Shown here: one piece after another, positions 1 through 32,000 of the stretch
How the letters are laid out: each line of letters opens with the position of its first letter
Numbering within the stretch: position 1 is the first letter of the stretch
Origin: Candidatus Saccharimonadota bacterium
GTDB lineage: Archaea; Micrarchaeota; Micrarchaeia; Micrarchaeales; Micrarchaeaceae
Reading direction: 5' to 3'
DNA length: 32,000 nucleotides
Assembly: GCA_963698035.1 (NCBI GenBank)
Contig: OY969114.1
Coordinates: 150,001 to 182,000, forward strand
Notes under the pieces: model-generated
Seen by the model: the letters and a program-made list of their open reading frames with translations, nothing else
The model's database searches: none
What the model was told of the DNA's origin: nothing
Made by a program: the position numbers and the translations under genes

Positions 1-1
1 C

Positions 2-154
2 TTAAGAGGGATGAGAGATCTTGAGGAGAACAACGGATTGCCGGTACAGAGACTTGCTTGGTCTTATGCAGCTAGGATAAGCGCCATTATAGAATTCCAT
101 AGGCATATGGATGAAAGCGCTGATGAACCACTTTCTTCAGTTGCAAGGAGGTAG
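2..154 (+). CDS. 3' end of a host protein-coding gene of unknown function, partial at the window edge
   Basis: Open frame from the window start (LRGMRDLEENNGLPVQRLAWSYAARISAIIEFHRHMDESADEPLSSVARR) ending at TAG 152-154. Composition is host-like. No recognisable motif. Confidence 0.35.
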   Translation, partial: LRGMRDLEENNGLPVQRLAWSYAARISAIIEFHRHMDESADEPLSSVARR

Positions 155-169
155 TTTCGTTTATGCTCT

Positions 170-183
170 TTAAGTTAATTGCT
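170..183. repeat. Left copy of the 14-bp target-site duplication (ttaagttaattgct)
   Basis: Identical 14-mer in direct orientation at 16160-16173. Each copy directly abuts the outer end of a TIR. Confidence 0.9.
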
Positions 184-271
184 GGGATATATACTATCTC
201 TTAAAAACTAGAGTCCTATAAAATAACTTTTACATATGTTATAGACCTAGAGGAAAAACTAGAGTGTTCTC
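184..271. repeat. Left terminal inverted repeat (88 bp), starting gggatatatactatctc
   Basis: Its reverse complement matches 16072-16159 at every position (checked base by base). It contains an internal 12-bp direct repeat aaaaactagagt at 203-214 and 254-265. Confidence 0.97.
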
Positions 272-307
272 AATTTATTAAGAAACGACCTTCCCTGGCT
301 CAAAATC

Positions 308-1039
308 TCAGTCAGTTCTTGTCACATTCAGAATTTTACCGCTATTATTGACGTAAAATACAATTTGGCAGGGATATGTTGCGTTTTGAGGCGCGCAGTT
401 TACATTAGCCTGTTTCACAGACTGGTTGCCATAATACGTATTTGTTATGTTGGTTATAGTGCCTGTCGTGTTCATCTGTTTGAGCCAAGCATTAACTTCA
501 GCAGTTATTGTACTATTAGAGACATTTGCAGGAGCCTGACATTGATTGGTGTACCTATTAACAACATATCCGTTTGTGCAACCACAATCTATAGCACACG
601 AGTTATTTGCACGCTCTTGCGCAGTGCAGATAGCATCTCCACAATAAGCTTTCAAGCATGCACCATAGCTACTGCAGTAGTACCCAGACTGGCAGGAGGT
701 TGCAGTACAAGATAATATGGGTTGGCTACTTGAGGATTGGTTATTCAAGTTAGTATTGGTTAGGAGAAAGAATCCCCCAACTATAACTATTACAACTATA
801 ACGCCAATAATCAAGAAGAACTTTGGTTTGAAATGGCCAAATATTAACTTATTTTCAGCTTTCTTGTTCTCTTTTTGCACTTCGGCCGCAGATCTCGCTT
901 TGCTCTCGACTTTGCTTTCAATAATTTCTAATTTTGCACCGCAGCTATGACAGAATTTTGATTTAATGGAGTTTTTAGCGCCACAGTTAGGGCATTCTAC
1001 TCTTTTTGACTTGATCGTTTTTCTAGTTTTTGCAGCCAT
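308..1039 (-). CDS. Membrane protein with an N-terminal zinc ribbon, one TM helix and a Cys-rich, NxS/T-rich ectodomain
   Basis: CPNCGAKNSIKSKFCHSCGAKL zinc ribbon. TM helix FFLIIGVIVVIVIVGGFFLL. Many Cys residues and N-glycosylation sequons follow. It is the last gene of the leftward operon. Confidence 0.7.
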   Translation of the reverse strand: MAAKTRKTIKSKRVECPNCGAKNSIKSKFCHSCGAKLEIIESKVESKARSAAEVQKENKKAENKLIFGHFKPKFFLIIGVIVVIVIVGGFFLLTNTNLNNQSSSSQPILSCTATSCQSGYYCSSYGACLKAYCGDAICTAQERANNSCAIDCGCTNGYVVNRYTNQCQAPANVSNSTITAEVNAWLKQMNTTGTITNITNTYYGNQSVKQANVNCAPQNATYPCQIVFYVNNSGKILNVTRTD

Positions 1040-1044
1040 TTAAT

Positions 1045-2865
1045 CTACCCATAAGTTAAAGTTGGATCTCCATAAAGCTGCAATTCTTGTGCGGTATCTC
1101 TCTGCAGCTGAGTGGGCGAGTTAGTTAAGAAGTTCCGTTTCATCGAAAGAAAAGCTTGACCTATAGTTTCGCCAGATTTAAATTTATTGTATATGTACTC
1201 TAGATTGGTTGGCGTATAACCTCCAAACCCTTCTTTAGTGTTACCTATATAAGCGGATGCTCCATCCTCTAGCATTTGCAAAGCAAGCGGAGTTGTTCCG
1301 CCGGGTATAAGATAATAGTACAAGGTAGTATTGCTTGGTTCTGTAATCCCATCATAACATGCGGCTGATAGTATTATTGGATTTGTATTAAGTTGTGGTA
1401 TACTTGAAGCAGACCAATAGAGAAAAGTGGAAAGAGTAGTATAATTGCCTGACCACGTACCACAAGAGTATCCGCTACCGTGGCAGTCATAATATTGGAT
1501 TCCGTACACAGAGGATATGTCAGTTTGAAAGTTTGAAGCGCTTGTGCAGCTCGATCCTAAACAGTAAGGTGGAACACTAAGGCAATTAGAGTTACTTGCA
1601 CATGAACTGCCTGTTGTGACTTCTGAAAAAGTATTTACGTCACCTCCAATGAAGGAGTCATGCTGATCATTTAATTCATCTCCAGATATCAGTAGATTAT
1701 TATTGGTCTCCGAATGCCTTTTTGTATCGTTTGATAAGATAGAGGCAATCTCATCAGCATTAGAACCTGGAATTCGCGCAACCACTATTGTTGGAACGCT
1801 GCTATTCGTTAAACTTCCATACGGGTCGTCGGTTGGTATGATGTATGAATTATACCCACTGTCATCTACATTTACTCCTAACGAAGAAATGGTTGGCATT
1901 GGTACAATATTTTCATTACCCAAGATAATTAGATAAGTTGCATTGGTCAAGTATTCTATTCTGTTTATTGTTGATTTAACGCTAACCCAACTGTTCGCAT
2001 TCATGTTAGGATTATATGAACTCAAATTTACATACACATAGCTTAAGCCTTCAGAAGTCAATACACTTTCATAACTAGACAGGGCATTTATGTAGTTAGA
2101 ATCCTGATTAAAGTTAGAACCTATTGTTACAATTACAACATCTTTATGACCAAAACTGTTGTTATATTGAGGGATTGTTGTAGTTGACTGTTGTACAATA
2201 GTAGACTGCGAACCTATGGTTGTCGGCGGAGGAGCGCAGGTGTAACTACCACTTGCACTTGCTATAACACCATATTGGCAGGTCGTACAGGCCGTACCTA
2301 AACCTAATTTCCATACGCCAGTCGCATTCTGGATGCATGGACAGAATGACTGGCCTACCTGAACTTGTGTGTTAGGAGTACACTGATTAGCTGGTTTACT
2401 CACAACATTAACTTGTGCAGTAGAGCTTCCTCCTCCGTTAGAATCTGTTACAGTAACCGTACACTGTTGATTTATCGTCTGATTTGCTCCAGATGTGTAT
2501 ATTGGTATATTTATCTCTTGGTTCTGGCCTGCCGGAACGCTGTATTTTTGTGAACTTACAGTGCTTACCCCCGCGCAATCGCTCAGACTATAGTAAAAGG
2601 TTCCTTGCGAAGTTCCTATATTCTCAACATTAACGTCTATACTTCCGTTGGCCCCAGAACTAAACGGGGCCGAAGTTGCAGACAATATCTTTGGTATACC
2701 TTTTGGTATCACAACTCCAATAAAACTTCCCTTCACTCTTAGTGTAATTTCTGGGTTTGTTGTAGTAAATGCTGTTGGTATAGTTACAAGAAATGCTTGC
2801 TGACCTCCATAATTACTAATCTGTGGTTGCGATGAAGCACCATATACCGTAGCGGTACTTTGCAA
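1045..2865 (-). CDS. Secreted-type protein with a CARDB-like domain and a clan-CD (gingipain/C25-like) peptidase-like domain; no recognisable signal peptide
   Basis: IDVNVENIGTSQGTFYY...CTVTVTD resembles CARDB. YLIILGNENIVPMP...IPTDDPYG, then His-Gly (YYDCHGSG) before Ala-Cys (ILSAACYDG), and a C-terminal LQLYGDPTL resemble C25 peptidases. The only start codon after the upstream in-frame stop is TTG at 2865. Confidence 0.65.
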   Translation of the reverse strand: MQSTATVYGASSQPQISNYGGQQAFLVTIPTAFTTTNPEITLRVKGSFIGVVIPKGIPKILSATSAPFSSGANGSIDVNVENIGTSQGTFYYSLSDCAGVSTVSSQKYSVPAGQNQEINIPIYTSGANQTINQQCTVTVTDSNGGGSSTAQVNVVSKPANQCTPNTQVQVGQSFCPCIQNATGVWKLGLGTACTTCQYGVIASASGSYTCAPPPTTIGSQSTIVQQSTTTIPQYNNSFGHKDVVIVTIGSNFNQDSNYINALSSYESVLTSEGLSYVYVNLSSYNPNMNANSWVSVKSTINRIEYLTNATYLIILGNENIVPMPTISSLGVNVDDSGYNSYIIPTDDPYGSLTNSSVPTIVVARIPGSNADEIASILSNDTKRHSETNNNLLISGDELNDQHDSFIGGDVNTFSEVTTGSSCASNSNCLSVPPYCLGSSCTSASNFQTDISSVYGIQYYDCHGSGYSCGTWSGNYTTLSTFLYWSASSIPQLNTNPIILSAACYDGITEPSNTTLYYYLIPGGTTPLALQMLEDGASAYIGNTKEGFGGYTPTNLEYIYNKFKSGETIGQAFLSMKRNFLTNSPTQLQRDTAQELQLYGDPTLTYG

Positions 2866-2873
2866 AAGTTGAG

Positions 2874-4238
2874 TTACGGCTTGGTTATTGTTGTTAAGAT
2901 CTTGGTATTTTTCAGATGCTTTTGCCTTCCAACAGGACTGAAGCGTATTGCCGACTTTATCTTCGGAGTTTTACCTGTCAATAGCTTGGATAATAGGATA
3001 CTCGGAAGCCCGTAGTATAGCGTTTCCTTTGATGATATATAGTTAAGTCCAACTGTGAAAATCTCATTATAAGCTGCCCTTACTGGTAGTAGGTCATCAT
3101 CTGGCTCAATTTCAACAATAACACAGAATTGTTTCCATTTTTCTAGATTTCTCAGATCATCTAATTTTATTTCGTCTACTAATTTCCGCACGTTTACAGT
3201 ATCATCAACATATTCTATCCTTTCGGCTATGAGGAAATCATACAGCCCCAGCAAAGTAAAAAGACTAGGGTACATGCTTGTAAAATCAAGCGCCGTAACG
3301 AGGCAGGGTTGTTTTCTGATTCTAGCTTCTACTCTCCCGCCATAATAAGCTTGTGATATTTTTCCATATATCGAAGCTGGGACATCAGGATTAAGCACCA
3401 TATAAGGAGTTATGCCAAGCTCTTCAAGAAATGCCTTGCCAATTGAAGCAGAAGAAAAGACGTTAGGTAGCGGTAATTTTACTCCAAATCTATCATATTC
3501 ACTTTTCAAGTGTGTGAACAGCTCGGCAGTAGCCAAAGTGTCCTTTATGTTGTATGCTATGTACTCTTTTGTTATCTTTCCATGCTCTCCGGCCTCGAGT
3601 TTGTAGTATTTCTTATTCCATCGCTCGGCAGCCCGTTTCAAGGAGATATGTTTATCATCAGAAAAAATAATCGCCAGGTTTTGGCAATCGATAAAGTATC
3701 CACGAACTTTTTTAGCGTATTTCGTGGTATGGAATTCTATGCAGGATTCTGCGGTGTTAATGTGCTTTAGTCTAATTGCCGGATGCTTATCTTGTTTACT
3801 GAGTTTGAGTGTGAAGCCACCATTCATCCAACCTCTTGCATAACCATAATTTATAGTTAATCGGGATAAATCAAACGGTAAATTGAAGCCTATGCATGGT
3901 ACTTCGTCCTTATGGACTGTTGGATAAAAAACAGTTTCAAGAAACGTCTCCAGGTCGTATAATCTTATAGTGGGATCATGATTGCAGTAGCTTTGCAATA
4001 CCTCAAGTTCATTTTTAGTAACTTCAACTGGATTATAAAATAGCCCTAACTTCTCTACTATTTCACCACGCATGATAACAAATGATCCAAACGTAAGTGC
4101 CTGGCGGGGGTCGGTTCGAGTTTCGCAGTCAAAGGAAAAGATTCTTTCATAGCTTGGTACACTATATCGCCTTGGCTTGTCTGATCGTGGCTTGTTGTTT
4201 TTCTTTTTGACGTTGAATGCTCTAAAGGCTACTTCCAT
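2874..4238 (-). pseudogene. polB: Protein-primed family-B DNA polymerase, C-terminally truncated: exonuclease domain and motif A only
   Basis: ExoI FSFDCETRTD, ExoII GFNLPFDLSRL, ExoIII YNIKDTLATAELF and motif A LDFTSMYPSL are present. The ORF ends about 125 aa after motif A. Motif B (Kx3NSxYG), motif C (YxDTDS) and KxY are not found in this ORF or in other frames downstream. Confidence 0.8.
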
Positions 4239-4524
4239 GCTTATCCATTCCCCGTTTCTTAAGCCGTTTACCTATCAGTTCAAGCAACGAGCCAATTGAG
4301 ACATCTTCAAAGTCATGTTTATCTTCAGGACTAGCTTTTCTGCTTCTAGCTTTGGGTGGAAAAGCGTTTTGATCGGAGGTTATTTTCCGGTGGCAACAGA
4401 AACAAAGAAGGATTTTTGTTTTGGGGTCGTTTATACGGCCATACGCGTGATGGTACTCACCTAAAACTCTTGGATCTGATTCTTGGCATATAGCACAACT
4501 TCTCTGAGAGGTTTCAGCAAGCAT
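4222..4524 (-). CDS. HNH endonuclease
   Basis: CAICQ...EYHHAYGR...LLCFCCHRKIT fits the CxxC...HH...CxxCH pattern. It overlaps both neighbours, which suggests translational coupling within an operon. Confidence 0.8.
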   Translation of the reverse strand: MLAETSQRSCAICQESDPRVLGEYHHAYGRINDPKTKILLCFCCHRKITSDQNAFPPKARSRKASPEDKHDFEDVSIGSLLELIGKRLKKRGMDKHGSSL

Positions 4525-5092
4525 ATATCTCTCCTCCGAATTCTTGCTCGCGACTTAACTCGATCTCCTTTATCTGCTCTATTCTAGTCTCCAAATGGTG
4601 CTTTTTGCCTTCGGCATCAATGATCACCCTTTTCTTGTACTTTTCAAGAAGGGTCAGGTCACCAGAATATTCTAAAAGCTTCTTAGTATCGTTGAAGTAT
4701 GCCCCTATCAGGTGAGCCATCTCCGAGCCTCTTATAACCACGCTTCTTACCCTGCCTCTCTCGTATATGACAAGGCCTCTTTCGATCCAATCCTGGGGCT
4801 TGGCTTTCCAGCGTCCCTTTCTCTTGCGCAGGTAGCCCCTTAGCTGGGCTTTTACGGTCCGGGGGTCTATTCCCACCTGCCGTGAAGCAATGGTCAAATA
4901 ATGACCATTCCTCACAAGCCGGATCACTTCCAGAGCCCTTACGCGCAGTTCCTTCTCTTTAGGGCTTAACGTGTTCCAGGGCTTAGAGGAGGCAGAGAGG
5001 CGTTTTAAGCCTCTCTTGCGCCTTTTAGGCGTCGACGACATCCTCATCTGCACTCTCTTCGTCCTTTTCGTTCTGTTGCAAGGCCTGTTCAA
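4514..5092 (-). CDS. HTH DNA-binding protein, a casposon-associated type
   Basis: Basic N-terminus followed by LTIASRQVGIDPRTVKAQL (helix-turn-helix). The true start is probably the internal Met at 5047 (MRMSSTPKRRK), because the upstream part overlaps the RHH gene. Confidence 0.6.
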   Translation of the reverse strand: MNRPCNRTKRTKRVQMRMSSTPKRRKRGLKRLSASSKPWNTLSPKEKELRVRALEVIRLVRNGHYLTIASRQVGIDPRTVKAQLRGYLRKRKGRWKAKPQDWIERGLVIYERGRVRSVVIRGSEMAHLIGAYFNDTKKLLEYSGDLTLLEKYKKRVIIDAEGKKHHLETRIEQIKEIELSREQEFGGEIYAC

Positions 5093-5363
5093 GCAGGCTA
5101 CCTACAACTTCACTTTCTGTGAGGTCGCGGTCCTTTGCCAAAGCCTCGATCTTTTCCTTCAAATCTTTGTAGATGTAGACCGGTGCCCGCCCCTTCGAAG
5201 AGGAGGGTTTGCTTATTTCCTGGTCAGCTGTTACCGAGCCCTCGAGAGCCTCAAAGTAGCTCTCCAGACACATTAGTAACTCCTCTCTTTTCCTCGCAAT
5301 GTGAGGATCTCCCTCTGCATTTTTTCCCGATGACGCAGAAAACATCTTTCTTTTTTGTTCCAT
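5025..5363 (-). CDS. Ribbon-helix-helix (CopG/Arc-like) DNA-binding protein, first gene of the leftward operon
   Basis: PVYIYKDLKEKIEALAKDRDLTESEVVGSLLEQAL fits a beta-strand, helix, helix RHH pattern. The tail is acidic. The start is taken at ATG 5363 (MEQKRKM) rather than the ORF-track start at 5426, which would run through the intergenic palindrome. Confidence 0.55.
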   Translation of the reverse strand: MEQKRKMFSASSGKNAEGDPHIARKREELLMCLESYFEALEGSVTADQEISKPSSSKGRAPVYIYKDLKEKIEALAKDRDLTESEVVGSLLEQALQQNEKDEESADEDVVDA

Positions 5364-5454
5364 TTTATTACCAAGTACATAGTAAAGCTTATTAATTTTA
5401 AACGTACCATTAATGTACGTTATCACAGAAAAGCGTACATATAGGGGAACATTT
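5364..5454. promoter_or_regulatory. Divergent control region between the leftward (RHH-HTH-HNH-PolB) and rightward (wHTH, R-M) gene sets, with a palindromic candidate operator
   Basis: aacgtac-cattaat-gtacgtt inverted repeat at 5401-5421, a further gcgtac at 5433-5438, and A/T-rich TATA-like tracts (ttaattttaaa at 5390-5400). Confidence 0.35.
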
Positions 5455-6381
5455 ATGAATACGTTCGAACTTTCTAGGATCTTGGAAGATAAGGTCGTTA
5501 GGAAATACGTTGTCTATTTTCTGCCTGGCCCGATAACAATTACCGAGGTAGCGAAAAAAGTTGGTGTTAAGAACAGAAGTAAGCTCACAAATATGATTCG
5601 TAATTTACACGATTATAAAGTGGATAAAAAGCAGTACAGAGCCAAAAATTCGAAGCCTATTCAATTAGCCGGCAGTAGATTAATCAGCGACTATATGACA
5701 GCACTTTTTAAGTTAAATAAAGATGAAAGAGATTCATTAGTTACATTCATATCGAACGTTACAATAAAGGAAGAAATAATAGACGGTAAAAAGATAATAA
5801 AGAAAGAAAAAACAATCGAAGAATTTTTATTAAAAAACAATAAGGATTTAGATCAACTTCTAAATAAACTGATCTTATGGATTTTTAAAGTAGATACGAT
5901 AACAAAAATGTCTAATATTATTGATCCGGTCTATGTATCTGATTTTGATTCATTGCTTTATGAAGATTATCAATCTCCAGATCCAGAACGAGAATTAGAC
6001 ATAAGAAAGAAGAAACTGGATCTAGCAGTCATAAATAGGAGAAAATGGAAAAAAGCGAGGACTTTAAGACAGGAGATAATGGACTTAGAAATGGCACCAA
6101 GACGAGAGAAATCGGAACTAGAAATAGCTCTAACAGAGTTTGCTAAGCATAATACAAAAGGATTTGCATTTATCAATAAGATAATCAAATCGGACATAAC
6201 TACTTCTATCGGGATCAAAAACCTCTATGAATTAATATATGGAAACTTAAAAGGTTATGAAAAAGAACTAAAGTTTAGACTTGCAATATATGAACGTTTA
6301 ATGAAAGATGACAGTTTGATATATGACCCATATACTCGCATTATTCAAAAAAGAACTGATTTTAGGAAAAGAAGGATCTAG
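5455..6381 (+). CDS. Hypothetical Lys-rich protein with a possible N-terminal winged-helix domain
   Basis: ATG 5455 is preceded by tagggg. PITITEVAKKVGVKNRSKLTNMIRNL resembles a wHTH. The rest is coiled-coil-like with low complexity. The ORF-track start at 5413 lies inside the palindrome. Confidence 0.55.
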   Translation: MNTFELSRILEDKVVRKYVVYFLPGPITITEVAKKVGVKNRSKLTNMIRNLHDYKVDKKQYRAKNSKPIQLAGSRLISDYMTALFKLNKDERDSLVTFISNVTIKEEIIDGKKIIKKEKTIEEFLLKNNKDLDQLLNKLILWIFKVDTITKMSNIIDPVYVSDFDSLLYEDYQSPDPERELDIRKKKLDLAVINRRKWKKARTLRQEIMDLEMAPRREKSELEIALTEFAKHNTKGFAFINKIIKSDITTSIGIKNLYELIYGNLKGYEKELKFRLAIYERLMKDDSLIYDPYTRIIQKRTDFRKRRI

Positions 6382-6512
6382 AAGTGAGGCATCTCTGAGC
6401 TCCTCTTCCCTGTTGGACATCTTATTACTACTTTTCTTTGTTTTACTCCCTATCTAGGAGTTCATTTAAGCTTTACGCACATATGTTTATGAGTATAATA
6501 AAGGGGTGTAGA

Positions 6513-9248
6513 ATGGCTACAGAAGGATATAATCTAAGCGAGAAGGAAACGCGAAATAAGATTATTGATCCACAACTAAAAGGAGTCGGGTGGGCTAGTC
6601 GCTATTACAAAGAAGAAGTGAATCCAGTAAAATCAGATATAAAAAACAAAGATTATGTTTTGTTTTCTGGAAATGTCGAAAGAAATGTAGATCTGTTTAT
6701 TGACTATTTGTTGCTTGCCGAAGATTATACGCCCTTAGCTATTATTGAAGCCAAAAAATATTCCAAAGATCCGGAAAAGGGACGGATACAGGCTAGAAGT
6801 TATGTAAAAGAAATAACTTCAAAAACAGGGTATAAAATACCAATTTTCTTAACCAATGGACAGACTTGGAAGATAATAGACCAAGACGGTATAGAAAGAG
6901 ATGTGAGTGGGCCTTTTTCGCAAGACGATTTGAAAAGAAGACATGAATTATATCTGGGTCGAAAGCGACCTACCGAGATCAAGATAAATCTTAAAATTGT
7001 AGATAGGCCGAGAAACGCTACAAATGTTAAAAAATTGAGCGAACATTTCGAGTCTGGTCAACGTTCAGCTCTAATCCAAATGGCTACTGGAACAGGAAAG
7101 ACACGCGTCGCTATGGCCATTATTGACATTTTAAAAAATGCGAATTATGTCCGTAATGTACTATTTATCGCTGATCGAACTGCACTTGCAAATCAAGCGA
7201 AATCAAACGGATTCAAGAAATTTTTCAGCGAACCTGTTGGAGACTTAAGAGAGGGTAAGGGAAAAATTAGTAGATTCTACGTTACAACTGTTCAGACTTT
7301 AACAGCAGGAGGCAAAACAAAAAGATATGAGGATTTTAGCCCCGCATTTTTTGATTTGATTGTATTTGATGAAGCTCACCGTTCTTTGTATGATAAAAAT
7401 CATGTTCTATTCAGATATTTTGATTCTATAAAGATAGGCTTAACGGCGACCCCAACAGATCTTGAAACAAGGAATACATATGAATTATTTAACTGTAAAA
7501 ATGGTGTACCAACCGTGGACTACCCCTATGATGACGCTGTGCTAGATAAAGTACTGGTACCATATAGGGGAGAAACAATAGAAACAAAAGTTCTCTCGCT
7601 GGGAATTGAAGGCGCTGAGCTCACTGATGATTTAAAGGACAAGTTAAGGCAACAGGAAGTAAACCCCGAGAGCGTTGTATTTACCGGCTCAGAATTCGAC
7701 CGAATATTTATGGATGATAAAACTAACGAATTAATAATTCAACGCTTCCTTGAAAGATGCTATAAATCAGATGAAGGAAAACCCGCCAAATCTATAGTCT
7801 TCTGTGCAAGTCAACGCCATGCCAAACATATGAAGAAGATTTTCAATAATCTCTTTCCTCAGTTAAGCAGTGATGTCCAGGTTATTACTTCTGAAATGGA
7901 TAGAGCTGAGGATGAAGTTAGGCGCTTTAAAAATGAATCAGAGCCTAGAATCGCGCTATCTGTAGGAATGCTGGACACAGGAGTAGATATCCCAGAAGTA
8001 TGTAATTTGGTGTTCGTTAAACCAGTTTTTTCAGCTGTAAGGTTCTGGCAGATGGTAGGAAGAGGCACTAGAAACCGGGTTGCGTGTGACCATCCAGAGT
8101 GGCTTCCAGAAAAAAACAAAAAAGATTTTATGATATTAGATTTCAAGATTGGCGGGCACTCAAATATAGAATATCATAAATTCAAGATTAATAAAGAAAG
8201 CAAAACTGTAGACATGATGACCCGTATCTTCATAAATAGAGTTAAACTGCTAAATAAATCACTAGATAAATCACAGCGAGCAATTATAATAAAGAAAATT
8301 CTCGAAGATATTGGATCTTTAAACAAGAATTCATTTATAGTTAGGGAAAAAATACAGATAATAAAGAAAATTGAATCTGACTCATTCAACCTAGAAAAAT
8401 ATATTGAAGAACTTAATAACGAAATAGCCCCCTTGATGATATTGAAACAGGGTACAAATCCTTATACTACTTCGTTCGTTCTGAATTCAGAGAAATTATT
8501 TGCACTTATTTTAGATAGGGATAATGATAAAATAGAAACTATTAGGATTAGTGTTCTTGAACCAATGATAGAAAATGTAGCTAGGAGAAACAATTTAACA
8601 GAGGTCAAGGAAAAGGCTAACGCTCTGAAGACAGTTCTTCAAGATGAATTCTGGGATGACTTAACTTTCGAGAAGACCGAATTCCTAATAAAAGAAATTG
8701 CACCCCTAATGAAGTACTATAGCCCTGATCCACGAAAAATAGTTCAAGTAGATGCGCTGGACATAATAACAGATGTGCAAGGATTTGAAAGAGAATTAAA
8801 GGAAGATGAAGATTTAAAGAAACTGATAAAGGAGAATCCGCTAATTAAAAAATTGAAGAATGGAGAGGGGCTAACAGCTGACGAACTAAGGCAGCTTGTA
8901 GATATCTTTCAGAAAATCAAGCCGGAAATCAGCATTCCTAATATACAGCAAAGTTATGGCGAAGATTTTATGTTATTCCTTCATGAGGCTATAGGGTTAT
9001 CAAAAACTTACGACCCTAAAGAATTAATTGAAAGGCAATTTGATAATTATATTCTAAAGAATAGCCATTACAATTCTAAGCAATTGGAGTTCTTGAATCT
9101 TTTGAAAAAAGTGTTTGTAGAGCAAAAACAGATTTCAATAGAAGACTTTGGCAAATCCCCACTAGCAGATGAACGACCACTTGATTTGTTCGAAGAGAAA
9201 CAATTGAAAATAATAGTTAAAAACTGTAATAGGATTAAATTTAAATAA
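6513..9248 (+). CDS. hsdR: Type I restriction enzyme R subunit (DEAD/DEAH helicase-nuclease)
   Basis: N-terminal SEKETRNKIIDPQL..GW (HsdR_N). PD-(D/E)xK motif IDYLLL...AIIEAKK. Walker A QMATGTGKTRVA. DEAH box VFDEAHRS. Motif VI QMVGRGTR. ATG 6513 is preceded by aaagggg. Confidence 0.9.
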   Translation: MATEGYNLSEKETRNKIIDPQLKGVGWASRYYKEEVNPVKSDIKNKDYVLFSGNVERNVDLFIDYLLLAEDYTPLAIIEAKKYSKDPEKGRIQARSYVKEITSKTGYKIPIFLTNGQTWKIIDQDGIERDVSGPFSQDDLKRRHELYLGRKRPTEIKINLKIVDRPRNATNVKKLSEHFESGQRSALIQMATGTGKTRVAMAIIDILKNANYVRNVLFIADRTALANQAKSNGFKKFFSEPVGDLREGKGKISRFYVTTVQTLTAGGKTKRYEDFSPAFFDLIVFDEAHRSLYDKNHVLFRYFDSIKIGLTATPTDLETRNTYELFNCKNGVPTVDYPYDDAVLDKVLVPYRGETIETKVLSLGIEGAELTDDLKDKLRQQEVNPESVVFTGSEFDRIFMDDKTNELIIQRFLERCYKSDEGKPAKSIVFCASQRHAKHMKKIFNNLFPQLSSDVQVITSEMDRAEDEVRRFKNESEPRIALSVGMLDTGVDIPEVCNLVFVKPVFSAVRFWQMVGRGTRNRVACDHPEWLPEKNKKDFMILDFKIGGHSNIEYHKFKINKESKTVDMMTRIFINRVKLLNKSLDKSQRAIIIKKILEDIGSLNKNSFIVREKIQIIKKIESDSFNLEKYIEELNNEIAPLMILKQGTNPYTTSFVLNSEKLFALILDRDNDKIETIRISVLEPMIENVARRNNLTEVKEKANALKTVLQDEFWDDLTFEKTEFLIKEIAPLMKYYSPDPRKIVQVDALDIITDVQGFERELKEDEDLKKLIKENPLIKKLKNGEGLTADELRQLVDIFQKIKPEISIPNIQQSYGEDFMLFLHEAIGLSKTYDPKELIERQFDNYILKNSHYNSKQLEFLNLLKKVFVEQKQISIEDFGKSPLADERPLDLFEEKQLKIIVKNCNRIKFK

Positions 9249-9250
9249 TA

Positions 9251-9280
9251 TCTACAAATGTAGACATATATATTTATAAA
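9251..9280. promoter_or_regulatory. Perfect palindrome tctaca-aa-tgtaga directly upstream of a TATA box (tttataaa); candidate operator and promoter of the RHH-hsdS-hsdM unit
   Basis: Palindrome at 9251-9264 and TATA at 9273-9280. The ATG at 9303 sits about 23-30 nt downstream, which is leaderless-type spacing. A third half-site tctaca lies at 9321-9326. Confidence 0.4.
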
Positions 9281-9302
9281 CCTTAACTCACTAATCCTTA
9301 TT

Positions 9303-9677
9303 ATGGAATATAGAACCGTATCTACAAGGCTCTCGATTGACGAGTTTACTCTCATTAATGACTATTGTAAACGAAAAAGCATCAACCCATCAGCACTAAT
9401 AAAAGAACTCATCTTTGATGAGATAACTCCGTCTATCCCAGCACATATCGCAGGGAAAAATATTATCGAATACGATAAGAAAAAAGACTCCTTTTCTTGG
9501 TGTATTGAGCTAGATAGTGGTGAGCGCATTACAGCCATTAAAAGCATCTCGCCCGAATATATGAGAGATTTGTGCGGTGCCCTCGCAAGCGCTTTAACTT
9601 CAAGGAATGAATCACAAGGTAAGAAAAGAAGGGGTTCCGTCCCTGTACCTAAAAAAATAATCAAGGGGAGAAAATGA
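9303..9677 (+). CDS. Ribbon-helix-helix protein embedded in the R-M operon; candidate controller
   Basis: RTVSTRLSIDEFTLINDYCKRKSINPSALIKELI fits the RHH pattern. Its stop overlaps the hsdS start (ATGA at 9674-9677). Confidence 0.6.
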   Translation: MEYRTVSTRLSIDEFTLINDYCKRKSINPSALIKELIFDEITPSIPAHIAGKNIIEYDKKKDSFSWCIELDSGERITAIKSISPEYMRDLCGALASALTSRNESQGKKRRGSVPVPKKIIKGRK

Positions 9678-10837
9678 AATTTGACTACGTACAGTTAACG
9701 AATTATTTTGATATAGTTAGCCCTGGCATAAAACCATTCAAGGGAAATAAAAAATATATTGCAACTGGTTCGATGGAAACGGGCGAAATTGTGGGTTTCG
9801 ATCAAGTTAGCTATGAATCCAGACCAAGCAGGGCCAATATGGAGACTGTTGAAGACGATATACTGTTTGCTAAAATGAAAGACACCGAAAAAGTTTTCAT
9901 TATCACAAGGAAAGAAACCGAAAATATATATTCTACCGGTTTCAGTATCTTGAGAGTACGAGACCGAACGCAATTTGAACCTAAATTTGTCTACTATTGG
10001 TTGCGATCAGACGCTTTTAAGAGAGTTAAAAACCGAGATTCTACAGGTGCTACACAAAAAGCTCTAAACGAAGGCAGGCTTGCTAAATTCAGAATACCAA
10101 AACCTCCCCTAGAAACCCAAAAGAAACTTGTTGTGATATTTGAGAAGGTAGATAAACTAATAGAATTGCGACTAGATGCAGATAAACTAACTGACGAGTT
10201 CTTAAAAAGTGTTTTTTATGAAATTTTTGGAGATCCTGTTAAAAATACCAAAAAATGGCCTTTAAAGAACCTTAAGGAATTTGGGAAAATAAAAACTGGA
10301 AATACCCCTCCAAGAAAAGAACTAAACTATTATGGGGATTTTATAGATTGGATTAAATCAGATAACCTAAATACACCTTTTACATATTTGACACAAAGTG
10401 AAGAAAAGCTATCTCAAGATGGTGCAAAGGTTGGTAGAATAGCTCCAAAAAGGTCGGTTCTGGTAACTTGTATCGCAGGTAGTTTGTCCGCAATAGGTAA
10501 TGCCGGGATCGCCCAAAAAGATGTTGCGTTTAACCAACAGATCAATGCTATTATACCAAATACGGAAGTAAATGAGTTATTTTTATACTACTTGCTGGTG
10601 AACTCCAAAACTTATATTCAAAGTTTTTCTACACACTCAATGAAAGGGATGATTAGCAAGGGGGTATTTGAAAAAATTAGTCTAATTTATCCAGCGTCCA
10701 AGCTTCAATTTAAATTTGGGGAAATAAGTCAAAATATAGAAATGATGAAAGATAAGCAAAATGAATCTAAAAAACAGATTGATTATTTATTCAAAGCCTT
10801 AATACAAAATACGTTTAGAGGTGATTCACTATGTTAG
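9674..10837 (+). CDS. hsdS: Type I R-M specificity subunit
   Basis: Two target-recognition halves are separated by a conserved helical spacer (PPLETQKKLVVIFEKVDKLIELR). The C-terminal conserved region is QIDYLFKALIQNTF. It overlaps hsdM by 7 nt. Confidence 0.88.
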   Translation: MKFDYVQLTNYFDIVSPGIKPFKGNKKYIATGSMETGEIVGFDQVSYESRPSRANMETVEDDILFAKMKDTEKVFIITRKETENIYSTGFSILRVRDRTQFEPKFVYYWLRSDAFKRVKNRDSTGATQKALNEGRLAKFRIPKPPLETQKKLVVIFEKVDKLIELRLDADKLTDEFLKSVFYEIFGDPVKNTKKWPLKNLKEFGKIKTGNTPPRKELNYYGDFIDWIKSDNLNTPFTYLTQSEEKLSQDGAKVGRIAPKRSVLVTCIAGSLSAIGNAGIAQKDVAFNQQINAIIPNTEVNELFLYYLLVNSKTYIQSFSTHSMKGMISKGVFEKISLIYPASKLQFKFGEISQNIEMMKDKQNESKKQIDYLFKALIQNTFRGDSLC

Positions 10838-12318
10838 ACCAAGAATTAAAAAGTAAAATAAATAAGTTGTGGGATAAGTTTTGGAGTGGTGGTATCTCAA
10901 ATCCACTCATGGCAATCGAGCAAATTTCGTATCTACTTTTCATAAAACGCTTAGAGGATGAAGATGTTCTAAGGCAACAGAATGCAAGACTTACCCGAGA
11001 GCATTATGCCTCTATCTTCCAAGGAAACAGTGATTGCAAGTGGAGTGTCTGGACCGAATATTCTGCAGATAAAATACTGGATCATGTGCGCACTAAGGTA
11101 TTTCCATTCCTAAAAAGCCTTGGCGAAAAGGATTCTCTGTACAATCAATACATGCAAGATGCCGTTTTTGTGATTCCTACTCCGTCAGTGCTTATCGAGG
11201 CCGTGAAAATTATAAATGAACTGAAAATCAAGGAGCAGAATCGTGATACGCAAGGAGACATATACGAGTATCTTCTTTCAGAATTGACAACAGCAGGTAA
11301 AAACGGACAGTTCAGAACTCCACGTCATATAATCAAGATGATGGTGGAGTTATTAAACCCGAAATTTGGTGAGAACATCTGTGATCCGGCGTGTGGCACA
11401 GCTGGTTTCCTTGTTATCGCGTATGAACATATTCTGAAGCTGAATACCTCAAAGGATTTGATAAAGAAAGATGACGTTGGAAATGAATATGGTTTCAAGG
11501 GAGACAAGATAAACTCTACACAATGGGAGATTTTACGCAAGGAAACATTTTATGGTTTTGATATCGATTCAACAATGGTAAGAATTGCGCTCATGAATCT
11601 TATGATGCACGGAATAGATTATCCAAACATAAAACAAATGAATAGTTTATCCACCCGATATACTGAAAATAATCAGTATGATGTAGTCTTGGCAAATCCT
11701 CCATTCAAGGGTAGTATCGACGAATCTGAACTCAGTGATCAGCTTACTATAAAGACGACAAAAACTGAGGTTCTTTTCTTGGAGTTAATGAACCGGGTAA
11801 TGCGTATTAGTGGGAGGTGCGCAGTAATAGTGCCGGATGGTATTCTTTTTGGTGGATCAAAAGCTCATAAACAAATAAAGCAAATGCTTCTAAAGAAATG
11901 CAGGCTAGACGCAGTTATCTCAATGCCTTCTGGTATTTTCAAGCCTTATGCAGGGGTTTCTACAGCTGTACTTGTATTTACAAAGGGGGAAGAGACAAAG
12001 AAGGTCTGGTTCTATGAAATGACCTCAGACGGTTTTACTCTTGATGATAAACGCACTCTCATTGACGGAAAAGGTGATATCCCGGATATAATTGAGAAGT
12101 TCAAGAGACGCGATAAGGAAAGATTTGATGATAGAAAAGCAAAATGCTTCTTCATCCCAATTGAGGAAATAGAAAAAAATGATTTTGACCTTAGCATCTT
12201 AAAATATAAAGAAATTGAACATAAAGAAGTTAAATATGAAAAACCTCAAGCTATAAAGAAGAAAATATTAGAATTAGAGGAGGAAATTATTAGAATTGGA
12301 AACGAAATAGATGTCTAA
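10831..12318 (+). CDS. hsdM: Type I R-M N6-adenine DNA methyltransferase subunit
   Basis: HsdM_N-like N-terminus (LWDKFWSGGISNPLMAIEQISYLLFIKRL), GQFRTPRHI, SAM motif I DPACGTAGFL, and catalytic motif IV LANPPF. Confidence 0.93.
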   Translation: MLDQELKSKINKLWDKFWSGGISNPLMAIEQISYLLFIKRLEDEDVLRQQNARLTREHYASIFQGNSDCKWSVWTEYSADKILDHVRTKVFPFLKSLGEKDSLYNQYMQDAVFVIPTPSVLIEAVKIINELKIKEQNRDTQGDIYEYLLSELTTAGKNGQFRTPRHIIKMMVELLNPKFGENICDPACGTAGFLVIAYEHILKLNTSKDLIKKDDVGNEYGFKGDKINSTQWEILRKETFYGFDIDSTMVRIALMNLMMHGIDYPNIKQMNSLSTRYTENNQYDVVLANPPFKGSIDESELSDQLTIKTTKTEVLFLELMNRVMRISGRCAVIVPDGILFGGSKAHKQIKQMLLKKCRLDAVISMPSGIFKPYAGVSTAVLVFTKGEETKKVWFYEMTSDGFTLDDKRTLIDGKGDIPDIIEKFKRRDKERFDDRKAKCFFIPIEEIEKNDFDLSILKYKEIEHKEVKYEKPQAIKKKILELEEEIIRIGNEIDV

Positions 12319-12329
12319 TTAATGATAAT

Positions 12330-14792
12330 ATGGCTTATAGGAGAAATTTAGGTTTATTTACAAAGGAAGAGCGCGCTAAATGGAGTTATTATCTTTTAGC
12401 ACTCAAGGATATTCTAGACGAAGAGATATGGTCTAGAGAAAATAAGCTCCAAATAGAGCAAGTTCTGAACAGTTTAAATAATGATCAGCTAACCGTTATA
12501 CGTAATAAATACGGATTAGTTGGCACTACTACTGTCATTCAAATTCTTAGTGATAAGAAAAGAGCAATGGACCTCTATTGCTTTTGGCACTTTGCCGAAA
12601 TGCACGTTCCTAGTATAAAAGTTTACTTAAATCTCCCAAGATTGCACGGAATGCCCTTAAAGAAAATTGCTTTTGTAAAAACGCTTACACTTAATGACGA
12701 GGATATGACGGCGATTTTACTTTATAGTCTATGGCGCAGGTATGCGGTATTCGAGAGAAGTTACCAACTTGCAGAAGTCACTGAGCAACAGTTAACTCTA
12801 TTTACACGAAAAATTAGACGTATAAGCACCTTACTATCATACAGTGTTAAAAAGTATGTATTATACGAAAAGCCATACAGGCTAAAAATGCATGGCAAAT
12901 TCCATAATAAGTACATTTACTTATTTATGCGCTACAAAGGCGATGAAGAAGTACTTGCATTTTCAAATAATAGAAGTCAGAGTAAGTATGCTTATAAATT
13001 CGTCATATTAGACCCAGTTTTGAAAACTTTTAATATAGTAGTACATAGTGACAATGAGAGACGAACAATTTTAAATTACATCTCTAAGAAAATTAAATTA
13101 AAAATATTATTTGATTATGGAGATTTGAATGTTTCAAAAGATAAATTCTCTAAACTTTTTGTTTCTGAACCGACAAGAATTCCGATAATAAGTATTACTT
13201 ATGGCAATTCAAAACTCCCTACCGGAGCAAAAATAATGATTCAAGGAAATCCAGCATTAAATCCTATTAACAGGGCATTGGCTTTTCTAAATCCAAACGT
13301 AGTAGAAGCTAATGATATATCAAACATTAAGAGATTCACTATCCTATTTGAAGGACAGCCGGTTAGCATAGCTATAGATAAAATAATAGATGAATTAAAT
13401 TTAGGATACTGTAAATTAAGAATACCGGAGAGAGGGCTGGATTTTGAATTCAGAGAAAAACTGATTAGAAAGTTTAATTCTGATTTTCAAATACCAATAA
13501 ATAAATACTTCTTATTTGGTGAAGGAAATATAGATTATAAGACTATAATCAACTTTCTTCTCAATCAGAAAAATGTAAATTTAAAAGATAAGCCGATAGT
13601 TTATAGACGCACTTTAGACCAAATGTATAACATTGGCTTGTTAGAAAAACCCAAAGAGCATCCAGAACGTTTTTGTGTAAACCAGAGATGCGATAGACGA
13701 TATCGTAGTACCTGGAAGAGAGGACTTTGTATATGCGAGAAGGAACTGGTTATTTTCGGCACATCTTTCAGTGTCAAAATTAATGCAGAGTACGTAACTA
13801 ATTTCATTATAGACTATTTAAACTCTAAGAACTTAAAGTTTACTAAGGCAAAAAGAACATTCAACAAGAGAAAAAGAGATGTAATAGAAATATATACGCC
13901 GAGAGGAAATGTAACAATAATACCAGTCAAATCTACTAAGGTAGAACCGGAATTGTTAGATTATCTAAGAGATAACGAAATTAATTCCGTGTTAGTGCCA
14001 TATCCTAATACTACTGAAACTCAAGAAATAAGAAATAGGAAACATGGCGTTATTCCTGTTTCTGAACTTGTATATACTAAATTATACGAGCAGACTAAAG
14101 ACCCACTTCTTGCTGAGATAAATGGTACTATAGATAACGCCATTGATAGAACTGTTAATAATTACGAATATGCTATAGCGAGGTTAGAAATGAAATCAGG
14201 TTACGACTACCATTTATTTGAAAAGGATATGTATTCACTAATTCATTTTATATCTCCAATAGCACAAAGGCTTGGAGATGACCTTATTGGCAAACGAGTT
14301 TCGGATGGCCTAGTTTCTATTCCACTGGATGAAGAAAGACGGTTCTGTGTAACATGGGATTGCAAGTATACGTCGGATATATATAATTTCAGAGAACCCT
14401 ATAAGAAGACCGTAACATATCTGCAAAAATTATCAAAGTTACCAATCGTTAGAGCTTTCGGAGGCTTAAGAACATTTGTTTTTATCTCTAATAATCCTTC
14501 TGAAAAAAGATTTAGGAAATTCTGTAGAAGACTTATCAAGAATTATAAATGGCGCGGCAAACTGGTTCTATTAAGATCGAGCCAGCTAATAAGCCTTTCA
14601 AAACACTTTAAAAGTATAAGATATAACGTTACATCTTCTCCAGAGTTAAGGTCTAGATATTATGGCGATTTGGCAAATTTATTTTATATGTCCGGAAGAA
14701 AAATACATATAATTAACGACGATGAAGTAGCAAATATAACTAACCAAACATATGAGGCTCCTCGAATACATATAACAAGACCTGATGTCTAA
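12330..14792 (+). CDS. Large orphan protein (820 aa) with a Cys cluster and a C-terminal PD-(D/E)xK-like nuclease signature
   Basis: It starts 12 nt after hsdM on the same strand. CVNQRCDRRY...CICEKE is a possible Zn-binding cluster. The C-terminus reads FEKDMYSLI...RVSDGLVSI...VTWDCKYTS...TFVFISN, which fits E...D...(D/E)xK restriction-endonuclease-fold spacing. I recognise no other family motif. Confidence 0.7.
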   Translation: MAYRRNLGLFTKEERAKWSYYLLALKDILDEEIWSRENKLQIEQVLNSLNNDQLTVIRNKYGLVGTTTVIQILSDKKRAMDLYCFWHFAEMHVPSIKVYLNLPRLHGMPLKKIAFVKTLTLNDEDMTAILLYSLWRRYAVFERSYQLAEVTEQQLTLFTRKIRRISTLLSYSVKKYVLYEKPYRLKMHGKFHNKYIYLFMRYKGDEEVLAFSNNRSQSKYAYKFVILDPVLKTFNIVVHSDNERRTILNYISKKIKLKILFDYGDLNVSKDKFSKLFVSEPTRIPIISITYGNSKLPTGAKIMIQGNPALNPINRALAFLNPNVVEANDISNIKRFTILFEGQPVSIAIDKIIDELNLGYCKLRIPERGLDFEFREKLIRKFNSDFQIPINKYFLFGEGNIDYKTIINFLLNQKNVNLKDKPIVYRRTLDQMYNIGLLEKPKEHPERFCVNQRCDRRYRSTWKRGLCICEKELVIFGTSFSVKINAEYVTNFIIDYLNSKNLKFTKAKRTFNKRKRDVIEIYTPRGNVTIIPVKSTKVEPELLDYLRDNEINSVLVPYPNTTETQEIRNRKHGVIPVSELVYTKLYEQTKDPLLAEINGTIDNAIDRTVNNYEYAIARLEMKSGYDYHLFEKDMYSLIHFISPIAQRLGDDLIGKRVSDGLVSIPLDEERRFCVTWDCKYTSDIYNFREPYKKTVTYLQKLSKLPIVRAFGGLRTFVFISNNPSEKRFRKFCRRLIKNYKWRGKLVLLRSSQLISLSKHFKSIRYNVTSSPELRSRYYGDLANLFYMSGRKIHIINDDEVANITNQTYEAPRIHITRPDV

Positions 14793-14801
14793 TTTAGAAT
14801 A

Positions 14802-16022
14802 TTATAATTTGCCCATTACTTTGTTGTAGATTTTTATCCTCTTACCCTCTCGTATATTCTTTTGTATGTACCATAGCGTAGATTTATTTATTCCTAACTT
14901 TTTACGCTCTTCTGGTGTTATCCCTAGTATATCTTCCTTCACGTTAGTTGAGTCGTTACGTTTTAGTTTTATCTCTGGCAATGTGAAGACCAAGCCTGCA
15001 GCCTTGCCTTGGATATGATTGCTTAGCGCCCTCAGGTTCTCAAAGATCAAGACCTGGTTCTTGTAGCTAGCGTTCCTATGAGTTGTGGTCTCGTTGAAAT
15101 TTATCCTCAATTTCTCGATTAACCTCTTTGCTGTGCCTTCACGAAGTCGTATATGGAAGTTCTCAGTCACGATGAACGATGACTTCTTCAGGGCCTTCTC
15201 CTCAAGTAGCTGGAGAACGGACATGTCAACAAGCCACCTGTACAGCTCCTGGAAGTCATAAACCAAGGGCATCTTGCTCGAGCTTGCTTCATGTAGGAAC
15301 CCTATCGATGGGTCCAGGCCAATGGAGTTTATTGATCGTCTTACCTCACTCTCGAGTATTGAGTAGCCGTAATTAAGCAACGCATTTACCTCGTCCGAGG
15401 CATGCATATTGTGATAAAAACTCTTGTTCTTGCGGCTCTGGAAATTGAATTCAGGCGCGGCCTGCCTGAACACCTTGGCCATCTGCTCCCAGTAGATGTT
15501 GGCCATGCGTGCCTCGTACAGCATCAGGACATTAAGCTTGTTTTTGATTGTCTTGGCGCGCCTTATATCCCTATAGTAGGCATTGAACTCAGTGCTTGAA
15601 CTGATCTTGATGTGCTCCTTATCCAAGACCGTGTAATAAGCAGACAGCTCTTCCAAGAATTCAAGCTCGGACTCAACCTTGCTTTCTATGATTGATAAAG
15701 CTATCTTATACCGCCATGCATCATCCAGGTACGCTTTGTACTGATCCAGCTTCAACTTCCCGGAGATTGGTTCCTTTGGCATGGTTGTACTCAGGAGATT
15801 CCCGTCCCAGTTTAACATGATAATCGGTATGTCATGCTTCATCAGCCATCTTGAGGCATCAAACGAGATGCAGCCGCTATGACCGTCTATTATCACGGAA
15901 TCATAATGGATCTGGTGCGGGTAAAACTCTAGTTTAGTATTCTCAAGCTTATTGGTAATAGTAAGCCTGCGCTGGTCTACATTGATAGATGTTCCAAATC
16001 CAGAGATTAATAATGGATTCAT
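14802..16022 (-). CDS. cas1: Cas1-family integrase (casposase) with a C-terminal HTH
   Basis: N-terminal Cas1 beta domain (LLISGFGTSINVDQRRLTI...DSVIIDGHSGCISFDASRWLMKHDIPIIML). Catalytic-region motifs are LMLYEARMANIYW, NALLNYGYSILESEV, LDPSIGFLHE and LVYDFQELYRWLVD. The C-terminal HTH is GINKSTLWYIQKNIREG. It lies 50 bp inside TIR-R. Confidence 0.92.
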   Translation of the reverse strand: MNPLLISGFGTSINVDQRRLTITNKLENTKLEFYPHQIHYDSVIIDGHSGCISFDASRWLMKHDIPIIMLNWDGNLLSTTMPKEPISGKLKLDQYKAYLDDAWRYKIALSIIESKVESELEFLEELSAYYTVLDKEHIKISSSTEFNAYYRDIRRAKTIKNKLNVLMLYEARMANIYWEQMAKVFRQAAPEFNFQSRKNKSFYHNMHASDEVNALLNYGYSILESEVRRSINSIGLDPSIGFLHEASSSKMPLVYDFQELYRWLVDMSVLQLLEEKALKKSSFIVTENFHIRLREGTAKRLIEKLRINFNETTTHRNASYKNQVLIFENLRALSNHIQGKAAGLVFTLPEIKLKRNDSTNVKEDILGITPEERKKLGINKSTLWYIQKNIREGKRIKIYNKVMGKL

Positions 16023-16060
16023 TCATAGCACCTTTTGTCGAGATAATATCGACGTCAAAG

Positions 16061-16068
16061 TATATAAA
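16061..16068 (-). promoter_or_regulatory. Candidate TATA box (tttatata on the minus strand) for cas1, just inside TIR-R
   Basis: It lies about 40 nt upstream of ATG 16022. A small palindrome gtcga-n7-tcgac (16037-16053) sits between the TATA box and the start codon. Confidence 0.3.
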
Positions 16069-16071
16069 TGA

Positions 16072-16159
16072 GAGAACACTCTAGTTTTTCCTCTAGGTCT
16101 ATAACATATGTAAAAGTTATTTTATAGGACTCTAGTTTTTAAGAGATAGTATATATCCC
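16072..16159. repeat. Right terminal inverted repeat (88 bp)
   Basis: Exact reverse complement of 184-271. Confidence 0.97.
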
Positions 16160-16173
16160 TTAAGTTAATTGCT
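16160..16173. repeat. Right copy of the 14-bp target-site duplication; overlaps the last 4 nt of tRNA-Glu
   Basis: ttaagttaattgct is identical to 170-183. Its innermost 4 nt (16170-16173) encode A70, G71, C72 and A73 of the tRNA. Confidence 0.9.
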
Positions 16174-16244
16174 CCGATCGGGATTTGAACCCGAGTTTCA
16201 GCCTTGAGAGGGCCGTGTCCTTGACCGAACTAGACGATCGGGGC
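16170..16244 (-). tRNA. tRNA-Glu(CUC), 75 nt, CCA not encoded
   Basis: Manual cloverleaf: acceptor GCCCCGA/TCGGAGC (one C3-A70 mismatch), D stem GTCT/GGAC, anticodon stem CGGCC/GGCTG, loop CTCTCAA, T arm TCGGG-TTCAAAT-CCCGA, discriminator A. Confidence 0.85.
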
Positions 16245-16276
16245 GCAGATAATTATTATCAGTACTAAATATTAAT

Positions 16277-17074
16277 CTATTTCCTTATCAGCCGTTTTCC
16301 TATCTTGAAGCTGACGCTGCCGTTGGAGAGCTTCTCGCTTACGAACTCAGCGAGGCCCATGTCCTCCGATTCCGACACCGCGACTATCTCGTTGACGAAG
16401 AGCTCCTTCACCATCTCGTCGCCTTCCGGATTTATCACCCCGTTGCCTATCCTCATTATAAGCGATTCCACCTCAGCCATTGAGAGGGATAACCTTGACA
16501 GCGCAGGCTCCCCTGCGCCCTTCAAACCCATGCCCTGCTGCAGTATCTCTATCTTCATGGCTGCCCTGCTCTTCTCGTAGAGGAACCTCACGGGCATCGC
16601 GTGCAGGCTCCTTACTATGGTCGAATAGACCTGGCTTCTCCTCTCTCCGCGCTCCGCCATTATCGCCGGCATGAGCAGAAGGTTGTTCTCTGGCTTGACC
16701 CTCCTGCCTGCAGATCCATTTGAATGGCGCTCTATGTATGCGGACCTGTTTGCACCGTTTATGGTGTAGAAGAGGCTAACGTAGGAGTGCGCCGCAGATG
16801 TTATTGCGGAAAAAAGACCCGATGGCCTGGTCTGCTCATCCGACCCGTAATCCGATGCCAGTAGATATAGCATTGAGAGATGCTTCGCCAGTCCGCTTAT
16901 CCTCTTCCTGGTGTTCGCACTCCTCGCTTCGGCCTTTATGGACGGGTCGGCCATCGCGTGCGATATCGCGTAGAGCATGCTTTTCACCGGAAGCATGTTC
17001 GCGCCCTTCCTCATCTGGACAGGGTCAGCCCTGAAGGTTATCGATTTGGGTGCGCTAGCGCTGGTCCTCTGCAA
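16277..17074 (-). CDS. Hypothetical protein
   Basis: Long ORF with host-like composition. The ORF-track start at 17074 is TTG, and the first ATG is at 17014 (MRKGANMLPV). No motif recognised. Confidence 0.55.
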   Translation of the reverse strand: MQRTSASAPKSITFRADPVQMRKGANMLPVKSMLYAISHAMADPSIKAEARSANTRKRISGLAKHLSMLYLLASDYGSDEQTRPSGLFSAITSAAHSYVSLFYTINGANRSAYIERHSNGSAGRRVKPENNLLLMPAIMAERGERRSQVYSTIVRSLHAMPVRFLYEKSRAAMKIEILQQGMGLKGAGEPALSRLSLSMAEVESLIMRIGNGVINPEGDEMVKELFVNEIVAVSESEDMGLAEFVSEKLSNGSVSFKIGKRLIRK

Positions 17075-17142
17075 TCTACCACGTGGTCGTCAGTGAAGAA
17101 TGGATAATACATCCTATGGTGCTTTTTTAAGCGTTGCGCAAG

Positions 17143-17616
17143 CTACCTATTTGCGCCCCGCCCCGAAATCGCCTCGCTTATCGACTGCCGGTCTATGATC
17201 TTCGCCTTTATCCTGTCGATGTCATCGACCATCCTGAGCCTTGATATGTGCTCAGCCTGGTTCAGCTTGTTCGCGTACGTGTTGTACGCCTTTATCGCTG
17301 CGGAGCATGCATCCCTCTCGTGTGGGTCCTTGATTCCCGACCTCCTCGCAATCTCTCGCTTCTCTTCGACCGATATGTCCCTCTCCGGAAGGTAGAGCCT
17401 CGAGTTGAAGAGTGCGTTGAGCTTCTTTGCGAGGGCCGTTCCGTTCTTCTTGTCGCTCGCGATTATCGAGGGTATGCCTACCTCCCTTATCGACTCAATT
17501 ATCCAAGGCATCCCTGCCGAGCTCCTGTGCGTGCTCAGGATGAGCCTGCCGTCGAGCGTGAGGCATACGACCGCCGATGTCTTACCGGAATCAATTCCCA
17601 CTATTATGTGCGCCAA
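17143..17616 (-). CDS. RNase H-fold (RuvC/YqgF-like) predicted nuclease, DUF460/COG2433-type N-terminal domain
   Basis: HIIVGIDSGKTSAVVCLTLDGRLI...IIASDK...DPHERDACSAAIKAY fits an Asp-containing RNase H-like fold typical of archaeal DUF460. Confidence 0.55.
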   Translation of the reverse strand: MAHIIVGIDSGKTSAVVCLTLDGRLILSTHRSSAGMPWIIESIREVGIPSIIASDKKNGTALAKKLNALFNSRLYLPERDISVEEKREIARRSGIKDPHERDACSAAIKAYNTYANKLNQAEHISRLRMVDDIDRIKAKIIDRQSISEAISGRGANR

Positions 17617-17626
17617 TCAAACAACT

Positions 17627-18664
17627 TCAGCCACTTAGCTGATTAAGGGTGTAGTTTATCGCGTAGGTTACCGTCTGCGGCAGCGAGGAGTACCTGCAGT
17701 CTACTATGAACTGCGGCGTGGAGACCACGCTGTAGAACTGTGCGAGCTGCTCCTGGTGCACCAGGGCGGTTGTGCTGTTCGCAAGGCAGCCGTTGAGCAT
17801 GCCAGGGTTAATTCCTGAGCCGACCGCTGTCTGGTAGAGCGTCTCGTTGTCGAGCGGCTTTCCTGTGAATATCTTGCTGAGGTTTGCAACGTATCCGCCT
17901 ATCATCTGCTGTGCAGACGAGCAGTAGAGGTACTTGCCGAGCAGTTGCGTCTGGTAGGTGCCGTAGCCCTGGTAGAAACTGGATGAATAGTTTGTGAATA
18001 TGAACTGGTAGCTGACGTTCAGCTTGTTCGGGTAGATGGAAGGGAGGTTTACCGCCTTTGCTATTCCGGCGAACGCGCCAGGGGCGTATGGGTCAGTGAT
18101 CATATAGACAGGAATTGGCGTAGTTGTCTGGCAGAGGACCTTGCTTCCTATCTGCACAGTGCCAAGCGAAACAACGCTGTTGTTGCCCATTATCGAAGGG
18201 GTTACGGTCTGCAGGTATGCACGCTGGAGGGAGAGGCTATTGCCTGACAACGATATGGAGATATAGAAGGTGGCATTGTTGTCCAGCGGGTCTATGTAAG
18301 GTACGGTAACAAGCCACGAGCTCTGGTTCTGCACGTACGACACGTTGGCCCTGTTCGGCTCGGAGTAGTAGGGCAGCAGCGAGAGCGACGAGTTAATGTA
18401 TGCGTAATTGGCCAGTACCTTCTCGGCTGCAGCGAGTGCCTGTGACGAGTTGTATGCCGGGACGTAGCAGGTGCCGTTCACCAACCCGTAGGAGCACCCT
18501 TTTATCACAATGCCCTGCTTGAAGAGTGCCAGGGAGAAGGCGAGCGCTATGAGCACCACCACCAGCGCGATAAGCGCTATGTGGAGATAGTCAAGTCCGC
18601 CCCACCTGGTCGCAGGCTTGACGAGGAAGACCGGCTCCTTAGCCTTGCTCTTTTTCTCTGCCAT
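17627..18664 (-). CDS. Membrane-anchored extracellular protein rich in N-glycosylation sequons
   Basis: N-terminal TM helix LHIALIALVVVLIALAFSLALF followed by a Ser/Thr/Asn-rich ectodomain with many NxS/T sites. Confidence 0.65.
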   Translation of the reverse strand: MAEKKSKAKEPVFLVKPATRWGGLDYLHIALIALVVVLIALAFSLALFKQGIVIKGCSYGLVNGTCYVPAYNSSQALAAAEKVLANYAYINSSLSLLPYYSEPNRANVSYVQNQSSWLVTVPYIDPLDNNATFYISISLSGNSLSLQRAYLQTVTPSIMGNNSVVSLGTVQIGSKVLCQTTTPIPVYMITDPYAPGAFAGIAKAVNLPSIYPNKLNVSYQFIFTNYSSSFYQGYGTYQTQLLGKYLYCSSAQQMIGGYVANLSKIFTGKPLDNETLYQTAVGSGINPGMLNGCLANSTTALVHQEQLAQFYSVVSTPQFIVDCRYSSLPQTVTYAINYTLNQLSG

Positions 18665-18680
18665 TTTATTACCTAAAGTT

Positions 18681-18773
18681 CGGGCTCGGCGGGATTTTCA
18701 TATATAATATAATTTGAACCCGCGGCCTATGTCTTAGGAGGACATCGCTCTATCCAAGCTGAGCTACGAGCCC
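18681..18773 (-). tRNA. tRNA-Arg(CCU) carrying an 18-nt insertion (putative non-canonical intron) in the T-loop
   Basis: Acceptor GGGCTCG/CGAGCCC, D stem GCTC/GAGC, anticodon stem ATGTC/GACAT, loop CTCCTAA, T stem GCGGG/CCCGC. The T stem encloses 25 nt (TTCAAATTATATTATATATGAAAAT) instead of 7. Mature length would be 75 nt. Confidence 0.8.
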
Positions 18774-18897
18774 CTTACAGAATTGCAACAGATAACTATT
18801 AATTAGTGATGGAGGGGTGTTTCCGTTATGGAGCAATTGGTTGCCGTAGTGGATGAAAGATTTAAATTGCTTGAGGCAGTGATGCTTTGGGGATAGA

Positions 18898-19380
18898 ATG
18901 GCGGACAGGAAAGCCTTGATAATAATAGCGGTACTGGTAGTCATAATTGCGGTTATCGCCGTATTGGCTCTTAGTCTATATATTCCTACCGCGTCCAAAG
19001 TTACTTCACCAATATGCGTAGCGACAGTAGGATACACTTGCAGCTCTCCGGTGCTGTATAACGGCACCCTTACTGCATTGATTGGTCAGTCGACCGGCAC
19101 GCAGTGGGTTCAGGCAAACATATTCTTCGTAATAGCTGGAAGCCCAACTCCGACAGCTGTGCCTCCATTGCCTTGCGAGCAGGGAGTTTCAACAAGCTGG
19201 CCGTCAGGGGGAACGGTAAACGTAACGCTCAACGACTACAGCAACTCCAACACGTGCGCAGGATTCCCGAAGACGGCAGGCCAGTCCTTCACCGGAACAG
19301 TGTGGGTGGGTTACAGGACCTCTTTGAACGGCGAGGAGCAGATAGTGCAGATTGGCACGATAAGCGTGGCATCAAGCTGA
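18898..19380 (+). CDS. Small membrane-anchored extracellular protein
   Basis: N-terminal TM helix ALIIIAVLVVIIAVIAVLAL followed by a Cys-, Thr- and Gly-rich ectodomain. Confidence 0.6.
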   Translation: MADRKALIIIAVLVVIIAVIAVLALSLYIPTASKVTSPICVATVGYTCSSPVLYNGTLTALIGQSTGTQWVQANIFFVIAGSPTPTAVPPLPCEQGVSTSWPSGGTVNVTLNDYSNSNTCAGFPKTAGQSFTGTVWVGYRTSLNGEEQIVQIGTISVASS

Positions 19381-19384
19381 TTGC

Positions 19385-19861
19385 ATGGGGACGAACTGGG
19401 AGAATAACTTTAAGGAGCGCCTCTACAAAGGCCTTGACTCTGCCAATGTCAAGCCCGCGCAGATACCGTCATGCATAGCCAGGATGGACGCAGCCTTGAG
19501 CAGCACCTACTCCAAGACGACGACAGGACTCGAGCTCAATCTTAAGGAGTGCGAGAGGTCCTTTAACCTCATAAGGAACATCTCAATATCGGTAATGAGG
19601 TTGGGAGGGCTAACCGAGTCCGAGGTGCTGGACATCTGTTATAGAATGGGAGTCAAAAAGAACAGGGAGTACGGCGACCAGAACATACTGAAGTTCGGCA
19701 TAGTGGGGATAGTGGTCAGGCTTGCTGACAAGATCGGGCGGCTGAAGACCTTGGTCGGGAAGGACTCCTCGCTGAAGGCAGAAGCCGCAGCTGATGCTCT
19801 GCTGGACATAATAAACTATACAGCATACGGCGAGATGCTCTGCAACTCCATCTGGGAGTGA
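19385..19861 (+). CDS. DUF1599-like (nucleotide-modification-associated domain 1) protein
   Basis: KKNREYGDQNILKFGIVGIVVRLADKIGRLKTLV...DALLDIINYTAY resembles the DUF1599 pattern (KNxDYG...G..G...R..DK..R...D.l.D..nY). Confidence 0.45.
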   Translation: MGTNWENNFKERLYKGLDSANVKPAQIPSCIARMDAALSSTYSKTTTGLELNLKECERSFNLIRNISISVMRLGGLTESEVLDICYRMGVKKNREYGDQNILKFGIVGIVVRLADKIGRLKTLVGKDSSLKAEAAADALLDIINYTAYGEMLCNSIWE

Positions 19862-21784
19862 CTACATCCTCTTAAGCGTCGGTATTCCCAGAAGCGAGAG
19901 CGAATATGCTATAGTGTTGGCGAACGCCTTAACGAGGACGAGCCTCGTTTCCTTCTCCTTCTGACTCTTTGCCTTCAGTATCGGCACCTGGTCGTAGAAC
20001 TTGCTGAAGCAGGATGAGAGCTCATCACAATAGTCGGTAATTACGTTGGGACGCAGCTCTGCGCGAGCCTTCTCCGCGATCCACTGCGCCATCGATATCG
20101 CCTTTATGAGCGCGAACTCTGCGTCGCCTACCAGCATTGAGCTGTCGAAATCTGTGCCCACTTTGGTGCCAGAGTCCTCAAGCAACCTGTTCGCCCTTGC
20201 GAACATGTACTGCGAGTACGGGCCCGAGTTGCCCTCGAAGTTTAGCGCCCTTTCCCACGAGAATACGATCTTCTTCTCTGGGGATATCTTCAGGAACTCG
20301 AACTTTATCGCGCCGAGGGCGACCTTCGTCGCTATATCTTCGCGCTCGTCATTTGGAATCTTCGAACTCTCCTTTATCAGCGTGGCCGCGCGCTCCTTCG
20401 CCTCCCTGAGAAGGTCGTCGGCGGTGTAGCCGAGCCACGTCCCCTTCCTTCCGGAGATGGAGCCGCTCTCTAGCTCTACTACTCCATATGCGAGGTGCTT
20501 CAGCATCCTGCTGCGCGCTGCTTCAGATATGCAGTCTATAATTACGCGGACTAAAGCCTGCTCGAAGCTCTGCTTCGTGTCTATCGGGTTTATCACCGTG
20601 CTTGCGCCACCGAACTCCATCTGCCTGCCATCCTCCCCGGTGGAATACAGTGGCCTGCCGTCTGGCTGCGCCTCCATGAATTTCCTGAACCTGAAGTCGT
20701 TTTCTATCAAGCCGAGCTTCCACATATGGAATGCTATGTCCTTAGCTATGTAGTTTGGAGTCCCGTTGCTCCTTACCAGCACCTTCGCCTCCTCCCTCAG
20801 CCCCTGCAGCTCCTTCGGCAGGTTCTTCAGGTCTGCCAGCTCTATCACTGCACAGCCCTTGTACTTTCCAGAGTCGGGCCTCTTTATCAGCTTCTTCTGG
20901 TCGAGTATGTGCAGCGCCTTATCTAGTAACTTTCCACGGACTATGTCGCTCTCCCATATCATAACGTCGTGGTAGATGCCAAACGCGAACGCGGTCTCAT
21001 ACTGCGCGTTGACGCAAGATTCGGCCAGCTCTCTCGCCACCTTTGATTCGTAGGTATCGCCCTGGTCCATCAGATGCAAGACCTTATTCACCTGCTCCAT
21101 AGTATCGGGCTTCTGGTCTATGAGCCTGTTCACCGCAACGTAGACCTCGCCTATTGCGTGGTCCCCCTTCCTCTGCTTGCCCTGCTCTACGCTTATCCTG
21201 TCGATGTTTATCGTACCCCAGACGGCCTCTGCGCATTGCAGTCCGAGATCGTCTATGTAGTCTTCGCGCTCCACAGGATAGCCACATGCGCTGTACAGCT
21301 TTGCGACAGAGTCGCCGAGAAGCGCGTTTCTGAGGTGGCCGATGTGCCAGGGGTGGGCAGGATTAACGCTCGGAAATTCGACGATTACCTTGCTGCTGCC
21401 CGGTTTTTTTGACGGTGCGTAATCTCCTGCGAGCGCGTACCGGAGCGTCTCGGATGAAAATGCCTTGCGGTCTATCTGGAAGTTTATGAAGCCGTTGTCT
21501 GCGGTCATATTGCCGACCATCTCGGGCTTGGAGATCTTAGAGAGTATCGACGTGGCGACCTCCTGGGGCGGCTTCTTCGCGGTGCCGGATATCCTGAACG
21601 CTATAGAGCACGAGATGTCTCCCTGCCCTTTTGATGGGGTTATCGAGTTCGCAAGGCCTTCGCGGTCGTACCTCAGGGATGAGAGGGCGCTGCCGAGTGC
21701 CGCCTCTATCGACGAAATGAGCCTCGAATACGGTGAATCTGCCATTGCCTTGCCTCGCATTACAAATCCTTTTAAGCTTTCCAT
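19862..21784 (-). CDS. argS: Arginyl-tRNA synthetase
   Basis: Class I HIGH motif (NPAHPWHIGHLRNALLGDS), the ArgRS-typical core, and a C-terminal DALR-type anticodon-binding region. Alternative in-frame ATGs exist at aa 9 and aa 14. Confidence 0.92.
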   Translation of the reverse strand: MESLKGFVMRGKAMADSPYSRLISSIEAALGSALSSLRYDREGLANSITPSKGQGDISCSIAFRISGTAKKPPQEVATSILSKISKPEMVGNMTADNGFINFQIDRKAFSSETLRYALAGDYAPSKKPGSSKVIVEFPSVNPAHPWHIGHLRNALLGDSVAKLYSACGYPVEREDYIDDLGLQCAEAVWGTINIDRISVEQGKQRKGDHAIGEVYVAVNRLIDQKPDTMEQVNKVLHLMDQGDTYESKVARELAESCVNAQYETAFAFGIYHDVMIWESDIVRGKLLDKALHILDQKKLIKRPDSGKYKGCAVIELADLKNLPKELQGLREEAKVLVRSNGTPNYIAKDIAFHMWKLGLIENDFRFRKFMEAQPDGRPLYSTGEDGRQMEFGGASTVINPIDTKQSFEQALVRVIIDCISEAARSRMLKHLAYGVVELESGSISGRKGTWLGYTADDLLREAKERAATLIKESSKIPNDEREDIATKVALGAIKFEFLKISPEKKIVFSWERALNFEGNSGPYSQYMFARANRLLEDSGTKVGTDFDSSMLVGDAEFALIKAISMAQWIAEKARAELRPNVITDYCDELSSCFSKFYDQVPILKAKSQKEKETRLVLVKAFANTIAYSLSLLGIPTLKRM

Positions 21785-21831
21785 GGCCTAATATACCTGT
21801 AAACTATAAATTCTTATCTTCTGGGGGTAAA

Positions 21832-22710
21832 GTGGCTAAGATCTACAAAGCGAACAACAAGCTGGTCATCAACCTGCCATTCGACATGGTGATGCAGCTC
21901 GGGCTGAAGGAGGGCGACGAGCTGGACTTCTTCAAACACGACGACTACTTTATAGTTGCTAAGAAGAGCGATATAGCCAACATGCTTACCATGAAGCAGC
22001 CTCCAGAGGCGCAGAGGACGGGTTCGCCGAGTGGTGCATCTGCCCCAAACGAGAGGGAAATCACGCTGCTGAAGAAGATGGACACGGTAAGGTACAACGA
22101 GAGGACAAAGGCAAGGATCGCGTCCATGCTGACGGCCGAGGAGAGGAAGATTGTGGCCGGGATGATAAAGAAGAAATTCGTGGAGCTCTTCAAGAAAAGC
22201 GGCGAGACAGAATACAAGTTCAGCATACCCAGGGGGATATACCAGAATTACCTGATGAGAAAAGGAGTGCGCCCTGTGAGCGCACCGGTCGTGCAGGCAC
22301 CTGTCGTGCAGCAGAAGCAGAGGGAGGCGCCGCAGCCTCAGCAGAAGAGATGGGAGCAGACGATAGACTCGGGCAGCGGATACCTGAAGCTCCTCGAGAC
22401 GCAGGGATATCTTGTGATACCGACAGAGGCGGAGGCGGCTGCGGCATCGCTAGCGCTGGAAGAGAGCATAAGGCACGGCATGGTTATCGGCACCAGGGCA
22501 TTCAACAAGAAGTTCTATATTGCAATGAAGAACTTCGTGGCAAAGTCGTTCCCGAAGATAGGTAAGCTCATAGGCCTCAAGGGGGTATCGGTATCTGAGA
22601 TATCGAAGGAAACCGGGATAGACGAGGATGGAGTAAGGTCGGTCCTCTATATAATGGCTGAGAGCGGGGACGTGACAGAGGTAAGGAGGGACGTCTTCAA
22701 GGCGACCTGA
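21832..22710 (+). CDS. AbrB/SpoVT-domain protein with a C-terminal winged-helix-like region
   Basis: GTG 21832 is preceded by gggggtaaa. KLVINLPFDMVMQLGLKEGDELDFFKHDDYFIVAKK is a swapped-hairpin AbrB pattern. The ORF-track start at 21733 would overlap argS. Confidence 0.6.
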   Translation: MAKIYKANNKLVINLPFDMVMQLGLKEGDELDFFKHDDYFIVAKKSDIANMLTMKQPPEAQRTGSPSGASAPNEREITLLKKMDTVRYNERTKARIASMLTAEERKIVAGMIKKKFVELFKKSGETEYKFSIPRGIYQNYLMRKGVRPVSAPVVQAPVVQQKQREAPQPQQKRWEQTIDSGSGYLKLLETQGYLVIPTEAEAAAASLALEESIRHGMVIGTRAFNKKFYIAMKNFVAKSFPKIGKLIGLKGVSVSEISKETGIDEDGVRSVLYIMAESGDVTEVRRDVFKAT

Positions 22711-22714
22711 TCGA

Positions 22715-22870
22715 TTAGTAGTAGATGAAGTGGTTAAGGAGCAGTATTATTATAGCGAACACAGCTACCGCTATTATTATTATCTTTGGATTTATCTTCG
22801 GCCCTTTGGTCGGGGCGTCGTAAAAGCTCATGACTCCGGCCTGGGACTGCGGGGTCTGCAATAGCGCCAT
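22715..22870 (-). CDS. secG: Preprotein translocase Sec61 beta subunit (archaeal SecG), 51 aa; absent from the supplied ORF track
   Basis: Own translation: MALLQTPQSQAGVMSFYDAPTKGPKINPKIIIIAVAVFAIIILLLNHFIYY. It matches the Sec61beta pattern (..aG(l/v)m.fyd....gpki.P, then a C-terminal TM anchor). Confidence 0.7.
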   Translation of the reverse strand: MALLQTPQSQAGVMSFYDAPTKGPKINPKIIIIAVAVFAIIILLLNHFIYY

Positions 22871-22971
22871 TTGATTACCAAGCATAATACGCGGGGAATA
22901 TTTAAAACGCTATGTGTTCGGCACGCTGTCTTTTTATTCTTTAGTTACGTACTCTAATCTACTGTGTTCCG

Positions 22972-23508
22972 ATGGAGCCAAAGACAGCACAAAGCGAGCC
23001 TGGCAAGGAGCTGGTAGATACAGTTGCAAAGCCGGGTTTCCTTGGCCTCGGCGAGAAGGAGTCCGTAAGCATAGTCAGGCCGATGACGTTCTGGATAGGC
23101 GTGCTGCTGCTGGGGCTCATTTTTACCTTCGTGCTTGCACCGATAACGAAGGCCTACACGCCTAACTACTTCGCTTCTATAGGAAGGTTCATACTTTATC
23201 AGCCAGGGGCGATAATACTGCCGCTTATAGTGGCGGTGTGGATGAGCGAGAAGATCGGCATATTCAAGACCGGCCCGCACGTTGCAGTCAAGACCGCCTT
23301 GCTCAACGCGGTCTACATAGCAGCAATCTATGTGATAGCGATATTCATAATTTACCTGATAGGCAATTACTTCGGGCCCGGCGTGCTGCCGACCGCTTTC
23401 ACGCTCAACGGCTTCGTGATAAACCTGGTAGTGGTGCCTGCGGCAATAGTAATTGCGCTGATACCCTTCCTTTCAATGCTATCGGCAGCGAGGCACTCGG
23501 CCGCATAA
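22972..23508 (+). CDS. Integral membrane protein (about 5 TM helices), unknown function
   Basis: Several hydrophobic helices (FWIGVLLLGLIFTFVLAPI, AIILPLIVAVWM, AVYIAAIYVIAIFIIYLIG, LVVVPAAIVIALIPFL). Confidence 0.65.
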   Translation: MEPKTAQSEPGKELVDTVAKPGFLGLGEKESVSIVRPMTFWIGVLLLGLIFTFVLAPITKAYTPNYFASIGRFILYQPGAIILPLIVAVWMSEKIGIFKTGPHVAVKTALLNAVYIAAIYVIAIFIIYLIGNYFGPGVLPTAFTLNGFVINLVVVPAAIVIALIPFLSMLSAARHSAA

Positions 23509-23510
23509 GC

Positions 23511-24692
23511 TCACTTCTGCTTAGCCGAACTGACTACCTTTATCACGTCGTTGTCCTTGAGCACGTACTCCTTCGATAGCCGCATCTTCGTCCTCGCGTC
23601 TATCGCATAGAGCATACCCTTCGCTATGTCGGTGTGTATCGCGTGGGCGAGGTCGAGCGTGGTGGATCCCTTCCTTATCAGTATTGCGTCAGGCAAGACA
23701 TTACCGGAGTGGTCTGTGTAGTTGCCTTCGTCCTCTACTGGATATACTATTATGTTGTCCAGGATCTCAAGGTATATCCTGTCTATTATCTGCTGGACGC
23801 CGGTGCCCCTTTCCTTCACGAACTTCGCCATGTATTCGAGCGCGGAGGACTGCTCCTTTAGGATTCCCTCCTTGAGCAGCTTCACGGAATTCTCGTCGGG
23901 ATTGTAGCTTATCAATCCCCGCTTTGCGGCTTTCCTCAGCGCGAGCTCAATCGCTGCGGAGCAGGCGACCACCTGCCTATCGCCAAACTCCTTTTTGAGG
24001 GCGCCTGTTTTTGCCCCCGATTCCGGAAGATCTGACTTGTTCGCGGCTATTAGGAACGGCTTTGCCCCGGACATGAGCACCGCGGAGAATTTATATATAT
24101 CCTCGTTTGACCAAGAGAGCTTCGCTGCAGAGAGGCCACACTTTAGGAGAGCGTTCTCTATCTGCACTCTATTTATCTTCAGACCTGCGAGCACCTCCTC
24201 AAGAGACTGGATGCCGCCCTTAGATTTTGAGAGGGAGGGCATGTGCCTGCCGATTATCCCGGCTAGCCATGCGACCATCTCGTCTGTTACCATCTTGACA
24301 TCGTCAGCGGGGTCGCATCCGATGCATGGACTGCCGCCCGTGTCGGTCCTGCCGCTTGCGTCGACAACGATGATCAGCGCGTCGGCTGCGGATAGGTCGT
24401 TGAGGAATTGATTTCCCATTCCCTTGCCCTGGTGCGCGCCCTCCACAAGGCCTGCCACGTCTATCAGCCTGACAGGTATCATCCTCGTCCCGTCAACGCA
24501 GCTTGAGTTCTGCGGGTTGCATTTTACTCCCAGCTCACTGTCAACGCAGCGCTTGGTTATGTAGGCGGTGCCCATGTTCGGCTTTATCGTGGTGAACGGA
24601 TAATCGGCTATCTGGACGTCGATCATGGTGAGCGCGGAGAAGAGTGTGCTCTTGCCCTTGTTCGGCGCACCTATTATCCCTGCAAGCATCAA
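23511..24692 (-). CDS. Obg/YchF-family GTP-binding protein with a C-terminal TGS domain
   Basis: G1 GAPNKGKST, G2 YPFTT, G3 DVAGLVEGAHQGKGMGNQFL, G4 NKSD. The TGS-like end is GSTTLDLAHAIHTDIAKG...LKDNDVIKVVS. Confidence 0.85.
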   Translation of the reverse strand: MMLAGIIGAPNKGKSTLFSALTMIDVQIADYPFTTIKPNMGTAYITKRCVDSELGVKCNPQNSSCVDGTRMIPVRLIDVAGLVEGAHQGKGMGNQFLNDLSAADALIIVVDASGRTDTGGSPCIGCDPADDVKMVTDEMVAWLAGIIGRHMPSLSKSKGGIQSLEEVLAGLKINRVQIENALLKCGLSAAKLSWSNEDIYKFSAVLMSGAKPFLIAANKSDLPESGAKTGALKKEFGDRQVVACSAAIELALRKAAKRGLISYNPDENSVKLLKEGILKEQSSALEYMAKFVKERGTGVQQIIDRIYLEILDNIIVYPVEDEGNYTDHSGNVLPDAILIRKGSTTLDLAHAIHTDIAKGMLYAIDARTKMRLSKEYVLKDNDVIKVVSSAKQK

Positions 24693-24693
24693 A

Positions 24694-26040
24694 TCACCTG
24701 AATAGCCTTATCCTTACTATCCTCTTGGACTCTATCTCCCTAAGAGCATAGTAGATTATTATCAGCGATATTATCAATATGATGCCGATTACAAGGGCGA
24801 TGTGAGGCATGCCGAACATGAAGAGGAGTATGGCGACTATGCCTATTGTGGTCAGGTATGGGTAGAGTGGGATCTTGAACCCGGCGTTAGCCTTGCTCTT
24901 CCTGAAGTGTATTATGGCAAGGCTCGCCATCAGGTAAGAGAAGAGAAAGCCGAAGTTGCTTATCGCCGCAATCGTGTAGATGTTGCCCGAGAAGAGCATT
25001 ACTACGCCTATGACCGCGGAGAAGAGCGTGGCTGTGGTGGCAACATCCCTCTTTGGGTTGAATCCCCTGAAGAGCTTCGGAAGAAGGCCGTCCTCGGATA
25101 TCTGGTAGAGCATCCTGGACGACCCTATCAGCATTGCAAGCGCTGCCGAGGTAGTTGCTATCAGTGCGCCGATACCTACGATGATTATGAGCCAGTATGG
25201 CGCGTGGACCGCGGTGAGCGCGGCTGAGAGTGGGTCTCCATTTATTCCGTAAGAGGAGCTTGGGAGCAGGAGAAGCAGCCCGATGATTACAAGAAGGTAT
25301 ATTACCATGCTTATACCCACAGAATACAGTAGAGACCTGGCTGCCATTTTAGCGCCGCCCTTGATCCTCGATGCGAAAGTGGATATCACCTGAAATCCAG
25401 AATATGCAAAGAATATCGCAATGCTTGCCGCGAAGAGGGCCGCCAATCCACTTTGAGAAGGCAGCATGGTGAAGTTCTGTGAATTGAGGTGCCCTCCGAA
25501 TACCGTTACAAGGAAGGCGAAGCCTATGAAGAGCGCGAGGACGCCGATCTTTATCACGACGAGGTAGCTGTCGGCCCTTGTTGCACCTCTGATTCCGGAG
25601 AGGTTGACGACCGAGAGCACGCCTATTAGTGCGATTGCGAAGCCGATAGCGTATGCGCCGTTAAAACCAAGAAGGGATGAGAGGTACGACCCGAATCCGA
25701 GCGCTATCACAGATATTGCGGTGGCGTAGGCGAAGTACTGTAATATGCCTGTTATAAAGGCGAGTTCGCTCCCGAAGGCCTCCCTGACGTACGAATACGC
25801 CGCACCCTTTGCGGATGGCATGATTGAGGCAAGCTCGCCGATCTCCGCAGCTATTATTATTGCAACTATGCCCACAATTATGAACGCGGGTATCGCATCC
25901 GAACCTGCTATTGCTATCGCGGTGCCGCTAAGAACGAAGATACCCGAGCCTATTATCGCGCCTAGCCCTACCGCTACCGCGATGAACATGCTTATTTTCT
26001 TGCTATCGACCATTGCACACCCTTTTAGCATTCTTATCAC
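24694..26040 (-). CDS. Amino acid permease (APC superfamily)
   Basis: About 12 TM helices. N-terminal GLGAIIGSGIFVLSG signature. The start may be the internal Met at 26013 (MVDSKK). Confidence 0.8.
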   Translation of the reverse strand: MIRMLKGCAMVDSKKISMFIAVAVGLGAIIGSGIFVLSGTAIAIAGSDAIPAFIIVGIVAIIIAAEIGELASIMPSAKGAAYSYVREAFGSELAFITGILQYFAYATAISVIALGFGSYLSSLLGFNGAYAIGFAIALIGVLSVVNLSGIRGATRADSYLVVIKIGVLALFIGFAFLVTVFGGHLNSQNFTMLPSQSGLAALFAASIAIFFAYSGFQVISTFASRIKGGAKMAARSLLYSVGISMVIYLLVIIGLLLLLPSSSYGINGDPLSAALTAVHAPYWLIIIVGIGALIATTSAALAMLIGSSRMLYQISEDGLLPKLFRGFNPKRDVATTATLFSAVIGVVMLFSGNIYTIAAISNFGFLFSYLMASLAIIHFRKSKANAGFKIPLYPYLTTIGIVAILLFMFGMPHIALVIGIILIISLIIIYYALREIESKRIVRIRLFR

Positions 26041-26076
26041 AAGCTTAAAAATAATTACTTCTAATCAATATGTAGT

Positions 26077-26161
26077 GCAGGGGTCGCGGAGCCTGGTCAA
26101 ACGCGCGAGGTTCAGGGCCTCGTCCCTTAGGGGTTCGTGAGTTCAAATCTCACCCCCTGCA
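26077..26161 (+). tRNA. tRNA-Leu(CAG), 85 nt with a long variable arm
   Basis: Acceptor GCAGGGG/CCCCTGC, anticodon stem CGAGG/CCTCG, loop TTCAGGG, long variable arm TCCCTTAGGGGTTC, T arm GTGAG-TTCAAAT-CTCAC, discriminator A. Confidence 0.85.
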
Positions 26162-26178
26162 TTTCCATAATCTTGCAG

Positions 26179-26964
26179 CTAGGCGCTCTTCGGCTCGACC
26201 CTGAAGGTGCCGGCAGGGAGCTGCTGCATTATTGTGTCTATCTCATGCACGCCTAGAGAGGCTGCTATCTTTTTCGCCGCGTCGGACTTTTGGATCTTAC
26301 CCTGCCTCACAAGCACACGGCTTGAAGGCGCCTCGCGCTTTGACCTGTAAAACGCTGCTTCCGGAGCAACATTTGGGCGCCCATCCTTTGCAAAGAATAC
26401 AAGGGATAGCGCAACATTCCTGTACCATTCCCGCTCGCCGCTCAGCAGGAAGCTGCCAAAGCCTATCGATCCCTTGCTTGTCGACTTGGTTACCTGGCTC
26501 CTGCGCATGGCATAGACGTCAACTGCGTGCAGCATCTCCTTCCACGCACTGGAATAGCAGGCGGCGAACTGCGCCGCCTCCTCCTTCGCCTCATTGCTCG
26601 CCTTGACGCCATCCTTCAATATAGTTACAGAGGCGCCAAAGATGTTGGCGTGGAAGAAGAGGTCACTGTCATCAAAGTGCTTTGAGTTGAGCAGCTCGTT
26701 CTGGTGTGCGTCCCTGCCGCCTATCACAAGCAGGTTGTCGCTCGTGAAGAACCAGTGGAACTTCTCGTACCACTCCTTCTGGATGCTCACCACCTTGGGC
26801 TTTGCCTTCTGCACGGATTGCTTCCTTGCGCCCTCGAGGCGCTTCTCAAGCCTCTTTATGGCAGACTCGGCGCCCGCCCTCTTCTGAGCAAGCCTCTTTG
26901 CCCTGTTGTAGAACGAGTCCGCATTCTCTTGCGCGGATTTTGTGAAGTCGATTGTTATCTTCAT
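26179..26964 (-). CDS. NFACT-R/DUF814-domain protein (Rqc2/FbpA C-terminal-like, RNA-binding)
   Basis: EWYEKFHWFFTSDNLLVIGGRDAHQNELLNSKHFDDSDLFFHANIFGASVTIL is the DUF814 signature. The start is taken at ATG 26964 (MKITIDF). The ORF-track extension to 27168 lies in a second reading frame across the secE gene. Confidence 0.75.
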   Translation of the reverse strand: MKITIDFTKSAQENADSFYNRAKRLAQKRAGAESAIKRLEKRLEGARKQSVQKAKPKVVSIQKEWYEKFHWFFTSDNLLVIGGRDAHQNELLNSKHFDDSDLFFHANIFGASVTILKDGVKASNEAKEEAAQFAACYSSAWKEMLHAVDVYAMRRSQVTKSTSKGSIGFGSFLLSGEREWYRNVALSLVFFAKDGRPNVAPEAAFYRSKREAPSSRVLVRQGKIQKSDAAKKIAASLGVHEIDTIMQQLPAGTFRVEPKSA

Positions 26965-26966
26965 GG

Positions 26967-27164
26967 TTACACAAGCGCGAAGTTGCCTGCGACTAGGAGC
27001 GATATTATTATGGCGATGATGAAGCCTACGAGCCCAATTGTCACTACGCCTATCAGTATCACCTTCGCGGTCTTCTTGTAGCGGTCCTCGCTGGGCTTGT
27101 AGCTGACGTAGAGTATGTGCCTTGCGTTGGTGATGAAGTTCGTGAAATTCGTGATTATGCTCAT
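26967..27164 (-). CDS. secE: Protein translocase SecE / Sec61 gamma subunit
   Basis: 65 aa: FITNARHILYVSYKPSEDRYKKTAKVILIGVVTIGLVGFIIAIIISLL. This is the amphipathic N-region plus single C-terminal TM helix typical of archaeal SecE. Confidence 0.75.
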   Translation of the reverse strand: MSIITNFTNFITNARHILYVSYKPSEDRYKKTAKVILIGVVTIGLVGFIIAIIISLLVAGNFALV

Positions 27165-27235
27165 GCAACCATTATTTAATCCTTTGATGATATAATGAGT
27201 TGCGGATATTTTTATAGCTTTCTTTTCGTGGTTGG

Positions 27236-28381
27236 ATGCCAGATTATGACGCAGTTGTTGTTCATTATGGGGAGCTCTGGCTTAAGGGGAGGAACCGCGG
27301 CGGCTTCATAGGAAGGCTGAAATCGAACGTGGGGGAGGCGCTTGCGGGATTGGACGCTAAGATAGTGGACAACAGGGACAGGTTGCTTATCTACTTCAAG
27401 AGCCAGAAGAATCTCAGCGAATCGCTAGATAGGTTAGGCTATGTATTTGGAATCTCCTGGTTCGGCCCCGTCATGGTCTCGAAGAACACTATCCAATCGA
27501 TAATAAAGGCGTCAAACAGGATTCTCACCAAGAGCGACACGGTGAAAATAGTCGCAAGCAGGTCATACAAGAAGGTCCCTTTCGATTCGTACGAGATTGT
27601 AAGCCGGTTCATAAAGGGATCGGGAAAGCTAAAATTCAAAATAGACCGCGATGCGAAGAGAGAGTTGTTTATAAACGTAACGTCGAAGGGCACCATACTC
27701 TCGTCCAAGAAGATAGGGGGGCTCGGGGGACTGCCTGTCGGATCTTCCGGCAAGGGCGTCCTGCTGCTTTCGGGCGGGATAGACTCGCCGGTCGCGGCAT
27801 TCTACGCGATGAAGAGAGGGCTTGCGCTCTCCTACCTGCACATGCATGCGTTCCGCAAGAACGAAGAGGCCGCAGGATCGAAGATACGGGAACTTCTCTC
27901 CGTCCTTTCGAGGTACGGAGCAGGATCAAGGGTATACTACGCGCCCGCTTATATCTTCCAGTCTGCCACTGTAAGGATACCGCAGAAGTACGAGCTCGTT
28001 GTATTCAGGCGGTTCCTCTACAAGCTTGCGGAGGAGGTCGCAGCCATGGAGGGTGCGGGCGCGATCGCCACTGGTGAGAGCCTGGGGCAGGTCGCATCGC
28101 AGACGCTAGCCAACATGGAAGCGTCGCAGCAGAGTATAGATAAGATAATAATAAGGCCGCTGATTGGATTCGACAAGCTTGAGATCATAGAGAAGGCGAG
28201 GATGCTAGGCACATACGACATATCGATAAGGCAGTACAAGGATGTCTGCTCGATCGGGATAAGGAATCCATCGACAAAGATGAGCGGGGGGCTTGTTTCT
28301 TCTCTCTACAAAAGCTGCGAGCTCGACAAGGCGCTCGAGCGCACCCTGAAGCTCATGGGAAAAACGCAACTCAAGCGGTGA
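27236..28381 (+). CDS. thiI: tRNA 4-thiouridine synthase ThiI (THUMP domain plus PP-loop ATPase)
   Basis: N-terminal ferredoxin-like/THUMP region (VVHYGELWLKGRNR). PP-loop LLSGGIDSPVAA. GESLGQVASQT. Confidence 0.9.
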   Translation: MPDYDAVVVHYGELWLKGRNRGGFIGRLKSNVGEALAGLDAKIVDNRDRLLIYFKSQKNLSESLDRLGYVFGISWFGPVMVSKNTIQSIIKASNRILTKSDTVKIVASRSYKKVPFDSYEIVSRFIKGSGKLKFKIDRDAKRELFINVTSKGTILSSKKIGGLGGLPVGSSGKGVLLLSGGIDSPVAAFYAMKRGLALSYLHMHAFRKNEEAAGSKIRELLSVLSRYGAGSRVYYAPAYIFQSATVRIPQKYELVVFRRFLYKLAEEVAAMEGAGAIATGESLGQVASQTLANMEASQQSIDKIIIRPLIGFDKLEIIEKARMLGTYDISIRQYKDVCSIGIRNPSTKMSGGLVSSLYKSCELDKALERTLKLMGKTQLKR

Positions 28382-29190
28382 TGTAGGAGAACGTCTTCAC
28401 GGCGTCCCTCTTTATCTGGTACTTCTTGCTGAAGTGCTTGAGCAGGTTATGCACGTCCCTGACCAGGAACTCCCGTGCGTTGGGATGCTTTATCGAGACC
28501 GCCTGGCCGAAGTCTATCACATATGGCAGCCCGTGCCAGACCAGTATGTTGTACTCGCTTATGTCGGCGTGGACCAGCCTGCTCCTGTAGAGCTTTCTCA
28601 TGTCGTCCACTATCATATCGAGCATCTTTTCGGGGTCATCCAGCACGGTATCGTTCAGGGTCGGCGCTATCAGGCCCTCCGAGCCTATGAACTGCATCGC
28701 GATTATGGTGCCGTTGAACATGTATGGGGCGGGCGCGTACACGTCAGCCCGTATCGCTATGCCGAGGTTGCCAAACTCCTTCTTGCACCATGTCCTGATT
28801 ATGCTCTCCCTGCTCCTGCCGACCTGCCTCTCGAACCTTCGGATCACCCTTTATGTAGCTGAGCATGTTGTGGAAAGAGGACGCCTCGACCCTGAAGAAC
28901 TTGAGCAGCACGTACCTCTGCCCGCTGACCATATCGGCGCTGCCAGGCTCGGCTAGGTATATGTCGGCCTCCTTGCCCCTTGCTATCGGGCTCTTGAGCG
29001 CGCTTATTATCCCCTTGTTGAAGAACTTGCTGAGGCAGATCATCGTCTTCTCGTCGAATATCCCCTGGTCTACCTTCCTCTGTTCCTTGAGCATGAAGCG
29101 CTCCCTCGGATGGGCGTGCCTCTTCGACCTGCTTCTTGCCATGCTTCGTTTTCGGATTTCATCCTTAAATACGCTCTGCTGAGAGAGCAC
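28371..29190 (-). pseudogene. rio1: RIO-type serine protein kinase interrupted by a single-nucleotide frameshift near 28840-28850
   Basis: The upstream ORF (28744..29190) has IARGKEADIYLA...LLKFFRV...SYIKGD. The downstream ORF (28371..28847) continues in another frame with IRRFERQVGRSRESIIRTWCKKEFGNL...LVHADISEYNILV...VIDFGQAV. Removing one base in gat-c-cga restores YIKGDRRFERQ. Confidence 0.8.
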
Positions 29191-29238
29191 GCAGTCATCC
29201 TTTTATTGTTTTGGGTGCAATAATAGTTAGGTGCGCAA

Positions 29239-29514
29239 ATGGCAGCAAAGAGGAATATGCTAGTGCTAGATCCTGAACAATCGTACAAGAGGCATCTCCA
29301 CTACCTGGAGAAGCATTCCGGTTGGCACATATTCAGGGCGATATACGTAGGCATCTACCTGTTCATAATGGGGATACTCCTGGCTACTCTTGTGCCGAAT
29401 ACATTGAGCTACCACCTCTACATCGGCTGGGGCCTGATGCTGTTGGCGCTCTTCGTGATAATCTACGGTTTCACCACCGCACTGCACCTCAGGTTGATGA
29501 AGAGATATGCCTGA
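29239..29514 (+). CDS. Small membrane protein (2 TM helices)
   Basis: IFRAIYVGIYLFIMGILLATLV and IGWGLMLLALFVIIYGF are hydrophobic helices. No family recognised. Confidence 0.5.
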   Translation: MAAKRNMLVLDPEQSYKRHLHYLEKHSGWHIFRAIYVGIYLFIMGILLATLVPNTLSYHLYIGWGLMLLALFVIIYGFTTALHLRLMKRYA

Positions 29515-29569
29515 TCTCCGGTGAAATGCCCTGGTTAACGGTTTTATAGTCGACTGACCTCTGCTGGTT

Positions 29570-30715
29570 TTGGCTTTGCACAATATATACGAGACAAAGA
29601 ACTACAAGCTGCTTATCGTAATACCGATAGTGCTGCTTATAGTCAGCCTTTTCTTCATACCTAGGATACAGCTCGACCAATCGCTGCGCGGCGGAGTGAA
29701 CATACAGCTCCAGACCAACTCAACAGTAGACGTAAGGGCGCTCACTACCGCTATAGACGCTGCGATACTGGGGGCGCAGTCTAGCGTATCGCTTTCGCCG
29801 GGAGGTGTCTCCATAACTATCGCGTCCAATTCGAGCCTGTCGGCCGCATCGCAGCAGACCCTCTCTGTCTATGGGGGATACAGCAACTATAACAATGCTG
29901 CGGTGCTGCTGGCAGCATACAGGACGCAATTGCAACAGCAGCCAAGCAATCAGACGCTTATCGCTATGATAAATGCGGTGCAGACGAACCAGACAAAAGA
30001 CCTAGCTCAGCTGAACAGCAGCCTGTCTGGGGAGCTCGCCCTTCTTGTTCCGTTCATAGGAGGACCGGCTGCCTTCAATTCAACCAATCCGTCGCAGATG
30101 GTGAGCCTGGCGCAGAGCTCTTACTCGAGCGCGGCCTCAGTGTACCAATCCAAGGTGGTAGCAACGCTGCATGGGTTGATAAGCTTCAGCTCCTACTCCT
30201 ACAACGCCGTAACTGCCACGCTCGGCTCGTTCTTCCTGTCGCAGATGCAGACGATAATAATAGCAGCATTCATCATAGTCGCCATTGCGGTACTCATAAT
30301 ATTCAGGAGCCCGATTCCGGCGCTCGCTGTGGTGTTCAGCTCCGGCAACGACATACTTGTGGCGCTGGGGGTGATGGGGATATCGGGCATACCGCTGGGG
30401 GTTGCATCCATAGGAGGAATACTTATGCTGATAGGATACTCCATTGACACGTCGTTGCTCTCTTCCATAAGGATATTGAAGAGGAGCGAGGGAACCACAA
30501 CCGAAAGGGCCTTCAGCACAATGAAGACGGGAATAACGATGACTTCGGCAGCGATAATAACATTCGCCACGCTGCTCGTGGTGTCGTACATCGCATTCAT
30601 ACCTACGTACTTTGAGATATCCGGAGTTGTTCTTGCAGGACTTGTAGCTGACATATTCACAACGTGGTTCGGCAACACACCGATGGTGCTTGGTACAAGA
30701 AGAGGAAGGAGGTGA
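29570..30715 (+). CDS. secF: Protein-export membrane protein SecF
   Basis: N-terminal TM helix, then LRGGVNIQLQ. The C-terminal 6-TM SecD/F domain has LIGYSIDTSLLSSIRILKR and TMKTGITMTSAAIITF. The start codon is TTG, and there is no in-frame ATG upstream. Confidence 0.85.
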   Translation: MALHNIYETKNYKLLIVIPIVLLIVSLFFIPRIQLDQSLRGGVNIQLQTNSTVDVRALTTAIDAAILGAQSSVSLSPGGVSITIASNSSLSAASQQTLSVYGGYSNYNNAAVLLAAYRTQLQQQPSNQTLIAMINAVQTNQTKDLAQLNSSLSGELALLVPFIGGPAAFNSTNPSQMVSLAQSSYSSAASVYQSKVVATLHGLISFSSYSYNAVTATLGSFFLSQMQTIIIAAFIIVAIAVLIIFRSPIPALAVVFSSGNDILVALGVMGISGIPLGVASIGGILMLIGYSIDTSLLSSIRILKRSEGTTTERAFSTMKTGITMTSAAIITFATLLVVSYIAFIPTYFEISGVVLAGLVADIFTTWFGNTPMVLGTRRGRR

Positions 30716-30725
30716 GGGGAGCGAG

Positions 30726-32000
30726 ATGATGCTGACACAGCTATCTGAAGGATAGGAGGATAATCATCCTCATAGTCATAGCTGTGGTGCTCGCCATATG
30801 CGACGTCCATTTCGGCCTCCATCTGGGGATAGAGTTCGCGGGTGGAACGCAGATACCCGTTACGCTCGAGCAGTCGGTCAATGCGAGCGCGATGGCAAGC
30901 CTGATATCTCGCTCCAGCAGAGGGTATCCACATTCGGCCTCAAGCAGGTAACCGTCGAGGGGATAGGCAACAGCGAGGTTTATGTGATAATACCATCGGT
31001 GTCACCAGCAGAGATAAACCAGACGATAAACATAATACAGAGCCAGGGAAGGTTCGATGGCGTAGTGAATGGACAGGAGGCGGTCAACGGCAGCGACATA
31101 CTCAAGGGAAGCATAGGGCAGCCTACGCCCGAGGTGCTCGAACAACACGGCTGAATGGCAGGTCACCTTCTACATAACCACGACGCGGCTGCAAGCAGTT
31201 CGCGAAGGCGGTCTTCGGCCAGGGCAACAAGCCCCTCTACATGTTCCTTGACAGGCCTACGGCTACCGCCATATTCTTCAACCAGTCGATACCAACGAAT
31301 GTGTCGTCGCTGACATCGCAGAGCACGGCGCTCTCTGCAATCGAGCAGGCGCTCGCGTTCGGCAACCAGACGATACCGGTATTCATGGTGTACAACTCAA
31401 ACGCCAGCGTCCAGAACGCGGAGAACCTCCTGCAGAACAACAAAGGGAAGTACAAGACCGTAATAGCGAGCAGGGGGATAAACGCTACGCTGCTGGCGTA
31501 CCTGCGCGCCAACAATTACACGGTAAGCCTGCAGAACAGGGCGAACATGACGCCCACATTCACAACCCTAGCGCTTAACCAGACAGTAGTCGAGAGCTGG
31601 CCGCTCGTCGGACTTCTCTCCTCGCCTGTGCTCAATCCATCGATAACTAACGGCAACGTGAGCGAGAGCTACGAGATATCCGGAGTCTCGCCCAGCGGGC
31701 TTACAAGGGCGCAGGCGACCCAGTACGCCCAGGAGCAGACAAAGCAGATAGCGAGCATACTGAGCGGTGGTGCACTGCCTGTCGCGGTCTACGCGGGGAC
31801 GCCTTCGACGACGCCGCCGACCCTGGGGGCGCACTTCCTCTACATCAGCATGCTAGCCGGTGGGGTAGCGGTGATACTAGTCTCTGCATTAATAGTTGTA
31901 AGGTACAGGAAGCTCTTCCTTATCGCTCCGATACTCCTCACAACTGCGATGGAGCTCTTCATAATAGTGTCGATAATAGGGCTCGTAGGCACGATCGACC
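30726..32000 (+). pseudogene. secD: Protein-export membrane protein SecD, reading frame broken at least 4 times in its first ~470 nt; continues beyond the window
   Basis: Segments read in different frames: MMLTQLS (frame of 30726). LKDRRIIILIVIAVVLAI...GIEFAGGTQIPVTLEQ...MASLIS (+1). LQQRVSTFGLKQVTVEGIGNSEVYVIIP...PTPEVLE (back to the first frame). NNTAEWQVTFYITTT (+1). KQFAKAVFGQGNKPLYMFLDRP... open to 32000 (+2). The first ATG of the last open frame is at 31241. Confidence 0.75.

What the first reader, a model, noticed from the sequence alone, without database searches (positions are those of the whole stretch)
170..16173. Structurally complete casposon inserted at the 3' end of tRNA-Glu
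Directly visible: perfect 88-bp TIRs (184-271 and 16072-16159, all 88 positions matching). A perfect 14-bp direct duplication (ttaagttaattgct) lies immediately outside them. Inside are a Cas1 homolog, a protein-primed PolB gene, and HNH, HTH and RHH genes. There is no tyrosine or serine integrase, no cas2 and no CRISPR array. Established knowledge: casposons use Cas1 (casposase) for integration, generate roughly 14-15-bp TSDs, carry TIRs, and archaeal family-2 members target tRNA 3' ends. Perfect TIRs and TSDs point to a recent or still-mobile copy. The host looks like a small-genome archaeon, a setting where I am not aware of casposons being characterised. I cannot verify that claim from here.
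Basis: partly seen in the sequence, partly recalled or inferred. Interest (0 to 1): 0.9.

Follow-up and report, generated by a model that had tools for sequence, protein, structure and literature searches.

The report
Family-2 casposon with a broken polymerase
This is a real, freshly inserted casposon (a Cas1-driven transposon) of the already known family 2. It sits at the end of a tRNA-Glu gene in an uncultivated small-genome archaeon, carries a restriction-modification system, and has lost half of its own DNA polymerase gene.

Summary
The repeats are exactly as reported. There are perfect 88-bp TIRs at 184-271 and 16072-16159, and a perfect 14-bp TSD at 170-183 and 16160-16173. The TSD overlaps the last 4 nt of tRNA-Glu(CTC). 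The element is 15,976 bp at 30-46% GC, against 53% GC in the host.

The 406-aa Cas1 is a casposase. It is 57% identical to the Aciduliprofundum boonei enzyme, 28-30% to family 1, and 17-23% to CRISPR Cas1. It has the family-2 C-terminal HTH domain.

The target follows the rule measured for A. boonei: a TCAAATC motif lies exactly 8 bp before the TSD. Fifteen related loci, including Micrarchaeota, Nanoarchaeota and Thermoplasmatota genomes, show a tRNA 3' end, about 10 nt, and then a TIR starting GGGRTA.

- The element is not structurally complete. PolB stops at residue 454, before motifs B and C, and abuts a 5'-truncated fusexin-like gene.
- "Protein-primed" is not supported for this PolB.
- A complete type I R-M system (hsdR, hsdS, hsdM) fills 6 kb and was missed.

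A related genome has the same tRNA-Glu without the element.

Verdict: a new member of a known kind, of moderate interest.

The parts
170..183 (.). Left copy of the 14-bp target site duplication, TTAAGTTAATTGCT
   Evidence: Identical to 16160-16173, and the flanking bases differ.
184..271 (+). Left terminal inverted repeat, 88 bp. The outer end is 5'-GGGATATATAC. It contains the 12-nt subrepeat AAAAACTAGAGT at 203-214 and 254-265.
   Evidence: The GGGRTA terminus is shared with related casposons.
308..1039 (-). 243-aa protein with an N-terminal zinc ribbon, one TM helix and a Cys-rich C-terminal part. It is the partner gene of the fusexin-like gene.
   Evidence: PF13240 E 7e-7. TM-like window at residues 65-76. 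57% identical to the gene that follows full-length fusexin homologues in L087 and L088.
1045..2865 (-). 606-aa ORF, a 5'-truncated fusexin (Fsx1/HAP2-like) homologue. It keeps domains III-IV plus a C-terminal domain of about 360 aa. It has no signal peptide, no domains I/II and no TM. Homology in this frame runs up to about 2943.
   Evidence: NCBIfam Fsx1 E 4e-16. PDB 7P4L E 9e-7. Family profile against 7P4L E 6.5e-17 and against HAP2 about 3e-3. Full-length relative P0365 has about 340 extra N-terminal residues.
2874..4238 (-). 3'-truncated family B DNA polymerase, 454 aa. It has the exonuclease motifs and motif A (LDFTSMYPS) but lacks motifs B and C and the thumb.
   Evidence: PF03175 E 2e-8. 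Homologues are 650-790 aa and carry KIxANSxYG and Y/F-x-DTDS after the point where this ORF stops. No C-terminal remnant exists in the window.
4222..4524 (-). 100-aa HNH-like nuclease, a family-2 core gene
   Evidence: CxxC...HH...CxxCH pattern. Weak PADLOC HNH hits. 44-60% identical to the gene directly upstream of PolB in L004, L021, L023 and L035.
4514..5092 (-). 192-aa conserved HTH protein, a family-2 core gene
   Evidence: Weak HTH_23 hit. Homologues at 30-51% identity lie next to PolB in 23 of the related loci.
5025..5426 (-). 133-aa (or shorter) ribbon-helix-helix, Arc-like DNA-binding protein
   Evidence: phrog_582 Arc-like repressor E 1.8e-5. Called as 112 aa in the Logan contig.
5413..6381 (+). 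322-aa protein of unknown function, the first gene of the low-GC cargo block
   Evidence: No significant family in Pfam, PADLOC, NCBIfam or PHROGs. GC 0.316.
6438..9248 (+). HsdR, type I restriction subunit
   Evidence: ResIII E 2e-33, with HSDR_N, Helicase_C and EcoEI_R_C. PADLOC REase_I E 9e-106. 82% identical to a Micrarchaeota gene in L024.
9303..9677 (+). 124-aa RHH / RelB-like small protein inside the R-M operon
   Evidence: DUF6290 E 6e-5. RelB_antitoxin E 4e-4. Both are below the curated cut-offs.
9674..10837 (+). HsdS, type I specificity subunit with two target-recognition domains
   Evidence: PF01420 E 4.6e-28, 2 stretches.
10831..12318 (+). HsdM, type I N6-adenine methyltransferase
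   Evidence: N6_Mtase E 1.3e-64 and HsdM_N E 1e-14.
12330..14792 (+). 820-aa protein of unknown function, the last gene of the cargo block
   Evidence: No hit in Pfam, PADLOC, NCBIfam, PHROGs or PDB.
14802..16022 (-). Casposase: a Cas1 core plus a C-terminal HTH. The catalytic E170, H244, D256 and E259 are conserved.
   Evidence: PF01867 E 2.8e-57. PDB 6OPM M. mazei casposase E 2e-65 over residues 2-398. 56.7% identical to the A. boonei casposase. Falls within family 2 in an NJ tree.
16072..16159 (-). Right terminal inverted repeat, 88 bp
   Evidence: Perfect reverse complement of 184-271.
16160..16173 (.). Right, tRNA-proximal copy of the TSD. Its last 4 nt (16170-16173) are the 3' end AGCA of tRNA-Glu.
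16170..16244 (-). tRNA-Glu(CTC), the integration target. It is left intact by the insertion.
   Evidence: ARAGORN. Rfam 55.5 bits. An identical tRNA in relative L085 has no casposon next to it.
16182..16188 (-). TCAAATC (T-psi-C arm), the predicted 'leader' recognition motif at positions -15 to -9 relative to the TSD border
   Evidence: Read directly from the sequence. The motif and its 8-bp spacing were mapped experimentally for the A. boonei casposase (PMC6614799).

Best explanation
Window 184-16159 is a family-2 casposon of the Aciduliprofundum boonei (AciBoo-C1) subgroup. It inserted recently, immediately downstream of tRNA-Glu(CTC).

Inferred mechanism:
1. The element's own casposase (Cas1 core plus C-terminal HTH) binds the 3' ends of the TIRs (...TATATCCC-3').
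2. It reads the T-psi-C-arm sequence TCAAATC of the tRNA gene as a leader, 8 bp upstream of the cut site.
3. It joins one TIR 3'-OH at the leader/TSD border, inside the last 4 nt of the tRNA gene.
4. It joins the other 3'-OH 14 bp away on the opposite strand.
5. Gap repair duplicates the 14 bp, and the tRNA stays intact.

Shown here: the anatomy, the casposase family placement, the target geometry, the absence of the element at the same tRNA in a relative, and the same layout at many other tRNA genes. Inferred by analogy with the A. boonei and M. mazei enzymes: the chemistry and the recognition steps.

The element is no longer self-synthesizing. A rearrangement joined the 5' 60% of polB to the 3' two-thirds of a fusexin-like gene, removing polymerase motifs B and C. 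It could still integrate through its own casposase. Any copying would need a host polymerase or one from another element.

A lower-GC block of about 9.4 kb sits between the HTH/HNH/PolB module and cas1, which are close together (1-3 kb apart) in most of the related loci. The block carries a complete type I R-M system. The element therefore also acts as a vehicle for a defence system.
For: - TIR and TSD are exact.
- GC is 0.30-0.46 inside the element against 0.53 in the host.
- Cas1 matches PF01867 at E 2.8e-57.
- The best solved relative is the M. mazei casposase 6OPM, E 2e-65 over residues 2-398 including the HTH. The best CRISPR Cas1 reaches E 1.7e-24.
- Core identity is 56.7% to A. boonei, 55.9% to M. 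arvoryzae, 36-40% to other family 2, 28-30% to family 1, 23-26% to family 3 and 17-23% to CRISPR Cas1 (reference rows from Krupovic 2014 Additional file 2).
- The NJ tree nests the protein in family 2.
- The family-2 definition used is a casposase HTH fusion, HNH, two HTH proteins, and a tRNA 3' end overlapped by 4-7 nt (PMC4046053).
- TCAAATC lies 8 bp before the TSD, matching the mapped A. boonei motif (PMC6614799).
- Fifteen related loci show a tRNA 3' end, about 10 nt, then a GGGRTA... TIR. Three were checked for matching 14-bp TSDs (L005, L020, L023).
- Relative L085 is syntenic at about 80% nt identity from window 16170 to 31123. Synteny ends exactly at the tRNA 3' end, and no TIR follows.
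- PolB truncation.
- An independent Logan contig of 15,860 bp equals the inter-TIR 15,800 bp plus 2 x 30.
- R-M genes.
- Mini-casposons without PolB transpose in vivo in M. mazei (PMC10359463).
Against: - No clean empty site was recovered. The left flank (1-169) has no counterpart in the 1.7 kb available downstream of the tRNA in L085. The reconstructed site and the TIR gave 0 exact hits in JGI metagenomes and IMG/VR.
- No excised or second copy was seen, so current mobility is not shown.
- Inner nodes of the NJ tree are weakly supported. The family-2 clade has 70/100 support.
- The +1/+2 CC dinucleotide important for A. boonei is AG here.
- The HEAT-repeat HTH protein described for family 2 was not identified.
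- PolB family membership rests only on the N-terminal 454 aa and on homologues' motifs.
Confidence: 0.9

Rival explanations
1. A family-1 (or family 1/2 hybrid) casposon. In this reading a protein-primed PolB replicates the element from terminal proteins bound to the TIRs.
For: Pfam assigns the PolB fragment to PF03175, 'organellar and viral' PolB, E 2e-8. Four of 7 family members hit PF03175.
Against: - The casposase is only 28-30% identical to family-1 enzymes, against 57% to A. boonei.
- It has the C-terminal HTH that family 1 lacks (PMC8464041).
- Family-1-type loci in the fetched set (for example N. devanaterra, L054) gave no match to this PolB at E 1e-5.
- The PolB family profile's best solved matches are archaeal and eukaryotic primer-dependent PolBs. 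No phi29-type enzyme appears at E <= 1.
- Four of 7 members also hit PF00136.
- Three of the 6 aligned full-length homologues carry a CDTDS motif C. This is the signature of the PolB_CDTDS group that contains the A. boonei casposon PolB (PMC7544198).
- The target is a tRNA, not ef-2.
Confidence: 0.04
2. An immobilised casposon remnant. In this reading the element can no longer move and is kept because its type I R-M system, and perhaps the 820-aa gene, benefit the host. It would be a defence island with fossil ends.
For: The PolB is truncated, so the element is not self-synthesizing. The cargo block from the 322-aa ORF to the 820-aa ORF takes up well over half of the element. No second copy or empty site was found.
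Against: The 88-bp TIRs and the 14-bp TSD are perfect. The casposase ORF is intact with catalytic residues and HTH. Both argue for a very recent event and retained integration capacity. PolB is dispensable for casposase-driven translocation of mini-casposons (PMC10359463). The truncated fusexin ORF still has 606 uninterrupted codons, which suggests the rearrangement is also young.
Confidence: 0.05
3. Not a casposon insertion. Either it is a plasmid or provirus integrated by a tyrosine or serine recombinase at a tRNA att site, or it is an assembly chimera of low-GC foreign DNA.
For: tRNA 3' ends are classic att sites. There is a sharp GC break. A tyrosine-integrase fragment accompanies the fusexin module in another contig, L088.
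Against: - No integrase domain turned up in any scanned ORF.
- The direct repeat is flanked on the inside by 88-bp inverted repeats, which recombinase att sites do not produce.
- The direct repeat has the 14-bp length typical of casposase products.
- The same junction architecture recurs in the related genomes checked (L005, L020, L023).
- An independent Logan assembly gives a contig whose length fits the inner region exactly.
Confidence: 0.01

Closest known systems
AciBoo-C1, the family-2 casposon of Aciduliprofundum boonei T469 (Krupovic 2014; Hickman & Dyda 2015; Beguin 2016, 2019)
   Same: The casposase core is 56.7% identical and has the C-terminal HTH. The core gene set is HNH + HTH + PolB. 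The TSD is 14-15 bp. Insertion is at a tRNA 3' end with the tRNA preserved. TCAAATC lies 8 bp upstream of the TSD. The TIR 3' end is C-rich. It carries a DNA methyltransferase as cargo.
   Different: The target is tRNA-Glu, not tRNA-Pro, and the first TSD bases are AG, not CC. The TIR is 88 bp against 37 bp. The cargo is a complete type I R-M system rather than a single MTase. PolB is truncated. The host is a small-genome uncultivated archaeon rather than a thermoacidophilic euryarchaeon.
NitNCS1-C1, a family-2 casposon in Ca. Nitrosotalea okcheonensis (Krupovic 2019, PMC6563490)
   Same: It is a family-2 element outside the Euryarchaeota, inserted at a tRNA gene, with a PolB gene that is not intact. 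Nitrosotalea and Nitrosopumilus casposases are 52-56% identical to this one.
   Different: There PolB is split into two fragments that may still function. Here the whole C-terminal half is gone. The tRNA differs (Pro), there is no R-M operon, and a WYL protein is present there.
MetMaz-C1, the Methanosarcina mazei family-2 casposon (structure 6OPM; in vivo translocation, PMC10359463)
   Same: The casposase aligns end to end, E 2e-65. It has a tRNA (Leu) 3'-end target, an upstream motif requirement and a 14-bp TSD. It shows that TIR + TSD + casposase suffice for translocation.
   Different: Core identity is only 36%, which places it in a different subclade of family 2.
NitAR1-C1, the family-1 casposon of Ca. 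Nitrosopumilus koreensis
   Same: It has Cas1-mediated integration, TIRs, a TSD of 13 bp and a short leader requirement.
   Different: Casposase identity is 28% and it has no HTH. It has a protein-primed PolB and targets the ef-2 3' end. This element is not a member of that family.
Fsx1 archaeal fusexins on integrated mobile elements (Moi 2022, PMC9259645). This applies to the 606-aa ORF only.
   Same: It is homologous over domains III-IV, including the conserved domain III cysteines. It is located on a mobile element. It is followed by a conserved Zn-ribbon membrane gene, as in L087 and L088.
   Different: Domains I/II, the fusion loop, the signal peptide and the TM anchors are absent, and a C-terminal domain of about 360 aa takes the place of the TM region. 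The carrier is a casposon, not a XerC/D-type element.

Membership tests
Casposon (superfamily) | A Cas1-family integrase that groups with casposases rather than CRISPR Cas1, with catalytic residues intact | tested here: met
   PF01867 E 2.8e-57. 6OPM casposase E 2e-65 against the best CRISPR Cas1 at 1.7e-24; E170, H244, D256 and E259 align with conserved positions. Identities. Tree.
Casposon (superfamily) | Terminal inverted repeats flanked by a target site duplication of about 14-15 bp | tested here: met
   88/88 TIR and 14/14 TSD.
Casposon (superfamily) | Encodes its own family B DNA polymerase (self-synthesizing) | tested here: not met
   Only a 454-aa N-terminal fragment with the exonuclease motifs and motif A. 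Motifs B and C and the thumb are absent, and no remnant exists in the window. It is a derived, PolB-defective copy of a PolB-encoding lineage, since relatives have full-length genes.
Casposon (superfamily) | No cas2, no CRISPR array and no other cas genes nearby | tested here: met
   Pfam scans of the element's ORFs and of ten flanking host ORFs found none. No array was found by TRF. Not every ORF of the window was scanned.
Casposon (superfamily) | Demonstrated transposition (excision or integration) | not testable with these tools
   Indirect evidence only: the element is absent at the identical tRNA-Glu in relative L085, and the ends are perfect.
Family 2 casposons | Casposase with a C-terminal HTH fusion | tested here: met
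   Residues 340-398 align with the HTH region of the M. mazei casposase 6OPM. The feature is defined in PMC4046053.
Family 2 casposons | Casposase clusters with family-2 references | tested here: met
   56.7% to AciBoo and 55.9% to MetArv, against 28-30% to family 1 and 23-26% to family 3. Family-2 clade support in the NJ tree is 70/100. An ML tree was not run.
Family 2 casposons | Core genes HNH nuclease plus two HTH proteins, one with HEAT repeats | tested here: inconclusive
   The HNH-like 100-aa and HTH 192-aa genes are present and conserved next to PolB in relatives. The second DNA-binding protein here is RHH/Arc-like. No HEAT-repeat protein was recognised.
Family 2 casposons | PolB of the family-2 type (PolB3-related / PolB_CDTDS), not protein-primed | tested here: inconclusive
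   Three of 6 full-length homologues have a CDTDS motif C. The family profile's best PDB matches are archaeal primer-dependent PolBs. Pfam hits are split between PF03175 and PF00136. No direct comparison with the A. boonei PolB was possible.
Family 2 casposons | Integration at a tRNA gene 3' end, overlapping 4-7 nt and leaving the tRNA intact | tested here: met
   The TSD overlaps 4 nt of tRNA-Glu. Related loci show the same geometry at Glu, Pro, Arg, Val, Ser, Met, Ile and Thr tRNAs.
Family 2 casposons | Leader motif TCAAATC 8 bp upstream of the TSD (mapped for the A. boonei enzyme) | tested here: met
   GGTTCAAATC-CCGATCGG-|AGCA... (PMC6614799). Its presence was tested; recognition by this enzyme was not.
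Family 1 casposons | Protein-primed PolB, a compact casposase without HTH, and a target at the 3' end of ef-2 or other protein genes | tested here: not met
Type I restriction-modification system (cargo) | hsdR, hsdM and hsdS all present and full length | tested here: met
   Domain complements. Activity was not tested.
Fusexin (Fsx1/HAP2) family (606-aa ORF) | Ectodomain with domains I-II (fusion loop) and III, plus a membrane anchor | tested here: not met
   Only domains III-IV are retained. There is no signal peptide or TM. Homologous full-length genes exist elsewhere. This ORF is a remnant, not a functional member.

The most novel reading that the evidence does not exclude
The fusexin remnant lies inside the TIRs and abuts the broken polB. 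The lineage may therefore once have carried a full-length HAP2-like fusogen together with its Zn-ribbon membrane partner. That would be a casposon equipped with a cell-fusion or envelope module, and it could explain how such elements move between cells. One example would be movement between episymbiotic small-genome archaea and Thermoplasmatota. That phylum includes the known hosts of some Micrarchaeota (my own knowledge, not tested here), and it shares this casposase clade (L025, L030, L033).
Probability: 0.2. Interest if true: 0.7.

Novelty: new member of a known kind. Interest (0 to 1): 0.38.

Why it matters
This extends the experimentally understood A. boonei-type family-2 casposons to an uncultivated archaeon with a contig of only 0.78 Mb. 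The same tRNA-end targeting rule (TCAAATC, 8 bp, 14-bp TSD) holds across at least eight tRNA species and several archaeal phyla in public genomes, including genomes labelled DPANN. No searchable paper describes casposons in those lineages.

The copy is useful for experiments. It has perfect ends, an intact casposase and a defined target, and it is naturally PolB-deficient. It can therefore test whether casposase-only mobility occurs in nature.

It also documents casposons as carriers of a whole type I R-M system. It further suggests, through a remnant, that they may carry fusexin genes.

None of this overturns current views. It is a solid catalogue entry with one intriguing side lead.

Tried and rejected
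- Empty-site search. The 30-nt string of TSD plus tRNA end gave 0 hits in JGI metagenome contigs.
- TIR search. The 28-nt TIR end gave 0 hits in JGI metagenomes and in IMG/VR.
- IMG/VR scans with the casposase profile and the fusexin-like profile found no relatives.
- Host identification by synteny with fetched Micrarchaeota loci failed. An exact look-up of ArgRS failed, probably because of start-codon choice. Cluster look-ups returned no names. The ArgRS homologue search gave mixed labels, so the host phylum stays unresolved.
- The family-1 hypothesis came from the Pfam 'organellar/viral PolB' hit and the Nitrosopumilus relatives. I rejected it after comparison with the reference casposase rows of Krupovic 2014.
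- I searched for a PolB C-terminal remnant with a full-length homologue at E <= 10. None was found.
- The 820-aa and 322-aa cargo proteins had no hit in Pfam, PADLOC, NCBIfam, PHROGs or PDB. Their function is left open.
- Bootstrap values from the Biopython NJ tree are low for inner nodes, and I do not rely on them.
- No structure prediction was run. Deep alignments could not be built from admissible sequences for the unknown proteins.

Full report
**Observation**

The reported repeats are exact. The reverse complement of 184-271 equals 16072-16159 at all 88 positions. TTAAGTTAATTGCT occurs at 170-183 and 16160-16173 with different bases on both outer sides, so the duplication is exactly 14 bp. 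A 25-nt TIR end occurs only at these two places, against 0 expected in 100 shuffles.

ARAGORN and Rfam both call tRNA-Glu(CTC) at 16170-16244 on the minus strand. The tRNA-proximal TSD copy therefore supplies the last four nucleotides (AGCA) of the tRNA. The element measures 15,976 bp from TIR to TIR. Its GC content is 0.30-0.46, against 0.53 for the 16 kb of host DNA to the right.

A Logan contig assembled from run ERR10755947 is 15,860 bp long. That equals the 15,800 bp between the TIRs plus 30 nt at each end, as expected when a k=31 assembler breaks at an inverted repeat (k=31 is my assumption about the Logan assembler). This supports the inner structure independently.

**Gene content**

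On the minus strand, from the left end:
- A 243-aa zinc-ribbon/TM/Cys-rich protein (308-1039).
- A 606-aa ORF (1045-2865).
- A 454-aa PolB fragment (2874-4238).
- A 100-aa HNH-like protein.
- A 192-aa HTH protein.
- An Arc-like RHH protein.

- A 322-aa unknown protein.
- HsdR (936 aa, with the HSDR_N, ResIII, Helicase_C and EcoEI_R_C domains).
- A small RHH protein.
- HsdS with two recognition domains.
- HsdM.
- An 820-aa unknown protein.

The 406-aa Cas1 gene (14802-16022, minus strand) closes the element.

No integrase or cas2 domain turned up in the ORFs scanned with Pfam, which covered the element's ORFs and ten flanking host ORFs. No CRISPR-like array was found.

**Which casposon family**

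The Cas1 matches PF01867 at E 2.8e-57. Its best solved relative is the Methanosarcina mazei casposase 6OPM, at E 2e-65. That alignment runs from residue 2 to 398 and so includes the C-terminal HTH. The best CRISPR Cas1 reaches only 1.7e-24. The conserved E, H and D..E positions are present.

I took reference sequences from the Cas1 alignment published with the original casposon paper (PMC4046053, Additional file 2). Core identities are:

| Reference | Identity |
|---|---|
| A. boonei casposase (family 2) | 56.7% |
| Methanocella arvoryzae (family 2) | 55.9% |
| Other family-2 enzymes | 36-40% |
| Family 1 (Nitrosopumilus) | 28-30% |
| Family 3 | 23-26% |
| CRISPR Cas1 | 17-23% |

An NJ tree nests the protein inside family 2, next to AciBoo and MetArv. 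The inner nodes are weakly supported.

The literature defines family 2 by the casposase-HTH fusion, an HNH nuclease, two HTH proteins and insertion at tRNA 3' ends overlapping 4-7 nt. Family 1 lacks the HTH and targets ef-2. This element is therefore a family-2 casposon of the AciBoo-C1 subgroup.

**Target site**

Read in tRNA orientation, the junction is GGTTCAAATC-CCGATCGG | AGCAATTAACTTAA | GGGATATATAC.... Beguin et al. mapped the A. boonei casposase's target determinant to TCAAATC, located 8 bp upstream of the leader/TSD border (PMC6614799). Here the same heptamer, from the T-psi-C arm, lies exactly 8 bp upstream.

A genome-collection scan returned 568 relatives of the casposase. In 15 related loci with a nearby tRNA, the tRNA 3' end is followed after about 10 nt by a TIR beginning GGGRTA. 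TTCAAATC or TTCGAATC sits at the same distance. The tRNAs are Glu, Pro, Val, Ser, Arg, Met, Ile and Thr.

Three loci were checked in full and have matching 14-bp TSDs:
- L005, Micrarchaeota, tRNA-Glu(TTC), TSD AGCATGCTGAACAA.
- L020, Micrarchaeota, tRNA-Pro.
- L023, Nanoarchaeota, tRNA-Arg, with a second TIR 14 nt away that marks a tandem insertion.

**Is it an insertion?**

A related genome (L085, GCA_009712145.1; ArgRS 82% identical) is collinear with the window at about 80% nucleotide identity from 16170 to 31123. The similarity stops exactly at the 3' end of an identical tRNA-Glu. In L085 the tRNA is followed by CCA and unrelated genes, with no TIR.

This shows that the element is absent at that tRNA in a relative. 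It is not a clean empty site. The window's left flank is not found in the 1.7 kb that remain before the L085 contig ends. Exact searches for the reconstructed site and for the TIR in JGI metagenomes and IMG/VR found nothing.

**The polymerase**

Homologues of the PolB fragment are 650-790 aa long. In the alignment, the window protein follows them through the exonuclease motifs and motif A (LDFTSMYPS). It ends at residue 454, just before motif B (KIxANSxYG) and motif C (Y/F-x-DTDS). A full-length homologue matches the window only with its residues 1-456, and nothing else matches even at E <= 10. The polymerase cannot be active, so "structurally complete" is wrong.

The "protein-primed" label is also unsupported:
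- Pfam hits across the family split between PF03175 and PF00136.
- The family profile's best solved matches are archaeal and eukaryotic primer-dependent PolBs, with no phi29-type enzyme.
- Three of the 6 aligned full-length homologues carry CDTDS. This is the signature of the group that contains the A. boonei casposon PolB (PMC7544198).

A family-2 casposon with a non-intact PolB has a precedent in NitNCS1-C1. Mini-casposons without PolB translocate in M. mazei.

**What abuts the broken polymerase**

The 606-aa ORF hits NCBIfam Fsx1 (fusexin 1) at E 4e-16 and the Fsx1 crystal structure 7P4L at E 9e-7, over domain III with both conserved cysteines.

An exhaustive search found 372 relatives. In many fusexin-sized proteins, positions 300-550 align with the ORF's first 240 residues. 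All ten that I scanned hit Fsx1 collinearly. A profile of the family matches 7P4L at E 6.5e-17 over residues 134-488, and eukaryotic HAP2 at about 3e-3.

The full-length relative P0365 (944 aa, 60% identical) has about 340 additional N-terminal residues, including a signal-like stretch. The window ORF has neither these residues nor any TM segment. The ORF is therefore a 5'-truncated fusexin homologue. One rearrangement near 2866-2943 appears to have removed the 3' part of polB and the 5' part of this gene.

In two other contigs, the full-length gene is followed by a homologue (57% identical) of the 243-aa zinc-ribbon gene. Neither contig shows casposon hallmarks, and one has a tyrosine-integrase fragment.

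**Host**

The source contig is 776,853 bp. ArgRS has unnamed relatives at 82% and 71% identity. Named relatives are labelled Marsarchaeota (53-54%) and Micrarchaeota or Micrarchaeia (47-50%). The closest casposase (78%) is from a Micrarchaeaceae MAG. The host is plausibly a small-genome archaeon, but the lineage is not resolved.

No paper in the searchable library describes casposons in Micrarchaeota or DPANN archaea. Genomes with those labels do carry related casposase loci.

**Verdict**

This is a real, recent family-2 casposon insertion with an intact integration apparatus, a dead polymerase and a type I R-M cargo. It is a new member of a known kind. Its interest is moderate, and comes mainly from three things: the natural PolB-less state, the generality of the tRNA targeting rule, and the fusexin remnant.

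Noticed in passing
window 1045-2865 (-), homology up to about 2943; partner gene 308-1039 (-): A 5'-truncated homologue of archaeal fusexin Fsx1 (HAP2-like fusogen) retaining domains III-IV. It directly abuts the truncated polB and is followed by a zinc-ribbon membrane gene. Full-length versions of this gene pair occur in other contigs (L087, L088) without casposon hallmarks.
   Followed up: yes
window 6438-12318 (+), with 5413-6381 and 12330-14792: A complete type I R-M operon plus two large proteins of unknown function forms a lower-GC block (0.32-0.36). It sits between the casposon's HTH/HNH/PolB module and cas1, which are close together (1-3 kb apart) in most of the related loci. The hsdR is 82% identical to a gene about 4 kb from the PolB gene of a related locus in a Micrarchaeota genome (L024, positions 2-1768).
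   Followed up: partly
window 203-214 and 254-265 (mirrored in 16072-16159): Each 88-bp TIR contains a 12-nt direct subrepeat, AAAAACTAGAGT, 51 nt apart. These are possible binding sites for the element's HTH or RHH proteins.
   Followed up: no
window 16170-16244 (-): tRNA-Glu(CTC) has a C3-A70 mismatch in the acceptor stem and no encoded CCA. The identical tRNA in relative L085 is followed by CCA, so the casposon insertion replaced the encoded CCA with TSD sequence.
   Followed up: partly
window 18715-18773 (-) and 26076-26162 (+): Rfam reports a marginal 59-nt tRNA match (30.1 bits, gathering score 29) that ARAGORN does not call. Conversely, ARAGORN's tRNA-Leu(CAG) is not reported by Rfam at the gathering threshold.
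   Followed up: no
window 28371-29190 (-): The RIO kinase gene is split into two overlapping ORFs (148 and 158 aa), whereas relative L085 has a single 257-aa gene. This is either a frameshift or a sequencing error.
   Followed up: partly
L023 4227-4343: [quoted passage not shown] This is the signature of a tandem insertion or a remnant reusing the same TSD.
   Followed up: partly
L085 15160-16890: In the related genome, the DNA downstream of the identical tRNA-Glu encodes RHH_12, PRiA4_ORF3-like and YgjP-like proteins that are not syntenic with the window. This may be a different mobile element at the same tRNA.
   Followed up: no
L025, L030, L033 (Thermoplasmatota, Cuniculiplasmataceae): The same casposase clade (50-57% identity) occurs in Thermoplasmatota, including a Cuniculiplasmataceae genome. 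That lineage is known from the literature (my own knowledge) to host Micrarchaeota episymbionts, so symbiont-host exchange of casposons is conceivable.
   Followed up: no

Follow-up and report, generated by a model that had tools for sequence, protein, structure and literature searches.

Casposon copies in which polB has been inactivated are known (PMC4779613), and a gene-less mini-casposon has been found to integrate in vivo when the proteins are supplied in trans (PMC10359463). The casposons described so far encode nothing that could move them from one cell to another (Krupovic et al., PMC4779613). The archaeal fusogen Fsx1 is known from elements of the XerC/D-HerA-VirB4 type, in which the canonical protein has ~600 aa and three C-terminal TM helices (PMC9259645). 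The 32-kb stretch of DNA analysed here, which we refer to as the window, brings these subjects together in a single element. It contains a family-2 casposon, integrated at a tRNA-Glu gene, in which a single deletion, or an illegitimate recombination with the same result, has, as we read the sequence with considerable confidence, joined codon 448 of polB out of frame to approximately codon 320 of a gene for a fusexin with a C25-peptidase-like domain.

The element extends from position 184 to position 16159 of the window and ends at the 3' end of the tRNA-Glu gene (Table 1). The first-pass annotation had called its TIRs and TSD perfect and they are so, the former over 88 nt and the latter over 14 nt. 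The TIR start GGGATATA is common to the termini in other related loci and to the TIR of MetMaz-C1 (PMC10359463). The related locus L003 uses the same insertion site, with tRNA-Glu followed by 10 nt and then GGGATATA; a second TIR was not found in L003, L005 or L009, contigs that probably end inside their elements. The casposase is apparently intact, to judge from its retention of all residues conserved in at least 90% of 30 casposases (E170, H244, D256 and E259 among them), with the exception of D282S. The HNH-type ORF draws weak profile matches (PHROG HNH, 0.009; Pfam Endonuclease_7, 0.057) and has counterparts of 55-62% identity immediately before polB in L001 and L003, two loci that also carry homologues of the putative HTH gene (42-52% identity) at the equivalent position.

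Table 1. Features of the casposon and its target site, in window coordinates
Feature	Position	Strand	Remarks
Left TSD copy, TTAAGTTAATTGCT	170-183		14 nt; identical to 16160-16173
Left TIR, begins GGGATATATAC	184-271	+	88 nt; 100% complementary to 16072-16159
Zinc-ribbon protein	308-1039	-	243 aa; one TM helix, Cys-rich ectodomain; Pfam Zn_Ribbon_1/DZR
C25-peptidase-like domain	1045-2148	-	Residues 240-606; homologue P0132
Candidate Cys in SAACYDG	1348-1368	-	
Candidate His in DCHGSG	1471-1488	-	
Fusexin (Fsx1-like) remnant	2149-2895	-	End of domain I/linker, domains III and IV; includes ~10 codons upstream of TTG
TTITKP and TAA stop	2874-2894	-	Six foreign codons; fusexin-derived DNA in polB frame
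Deletion junction (putative)	2893-2897	-	About +/-3 nt
polB remnant	2895-4238	-	Residues 1-448; exonuclease domain and palm motif A
Palm motif A, DFTSMYPS	3264-3287	-	Residues 318-325
ExoIII, YNIKD	3540-3554	-	Residues 229-233
ExoII, NLPFD	3870-3884	-	Residues 119-123
ExoI, FDCET	4119-4133	-	Residues 36-40
Putative HNH-type nuclease	4222-4524	-	100 aa; overlaps polB start; CxxC...HH...CxxCH pattern
Putative HTH protein	4514-5092	-	192 aa; conserved core; weak HTH_23 match, 0.0095
Type I restriction-modification cargo	6438-12318	+	PADLOC
HsdR	6438-9248	+	PADLOC REase_I 9e-106
Small RHH-like ORF	9303-9677	+	Within restriction-modification cargo
HsdS	9674-10837	+	PADLOC Specificity_I 6e-68
HsdM	10831-12318	+	PADLOC MTase_I 8e-173
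Casposase (Cas1-solo)	14802-16022	-	Pfam Cas_Cas1 2.8e-57; TIGR00287 1.8e-50
Right TIR	16072-16159	-	88 nt; matches 184-271 over full length
Right TSD copy	16160-16173		Overlaps last 4 nt of tRNA-Glu(CTC), 16170-16244(-)

The polymerase ORF had been described as a product of 454 aa (2874-4238, minus strand) that possesses ExoI, ExoII, ExoIII and motif A and ends early; all four motifs were located in the sequence, and the stop lies 129 aa past motif A. Pfam DNA_pol_B_2 (PF03175) matches the ORF with E 2e-8, at profile positions 121-246 of 468 only. The ORF is 52% identical to residues 1-456 of the relative P0002 (E 3e-150) and 34-47% identical to 159 PolBs, the majority of which lie near a Cas1 gene; the fragment has no match among PDB sequences, and a scan of IMG/VR found no PolB relatives. 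The closest relatives are proteins of 747-885 aa, which match residues 1-448 and go on beyond them with motif B, motif C and the thumb. The family HMM covers the window at positions 1 to ~458 of 691, its alignment stopping at ...NTKIL, and homology to the relatives ends at Leu448; the relatives have at this point a nearly invariant ILG-I-INP, after which the protein continues. The parts lost are motif B (LKIxANSTSYG), motif C (AYCDTDS), KxY (SAKRY), the thumb and the C-terminal tail. Motifs B and C, KxY and the thumb are encoded nowhere else within the 32 kb, for which tblastn with six full-length relatives gave a sole match, of residues 1 to ~456, at 4238-2877. These missing motifs are as the first-pass annotation claimed, but its label of a protein-primed PolB has to be replaced, the polymerase belonging, by its sequence relationships, to the PolB_CDTDS or family-2 casposon group (PMC4046053, PMC7544198). 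The fragment should be unable to polymerise DNA, and its TTITKP tail is plainly accidental.

The neighbouring cargo ORF of 606 codons (1045-2865, minus strand) begins, as had been observed, with a TTG 8 nt past the TAA of PolB and lacks a signal peptide or TM helix, no suitable hydrophobic segment having been found. Of its description as CARDB-like plus C25-like, the second part is suggested by homology to P0132, whereas the CARDB-like part corresponds to domains III-IV of a fusexin. The NCBIfam Fsx1 model matches residues 32-239 at model positions 299-518 of 610 (E 4.2e-16, below the equivalog cut-off of 650 bits). Residues 45-167, searched as a single sequence, align to 316-441 of Fusexin1 (7P4L; E 9e-7), and a profile of the cargo family aligns to 267-486 of the same protein with E 9.5e-16. 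The sources of the Fsx1 signal are limited to PDB, NCBIfam and the precomputed Pfam PF28161; the 606-aa ORF itself matches nothing in Pfam or PHROGs. An AlphaFold model of the homologue P0121, usable in its fusexin part and below pLDDT 50 in its C25-like part, finds Fsx1 as its best match (E 3.6e-23), followed by HAP2s and class II viral fusogens. For the other half, P0132 (57% identity to the cargo ORF) matches the whole Pfam Peptidase_C25 profile (PF01364) with E 3.7e-21; the columns of the candidate His and Cys are invariant in alignment A4, and a profile search of this half against PDB gave no match. As judged from these comparisons, the cargo gene is a fusexin of the Fsx1/HAP2 type fused to a C25-peptidase-like domain.

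The homologues P0121-P0131 (54-69% identity over 97% of the cargo ORF) are mostly 887-977 aa long, and the two shorter ones (695 and 781 aa) have lost N-terminal sequence or have a split frame themselves. At least five of the homologues have a hydrophobic N-terminal signal segment. Residue 17 of the window protein aligns with residue 343 of P0121 and the copy starts at residue ~320 of its relatives; what remains is the 3' two-thirds of the gene, and the ~320 missing residues account for the signal peptide and the greater part of domains I-II. The alignment with the fusexin family HMM begins upstream of the TTG, at NNNNQAVTQLLQ..., and this TTG would be no more than the first start-like codon in the surviving frame. 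A candidate for fusexin homology still further upstream (GNTLQSCWKAKASEKY) was rejected, since aligning it takes an insertion of 3 residues and the same stretch is occupied, in the other frame, by strongly conserved codons of PolB. A C-terminal TM anchor was also looked for, and neither the window protein nor the C-terminus of the ~900-aa relatives contains a hydrophobic segment of this kind. The remnant is expected to be neither exportable nor fusogenic. The zinc-ribbon protein encoded next to it has a hydrophobic segment at residues 65-83. Its homologue (45-48% identity) lies immediately after the fusexin-C25 gene in L005/L006 and L007, and a zinc-ribbon gene for 245-251 aa, recognized by precomputed Pfam only, follows the fusexin-C25 gene in L008 and L009; by this gene order, it is a conserved partner of the fusexin-C25 gene.

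That a single deletion or recombination took both the 3' half of polB and the 5' end of the cargo gene, as first suggested from the DNA itself, agrees with the comparison to relatives, against which both genes are truncated at a shared border. The junction was placed by alignments of the PolB and fusexin HMMs in the two frames, together with DNA alignments to polB of L003 and fsx of L005. Codons derived from polB run as far as the TTA of Leu448 (2897-2895); the first codon that clearly comes from the fusexin gene, AAC (2895-2893), is read in a different frame. In L005, Cas1 is accompanied by a PolB of 885 aa, four genes, a fusexin-C25 of 938 aa and the zinc-ribbon partner, all in the same order and direction, and this casposon-like array is a plausible picture of the undeleted arrangement. 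Because an undeleted sibling of the window element was not found, the ancestral gene order and the size of the deletion, which we would put at 1.8 kb or more, are drawn from relatives of 33-69% identity.

Among 170 related loci, 139 have an intact single PolB ORF and none has a PolB that ends at ~456 without its C-terminal half. The first-pass annotation had regarded a conserved family of ~450-aa PolBs, or motifs B and C encoded elsewhere in the element, as contrary to a deletion; no conserved form of this length occurs in the 170 loci and the motifs are absent from the whole window, so that the deletion reading stands. The few split PolBs among these loci keep the C-terminal half immediately downstream. 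A programmed frameshift or split gene was also considered for the window and was ruled out, there being no C-terminal half of PolB in it. Frameshifts in Cas1 and PolB that resemble long-read indel errors are present in related contigs of the ENA project to which the window belongs (L003).

It is conceivable, and in our view quite improbable, that the module of exonuclease and motif A was retained as useful, either as a stand-alone 3'-5' exonuclease or as a piece of a two-piece polymerase whose other half comes from elsewhere, and that the truncation was tolerated or selected. The 448 homologous codons are uninterrupted, with ExoI-III and motif A intact. Four other casposon PolBs, their halves otherwise open, are interrupted within ~25 residues of the window site by four mechanisms: a frameshift at HMM 461 (L083), an IS insertion at HMM 467 (L089), a single in-frame stop at HMM 471-474 (L090) and a frameshift at HMM 476-479 (L033). 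This clustering suggests a linker that tolerates splitting, but the sample is biased, two of the four having been selected for length like the window ORF, and in unbiased scans two of six disruptions fell near the site (P ~0.06, by our own binomial estimate). All four have the C-terminal half immediately downstream, whereas the window has none in 32 kb; moreover, the ~450-aa form does not recur in the 170 loci, and the six-codon tail has the look of an accident.

The differing closest relatives of the PolB and fusexin modules make it possible that two mobile elements recombined illegitimately, be they tandem casposons at one tRNA site or a casposon together with an integrative element that bears a fusexin. 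L003 and L001, loci without a fusexin, are nearest to the PolB remnant (52-66% identity), and L005, which has a PolB of only 33% identity to that of the window, is nearest to the fusexin remnant (69%); the pair of fusexin-C25 and zinc-ribbon genes also occurs in the tyrosine-integrase elements L007 and L008, and tandem casposons at a single target site are documented (PMC4779613). Against such an origin, 36 nt separate the end of the zinc-ribbon gene from the adjacent TIR, which matches the other TIR at 100% identity, and the cargo therefore lay already inside a casposon with these ends; L005, in addition, has the fusexin module downstream of polB within one casposon-like array. We consider recombination between two elements very unlikely. 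The fate of polB and of the cargo gene is equal under this recombination and under an internal deletion. Least probable of all is an artefact of assembly or binning that produced a chimeric contig. The window contig does derive from a metagenome, and the apparent indel errors in same-project contigs (L003) have been mentioned, but a separate assembly, the Logan contig ERR10755947_3595799, reproduces the junction base for base, with 100% identity over 242-7238 (6997 nt), and for this reason an artefact is disfavoured, even if this contig may share reads with the assembly of the window. No repeat that might have misled an assembler lies at the junction, and the composition is continuous across it.

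The probable history of the element under a single deletion is as follows. The casposon lies at the 3' end of tRNA-Glu in an archaeal genome of small size, probably of a Micrarchaeota-related (DPANN) organism; this host assignment draws on ArgRS relatives of 47-57% identity, the window genome being absent from the GTDB representatives that were scanned. In the element, polB was followed by a co-directional cargo gene for a secreted fusexin-C25 protein. The deletion fused polB codon 448 to codon ~320 of the cargo gene out of frame. The polB reading now enters six foreign codons and stops, without motif B fingers, motif C, KxY, thumb and tail, and the cargo gene is without its own start, its signal peptide and the greater part of fusexin domains I-II. 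Of the three possibilities raised in the first-pass annotation, a recent loss, mobility that needs no polymerase of the element and a role of the exonuclease half by itself, the first fits best, because both remnants are open, the family-invariant residues are kept and neither TIRs nor TSD show any mismatch. As a result of the event, the element should be non-autonomous for self-synthesis; it is probably still integrable but unable to copy itself, and would remain a substrate for its own casposase, by cut-and-paste or with help in trans. Two long open remnants (448 and ~615 codons) persist with all invariant residues, and one or both might still be used.

The truncation is ordinary decay of a mobile element; of greater interest is its by-product, the fusexin cargo. 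The former illustrates a one-step route from a self-synthesising to a non-autonomous transposon that keeps perfect ends, and provides a natural test of whether an element depends on its own polymerase for casposition. As for the latter, the literature searched makes no mention of casposons together with fusexins, and a fusexin ectodomain with a C25-like domain and a separate zinc-ribbon/TM partner gene is a previously undescribed architecture, here borne by a TIR-bounded casposon of a DPANN-like archaeon. A fusogen is a candidate for the movement of casposons between cells. It is a tentative and rather unlikely idea that casposons of this lineage carry the fusexin-C25 gene and its partner in order to fuse cells, a DPANN archaeon with its host or with each other, and that the window copy was freshly killed while the L005 copy is intact beside intact Cas1 and PolB; if true, cell fusion would give casposons the route of intercellular transfer that they are said to lack.

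With the family 2 casposons MetMaz-C1 of Methanosarcina mazei and AciBoo-C1 of Aciduliprofundum boonei (PMC4046053), the window element shares a Cas1-solo, putative HNH and small HTH genes that immediately precede polB, TIRs that start with GGGATATA, a 14-nt TSD, insertion at a tRNA 3' end and variable cargo that includes restriction-modification genes. It differs from them in a polB cut to 448 homologous residues, a fusexin remnant among the cargo, a Cas1 gene that faces inward from the terminus on the tRNA side, with an 8-kb cargo block before the polB operon, and a host that is apparently a DPANN-type archaeon. We regard it as a derivative of family 2 rather than an autonomous member, because its PolB comprises residues 1-448 only and the remaining motifs are absent from the window. 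As in the inactivated tandem casposons of Methanosarcina spp. (PMC4779613), the polymerase gene is dead and the termini are preserved, but those copies have multiple internal polB stops indicative of slow decay, whereas the window element has a single clean deletion that reaches the neighbouring gene, with no further lesions visible. The full-length relatives of its polymerase resemble the PolB_CDTDS group (PMC7544198) in their AYCDTDS motif C and in being encoded beside Cas1, whereas the window copy stops before motif B and lacks the CDTDS motif that gave the group its name. Archaeal Fsx1 (PMC9259645; 7P4L) is homologous to the window protein in domains III and IV, and to its full-length relatives in domains I-II as well, and is likewise borne by integrated mobile elements. 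Unlike canonical Fsx1, the window lineage has a C25-like domain instead of the TM region, invariably precedes a zinc-ribbon/TM partner gene and is found in casposons, and the window copy has neither the signal peptide nor domains I-II with their fusion loops.

The 454-aa PolB ORF is truncated before motifs B and C, as the first-pass annotation had proposed. It has 119 relatives among the 5.8 billion proteins searched, of which the best, the full-length protein P0002 (747 aa), covers 100% of the query at 52% identity, and an alignment shows that the window agrees closely with the relatives as far as ...PVGRQKHLKNTKIL, with ExoI, ExoII, ExoIII and motif A all intact. Beyond this point the relatives read G-I-INP and continue with motif B (LKIxANSTSYG), motif C (AYCDTDS, which characterises the PolB_CDTDS group; PMC7544198), SAKRY (the KxY motif) and the thumb; the window reads TTITKP and then a stop. 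Only positions 1 to ~458 of the 691-position PolB family HMM are aligned. When six full-length relatives were compared with the window by tblastn, they matched at 4238-2877 only (their residues 1 to ~456) and their C-terminal 290-430 residues matched nowhere in the 32 kb, so that motifs B and C are not encoded elsewhere in the element.

On the other side of the border, the frame that holds the 606-aa ORF shows fusexin homology even upstream of the TTG (window NNNNQAVTQLLQSTATVYG; family, e.g., SINNQHASQLLGPTQPIQG), and no start codon precedes the TTG in that frame. Since the polB-frame homology runs through Leu448 (codon 2897-2895) and clearly fusexin-derived sequence begins with the AAC codon at 2895-2893, the two homologies meet within a few nucleotides of each other in different frames, with no repeat at the join, and the six-codon tail and TAA of the "PolB" are out-of-frame fusexin DNA. 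This shared border supports the suggested deletion of the polymerase 3' half together with the 5' end of the cargo gene. The loss would amount to at least 290-430 polB codons, ~320 cargo-gene codons and the intervening DNA, and hence to at least 1.8 kb, or ~4.7 kb on the assumption that the ancestral gene order was that of the related locus L005 (Cas1, an 885-aa PolB, four small genes, a 938-aa fusexin-C25 gene and its zinc-ribbon partner). Because the PolB and fusexin modules differ in their closest relatives, recombination between two elements is possible in place of an internal deletion, and its consequences for both genes would be alike. An artefactual join is unlikely, as the separate Logan assembly of run ERR10755947 reproduces window 242-7238 at 100% identity. 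A 15,860-nt contig of that assembly (L002) corresponds to window 242-16101, the part of the element that the TIRs enclose. The casposon interior became a contig of its own because this short-read assembly is broken within each TIR, as is expected when a k-mer graph contains inverted repeats; it is no evidence of an excised form.

Proteins of ~450 aa do not constitute a conserved family of their own, so that this refuting condition, set in the first-pass annotation, does not hold. Scanning GTDB species representatives and JGI metagenomes with the PolB alignment yielded 159 loci, which with those fetched via exact protein look-up make 170; a Cas1 relative is encoded in 131 of these, and in 139 a single PolB ORF extends over the whole HMM. 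PolB interruptions other than contig ends are few (see the table), and the window differs from all of them in that the C-terminal half is gone, whereas it lies just downstream in L033, L083, L089 and L090, all the split cases that were checked. In these four loci PolB is broken within one ~20-residue stretch just before motif B (HMM 461-479) by two frameshifts, an IS insertion and an in-frame stop, the halves being otherwise open, and the window breakpoint (HMM ~456-458) adjoins this stretch, which may be a split site that PolB tolerates, with ascertainment bias possibly contributing. That the exonuclease half has a function of its own is an unlikely alternative. The clustering of the four breaks, which arose by four different mechanisms, hints that a linker here can be split without harm; however, both halves persist in all four loci, two of the loci were picked for their length, and the unbiased subset is not significant.

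Coordinates of features in the window and in related loci (L-numbers)
Feature	Location	Strand	Remark
TIRs	window 184-271 and 16159-16072		identical over 88 nt, read directly
TSD TTAAGTTAATTGCT	window 170-183 and 16160-16173		perfect 14-nt direct repeat flanking TIRs
tRNA-Glu(CTC)	window 16170-16244	-	last 4 nt overlapped by right TSD copy
Shared tRNA-Glu target	window 16152-16256; L003 329-434
Cas1-solo casposase	window 14802-16022	-	Pfam 2.8e-57
820-aa ORF	window 12330-14792	+	between type I R-M genes and Cas1
polB operon	window 2874-5426	-
Fusexin-C25 and zinc-ribbon/TM pair	window 308-2895	-
Same pair	L005 10001-13564; L007 10001-13436; L008 1516-4359; L009 10001-13088
Damaged fusexin-C25 genes	L008 967-3600; L009 9522-12343
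PolB interruption	L112		HMM position 147
PolB interruption	L004		HMM position 245
PolB interruption	L003		HMM position 289
PolB interruption	L083 9842-12336		HMM position 461
PolB interruption	L089 5992-10367		HMM position 467; IS insertion
PolB interruption	L090 5947-9105		HMM position 471; single in-frame stop
PolB interruption	L033 9935-12692		HMM position 476
PolB interruption	L115		HMM position 566

The decay of the polymerase is of modest interest, and the identity of the cargo merits separate attention. Relatives of the 606-aa ORF (P0121-P0131) are 51-69% identical to it over 97-99% of its length; most have 887-977 aa, P0122 (695 aa) and P0125 (781 aa) being themselves N-terminally truncated or frame-split, and in at least five of the relatives a hydrophobic signal segment forms the N terminus, e.g., MRNLKILSWTFIILLFASLPITYAQA. 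Window residue 17 aligns with residue 343 of P0121, the L005 protein, which bears out the view that the ORF has lost its N terminus and signal peptide. The surviving N-terminal part matches residues 316-441 of the Fusexin1 (Fsx1) crystal structure sequence 7P4L (E 9e-7), and residues 32-239 match positions 299-518 of the 610 in the NCBIfam Fsx1 model (E 4.2e-16); the family profile matches 7P4L at 9.5e-16 over residues 142-258 and 267-486, and relatives match Pfam HAP2-GCS1. In Foldseek, an AlphaFold2 model of P0121, whose first ~530 residues have pLDDT 70-85, retrieved Fsx1 first (E 3.6e-23), followed by plant, algal and protist HAP2 and, after these, by class II viral fusogens and EFF-1. By the published limits of Fsx1 (domains I/II 25-335, with the fusion loops in domain II, domain III 350-453, then domain IV; PMC9259645), the window copy retains domains III and IV, preceded by the last part of domain I/linker, whereas its signal peptide is gone and so is most of domains I-II. 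The part annotated as CARDB-like is thus fusexin domain III. The C-terminal half is predicted to be C25-peptidase-like, in line with its first annotation: the window sequence itself has no direct Pfam or PDB match there, but its relative P0132 matches PF01364 at 3.7e-21, and the C25 His and Cys motifs are invariant among homologues.

This fusexin-C25 module is rare, with 24 homologues in 5.8 billion proteins and none in the 159 scanned PolB loci. Its Fsx1-like ectodomain leads into a C25-peptidase-like domain where TM helices would otherwise stand, and in every locus seen the next gene encodes 236-251 aa with a zinc ribbon, one TM helix and a Cys-rich ectodomain, which may be the membrane anchor. 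The pair recurs in the window and in L005/L006, L007, L008 and L009; its setting is casposon-like in the window, L005 and L009, and is of the tyrosine-integrase kind in L007 and L008. In L008 and L009 the fusexin-C25 gene is damaged in domain I-II and open in the domain III-C25 part, which may reflect real decay or long-read indel errors, both loci being from assembly ERZ25039481. In the literature searched we found nothing that links casposons with fusexins, and no report of a fusexin that carries a C25-like domain and is accompanied by a conserved zinc-ribbon/TM partner gene.

The inverted repeats bound the low-GC block of the window (G+C 34-45% in the first 16 kb versus ~50-55% in the remainder), and the TIRs and TSD are as perfect as first reported. 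The host is likely to be a DPANN-type archaeon, because the best named relatives of its arginyl-tRNA synthetase are from Micrarchaeota, Micrarchaeia and "Marsarchaeota" MAGs (47-57% identity). The casposon of L003 (Cas1 51% and PolB 57-66% identical) likewise lies at a tRNA-Glu(CTC) 3' end with equal spacing (tRNA end, 10 nt, GGGATATA), which indicates that the target site is conserved in this sub-lineage. Cas1 keeps all residues at least 90% conserved in 30 casposases bar one (D282S). It is co-directional with the polB operon, with ~8 kb of opposite-strand cargo between them; L003 has the same orientation with a single opposite-strand gene between, and in most of the 159 scanned loci Cas1 is divergent from polB and ~3 kb upstream. 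The gene content includes a type I restriction-modification system and an 820-aa ORF that clusters with no other member of the protein collection, has no match in Pfam, PHROGs, PADLOC or NCBIfam, and could be a cargo or defence gene. An overlapping minus-strand string comprises p192 (weak HTH match), a 100-aa HNH-like ORF, the PolB and 606-aa ORFs and a 243-aa zinc-ribbon/TM protein.

The deletion reading of the polB/cargo border is thus supported. The PolB active site and DNA-binding thumb are absent, the fusexin remnant lacks a signal for export, and neither remnant would perform its original function; the element would be unable to make its own second strand, yet would remain a substrate for its own casposase. 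The event was probably recent, because the ends are perfect and ~1060 codons of the remnants carry no additional lesion. A mini-casposon that consists of nothing but TSD-TIR ends integrates in M. mazei by means of proteins supplied in trans (PMC10359463), dead-polB casposon copies persist in Methanosarcina (PMC4779613), and the loss of self-synthesis by such decay is already known. The element matches family 2 casposons in its core of Cas1, PolB and putative HNH and HTH genes, its TIR start (GGGATATA), its 14-nt TSD and its tRNA 3'-end target (PMC4046053, PMC10359463), and is a derivative of that family that is no longer "self-synthesising".

What the first reader, a model, noticed from the sequence alone, without database searches (positions are those of the whole stretch)
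6513..12318. Complete type I restriction-modification system carried as casposon cargo
hsdR (nuclease motif, DEAH helicase), hsdS (two TRDs) and hsdM (NPPF, DPACGTAGF) all appear intact and co-oriented inside the TIRs. A self-synthesizing transposon that mobilises a full R-M system would spread a defence or addiction module. That could explain why the element persists even with a crippled polymerase (post-segregational selection). I know of methyltransferase and nuclease cargo in casposons but not of a complete type I system. This needs a literature and database check.
Basis: partly seen in the sequence, partly recalled or inferred. Interest (0 to 1): 0.65.

Follow-up and report, generated by a model that had tools for sequence, protein, structure and literature searches.

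The report
Casposon carrying a type I restriction system
A 16-kb Cas1-driven transposon (casposon) inserted at a tRNA-Glu gene of an archaeon carries an apparently intact three-subunit type I restriction-modification defence system as cargo; I found no published report of this combination, but it is a natural extension of known biology, not a new mechanism.

Summary
hsdR (6513-9248), hsdS (9674-10837) and hsdM (10831-12318) are full length, keep all catalytic motifs and are co-oriented. They lie inside a sharply delimited 15,976-bp family-2 casposon: 88-nt perfect TIRs, a perfect 14-bp target-site duplication at the 3' end of tRNA-Glu, a solo casposase, and a PolB that stops before catalytic motif C.

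The R-M genes are part of a larger five-gene cassette: hsdR, a ribbon-helix-helix gene, hsdS, hsdM and an 820-aa putative PD-(D/E)xK nuclease. The same cassette family (HsdR/HsdM 79-87% identical) occurs in a second, fully delimited casposon at tRNA-Pro whose casposase is only 50% identical. It also occurs in three tyrosine-integrase elements. So it is a roving defence cassette captured by different mobile elements.

Among 86 related casposase loci none has this HsdR. Two or three have other type I genes beside cas1, and several have type IIG-like or type II R-M genes. No paper I could search reports a complete type I system in a casposon.

The addiction idea is untested and is weakened by what is known of type I systems. 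Verdict: real, a new member of a known kind, moderate interest.

The parts
170..183 (.). Left target-site duplication TTAAGTTAATTGCT
   Evidence: Identical 14-mer at 16160-16173; only two copies in the window.
184..271 (+). Left terminal inverted repeat (88 nt, starts GGGATATATAC)
   Evidence: 88/88 identical to the reverse complement of 16072-16159.
308..1039 (-). Zn-ribbon protein, 243 aa, cargo of unknown role
   Evidence: Pfam Zn_Ribbon_1 7e-7. No homolog in 86 related casposase loci.
1045..2865 (-). 606-aa ORF with no signal peptide, probably an N-terminally truncated surface-protein gene joined to the PolB breakpoint
   Evidence: NCBIfam Fsx1 partial hit 4e-16, far below cutoff. No Pfam hit. 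No homolog in related casposons. Sequence.
2829..4238 (-). Truncated casposon PolB: exonuclease motifs and motif A only; stop codon at 2874-2876, homology continues to about 2829
   Evidence: Aligns only to residues 1-~462 of 876-922-aa PolBs of relatives. DFTSMYP is present; YxDTD is absent from the whole window.
4222..4524 (-). Small conserved casposon ORF (100 aa), possibly HNH/EndoVII-like
   Evidence: Homologs in L001, L024, L040. Weak Endonuclease_7 hit, E 0.057.
4514..5092 (-). Conserved casposon ORF (192 aa), possible HTH protein
   Evidence: Homologs in 35 independent casposase loci. Weak HTH_23 hit.
5413..6381 (+). 322-aa ORF of unknown function upstream of hsdR
   Evidence: No family hits above threshold. 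One weak homolog directly upstream of cas1 in L009.
6513..9248 (+). hsdR, type I restriction/motor subunit (911 aa), EcoAI/EcoEI-like
9303..9677 (+). RHH (DUF6290/RelB-like) gene, 124 aa, conserved between hsdR and hsdS; candidate regulator
   Evidence: Pfam DUF6290 6e-5, NCBIfam RelB 4e-4, both below cutoff. A 124-125-aa gene sits in the same position in L090, L092, L097 and L098. tblastn shows 63-81% identity in L089, L090/91 and L092/93. 4-nt overlap with hsdS.
9674..10837 (+). hsdS, specificity subunit (387 aa) with two TRDs
10831..12318 (+). hsdM, N6-adenine methyltransferase subunit (495 aa)
12330..14792 (+). 820-aa cassette companion: Zn ribbon plus C-terminal PD-(D/E)xK-like domain (E631, PD659G, D677-x-K679); putative nuclease
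   Evidence: 66% identical homolog directly after hsdM in L090/L091. Family of 68 clusters. Invariant residues. AF2 model pLDDT 83. Weak fold matches to RdgC and N.BspD6I. No Pfam or PADLOC hit.
14802..16022 (-). Casposase (Cas1 homolog, 406 aa) with C-terminal HTH, reading inward from the right end
   Evidence: Pfam Cas_Cas1 3e-57. Best PDB hit 6OPM 2e-65 against best CRISPR Cas1 1.7e-24. More than 1,100 relatives. No CRISPR array.
16072..16159 (-). Right terminal inverted repeat
16160..16173 (.). Right target-site duplication, overlapping the tRNA 3' end by 4 nt
16170..16244 (-). tRNA-Glu(CTC), the integration target
   Evidence: ARAGORN; Rfam tRNA 55.5 bits. Related casposase loci L010 and L043 also contain a tRNA-Glu(CTC) gene.

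Best explanation
The window holds a 15,976-bp family-2 casposon integrated at the 3' end of tRNA-Glu(CTC) in an archaeon. The host is probably a small-genome Micrarchaeota/DPANN lineage; this is inferred only from nearest relatives.

The element keeps what integration needs: an intact casposase, perfect 88-nt TIRs and a 14-bp TSD. It has lost the catalytic half of its PolB.

Its cargo includes a compact five-gene defence cassette:
- hsdR, hsdS and hsdM, a type IB-like (EcoAI/EcoEI-like) type I restriction-modification system;
- a conserved RHH gene translationally coupled to hsdS;
- an 820-aa putative PD-(D/E)xK nuclease.

Inferred mechanism, from the established biology of type I enzymes:
- HsdM2S1 methylates adenines in a bipartite site set by the two TRDs.
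- HsdR2M2S1 translocates and cuts unmodified incoming DNA.
- The RHH protein probably tunes cassette transcription.
- The 820-aa protein adds a second nuclease activity of unknown trigger.

The cassette is an independently mobile module acquired by recombination. The same family sits in another, distantly related casposon and in tyrosine-integrase elements.

The most likely benefit is defence of the host, and of the resident element, against viruses and rival mobile DNA. That would select for keeping a casposon that can no longer replicate itself. Stabilisation by post-segregational killing is possible but secondary.

Shown: anatomy, gene integrity, boundaries, recurrence. Inferred: activity, regulation, selective benefit.
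For: Boundaries: TIR 88/88, TSD 14/14, tRNA-Glu target.

Casposase: closest solved structure is 6OPM at 2e-65 against 1.7e-24 for the best CRISPR Cas1. Methanocella arvoryzae Cas1 is among relatives of the sister casposase at 52% identity. No CRISPR array is present.

R-M integrity: all motifs present, full length relative to homologs, hits to PADLOC, Pfam and PDB.

Purifying selection: pN 0.07-0.22 against saturated pS 0.70-0.90.

Compact operon: 4-nt and 7-nt overlaps and an 11-nt gap.

Cassette mobility:
- The five-gene block recurs next to a tyrosine integrase (L090/91).
- A four-gene version recurs in L092/93 and L098/99.
- A second casposon carries HsdR 82%, RHH 81% and HsdM 83% identical to the window's. 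It has ~230-nt TIRs and an identical 14-nt TSD, CCCGATTCTATTTT, at tRNA-Pro, although its casposase is only 50% identical.
- Nucleotide homology to relatives is confined to about 6454-14792.

Foreign origin: cargo GC is 32-39%, against 44% for cas1 and 53% for the host flank.

PolB defect.
Against: No expression, methylation or restriction data exist, so activity is inferred from sequence alone.

Purifying selection was measured across lineages, not on this terminal branch. A very recent silencing or regulatory defect would not be visible.

The RHH and 820-aa assignments rest on sub-threshold family hits, conserved motifs and weak fold matches.

Host taxonomy rests on relatives of mobile genes only, and the cluster look-up gave no names.

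No empty site or second copy was found, so recent mobility is inferred only from the perfect TIRs and TSD.
Confidence: 0.8

Rival explanations
1. Addiction module. The R-M system stabilises the casposon by post-segregational killing: cells that lose the element lose methylation and are cut by residual HsdR complexes.
For: R and M functions are both present and intact inside the element. The element persists despite a dead polymerase. R-M systems on mobile elements can behave this way; type II examples are listed in PMC2993543.
Against: For the type I systems studied (EcoKI, EcoR124I), restriction alleviation protects the chromosome when unmodified sites appear, and lethality is seen only without that control (PMC2993543; PMC12255303). 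A chromosomally integrated element is lost rarely, so there is little for an addiction mechanism to act on. Nothing in the sequence distinguishes addiction from plain defence.
Confidence: 0.2
2. The R-M genes are a decaying or silent passenger: structurally intact ORFs that are no longer expressed or active. The whole element would be a fossil kept only because deletion is slow.
For: PolB is already truncated and joined to a truncated foreign ORF. In the sister casposon (L089) hsdS is split into 201-aa and 187-aa ORFs and PolB into 495-aa and 380-aa ORFs.
Against: All five cassette ORFs here are full length with every catalytic motif. pN is far below pS. The TIRs are 100% identical and the TSD is perfect, which argues for a recent insertion and against an old fossil.
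Confidence: 0.12
3. The cassette belongs to a separate integrative element nested inside the casposon, so it would not be casposon cargo in the strict sense.
For: In three of six contexts the same cassette lies beside a tyrosine integrase.
Against: No integrase, att-like direct repeats or extra tRNA fragment lie between the TIRs in the window. Homology to the integrase-linked copies stops at the cassette edges. Whatever the route of entry, the genes now lie between the casposon ends and would move with them.
Confidence: 0.08
4. The methyltransferase part mainly acts as an epigenetic regulator or as self-protection of the element against host restriction; restriction would be incidental.
For: Single methyltransferases are known casposon cargo: AciBoo-C1 and HenMar-C1 (PMC4046053).
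Against: A full-length HsdR with intact nuclease and motor motifs is conserved at 79-82% identity across contexts, with low pN. That would not be expected if only methylation mattered.
Confidence: 0.08

Closest known systems
Family-2 casposons (AciBoo-C1, MetMaz and MetArv-C1 type; Krupovic et al. 2014, PMC4046053; Hickman et al. 2020 casposase structure 6OPM)
   Same: Solo Cas1-type casposase with a C-terminal HTH, terminal inverted repeats, a 14-bp target-site duplication, insertion at the 3' end of a tRNA gene, casposon-type PolB lineage, small HTH/HNH-like accessory genes, and variable cargo that includes DNA methyltransferases or a restriction endonuclease.
   Different: The cargo here is a complete hsdR-hsdS-hsdM type I system plus two companion genes. 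PolB lacks its catalytic half. cas1 sits at the very end of the element reading inward, an arrangement shared with its 78% relative L003. The host is probably a DPANN archaeon.
Pipolins as defence islands (PMC11551731)
   Same: Another class of PolB-encoding integrative elements, usually at tRNA genes, whose cargo is dominated by exchangeable defence systems, including R-M systems.
   Different: Pipolins are bacterial, use tyrosine recombinases and a primer-independent PolB. The same paper found the 48 reference casposons much poorer in defence genes than pipolins.
Thaumarchaeal cryptic integrated elements carrying HsdM/S/R (PMC6563490)
   Same: Archaeal integrated mobile elements carrying type I R-M systems. 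Type I subunits are among the commonest arCOGs in those elements.
   Different: In that study the type I systems are shown in integrase-type cryptic elements. The passages I read did not place them in the casposons described alongside.
Type IB restriction-modification systems (EcoAI/EcoEI family)
   Same: HsdR has the EcoEI_R_C domain and its best NCBIfam hit is the EcoAI/FtnUII R subunit. The three-subunit architecture is standard, with conserved M and R subunits and variable S TRDs across relatives.
   Different: Gene order is hsdR-RHH-hsdS-hsdM, with an embedded RHH gene. The NCBIfam score is below the equivalog cutoff (248 against 550 bits). The lineage is archaeal. No biochemical data exist.
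RptR-controlled type I R-M defence islands (PMC12255303) and C-proteins of type II systems
   Same: A small DNA-binding protein encoded within or beside an R-M operon and conserved with it, thought to control expression.
   Different: RptR is an all-alpha repressor encoded first in gammaproteobacterial islands. Here the candidate is an RHH (DUF6290/RelB-like) protein placed between hsdR and hsdS, and its function is untested.

Membership tests
Casposon (family 2) | Cas1-family integrase that is closer to casposases than to CRISPR Cas1 and has a C-terminal HTH | tested here: met
   6OPM hit 2e-65 over residues 2-398, against 1.7e-24 for the best CRISPR Cas1. Residues that are invariant across 20 related casposases are, by construction of the alignment, present in the window's copy. 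M. arvoryzae Cas1 is 52% identical to the sister casposase.
Casposon (family 2) | Cas1 is solo: no CRISPR array or other cas genes adjacent | tested here: met
   No repeat array in the window. Neighbouring ORFs are not cas genes.
Casposon (family 2) | Terminal inverted repeats | tested here: met
   184-271 and 16072-16159, 88/88 identical.
Casposon (family 2) | Target-site duplication of about 14-15 bp | tested here: met
   TTAAGTTAATTGCT on both sides, 14/14.
Casposon (family 2) | Integration at the 3' end of a tRNA gene | tested here: met
   The right TSD overlaps the 3' end of tRNA-Glu(CTC).
Casposon (family 2) | Casposon-lineage family B DNA polymerase gene present | tested here: met
   ORF 2874-4238 is 57% identical to the PolB N-terminal half in L001 and matches PolB in 29 related loci.
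Casposon (family 2) | Intact (self-synthesizing) polymerase | tested here: not met
   Homology ends at about residue 462 of 876-922-aa relatives. Motif C (YxDTD) is absent from the window. The element is therefore a defective, non-autonomous member by descent.
Casposon (family 2) | Conserved small HTH and HNH accessory genes | tested here: inconclusive
   o4514 has homologs in 35 loci but only a weak HTH hit. o4222 has a weak Endonuclease_7 hit.
Casposon (family 2) | Casposase-dependent transposition | not testable with these tools
   The perfect TIRs and TSD suggest recent insertion. No empty site or second copy was recovered.
Type I restriction-modification system | HsdR with a PD-(D/E)xK nuclease domain and SF2 motor motifs | tested here: met
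   D...EAK, GTGKT, DEAH, TATP and QMVGRGTR. Pfam, PADLOC and PDB hits.
Type I restriction-modification system | HsdM with the AdoMet motif I and catalytic motif IV (NPPF) | tested here: met
   DPACGTAGF and NPPF aligned to 5YBB_A. PADLOC MTase_I 8e-173.
Type I restriction-modification system | HsdS with two target-recognition domains separated by conserved helices | tested here: met
   Two Methylase_S stretches. Alignment shows TRD1-CR1-TRD2-CR2. PDB 5YBB_D and 3OKG aligned over residues 35-384.
Type I restriction-modification system | All three genes full length, linked and co-oriented | tested here: met
   Gene lengths match those of relatives. Overlapping or near-abutting ORFs.
Type I restriction-modification system | m6A methylation of a bipartite site and ATP-dependent restriction of unmodified DNA | not testable with these tools
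   Needs methylome or biochemical data.
Type IB (EcoAI/EcoEI) subfamily | Subfamily-specific HsdR signature | tested here: inconclusive
   Pfam EcoEI_R_C is above cutoff (45.6 against 24 bits). NCBIfam EcoAI/FtnUII equivalog is below cutoff (248 against 550 bits).
Post-segregational killing (addiction) module | Loss of the genes kills or arrests the cell | not testable with these tools
   Literature on E. coli type I systems argues against strong killing.
Archaeal fusexin Fsx1 (for ORF 1045-2865) | Full-length match to the fusexin model | tested here: not met
   Only residues 32-239 match profile positions 299-518 of 610, at 58.5 bits against a cutoff of 650. No Pfam support.

The most novel reading that the evidence does not exclude
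Family-2 casposons of small-genome (DPANN-type) archaea may be regular vehicles for interchangeable restriction-modification and defence cassettes: type I here and in L089; possibly type I of another family in L061 and L034; type IIG-like fusions in L003, L005-7, L048-51 and L063; type II NgoPII-like plus Vsr in L095. These cassettes would be traded with tyrosine-integrase elements. On this reading casposons function as mobile defence islands, as pipolins do in bacteria. That would tie the transposon lineage thought to have given rise to CRISPR adaptation to a wider habit of carrying immunity genes.
Probability: 0.4. Interest if true: 0.55.

Novelty: new member of a known kind. Interest (0 to 1): 0.38.

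Why it matters
Casposons are studied mainly as the likely ancestors of the CRISPR adaptation machinery. Their cargo has been described as scattered nucleases and methyltransferases, and a 2024 comparison found them poor in defence genes.

This work shows two fully delimited casposons, with distantly related casposases and different tRNA targets, carrying the same complete type I R-M cassette. Relatives carry other R-M types in or beside the element. Together this suggests that at least one casposon clade regularly ferries innate-immunity modules and swaps them with integrase-type elements.

That gives a concrete selective reason for hosts to keep casposons, including copies with a defective polymerase. 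It also supplies a natural setting in which a Cas1 integrase and defence genes travel together.

The finding is an extension of known biology, not a new mechanism. Both the R-M system and the casposon look conventional.

Tried and rejected
1. L034 candidate TIR pair (384-407 and 13484-13507, 24 nt, 88%). Rejected: there is no matching TSD and the pair lies inside an ORF. Whether the type I genes of L034 and L061 lie inside a casposon stays unresolved, because both contigs end within the R-M genes and no TIRs were found. Their casposases were not among the retrievable proteins.

2. L095 (type II R-M next to the casposon core). Neither the terminal motif nor any TIR was found within the fetched 16.7 kb, so its boundary is unresolved.

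3. Empty-site search through flanking host genes. One look-up found nothing. The other returned only a 2.6-kb contig from the same sample as the element-length contig L002 (ERR10755947), 100% identical to window 16198-18766.

4. Host naming through cluster members gave no names.

5. The sigma-70 promoter and terminator scan showed no enrichment (45 against 39 expected) and does not apply to archaea.

6. The Fsx1 (fusexin) lead for ORF 1045-2865 is only a partial, far sub-threshold hit with no Pfam support. I treat the ORF as a truncated surface-protein-like gene and not as a fusexin.

7. 820-aa protein. The profile search against PDB sequences found only the Zn-ribbon region (Trm1, E 0.003). 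Pfam scans of 30 family members found nothing useful. Foldseek gave only weak domain-level matches.

8. The tRNA-like segment at 18715-18773 was tested as a possible old casposon target remnant. It is unrelated to tRNA-Glu or the TSD.

9. REBASE and DefenseFinder were not available. PADLOC HMMs were used instead.

Full report
**1. What is in the window**

The first 16 kb has 32-45% GC, against 50-55% for the rest. ORF and family scans show the following between about 170 and 16,170:
- a Cas1 homolog (14802-16022, minus strand);
- a PolB-like ORF (2874-4238, minus strand);
- several small or unknown ORFs;
- a plus-strand block hsdR (6513-9248), a 124-aa RHH-like gene (9303-9677), hsdS (9674-10837), hsdM (10831-12318) and an 820-aa ORF (12330-14792).

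To the right lie ordinary archaeal housekeeping genes: DUF460, arginyl-tRNA synthetase, an Obg-like GTPase, an amino-acid permease and NFACT.

**2. Boundaries**

The repeat finder reported a 97-nt inverted repeat. Direct reading and exact comparison refine this to 88-nt TIRs (184-271 and 16072-16159) that are 100% identical and begin GGGATATATAC. They are flanked by a perfect 14-bp direct repeat, TTAAGTTAATTGCT, at 170-183 and 16160-16173. Both motifs occur only at these places in the window.

The right repeat overlaps the 3' end of tRNA-Glu(CTC) at 16170-16244. The element is 15,976 bp. There is no CRISPR array.

The casposase's best solved relative is 6OPM at 2e-65, aligned over residues 2-398 including the C-terminal HTH. 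From memory, 6OPM is the M. mazei family-2 casposase. The best CRISPR Cas1 scores 1.7e-24.

These are the hallmarks of a family-2 casposon as defined by Krupovic et al. 2014 (PMC4046053). The 14-bp TSD at a tRNA 3' end matches what I recall for AciBoo-C1 (from memory).

**3.

HsdR has the D...EAK nuclease motif and helicase motifs GTGKT, DEAH, TATP and QMVGRGTR. It aligns through the nuclease and motor domains of 3H1T. At 911 aa it has the same length as its many archaeal homologs, nearly all of which are 904-916 aa.

HsdM aligns over its full length to 5YBB_A, with DPACGTAGF and NPPF in place.

HsdS has the canonical layout TRD1, central helix, TRD2, C-terminal helix.

PADLOC models call all three subunits as type I: REase_I 9e-106, Specificity_I 6e-68, MTase_I 8e-173. 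The EcoEI_R_C domain and the best NCBIfam hit (EcoAI/FtnUII R subunit, below cutoff) point to a type IB-like lineage.

The genes are packed as an operon. rhh/hsdS overlap by 4 nt, hsdS/hsdM by 7 nt, and hsdM is 11 nt from the 820-aa ORF.

Against four or five relatives, nonsynonymous differences are low (pN 0.07-0.22) while synonymous sites are saturated (pS 0.70-0.90). The family has therefore been under strong purifying selection.

**4. The polymerase is crippled**

PolBs of related casposons are 876-922 aa, with motif A near residue 313-333 and motif C (YxDTD) near 560-590. The window's ORF keeps the exonuclease motifs and motif A (DFTSMYP). It has a stop after codon 454, loses homology at about window position 2829, and motif C is found nowhere in the window.

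Directly abutting is a 606-aa ORF with no signal peptide and no homolog in other casposons. The C-terminal half of polB appears to have been replaced by a fragment of an unrelated gene.

**5. The R-M genes are part of a mobile five-gene cassette**

I looked up the closest HsdR homologs in their contigs.
- **L090/L091** (HsdR 79%, HsdM 87%, 820-aa protein 66%): the same block hsdR-RHH-hsdS-hsdM-819 aa, next to a tyrosine integrase.
- **L092/L093 and L098/L099:** hsdR-RHH-hsdS-hsdM in integrase-linked islands.
- **L097:** a version with an Mrr-type nuclease and other genes embedded, and no visible vehicle.

A 124-125-aa gene sits between hsdR and hsdS in every context. Where I compared sequences (L089, L090/91, L092/93) it is 63-81% identical to the window's RHH gene.

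HsdS shares only the conserved helices with its relatives (about 27% identity overall), which implies a different recognition sequence. Nucleotide similarity between the window and these loci is confined to about 6454-14792.

**6. A second casposon carries the same cassette**

The closest HsdR (82%; L089, on a 1.05-Mb contig) lies 8 kb from a casposase that is only 50% identical to the window's. With it are an o4514-like gene, a PolB split into 495-aa and 380-aa ORFs, a PemK/HTH block, the RHH gene (81%), a split hsdS and hsdM (83%).

hsdM ends 17 nt before a ~230-nt terminal repeat that ends ...CCTATAATATATACCCC at L089 15974, followed by CCCGATTCTATTTT. I extended the locus leftwards. The partner end, GGGGTATATATTATAGG..., is at L094 17564. 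It is preceded by the identical 14 nt, which overlap the 3' end of tRNA-Pro(TGG).

This is therefore a second, independently delimited casposon of about 21.8 kb with type I cargo of the same family. A further casposon end starts immediately after the shared 14-mer, at L089 15989, which indicates tandem insertion.

**7. Survey of related casposons**

I recovered 86 independent loci around related casposases: median length 6.9 kb, 38 at least 8 kb, 29 including PolB. None encodes a homolog of this HsdR.
- **Other type I family:** two loci have type I genes of a different HsdR family (T1R_D3/T1RH_C) beside cas1. L061 has hsdM-hsdS-hsdR and L034 has hsdS-hsdR. L042 has an HsdS fragment. Boundaries could not be fixed.
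- **Type IIG-like:** large N6_Mtase/Eco57I/MmeI-type fusions (some with HSDR_N-like and TaqI_C domains) or other N6-methyltransferases sit beside cas1 in L003, L005-L007, L048-L051 and L063.
- **Type II:** L095, whose casposase is 85% identical to L089's, has a C5 methylase, RE_NgoPII and Vsr where L089 has the type I genes. Its boundary is unresolved.

R-M-type cargo is thus a recurring theme in this clade. This particular cassette is rare in it.

**8. The companion genes**

The 820-aa protein has no Pfam, NCBIfam or PADLOC hit. It belongs to a small family of 68 representative clusters, mostly 800-830 aa.

Invariant residues form a four-cysteine ribbon and a C-terminal E631...PD659G...D677-x-K679 signature, typical of PD-(D/E)xK nucleases. 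An AlphaFold model (pLDDT 83) gives weak Foldseek matches to the RdgC DNA-binding fold (6e-5) and to the type IIS nickase N.BspD6I (probability 0.97-0.98), with still weaker matches (probability 0.35 or less) to other nucleases.

I read it as a putative DNA-binding nuclease that accompanies the R-M system in some versions of the cassette. This parallels the known linkage of Mrr/McrBC-type nucleases to type I systems (PMC2993543) and the Mrr_cat gene embedded in L097. Confidence is moderate to low.

The RHH gene (DUF6290/RelB-like, below cutoff) is a plausible transcriptional controller. RptR is a precedent for a dedicated small repressor of type I systems, though with a different fold (PMC12255303).

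**9. Literature**

Full-text searches for casposon together with type I restriction, restriction-modification, defence systems or cargo and reading of the key papers gave the following.
- Krupovic 2014 lists N6 and C5 methyltransferases (AciBoo-C1, HenMar-C1) and a putative restriction endonuclease (MetLum-C1).
- The 2016 Methanosarcina census mentions no restriction genes.
- The thaumarchaeal mobilome paper shows HsdM/S/R in integrase-type cryptic elements, and the passages I read do not place them in casposons.
- A 2023 review adds nothing on R-M cargo.
- The 2024 pipolin study annotated 48 reference casposons with PADLOC and found far fewer defence genes than in pipolins.

I found no report of a complete type I system in a casposon. 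The library omits most subscription-journal papers, so this is absence of evidence within what could be searched.

**10. How it most likely works, and why it persists**

Shown: an intact-looking casposase and perfect ends, a dead polymerase, and an intact-looking, selected, compact R-M cassette of foreign composition lying between the ends.

Inferred: standard type I chemistry (M2S1 maintenance methylation; R2M2S1 translocation and cleavage of unmodified DNA), which would give the host and the resident element protection from viruses and competing mobile DNA.

It is disfavoured for two reasons. Studied type I systems avoid self-killing through restriction alleviation. A chromosomally integrated element is also lost rarely.

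**11. Verdict**

The polymerase defect is real. The addiction mechanism is speculative.

Both components are conventional members of known families. Their combination is unreported in the literature I could search but unsurprising, given how often mobile elements carry R-M systems. Interest is moderate (0.38). It would be higher (about 0.55) if a systematic census showed that casposons of this clade are habitual defence-cassette carriers.

Noticed in passing
window 1045-2865 (- strand): A 606-aa ORF abutting the PolB breakpoint gives a partial NCBIfam hit to archaeal fusexin Fsx1 (E 4e-16; residues 32-239 against profile 299-518 of 610; far below cutoff). It has no signal peptide, no Pfam hit and no homolog in related casposons. 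The sequence looks like a Cys/Ser/Thr-rich surface protein with a C-terminal ...CHGSG...SAACYDG... pattern, which by eye might be a cysteine peptidase. Probably a truncated foreign gene, not a fusexin.
   Followed up: partly
window 12330-14792 (+ strand): An 820-aa protein with no hit in any family library belongs to a small family (68 clusters). It has an invariant Zn ribbon and an E...PDG...DxK nuclease-like signature, and travels with the type I cassette here and in L090/L091. It may be an uncharacterised defence nuclease.
   Followed up: partly
window 9303-9677 (+ strand); 124-125-aa gene in the same position in L089, L090, L092, L097, L098: A 124-aa RHH (DUF6290/RelB-like) gene is conserved between hsdR and hsdS in every member of this type I family that I examined, and overlaps the hsdS start by 4 nt. 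It is a candidate built-in regulator.
   Followed up: partly
L089 15743-16271 and L094 17548-17648: Two casposon ends face each other across exactly one 14-nt target copy (CCCGATTCTATTTT) at tRNA-Pro. This implies tandem insertion of a second element whose far end was not found in the fetched sequence. A 244-nt plus 41-nt inverted duplication containing an HxlR gene (L089 1-293 and 17369-17660) suggests the second element is an inverted, deleted relative of the first.
   Followed up: partly
L095 388-2749: A casposon core whose casposase is 85% identical to L089's has a complete type II system (C5 DNA methylase, RE_NgoPII, Vsr) where L089 has the type I cassette. TIRs were not found in the fetched 16.7 kb, so it is not proven to lie inside the element.
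   Followed up: partly
L003 11270-12976; L005 11212-13449; L006 2834-5587; L049/L051 4742-7465; L063 13509-15161: Several related casposons carry a large N6_Mtase/Eco57I/MmeI-type protein directly beside cas1. Some have HSDR_N-like and TaqI_C domains, which makes them type IIG-like single-chain R-M enzymes.
   Followed up: partly
L061 4501-9402; L034 13990-18253; L042 12949-13401: Type I genes of a different HsdR family (T1R_D3/T1RH_C) lie a few kb from related casposases, but the contigs end inside the R-M genes and no TIRs could be found.
   Followed up: partly
window 18715-18773 (- strand): Rfam calls a borderline 59-nt tRNA (30.1 bits against 29). It is the 5' part of a tRNA-Arg(CCT)-like gene cut off in the T-arm. 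It is unrelated to the casposon target; it could be a split tRNA or a remnant of an older integration.
   Followed up: partly
L045 and L063 (same contig, Ga0315282_10000737): Two casposase genes, each with its own PolB, lie about 11 kb apart on one contig. This is another likely case of adjacent or tandem casposons.
   Followed up: no
L002 (Logan ERR10755947 contig, 15,860 bp): An independently assembled contig holds the cas1-to-ORF-5413 part of the element with 100%-identical proteins. By my coordinate arithmetic its ends fall inside both TIRs (about window 242-16101), as expected if the assembly breaks at the inverted repeats. It adds no new insertion site.
   Followed up: yes
window 26076-26162 (+ strand): ARAGORN calls an 87-nt tRNA-Leu(CAG) that Rfam did not report at gathering threshold.
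   Followed up: no

Follow-up and report, generated by a model that had tools for sequence, protein, structure and literature searches.

Several described systems resemble parts of the locus analyzed here. FokI and Nt.BspD6I (1FOK; 5LIQ/2EWF; PF09254) carry a C-terminal PD-(D/E)xK domain behind a large DNA-binding region, which in FokI is the D1–D3 recognition module. PrrC and RloC, which are anticodon RNases of ABC-ATPase-like type, are accessory nucleases of type I R-M loci, prrC being embedded in the type I operon of the prr locus. In type IV enzymes, a PD-(D/E)xK domain is often joined to a reader. RdgC is a ring-shaped DNA-binding dimer that modulates RecA (PMC11390915). Family 2 casposons, represented by AciBoo-C1 and that of Methanosarcina mazei, are 6–16 kb in size with target site duplications (TSDs) of ~14–15 bp (PMC4046053), and the casposon cargo reported earlier consisted of single methyltransferase (MTase) or restriction endonuclease (REase) genes (Krupovic et al. 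2014, PMC4046053).

The stretch of 32,000 nucleotides analyzed here (the window) contains a complete type I restriction–modification (R-M) operon, followed by a gene encoding an 820-aa protein (gene X) and a convergent casposase gene:

6438–9248, plus strand: hsdR (Pfam ResIII, Helicase_C, and EcoEI_R_C; PADLOC REase_I 9.3e-106)
9303–9677, plus strand: RHH/RelB-antitoxin-like small gene (Pfam DUF6290 6.2e-5 and NCBIfam RelB_antitoxin 3.7e-4, below curated cut-offs)
9674–10837, plus strand: hsdS (Pfam Methylase_S 4.6e-28; PADLOC Specificity_I 6.1e-68)
10831–12318, plus strand: hsdM (Pfam N6_Mtase 1.3e-64 and HsdM_N; PADLOC MTase_I 7.8e-173)
12330–14792, plus strand: gene X, 820 aa, ATG start (open reading frame list)
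14802–16022, minus strand: casposase (Cas1-solo with a C-terminal HTH), 406 residues, convergent with gene X

HsdR looks complete from its sequence, and the gene caller placed its start at 6513, giving 911 aa. The RHH/RelB-like gene sits between hsdR and hsdS and overlaps the start of hsdS by 4 nt. Both the 820-aa open reading frame of gene X and its tight coupling to hsdM, which an earlier note had proposed, were borne out. Gene X starts 11 nt past the hsdM stop and ends 9 nt from the convergent casposase stop, and the hsdM–X order is kept in all three close homologs (L001, L002, and L003), with gaps of 11–15 nt. The dN/dS value of X against an 86%-identical homolog was 0.083, even from domain to domain; X is a real gene under strong purifying selection.

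The convergent neighbor, previously noted as cas1, does encode a Cas1 family protein, but it is a casposase. Among solved structures, it matched 6OPM, the casposase of M. mazei, best (E = 2e-65, residues 2–398), and the top CRISPR Cas1 scored 1.7e-24. Pfam Cas_Cas1 (E = 2.8e-57) spanned only residues 4–305 of 406, and no CRISPR array was found at the locus. Because cas1 is a casposase gene and the block is casposon cargo, the locus reads as a defense cassette on a transposon rather than as R-M next to CRISPR. The casposon measures 15,976 bp, and its ends, core genes, and target are as follows:

170–183: left copy of the TSD, TTAAGTTAATTGCT, a perfect 14-bp duplication
184–271: left terminal inverted repeat (TIR), 88 nt, whose reverse complement matches the right TIR at 88/88 positions
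2874–4238, minus strand: truncated casposon PolB, 454 aa, with the exonuclease motifs and motif A only (Pfam DNA_pol_B_2, 2e-8)
4222–5426, minus strand: small casposon core genes, HNH-like (4222–4524), 192-aa HTH-like (4514–5092), and RHH/Arc-like (5025–5426)
16072–16159: right TIR, 88 nt
16160–16173: right copy of the TSD, overlapping the final 4 nt of the tRNA-Glu gene
16170–16244, minus strand: tRNA-Glu(CTC), whose 3′ end is the integration target (ARAGORN; Rfam tRNA, 55.5 bits)

The element is family-2-like: in common with family 2 casposons it has the HTH-tailed casposase, a PolB gene, HNH, small HTH/RHH genes, TIRs, and a 14-bp TSD, it is inserted at the 3′ end of a tRNA gene, and its size falls within their range. 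Unlike them, it has a PolB cut to its N-terminal half that matches a protein-primed-type Pfam model, and its cargo comprises a complete type I R-M system, X, and a fusexin-like fragment. The nearest related casposon (L013) lies in a Micrarchaeota MAG. Residues 1–439 of the window PolB aligned to the 895-aa PolB ORF of that element with 57% identity, and the truncated protein is probably non-functional. The library matches of the small genes were weak (HNH, HTH_23, and Arc-like); their L013 orthologs, 60%, 43%, and 32% identical for the HNH-like, 192-aa, and RHH genes, respectively, are syntenic with Cas1 and PolB. The L013 core is without hsdRSM and X, nucleotide homology to L001 was limited to the hsdS–hsdM–X block, and the GC content of the cargo (33–36%) is lower than that of the core (43–44%). 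The hsdRSM genes and X are cargo of the casposon, whose integration in the archaeal chromosome was apparently recent.

The AlphaFold model of X was confident (pLDDT 85.4, pTM 0.74) and points to a helical and RdgC-like half at the N terminus, followed by a Cys4 zinc ribbon and a small alpha/beta domain, with a FokI-type PD-(D/E)xK domain at the C terminus. Residue conservation was scored in 51 aligned members of the family, a divergent set with 15–38% identity outside the close clade. The predicted parts are:

12564–13520, plus strand: RdgC-like region, residues ~79–397, perhaps to ~435 by model secondary structure (approximate boundaries)
13665–13739, plus strand: Cys4 zinc ribbon (C449, C454, C467, and C469)
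13743–14099, plus strand: middle alpha/beta domain, residues ~472–590, from the secondary structure of the confident model
14202–14744, plus strand: FokI-type PD-(D/E)xK domain, residues ~625–805
14220–14222, 14304–14306, 14358–14360, and 14364–14366, plus strand: predicted catalytic codons for E631, D659, D677, and K679, respectively

Conservation, model secondary structure, Foldseek, and profile–profile alignment together support a restriction-endonuclease domain, with the residues noted earlier, in the C-terminal ~180 aa. The peptides FEKDMYSLI, SDGLVSI, and WDCKYTS were located at residues 630–638, 658–664, and 676–682. E631, D677, and K679 were invariant (51/51 members), and residue 659 was D or E in all 51. 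In the model, E631 lies in helix 627–641, D659 just before strand 660–665, and D677-x-K679 at the end of strand 671–679, which is followed by helix 691–702 and strand 713–720; the core residues and alpha-beta-beta-beta-alpha-beta order of the PD-(D/E)xK fold were found in the model and the 51-member alignment. With all its catalytic residues intact, X is predicted to cleave DNA.

Foldseek searches of the PDB matched X to Nt.BspD6I (5liq, prob 0.99), FokI (1fok_A, E = 4.4e-3, prob 0.98), NucS (prob 0.87), and AspBHI (prob only 0.20), and the viral library returned a phage restriction endonuclease with an rmsd of 5.0 Å over 148 columns. The TM-scores were low (0.15–0.25) since whole multi-domain chains were aligned. 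The alignments to Nt.BspD6I and FokI covered 276–396 columns, reaching beyond the cleavage domain, and the middle alpha/beta domain probably accounts for part of this length. In hhalign, residues 600–820 of A2 matched 21 FokI-domain sequences with E = 8.4e-4, a probability of 24%, and 130 collinear columns (N-terminal control E = 0.66). The FE/PDG/DxK/ISN landmarks were in register with the FokI domain family, in the order FE...G..(P/S)DG...D-x-K-x-S...(I/V)S(N/G). Pfam PF09254 gave no match to X even at E<=10 and did not reach its threshold in the family (best E = 0.02, in 1/51 members; weak match in member P0020). The FokI likeness of X is distant. The nuclease had been described as Mrr-type, which did not hold: Pfam Mrr_cat and PADLOC mREase_IV matched none of the 51 members, and the top nuclease folds were those of FokI and Nt.BspD6I. 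By analogy with FokI, each X chain would hold one active site, and a dimer would be needed for a double-strand break. X is ~240 aa longer than FokI, and most members of its family, unlike FokI, are without a dedicated methyltransferase.

The first ~620 aa, once left as an unrecognized, sensor-like region, were assigned an RdgC-like fold and a Cys4 zinc ribbon from Foldseek and the family profile, in place of the FokI D1–D3 module. Foldseek recovered the RdgC fold with a probability of 1.00 in both libraries, as E. coli RdgC (2owl, E = 4.5e-5, 307 columns) in the PDB and as several phage RdgC ("recombination-associated exonuclease") models in the viral set. At the sequence level, the likeness is marginal: the N-terminal half aligned to a 9-sequence RdgC profile with E = 0.0026 over residues 79–397 at a probability of 11% (hhalign; C-terminal control E = 0.29), and the Pfam RdgC model matched none of the 51 members. 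In X, unlike in RdgC, the fold is followed by a zinc ribbon and a nuclease in one chain; identity to RdgC is ~10%, and an X ring would be a prediction from this likeness. The Cys cluster was located at C449, C454, C467, and C469 and is kept across the family, in 51/51, 44/51, 49/51, and 51/51 members, respectively. The family profile matched the Trm1 zinc ribbon 3axs (E = 3.8e-4), and several members carry Zn_ribbon Pfam matches. Judging from conservation in the 51 divergent members, the Cys cluster and the E/D/DxK residues go beyond chance. Foldseek on the model and profile alignment together gave a nuclease fold and pointed to no known non-defense family.

The view of X as an orphan stood for the curated libraries, with no match for X in Pfam, NCBIfam, PADLOC, or PHROGs, but not beyond them: at a cut-off of E<=1e-3, exhaustive HMMER searches recovered representatives of 78 clusters, and at E<=1e-10 they recovered 47. 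These relatives are mostly ~800 aa long and align end to end with X, and none of the 78 was matched by a family model of the four libraries. The family spans archaea and bacteria, and its occurrence is sporadic and rare, with 78 clusters in a search of 1.84 billion representatives; no member of the close clade was found in 185,579 species-representative genomes. X-family genes are present on plasmids of the cultured Haloferax larsenii, Haloglomus halophilum, and Halomontanus rarus. The H. larsenii homolog consists of two ORFs split at HMM position ~385–392, one RdgC-like and the other with the Zn ribbon and nuclease. X belongs to a small, previously unnamed family of ~800-aa predicted DNA endonucleases.

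The earlier note had allowed that homologs might never associate with defense genes. In 15 neighborhood contexts, a small sample partly on short contigs and without a background control, X homologs associated with defense and mobile-element genes and, when coupled, were always the downstream gene of a defense module. The idea that they track hsdRMS stood for the closest clade (>=66% identity), to which hsdM linkage was confined; distant members lie behind McrBC, OLD, a metallo-beta-lactamase (MBL) nuclease, or a reverse transcriptase (RT), or stand alone. One homolog follows an MBL/RMMBL (beta-CASP-like) nuclease gene, another follows RT and ArdC-like genes, and the Haloglomus copy follows McrB-like and McrC genes, together with DUF262, DUF1156, and HNH genes. 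ArdC-N and Mrr-TPR were found near one homolog and AbiEii near another. Stand-alone homologs lie near transposases and some near conjugation genes; plasmids, ICEs, and transposon-rich regions host many of the copies. In L008, a distant member lies 18 nt behind a gene for a 590-aa ATPase-TOPRIM OLD protein that resembles GajA of Gabija in size and domains; unlike in Gabija, the second gene encodes an X-family member rather than a UvrD-like helicase (GajB), and this arrangement was seen in one distant member only.

We favor the explanation, with a probability of roughly 0.6, that X is a dimerizing defense DNA endonuclease that plugs in behind other defense modules. In the mechanism suggested by the folds, the RdgC-like half would grip double-stranded DNA without sequence specificity and mediate dimerization on the model of the RdgC ring dimer, and dimerization would join two single-active-site FokI-type domains to produce a double-strand break. 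The family would then act as an autonomous "plug-in" effector of defense islands and mobile elements, working alone or as the last gene behind hsdRSM, McrBC, the OLD ATPase-TOPRIM protein, the MBL/beta-CASP-like nuclease, or reverse transcriptase. In the window, X is gene five of the complete type I R-M operon and shares a transcript with hsdM. DNA cleavage, dimerization, a defense role, and the trigger are all predictions. The trigger may be DNA ends or breaks, whether the upstream module makes them or linear DNA brings them into the cell, and X would then finish off restricted DNA; this is speculative and rather doubtful, but it would account for the many partners that X tolerates and for its having no need of a cognate methyltransferase. 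Since the gene rides a transposon, X could also conceivably benefit the casposon instead of the host, through addiction or by excluding rival elements.

A methylation-sensitive nuclease that relies on HsdM/HsdS for self-protection is an unlikely alternative; it would either give the type I system a second "R" activity that does not translocate or work in the manner of a type IIS enzyme with a shared methyltransferase. The 11–15 nt gap behind hsdM in the three close homologs would suit it, as co-transcription would ensure that X is never made without the protecting methylase, and so would the FokI/type IIS-like fold. Methyltransferases also occur near two distant members: P0020 adjoins N6 and C5 methyltransferases and an Alw26I-type REase (a type IIS R-M cluster), and P0013 lies in an ICE/T4SS and defense cluster near an Eco57I-like MTase. 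However, no MTase was seen near P0004, P0006, P0008, P0010, or the haloarchaeal copies in the contexts examined, many members instead having OLD, MBL, McrBC, or RT partners or standing alone, and a sequence-specific nuclease without its cognate MTase would be lethal. Although hsdM/hsdS lie upstream in the close clade, no recognition domain, TRD-like or otherwise sequence-reading, was identified in X; the nuclease would need to follow the fast-changing specificity of HsdS, and the operon already has an HsdR that looks complete.

Still less likely, X would be a type IV-like modification-dependent endonuclease that attacks phage DNA with modified bases independently of its neighbors; its place next to R-M and McrBC genes would recall that of E. 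coli Mrr and McrBC next to hsdRMS. Stand-alone copies, variable neighbors, dispensability of a methyltransferase, and the Haloglomus copy among McrBC and DUF262 type IV genes are all consistent with this, as is a PD-(D/E)xK core behind a possible reader, a layout common in type IV enzymes. X has no SRA, EVE/PUA, YTH, or other recognized modified-base reader and, as noted, no Mrr_cat or mREase_IV match; its similarity to AspBHI was low, it is operonic rather than independent, and a methyl-directed enzyme would be endangering its own cell if so tightly coupled to an m6A methyltransferase.

X resembles prrC of the prr locus in adding a nuclease gene to a type I hsd operon, and it may form a second defense layer. 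If it followed the logic of PrrC/RloC, X would serve as a guard or abortive-infection effector: a partner such as HsdM, McrC, or OLD would keep it inactive, and viral inhibition of the partner would free it to cut DNA. Its constant position downstream of the defense module when coupled and the ArdC-like anti-restriction genes near homologs in two contexts would fit such a role, which we nevertheless regard as improbable: the partners are structurally unrelated, making a common inhibitory interface unlikely, and stand-alone copies exist. A PrrC/RloC-type accessory itself was rejected for X, which has neither ATPase or anticodon-nuclease features nor a match to PrrC/RloC-type models and carries a DNA-type PD-(D/E)xK domain; the dependence on type I R-M that the earlier note had likened to PrrC/RloC is not a family trait, being confined to the closest clade.

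Least probable is a role outside defense, in DNA repair or recombination, where relatives of RdgC and NucS act, or in maintenance or addiction of the casposon and other mobile elements, for which the action of RdgC on RecA (PMC11390915), NucS among the fold matches, the H. larsenii copy beside a helicase and PD-(D/E)XK nuclease pair and an integrase, and the many copies on mobile elements would speak, but against which stand neighbors that are mostly recognized defense genes, a casposon core that exists without X, and a rare, sporadic distribution typical of accessory defense genes and not of repair genes.

If the preferred reading of X as a dimerizing defense endonuclease holds, the RdgC-like DNA clamp, zinc ribbon, and FokI-type domain would define an undescribed defense-nuclease family; this combination was unreported in the literature searched. 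Its members pair with at least five kinds of upstream defense module, and such modularity could show how restriction-type systems get reinforced. A compact non-specific cleavage module on a ring-type DNA binder may be of biotechnological interest, and the haloarchaeal plasmid copies in cultured species make the idea genetically testable. The element itself, a casposon whose ends are perfect and whose TSD at a tRNA gene measures 14 bp, bears a complete type I R-M system as well as X and widens the known casposon cargo. More tentative than the DNA-end trigger is the wider proposal that the family is a modular class of "finisher" nucleases, in which an RdgC-like ring threads onto DNA ends or breaks and dimerized FokI-type domains chop the DNA, boltable behind any break-making module, be it type I R-M, McrBC, OLD, or a beta-CASP nuclease, or acting alone on incoming linear DNA. 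If true, these nucleases would destroy restricted DNA that could otherwise be repaired by recombination, especially in archaea lacking RecBCD/AddAB, and casposons would act as vehicles for multi-layer defense cassettes.

The 820-aa gene downstream of hsdM is a constrained gene whose product joins an RdgC-like fold, a Cys4 ribbon and a FokI-like domain with an intact PD-(D/E)xK catalytic set, and its relatives lie in defence and mobile-element contexts. This supports the core of the earlier note, which proposed that a novel nuclease of defence type is coupled to hsdM; its function is a prediction. A gap of 11 nt separates the gene from the hsdM stop, and the gene's own stop lies 9 nt from that of a convergent gene for a 406-aa Cas1-family protein. 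By their profile matches, the genes flanking it make up a complete type I system:

6438-9248: hsdR (Pfam and PADLOC matches)
9303-9677, + strand: small RHH gene between hsdR and hsdS
9674-10837: hsdS (Pfam and PADLOC matches)
10831-12318: hsdM (Pfam and PADLOC matches)
12330-14792, + strand: ORF of the 820-aa protein, ATG start

The small gene between hsdR and hsdS, whose last 4 nt overlap the start of hsdS, encodes an RHH/RelB-antitoxin-like protein with a sub-threshold DUF6290 match and may be a C-protein-like controller of the R-M operon.

Searches of the 820-aa protein against Pfam, PADLOC and NCBIfam at E ≤ 0.1 returned nothing except a stray, weak sigma-70 region-4-like match (NCBIfam, residues 30–114, E = 0.064). 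No PHROGs family matched at E ≤ 0.01, and phmmer against the PDB gave noise alone. In a word-indexed search of 5.8 billion proteins the only matches were the protein itself and two relatives with 86% and 66% identity, and the same search seeded with a 51-member family profile again returned these three close relatives alone. No locus was found when species-representative genomes were scanned with the close-clade alignment, and tblastn matched the protein to none of the annotated plasmids and phages. The protein is nevertheless not the orphan it had been taken for: when 1.84 billion cluster representatives were searched exhaustively by HMMER with the alignment of the three close relatives, 78 representatives were obtained at E ≤ 1e-3, 47 of them at E ≤ 1e-10, most being 780–840 aa long and aligned nearly end to end.

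We aligned 51 full-length members, with identities to the window protein down to 15–23%. C449, C469, E631, G649, D677 and K679 were invariant; residue 659 was D in 45 of 51 members and E in the other six, and C467 and C454 were retained in 49/51 and 44/51, respectively. The cysteine cluster of the protein consists of C449, C454, C467 and C469, and the peptides quoted in the earlier note as a nuclease signature correspond to residues 630–638, 658–664 and 676–682. The active-site consensus of the family is FExD...LG....G...PDG....WDCKxS...GGL...ISN. None of the 51 members was assigned to a family by Pfam, PADLOC or NCBIfam, occasional zinc-ribbon models excepted; single weak PADLOC matches of individual members to PbeC and BrxB were treated as noise. 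The dN/dS against the 86%-identical homolog was 0.083 and similar in every domain, which shows the gene to be functional and under constraint over its entire length.

An AlphaFold model built from three sequences was unusable (pLDDT 36.7), whereas the 51-member alignment gave a mean pLDDT of 85.4 and a pTM of 0.74, with every segment at 50 or higher. Foldseek on an AlphaFold model, the check proposed in the earlier note, recovered nuclease folds, namely FokI (1fok, E = 4.4e-3, probability 0.98, 396 columns), several entries of the FokI-like nickase Nt.BspD6I (probability 0.91–0.99, about 275 columns) and the archaeal PD-(D/E)xK repair nuclease NucS (probability 0.87); the nuclease domain is thus FokI-like and not Mrr-like as that note had read it. 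The same PDB search matched E. coli RdgC (2owl, E = 4.5e-5, probability 1.00, 307 columns) and the RdgC-like kinetochore proteins CENP-N/L and Iml3, and in the viral library several phage RdgC proteins (probability 1.00) and a phage "restriction endonuclease" (rmsd 5.0 Å over 148 columns) were found. In the model, helix 627–641 holds E631, strand 660–665 is preceded by D659, and strand 671–679 ends with D677 and K679, followed by helix 691–702 and strand 713–720, which in this predicted structure is the order of the canonical PD-(D/E)xK core.

Profile comparisons, run locally with hhalign, pointed the same way. A FokI-domain profile was built with the cleavage domain as query (1FOK residues 381–576, verified against the PDB) and comprised 21 homologs, all with PF09254. 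Against it, family residues 600–820 aligned over 130 collinear columns (E = 8.4e-4, probability 24%), and each of the motifs FE, G..PDG, D-x-K-x-S and (I/V)S(N/G) was in register; a negative control with the N-terminal 599 residues gave E = 0.66. A profile built from the RdgC of E. coli and eight RdgC proteins of phages matched family residues 79–397 (E = 0.0026, probability 11%), compared with E = 0.29 for the C-terminal control. Fold and motifs are therefore the main basis of the FokI and RdgC assignments, the sequence support being weak though consistent. Judged by the curated models, the protein falls in neither Pfam family, FokI-type PF09254 or RdgC; one distant member (P0020) has a weak PF09254 match. 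When the family profile was searched against PDB sequences, zinc-ribbon matches were returned, including the Trm1 ribbon 3axs (E = 3.8e-4), and a zinc ribbon is supported by this match and the conserved Cys4 pattern. A weak, low-complexity match to MarR (YusO) at profile positions 177–273 was disregarded, the model being beta-rich there. On Haloferax larsenii plasmid pHl5678-1 (NZ_CP078064.1; 5688–8191 of the extracted locus L026) two adjacent overlapping ORFs of 390 aa (HMM positions 18–382) and 444 aa (positions 392–815) make up the family gene, a natural split that marks a two-module organisation with an RdgC-like half and a zinc-ribbon/nuclease half.

The gene is carried by a casposon. The GC content of the window rises from about 37% to about 53% near 16.1 kb, at the edge of a complete insertion (170–16173; 15,976 bp; GC 37% versus 53% in the host) with the following features:

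170-183 and 16160-16173: perfect 14-bp direct repeat TTAAGTTAATTGCT (TSD), flanking the TIRs
184-271 and 16072-16159: perfect 88-nt inverted repeats (TIRs)
2874-4238, - strand: PolB (Pfam DNA_pol_B_2), 454 aa, with exonuclease motifs and motif A
16170-16244: tRNA-Glu(CTC), its last 4 nt overlapped by the right TSD copy

The Cas1 homolog just within the right end matched the Methanosarcina mazei casposase 6OPM over residues 2–398, C-terminal HTH included, at E = 2e-65, versus 1.7e-24 for the best CRISPR Cas1, and no CRISPR array was found in the window. A role in CRISPR adaptation, as implied by its earlier reading as CRISPR cas1, was rejected on these grounds; the gene encodes a casposase. The element also codes for an HNH-like protein and small HTH/RHH proteins. 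Published casposons, family 2 in particular, are defined by Cas1 with a C-terminal HTH, PolB, HNH and HTH proteins, TIRs, a TSD of median 15 bp and a length of 6–16 kb (PMC4046053), and the features of the window element match this definition.

A related casposon core was found in a Candidatus Micrarchaeota MAG (OY970071.1; 10001–14940 of locus L013), with identities to the window element of 55% for Cas1, 57% for PolB, 60% for HNH, 43% for a 192-aa protein and 32% for RHH. This relative may hint that the window element or its host is DPANN-related. Its core is compact, with Cas1, full-length PolB, HNH and two small genes; hsdRSM, the 820-aa gene and a fusexin-like gene are absent from it, and neither long TIRs nor an adjoining tRNA was detected in the 21-kb locus. 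Within the window casposon the cargo has a lower GC content (33–36%) than the core (43–44%). Hence hsdRSM and the 820-aa gene are cargo, located between the casposon regulatory genes and the casposase. The perfect ends suggest recent integration. The PolB of the relative has 895 aa and aligns with the 454-aa window protein over residues 1–439 only; the C-terminal half of the polymerase is thus lost despite pristine transposon ends, so this casposon copy is probably not self-replicating. A 15,860-bp Logan contig of the element alone (ERR10755947_3595799, equal to window 242–16101), an independent assembly, was considered as an excised copy; this was rejected because at either end the contig stops exactly 30 nt into the TIR, just where an assembly with k=31 would be expected to break on meeting an inverted repeat.

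Other genes of the element were also noted. A 606-aa ORF (1045–2865, − strand), starting 9 nt after the truncated polB, matched archaeal Fusexin1 (PDB 7P4L, E = 9e-7) within Fsx1 residues 316–441 only, carries the precomputed Pfam mark PF28161 Fsx1 and looks like a fusexin-related fragment or derivative; our literature search, incomplete in coverage, returned nothing relevant on casposons and fusexins together. Adjoining it, just within the left TIR, a 243-aa protein (308–1039, − strand) has an N-terminal zinc ribbon, a transmembrane segment and an ectodomain rich in Cys and N-glycosylation motifs, and the two may form a cell-surface module. A 322-aa ORF without a family (5413–6381, + strand; GC 31.6%, the lowest in the element) separates the casposon core genes from hsdR and is not present in the Micrarchaeota relative. 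The host flank, with genes for ArgRS, archaeal RqcH, ThiI, SecF and DUF460, is ordinary archaeal chromosome; an Rfam tRNA match in it (18715–18773, − strand; 59 nt, 30.1 bits, barely over threshold), not called by ARAGORN, may be either a fragment or an atypical form of a tRNA.

The neighbourhoods of family members were surveyed qualitatively, over 15 contexts with no background control. The claimed coupling to hsdM held in the close clade, where all three homologs (100%, 86% and 66% identity) lie 11–15 nt behind hsdM. Nucleotide homology between the window and one of these loci (L001) covers the hsdS-hsdM-820-aa gene block alone (10325–14818), and the genes 3' of the block vary between loci, Cas1 occurring in the window only. 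The 11-mer GATGTCTAATT, common to the hsdM and 820-aa gene stops, was considered as a cassette-junction scar and rejected, being missing from all three close-homolog loci (L001, L002 and L003).

More distant members have varied arrangements, which confines the linkage with hsdM to a single clade. One lies behind a metallo-beta-lactamase/RMMBL protein and a HAD hydrolase (P0004); others have ArdC-N and Mrr_cat-TPR genes (P0005) or an AbiEii/DUF6088 pair (P0007) nearby, stand alone near transposase genes (P0008 and P0010), or adjoin an Alw26I-type REase with N6 and C5 methyltransferases (P0020). Another, within a conjugative element, adjoins a cluster that includes an Eco57I-like MTase, a SNF2-PLD helicase and an AAA_21 ATPase (P0013). 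The bacterial member P0006 (locus L008, 7744–12048) follows, by 18 nt, a gene for a 590-aa OLD-family ATPase-TOPRIM protein that resembles GajA of Gabija in size and domains; its partner is the family member instead of a UvrD-like helicase, and the pair may be an undescribed OLD-based two-gene system. P0006 was also the sole query to reach haloarchaeal plasmids by tblastn. Three family copies (E = 1e-49 to 1e-66), all annotated "hypothetical protein", lie on annotated plasmids of cultured haloarchaea. In Haloglomus halophilum (NZ_CP101167.1; 2846–8254 of locus L028) a McrB-like AAA ATPase, McrC and the family member share one orientation, and DUF262, DUF1156 and HNH genes come after them; the Halomontanus rarus copy lies behind a reverse transcriptase and an ArdC-like gene; and the split H. 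larsenii copy adjoins an integrase and a helicase + PD-(D/E)XK nuclease pair. Defence and mobile-element genes thus surround the homologs, whereas tracking of hsdRMS, a check proposed in the earlier note, was confined to the close clade. As a whole, in this qualitative survey, the family behaves as a mobile defence-island gene, often last behind another nucleic-acid-targeting module.

Each FokI-type domain has a single active site, so that cleavage of both strands requires a dimer. RdgC dimers are ring-shaped and bind DNA regardless of sequence (PMC11390915). By analogy with both, we propose that the N-terminal half of the 820-aa protein would hold DNA and dimerise, and that dimerisation would position two cleavage domains for a double-strand break. 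Its place behind hsdM could also be read as a methylation-protected second restriction activity; since partners are diverse, some copies stand alone and most members lack a methyltransferase, we regard the protein as a plug-in effector that acts autonomously, and not as a subunit dedicated to the type I enzyme, with which it is simply co-expressed in the window locus. Other rivals are a type IV-like enzyme, which the McrBC neighbours in H. halophilum would suit, a guard of the PrrC type, and a nuclease that serves repair or element maintenance instead of defence. As to how the proposed plug-in effector would spare host DNA, the idea we favour, though we rate it as less likely than not, is a dependence on DNA ends or breaks, which would explain both its position behind break-making modules and its acting alone.

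A literature search for RdgC-nuclease or FokI-like defence proteins returned nothing relevant, its incomplete coverage leaving absence unproven. The catalytic principle is already known; the family, its architecture and its modular pairing appear undescribed in the libraries and literature searched. With its dense defence island, the plasmid locus of the cultured haloarchaeon H. halophilum could serve as an experimental system.

Follow-up and report, generated by a model that had tools for sequence, protein, structure and literature searches.

The window analysed here, a stretch of 32,000 nucleotides from a Micrarchaeota (DPANN) archaeon, contains a casposon of 15,976 bp. [quoted passage not shown] The features that carry the argument are the following (positions are those of the window).

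170-183, left copy of the TSD, 14 bp, identical to 16160-16173 and abutting TIR-L
184-271, plus strand, TIR-L, 88 bp, with tip GGGATATATAC and transferred 3' end ...TATATATCCC, complementary to 16072-16159 at 88 of 88 positions
2874-4238, minus strand, casposon PolB gene, truncated, 454 aa, N-terminal half only (alignment to a 902-aa PolB)
[quoted passage not shown]
14850-14954, minus strand, predicted C-terminal HTH, residues 357-391, recognition helix KSTLWYIQKNIR (model and hhalign)
15246-15515, minus strand, span of the catalytic codons E170 (15513-15515), H244 (15291-15293), D256 (15255-15257) and E259 (15246-15248)
16029-16032, minus strand, Shine-Dalgarno-like GGTG, 6 nt upstream of the ATG (read from the sequence; conserved in the related element L003)
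16037-16053, palindrome GTCGATAT-T-ATCTCGAC, 17 bp, near-perfect, a candidate operator between the TATA box and the expected start
16061-16068, minus strand, archaeal TATA-like box TTTATATA (read from the sequence; identical in L003)
16072-16159, minus strand, TIR-R, 88 bp, complementary to TIR-L at 88 of 88 positions
16160-16173, right copy of the TSD, 14 bp, identical to the left copy; the tRNA strand reads AGCA + ATTAACTTAA
16170-16244, minus strand, tRNA-Glu(CTC), the integration target, with its last 4 nt inside the TSD (ARAGORN)

The open reading frame at 14802-16022 is genuine, and its N-terminus (MNPLLISGFG) is typical of the family. It matches Pfam Cas_Cas1 over residues 4-305 (E 2.8e-57) and TIGR00287 over residues 4-340 (E 1.8e-50), and its closest solved relative is the casposase of Methanosarcina mazei (PDB 6OPM), to which it aligns end to end over residues 2-398 (E 2e-65). 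The initial annotation had proposed a structure prediction and a comparison with the M. mazei enzyme; 6OPM is indeed the top Foldseek match of the full-length AF2 model (pLDDT 84; TM 0.84-0.89 by target), and the structure-based alignment gives an identity of about 32%. The motifs quoted in that annotation, YEARMANIYW (168-177), GFLHE (241-245), VYDFQELYRW (254-263) and GINKSTLWYIQKNIREG (377-393), are all found in the protein. E170, H244, D256 and E259 align with VEG, GFLHE and YDLQE of the M. mazei casposase and are invariant columns in our 30-sequence alignment (A2); all four are intact, as the claim of an unsubstituted catalytic signature had it. Compared with its 78%-identical relative, the gene shows a pN of 0.116 and a pS of 0.89, which is saturated, and it is under purifying selection. 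The casposase is apparently intact, and we predict that it is an integrase. It was also described as the only gene pointing leftward from the right end, and the right part of the element has no other minus-strand gene.

A Cas1 homologue standing alone could be an orphaned CRISPR adaptation Cas1, left behind by a lost CRISPR-Cas locus and without a transposon role, and the score of 171.9 bits against the generic TIGR00287 cas1 equivalog cut-off of 71.7 bits is in keeping with that. The subtype-specific Cas1 models, however, all score far under their own cut-offs, the gene is enclosed by perfect TIRs with a TSD and adjoins the inner edge of one of them, the protein bears the casposase HTH tail, and in our tree it groups with casposases, apart from the CRISPR Cas1 rows of Methanocaldococcus and Methanothrix. 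The host genome (776,853 bp, or about 777 kb, 95% complete) contains one Cas1 match in total. A search of the whole genome returned no Cas2 match at E <= 0.1 and no CRISPR-like array, defined as a run of at least three exact 20-mers at CRISPR-like spacing, and for the Cas4 family it gave a single match, below threshold (15.3 bits) and about 73 kb away. The statement that the 32 kb hold no cas2, cas4 or array is therefore true of the window and, with that one distant match noted, of the whole genome; the combination that marks a CRISPR adaptation module, Cas1 with Cas2 beside an array, does not occur in it. CRISPR Cas1 proteins such as that of Archaeoglobus fulgidus (PDB 4N06) share the two-domain fold and all four catalytic residues of the casposase, but they have no HTH tail, work with a Cas2 partner and target a CRISPR repeat, and such partners are absent from this genome. 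We regard an orphaned CRISPR Cas1 as extremely improbable. The TIR/TSD element at a tRNA gene, the 6OPM match and the lack of Cas2 and array uphold the original assignment to the casposases.

About 65 residues (341-406) extend beyond the Cas1 core and align with the tail at the C-terminus of the M. mazei enzyme. In the full-length AlphaFold model they form helices at 357-366, 370-376 and 380-391 (pLDDT about 80-87), the turn being G-I-N and the recognition helix KSTLWYIQKN. The profile of the tail matches the C-terminus of the PolB of a related casposon (hhalign probability 93.8%, E 1.8e-7), to which it is homologous on this comparison; an HTH shared by the casposase tail and the PolB C-terminus is a described trait of family 2 (PMC4046053). 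We assign the tail as an HTH because of the topology of its helices, the hhalign match and the homologous tail in M. mazei. When the C-terminal domain was used in isolation (AF2 pLDDT 69), Foldseek against the PDB gave nothing below E 2.5, and the highest VIA-align score among 48,161 chains was a Z of 4.8, for an unrelated enzyme, with small HTH proteins (Pf4r and the N-domains of AcrIIA15 and MuB) reaching Z of only 2.5-3.0. Pfam returned no match for the tail of this casposase and weak HTH_psq matches in 4 of 21 relatives. The isolated-domain searches neither confirm nor refute the HTH fold, so that the C-terminal HTH first proposed stands as a three-helix HTH-type unit in the model and goes without a significant match in the fold searches. 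The accompanying claim, that such a domain is a feature of casposases and not of CRISPR Cas1, is right in a narrower form: it is a hallmark of family 2, and the characterised family-1 casposase does not have it (PMC8464041; PMC4046053).

Family-2 casposons are described as having a TSD of about 14 bp into which the last 4-7 nt of a tRNA gene extend without damage to that gene, and a core set made up of a PolB with a C-terminal HTH, an HNH endonuclease and two HTH proteins (Krupovic et al. 2014). The catalytic residues, C-terminal HTH, TIRs and TSD of about 14 bp overlapping a tRNA 3' end by which that family is recognised (Krupovic et al. 2014) are all found in the element described here. In our tree the protein falls within an HTH-bearing casposase clade (SH-aLRT 97%), and a clade of thaumarchaeal proteins of about 350 aa, which includes Ca. 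Nitrosotalea devanaterra, is separate and 26-30% identical to it. The family-2 reference casposases of A. boonei and M. mazei are not among the sequences of this tree, and we assign the protein to family 2 because of its PDB match, its HTH, the tRNA gene used as target and published work. Nitrosopumilus and Nitrosotalea proteins (52-56% identity) are among its nearest named homologues, and the PolB fragment matches DNA_pol_B_2 (PF03175) weakly (E 2e-8), both of which would fit a family-1 casposase of the thaumarchaeal kind with a protein-primed PolB. A family-2 casposon, NitNCS1-C1, is nevertheless already known in Nitrosotalea (PMC6563490), and the PF03175 match is not diagnostic because the family-2 PolB of A. 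boonei belongs to a divergent group related to both the main and the protein-primed PolBs (PMC7544198). The characterised family-1 casposase, from Ca. Nitrosopumilus koreensis AR1, resembles ours in being a Cas1-family transposase of a TIR-bounded element with site-specific insertion and a short TSD (13 bp), but it has 347 aa and no HTH and is accompanied by a protein-primed PolB and an aEF-2 target (PMC8464041); the published targets of family 1 as a whole, with its casposases of about 350 aa, are mainly the aEF-2 gene and not tRNA genes (PMC8464041, PMC6563490). We rejected a family-1 origin on the HTH, the tRNA target and the separate clade, and consider it very unlikely. We are confident that the product of the open reading frame is a casposase of the family-2 type and the Cas1-family integrase belonging to a 16-kb casposon, and the element is a further example of a transposon type already described and not a new system.

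Among the known systems, the M. mazei casposons (MetMaz1FA1A3-C2; 6OPM; Hickman et al. 2020, PMC6977970; Krupovic et al. 2016, PMC4779613) can be compared along the full length of the casposase, including the HTH tail. In both cases the 14-bp TSD is made up of the final 4 bp of the tRNA gene and 10 AT-rich bp (PMC6977970), a solo Cas1 is found without Cas2, and the element ends alike: the 3'-terminal TATATCCC of TIR-L is also the end of the M. mazei casposon in the 6OPM structure (PMC6977970). Unlike the M. mazei elements, the casposon described here resides in a DPANN archaeon and has a truncated PolB gene, its TIRs are 88 bp long as against 31 bp upward, and its target is tRNA-Glu (AGCA...) instead of tRNA-Leu (CGCA...). 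The CGCA is read by R191 and R192 in M. mazei, and at their place the present casposase has Y203 and H204, in a low-confidence loop of the model, so that the details of M. mazei target recognition are not transferable. AciBoo-C1 of Aciduliprofundum boonei and NitNCS1-C1 of Ca. Nitrosotalea okcheonensis, which we compared through relatives and the literature, likewise encode an HTH-fused casposase of about 400 aa (PMC4046053, PMC6563490) and are likewise inserted at a tRNA 3' end, but in both the gene is tRNA-Pro; Nitrosotalea-type casposases are 52-56% identical to ours. A core of PolB and, upstream of it, genes for an HNH-like nuclease and for HTH proteins may be a further likeness, although the HNH here amounts to a weak Endonuclease_7 match, and the type I R-M system and other cargo set our element apart from these two.

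By analogy with the M. mazei and A. boonei enzymes, the casposase would act as a dimer of dimers, and both target strands would be attacked, 14 bp apart, by the terminal 3'-OH groups of the element (...TATATATCCC-3'). The first cut would fall 4 nt short of the tRNA-Glu 3' end and the second 10 nt beyond it, and repair of the gaps would then give the 14-bp duplication and leave the tRNA gene intact. On the same analogy, the C-terminal HTH would be needed for integration and probably helps to read the "leader" on the tRNA side.

Related casposons use the tRNA-Glu site repeatedly. One genome (G016) has a 9.8-kb casposon at tRNA-Glu(CTC) with the TSD AGCATCTGAATATA and a casposase 57% identical to ours, and another casposon (L008) is inserted at tRNA-Glu(TTC). 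Of five further members of the clade, two lie beside tRNA-Pro and one each beside tRNA-Ser, tRNA-Arg and tRNA-Val; the 10-nt gap is kept in three of the five, and the Ser and Val cases have 7-8 nt by tool coordinates. The rule by which the TSD overlaps the tRNA gene is also kept in G016, L008, L010, L023 and L027. A lone TIR in a further genome (G006) lies exactly 10 nt beyond the end of tRNA-Glu; a second, inverted TIR was not found within a 3.3-kb interval, a second copy lies 44 kb away in the same orientation with no adjoining tRNA, and no Cas1 is present. We rejected this TIR as part of a whole element and read it as a leftover end because it has no inverted partner nearby and no Cas1. The fresh-looking insertion in our element and the reuse of the site by its relatives lend indirect support to site-specific integration by the predicted casposase.

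The perfect TIRs and the perfect TSD indicate a young insertion; the PolB gene, in contrast to the casposase gene, is not whole. The PolB fragment is 42% identical to residues 49-470 of the 902-aa PolB of a related casposon, whose C-terminus carries the HTH, and a PDB sequence search with the fragment gave no match. This copy is therefore probably unable to replicate itself even with a working integrase. Upstream of PolB lies a string of overlapping genes, in which open reading frames of 100, 192 and 133 aa match Endonuclease_7 weakly (E 0.057), HTH_23 (E 0.0095) and RHH (E 0.07-0.11), respectively, each under the curated cut-off.

The casposase gene would have its own promoter just inside TIR-R, made up of the TATA-like box, an expected start near 16038 and the GGTG. 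The box had been placed 3 bp inside TIR-R, and this is exact: it lies at 16061-16068 and the inner edge of TIR-R is at 16072. The palindrome does not occur a second time in the window, and L003 has a perfect palindrome at the matching place. A 30-nt block around it is 90% identical between the two elements, and the TATA box, palindrome and ribosome-binding site together are about 90% identical to this only close relative, whereas the TIRs are 27-57% identical and unalignable. The comparison comprises two elements, since L003 and L004 are one and the same; metagenome contigs scanned for the exact pattern of the TATA-palindrome block gave no match, so the promoter conservation is that seen with L003/L004. 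The block is not common to the more distant clade members, in which cas1 lies within operons or behind other upstream motifs. Because synonymous sites are saturated and the block is still about 90% identical, it looks like a constrained, probably repressible promoter. The suggestion that casposase expression may be run from the element end gains support from this conserved stretch between TATA box and start.

Since PolB is truncated, the element may be dead and its integrase intact only through recent insertion, unexpressed or non-functional, with an upstream conservation that reflects recent ancestry or an inner transposase-binding site instead of a regulated promoter. The single copy in the genome, the occurrence of Cas1 in 1 of the 30 related genomes searched and the promoter comparison of two elements would agree with this. 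Perfect TIRs and TSD, on the other hand, point to a young insertion, a pN of 0.116 against a saturated pS speaks for long-term purifying selection on the lineage, and, given the saturation of synonymous sites, 90% non-coding identity beside unalignable TIRs cannot be put down to recent ancestry. In M. mazei and A. boonei, moreover, integration can be carried out in vitro by the casposase alone (PMC6977970). We consider a dead element rather unlikely.

Archaeal repressors bound at roughly -15 to +1 block the recruitment of RNA polymerase, and the palindrome would cover roughly these positions relative to the expected start. We put forward, as a speculative proposal that we think will probably not hold as a whole, that the palindrome is an operator for self-repression of the casposon, possibly by the HTH of the casposase itself, and that the loss of the arginine pair marks a Micrarchaeota/DPANN-specific family-2 sublineage that homes to tRNA-Glu by reading the 3' portion of the tRNA gene differently from the M. 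mazei enzyme. Such self-repression, if real, would be the first regulatory circuit described for a casposon.

Casposons are regarded as ancestral to the spacer-integration machinery of CRISPR. To our knowledge, only two HTH-tailed casposases have been studied biochemically and casposase regulation has not been addressed experimentally, and in the literature searched we found no published report of a casposon for Micrarchaeota. The known picture of casposon function is unchanged by this element. It provides a clean natural casposon in Micrarchaeota (DPANN), with perfect ends, a perfect duplication and a new, repeatedly used tRNA target; its casposase offers a different residue pair at the target-reading position, and the conserved promoter with its palindrome gives a direct handle on casposase regulation.

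The casposase gene is an uninterrupted ORF of 406 codons on the minus strand (window 14802-16022). The Pfam model Cas_Cas1 matched residues 4-305 of its product (E 2.8e-57) and the generic NCBIfam cas1 model covered residues 4-340; all the NCBIfam Cas1 models specific for CRISPR subtypes scored far under their cut-offs. When the protein was aligned with 29 homologues at 53-79% identity, four catalytic residues occupied invariant columns:

E170, within YEARMANIYW
H244, within GFLHE
D256 and E259, within VYDFQELYRW

These motifs line up with VEG, GFLHE and YDLQE of the Methanosarcina mazei casposase, and the intact Cas1 catalytic signature proposed in the initial annotation was thus borne out. 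Comparison with the gene of the closest related casposon (L003, whose casposase is 78% identical) gave a pN of 0.116 against a saturated pS of 0.89, which indicates that the casposase gene evolves under purifying selection. The genome, a single contig of 776,853 bp that is 95% complete, contains one Cas1 match, no Cas2 match at E <= 0.1, no CRISPR-like array (searched for as runs of at least three exact 20-mers spaced 45-110 bp) and, for Cas4, only a sub-threshold family match about 73 kb away. The absence of cas2, cas4 and a repeat array noticed in the window therefore extends, but for that sub-threshold match, to the whole genome. Cas1 was present in 1 of the 30 related genomes searched (G016). 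Judged by how its closest homologues are labelled, the genome belongs to Micrarchaeota.

The best solved relative is the M. mazei family-2 casposase (6OPM_A, E 2e-65), whose alignment spans residues 2-398 and includes the C-terminal tail. An AlphaFold2 model built on the homologue alignment (mean pLDDT 84) has an N-terminal beta domain, a helical catalytic domain, a linker and three tail helices. The initial annotation had suggested a structural comparison with the M. mazei protein, and in a Foldseek search with this model the 6OPM chains came out on top (TM 0.84-0.89 by target), above the CRISPR Cas1 structures. The modelled tail consists of:

residues 357-366, first helix
residues 370-376, second helix
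G377-I378-N379, turn
residues 380-391, third helix, KSTLWYIQKNIR

We read this arrangement as the classic pattern of a helix, a Gly-containing turn and a putative recognition helix. The isolated tail model (pLDDT 69) gave no significant fold match by Foldseek or VIA-align. Independently, the tail profile matched by hhalign the C-terminal ~50 residues of a 902-aa PolB encoded by a related casposon (probability 93.8%, E 1.8e-7), a likeness that corresponds to the family-2 trait reported by Krupovic et al. (2014), namely an HTH in the casposase and a similar HTH at the PolB C-terminus (PMC4046053). In 6OPM the tail is disordered, and its deletion abolishes integration (PMC6977970).

In a large protein database the sole close protein was P0002, which comes from a Micrarchaeaceae MAG and has 78% identity; all other homologues had at most 60% identity, about 400 aa and full coverage, and their hosts were Micrarchaeota, a MAG labelled Marsarchaeota, Nitrosotalea, Nitrosopumilus and others. 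Among species-representative genomes, a first class (~390-430 aa, 34-58% identity) covered the tail and a second, thaumarchaeal class (~350 aa, 26-30% identity) ended before it; the latter takes in a protein of Ca. Nitrosotalea devanaterra, for which family-1 casposons have been published (PMC6563490). A quick maximum-likelihood tree, with SH-aLRT support only, contained an HTH-bearing clade of 35 rows (97%) and a clade of the ~350-aa thaumarchaeal proteins (100%), with the bacterial and CRISPR-type Cas1 rows apart from both. Inside the HTH clade L003 pairs with the window casposase (100%), whose place among the other Micrarchaeota and Nanoarchaeota rows has weak support. Because the characterised family-1 casposase (347 aa) lacks an HTH (PMC8464041) and Nitrosotalea is already known to carry family-2 casposons (PMC6563490), we file the protein as family-2-type, the reference casposases AciBoo-C1 and MetMaz having been left out of the tree. 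The C-terminal HTH noted at the outset is upheld by the three-helix tail, the M. mazei alignment and the hhalign match; its description as a casposase feature is too broad, since it marks family-2-type casposases and not casposases in general.

Three HTH-type casposase genes (L016, L017 and L038) lie on one Nitrosopumilus MAG chromosome, OZ252092.1. Two of them, L017 and L038, lie 189 kb apart and are almost identical (tree branch lengths 0.005 and 0.002), which suggests recent transposition. Archaeal-type casposases were also found on short contigs binned into bacterial MAGs of Acidobacteria (L033, 55% identical to the window protein) and Chitinophaga (L067, inside the thaumarchaeal ~350-aa clade); these contigs are likely mis-binned, transfer being possible.

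The ends of the element and its target are as follows:

170-183 and 16160-16173, 14-bp direct repeat (TSD), perfect, directly outside the TIRs
184-271 and 16072-16159, TIRs, perfect 88-bp inverted repeats
16170-16244, minus strand, tRNA-Glu(CTC), found by ARAGORN

The casposase gene adjoins the inner edge of the right-hand TIR, the tRNA gene reaches into the TSD by its final 4 nt, and G+C is 31-45% within the element against 49-57% beyond it. Followed along the tRNA strand, the junction is ...GGAGCA / ATTAACTTAA / GGGATATATAC...; the TSD thus consists of AGCA and 10 AT-rich bases, and the element's transferred 3' end is ...TATATATCCC. The geometry is the same in the M. mazei casposon, whose 14-bp TSD comprises the last 4 bp of tRNA-Leu (CGCA) and 10 AT-rich bp and whose end is 5'-TATATCCC (PMC6977970). 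The perfect TIRs and TSD argue for a young insertion, and the element's own casposase may still be able to integrate or excise it. The PolB ORF (454 aa) aligns with residues 49-470 of its 902-aa counterpart in the G016 casposon; the alignment stops there, so the window polymerase lacks the C-terminal half, and the element is probably unable to copy itself. Upstream of PolB, small genes that overlap one another gave weak matches to HNH-like, HTH and RHH families. Everything else is cargo, with genes for a type I R-M system, a protein of 820 aa, a fusexin-like fragment and a zinc-ribbon protein. The fusexin-like match, in an ORF of 606 aa that lies downstream of the truncated PolB (1045-2865, minus strand), is partial and far under the curated cut-off of the NCBIfam model Fsx1 (fusexin 1; E 4.2e-16, residues 32-239 against profile 299-518). 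Within each TIR, AAAAACTAGAGT occurs twice as a direct repeat with a spacing of 50 bp (at 204-215 and 254-265 in TIR-L, with the mirror-image pair in TIR-R), and the unrelated TIR of L003 also has two copies, of ATTTCACCCAT; such paired repeats may be subterminal protein-binding sites. Beside the tRNA gene, a 265-aa host ORF without a Pfam match (16277-17074, minus strand) keeps its place next to this tRNA throughout the family: 14 of the 18 family genomes searched had a match.

Related elements use similar targets. In G016, which belongs to another genus of the same family, a 9.8-kb casposon (2277-12140 of L093, G016:C4:9001-29000) follows tRNA-Glu(CTC); it has 31-bp TIRs (GGGGTTATATATAAATC...), the TSD AGCATCTGAATATA, a casposase of 399 aa (57% identity to ours) and a PolB of full length (902 aa) that carries an HTH at its C-terminus. 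In L008, from a Micrarchaeota MAG, the element lies at tRNA-Glu(TTC) with the TSD AGCATGCTGAACAA. In G006, of the same genus as the window genome, tRNA-Glu(CTC) has the same neighbouring genes; a TIR of the L008 type begins after a gap of exactly 10 nt, and 3.3 kb of ordinary-looking genes lie behind it. Since it has no partner arm nearby and this genome has no Cas1, it is taken as a leftover end; a second copy 44 kb off, in the same orientation, is not beside a tRNA gene. Both (1495-1640 of L089, G006:C1:10001-16600, and ~1420-1560 of L092) resemble remnants of casposons that have been lost or rearranged. Other members of the clade are flanked by tRNA-Pro (n=2), -Ser, -Arg and -Val, with a 10-nt gap in three of these five cases and 7-8 nt, by tool coordinates, for Ser and Val. 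The rule of joining 10 nt beyond the tRNA 3' end with 14 bp duplicated therefore holds in several independent insertions, and target choice is a property of the lineage.

In the M. mazei casposase, R191 and R192 are the only residues to make base-specific target contacts, and through these they recognise the CGCA motif. By the 6OPM alignment these are replaced by Y203 and H204 in the window protein, positions that are S and W in most clade members, and the loop carrying them (residues 199-205) is modelled at low confidence; the M. mazei mode of target reading is therefore not transferable from the solved structure.

Between TIR-R and the casposase start codon we found, on the gene strand:

16072, inner edge of TIR-R, followed after 3 nt by the TATA box
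16061-16068, TATA box, TTTATATA
16037-16053, palindrome, GTCGATAT-T-ATCTCGAC, one mismatch between the arms
16029-16032, GGTG, followed after 6 nt by the ATG
16022, ATG

The TATA-like box reported 3 bp inside TIR-R is thus in place. Archaeal promoters have the TATA box centred ~26-27 nt upstream of the transcription start; by this spacing transcription would start near 16038, and the palindrome would span about -15 to +1. The block from TATA box to ATG is nearly unchanged in L003, where the palindrome is perfect: in 30-nt windows it is 90% identical, equal to the active-site codons, against 27-57% for the TIRs and ~70% on average for coding DNA. Because synonymous sites are saturated, recent ancestry cannot explain this identity, and from the two elements compared we read the block as a constrained promoter with a candidate operator. 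Candidate binders of the palindrome, which occurs once in the window, would be the casposase HTH and the element's 192-aa HTH or RHH proteins. An exact-motif scan of metagenome contigs for the block returned no further elements. Elsewhere in this casposase clade, thaumarchaeal subclades each have distinct conserved motifs with palindromes upstream of cas1, ATCCAAAGATCTTTATGC in Nitrosotalea-type and CACAAAGTTCTTGTATCAT in Nitrosopumilus-type elements (from L009, L010, L011 and L014, ~60-100 nt before cas1, and from L012, L016, L018 and L020); operator-like palindromes may recur at casposase promoters.

None of the papers searched described a casposon from Micrarchaeota or another DPANN archaeon. 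The solo Cas1 is confirmed and its reading as a casposase is supported, the kind being already known; what is modestly new is the repeated use of tRNA-Glu as a target, the replacement of the target-reading residues and the conserved promoter and palindrome.
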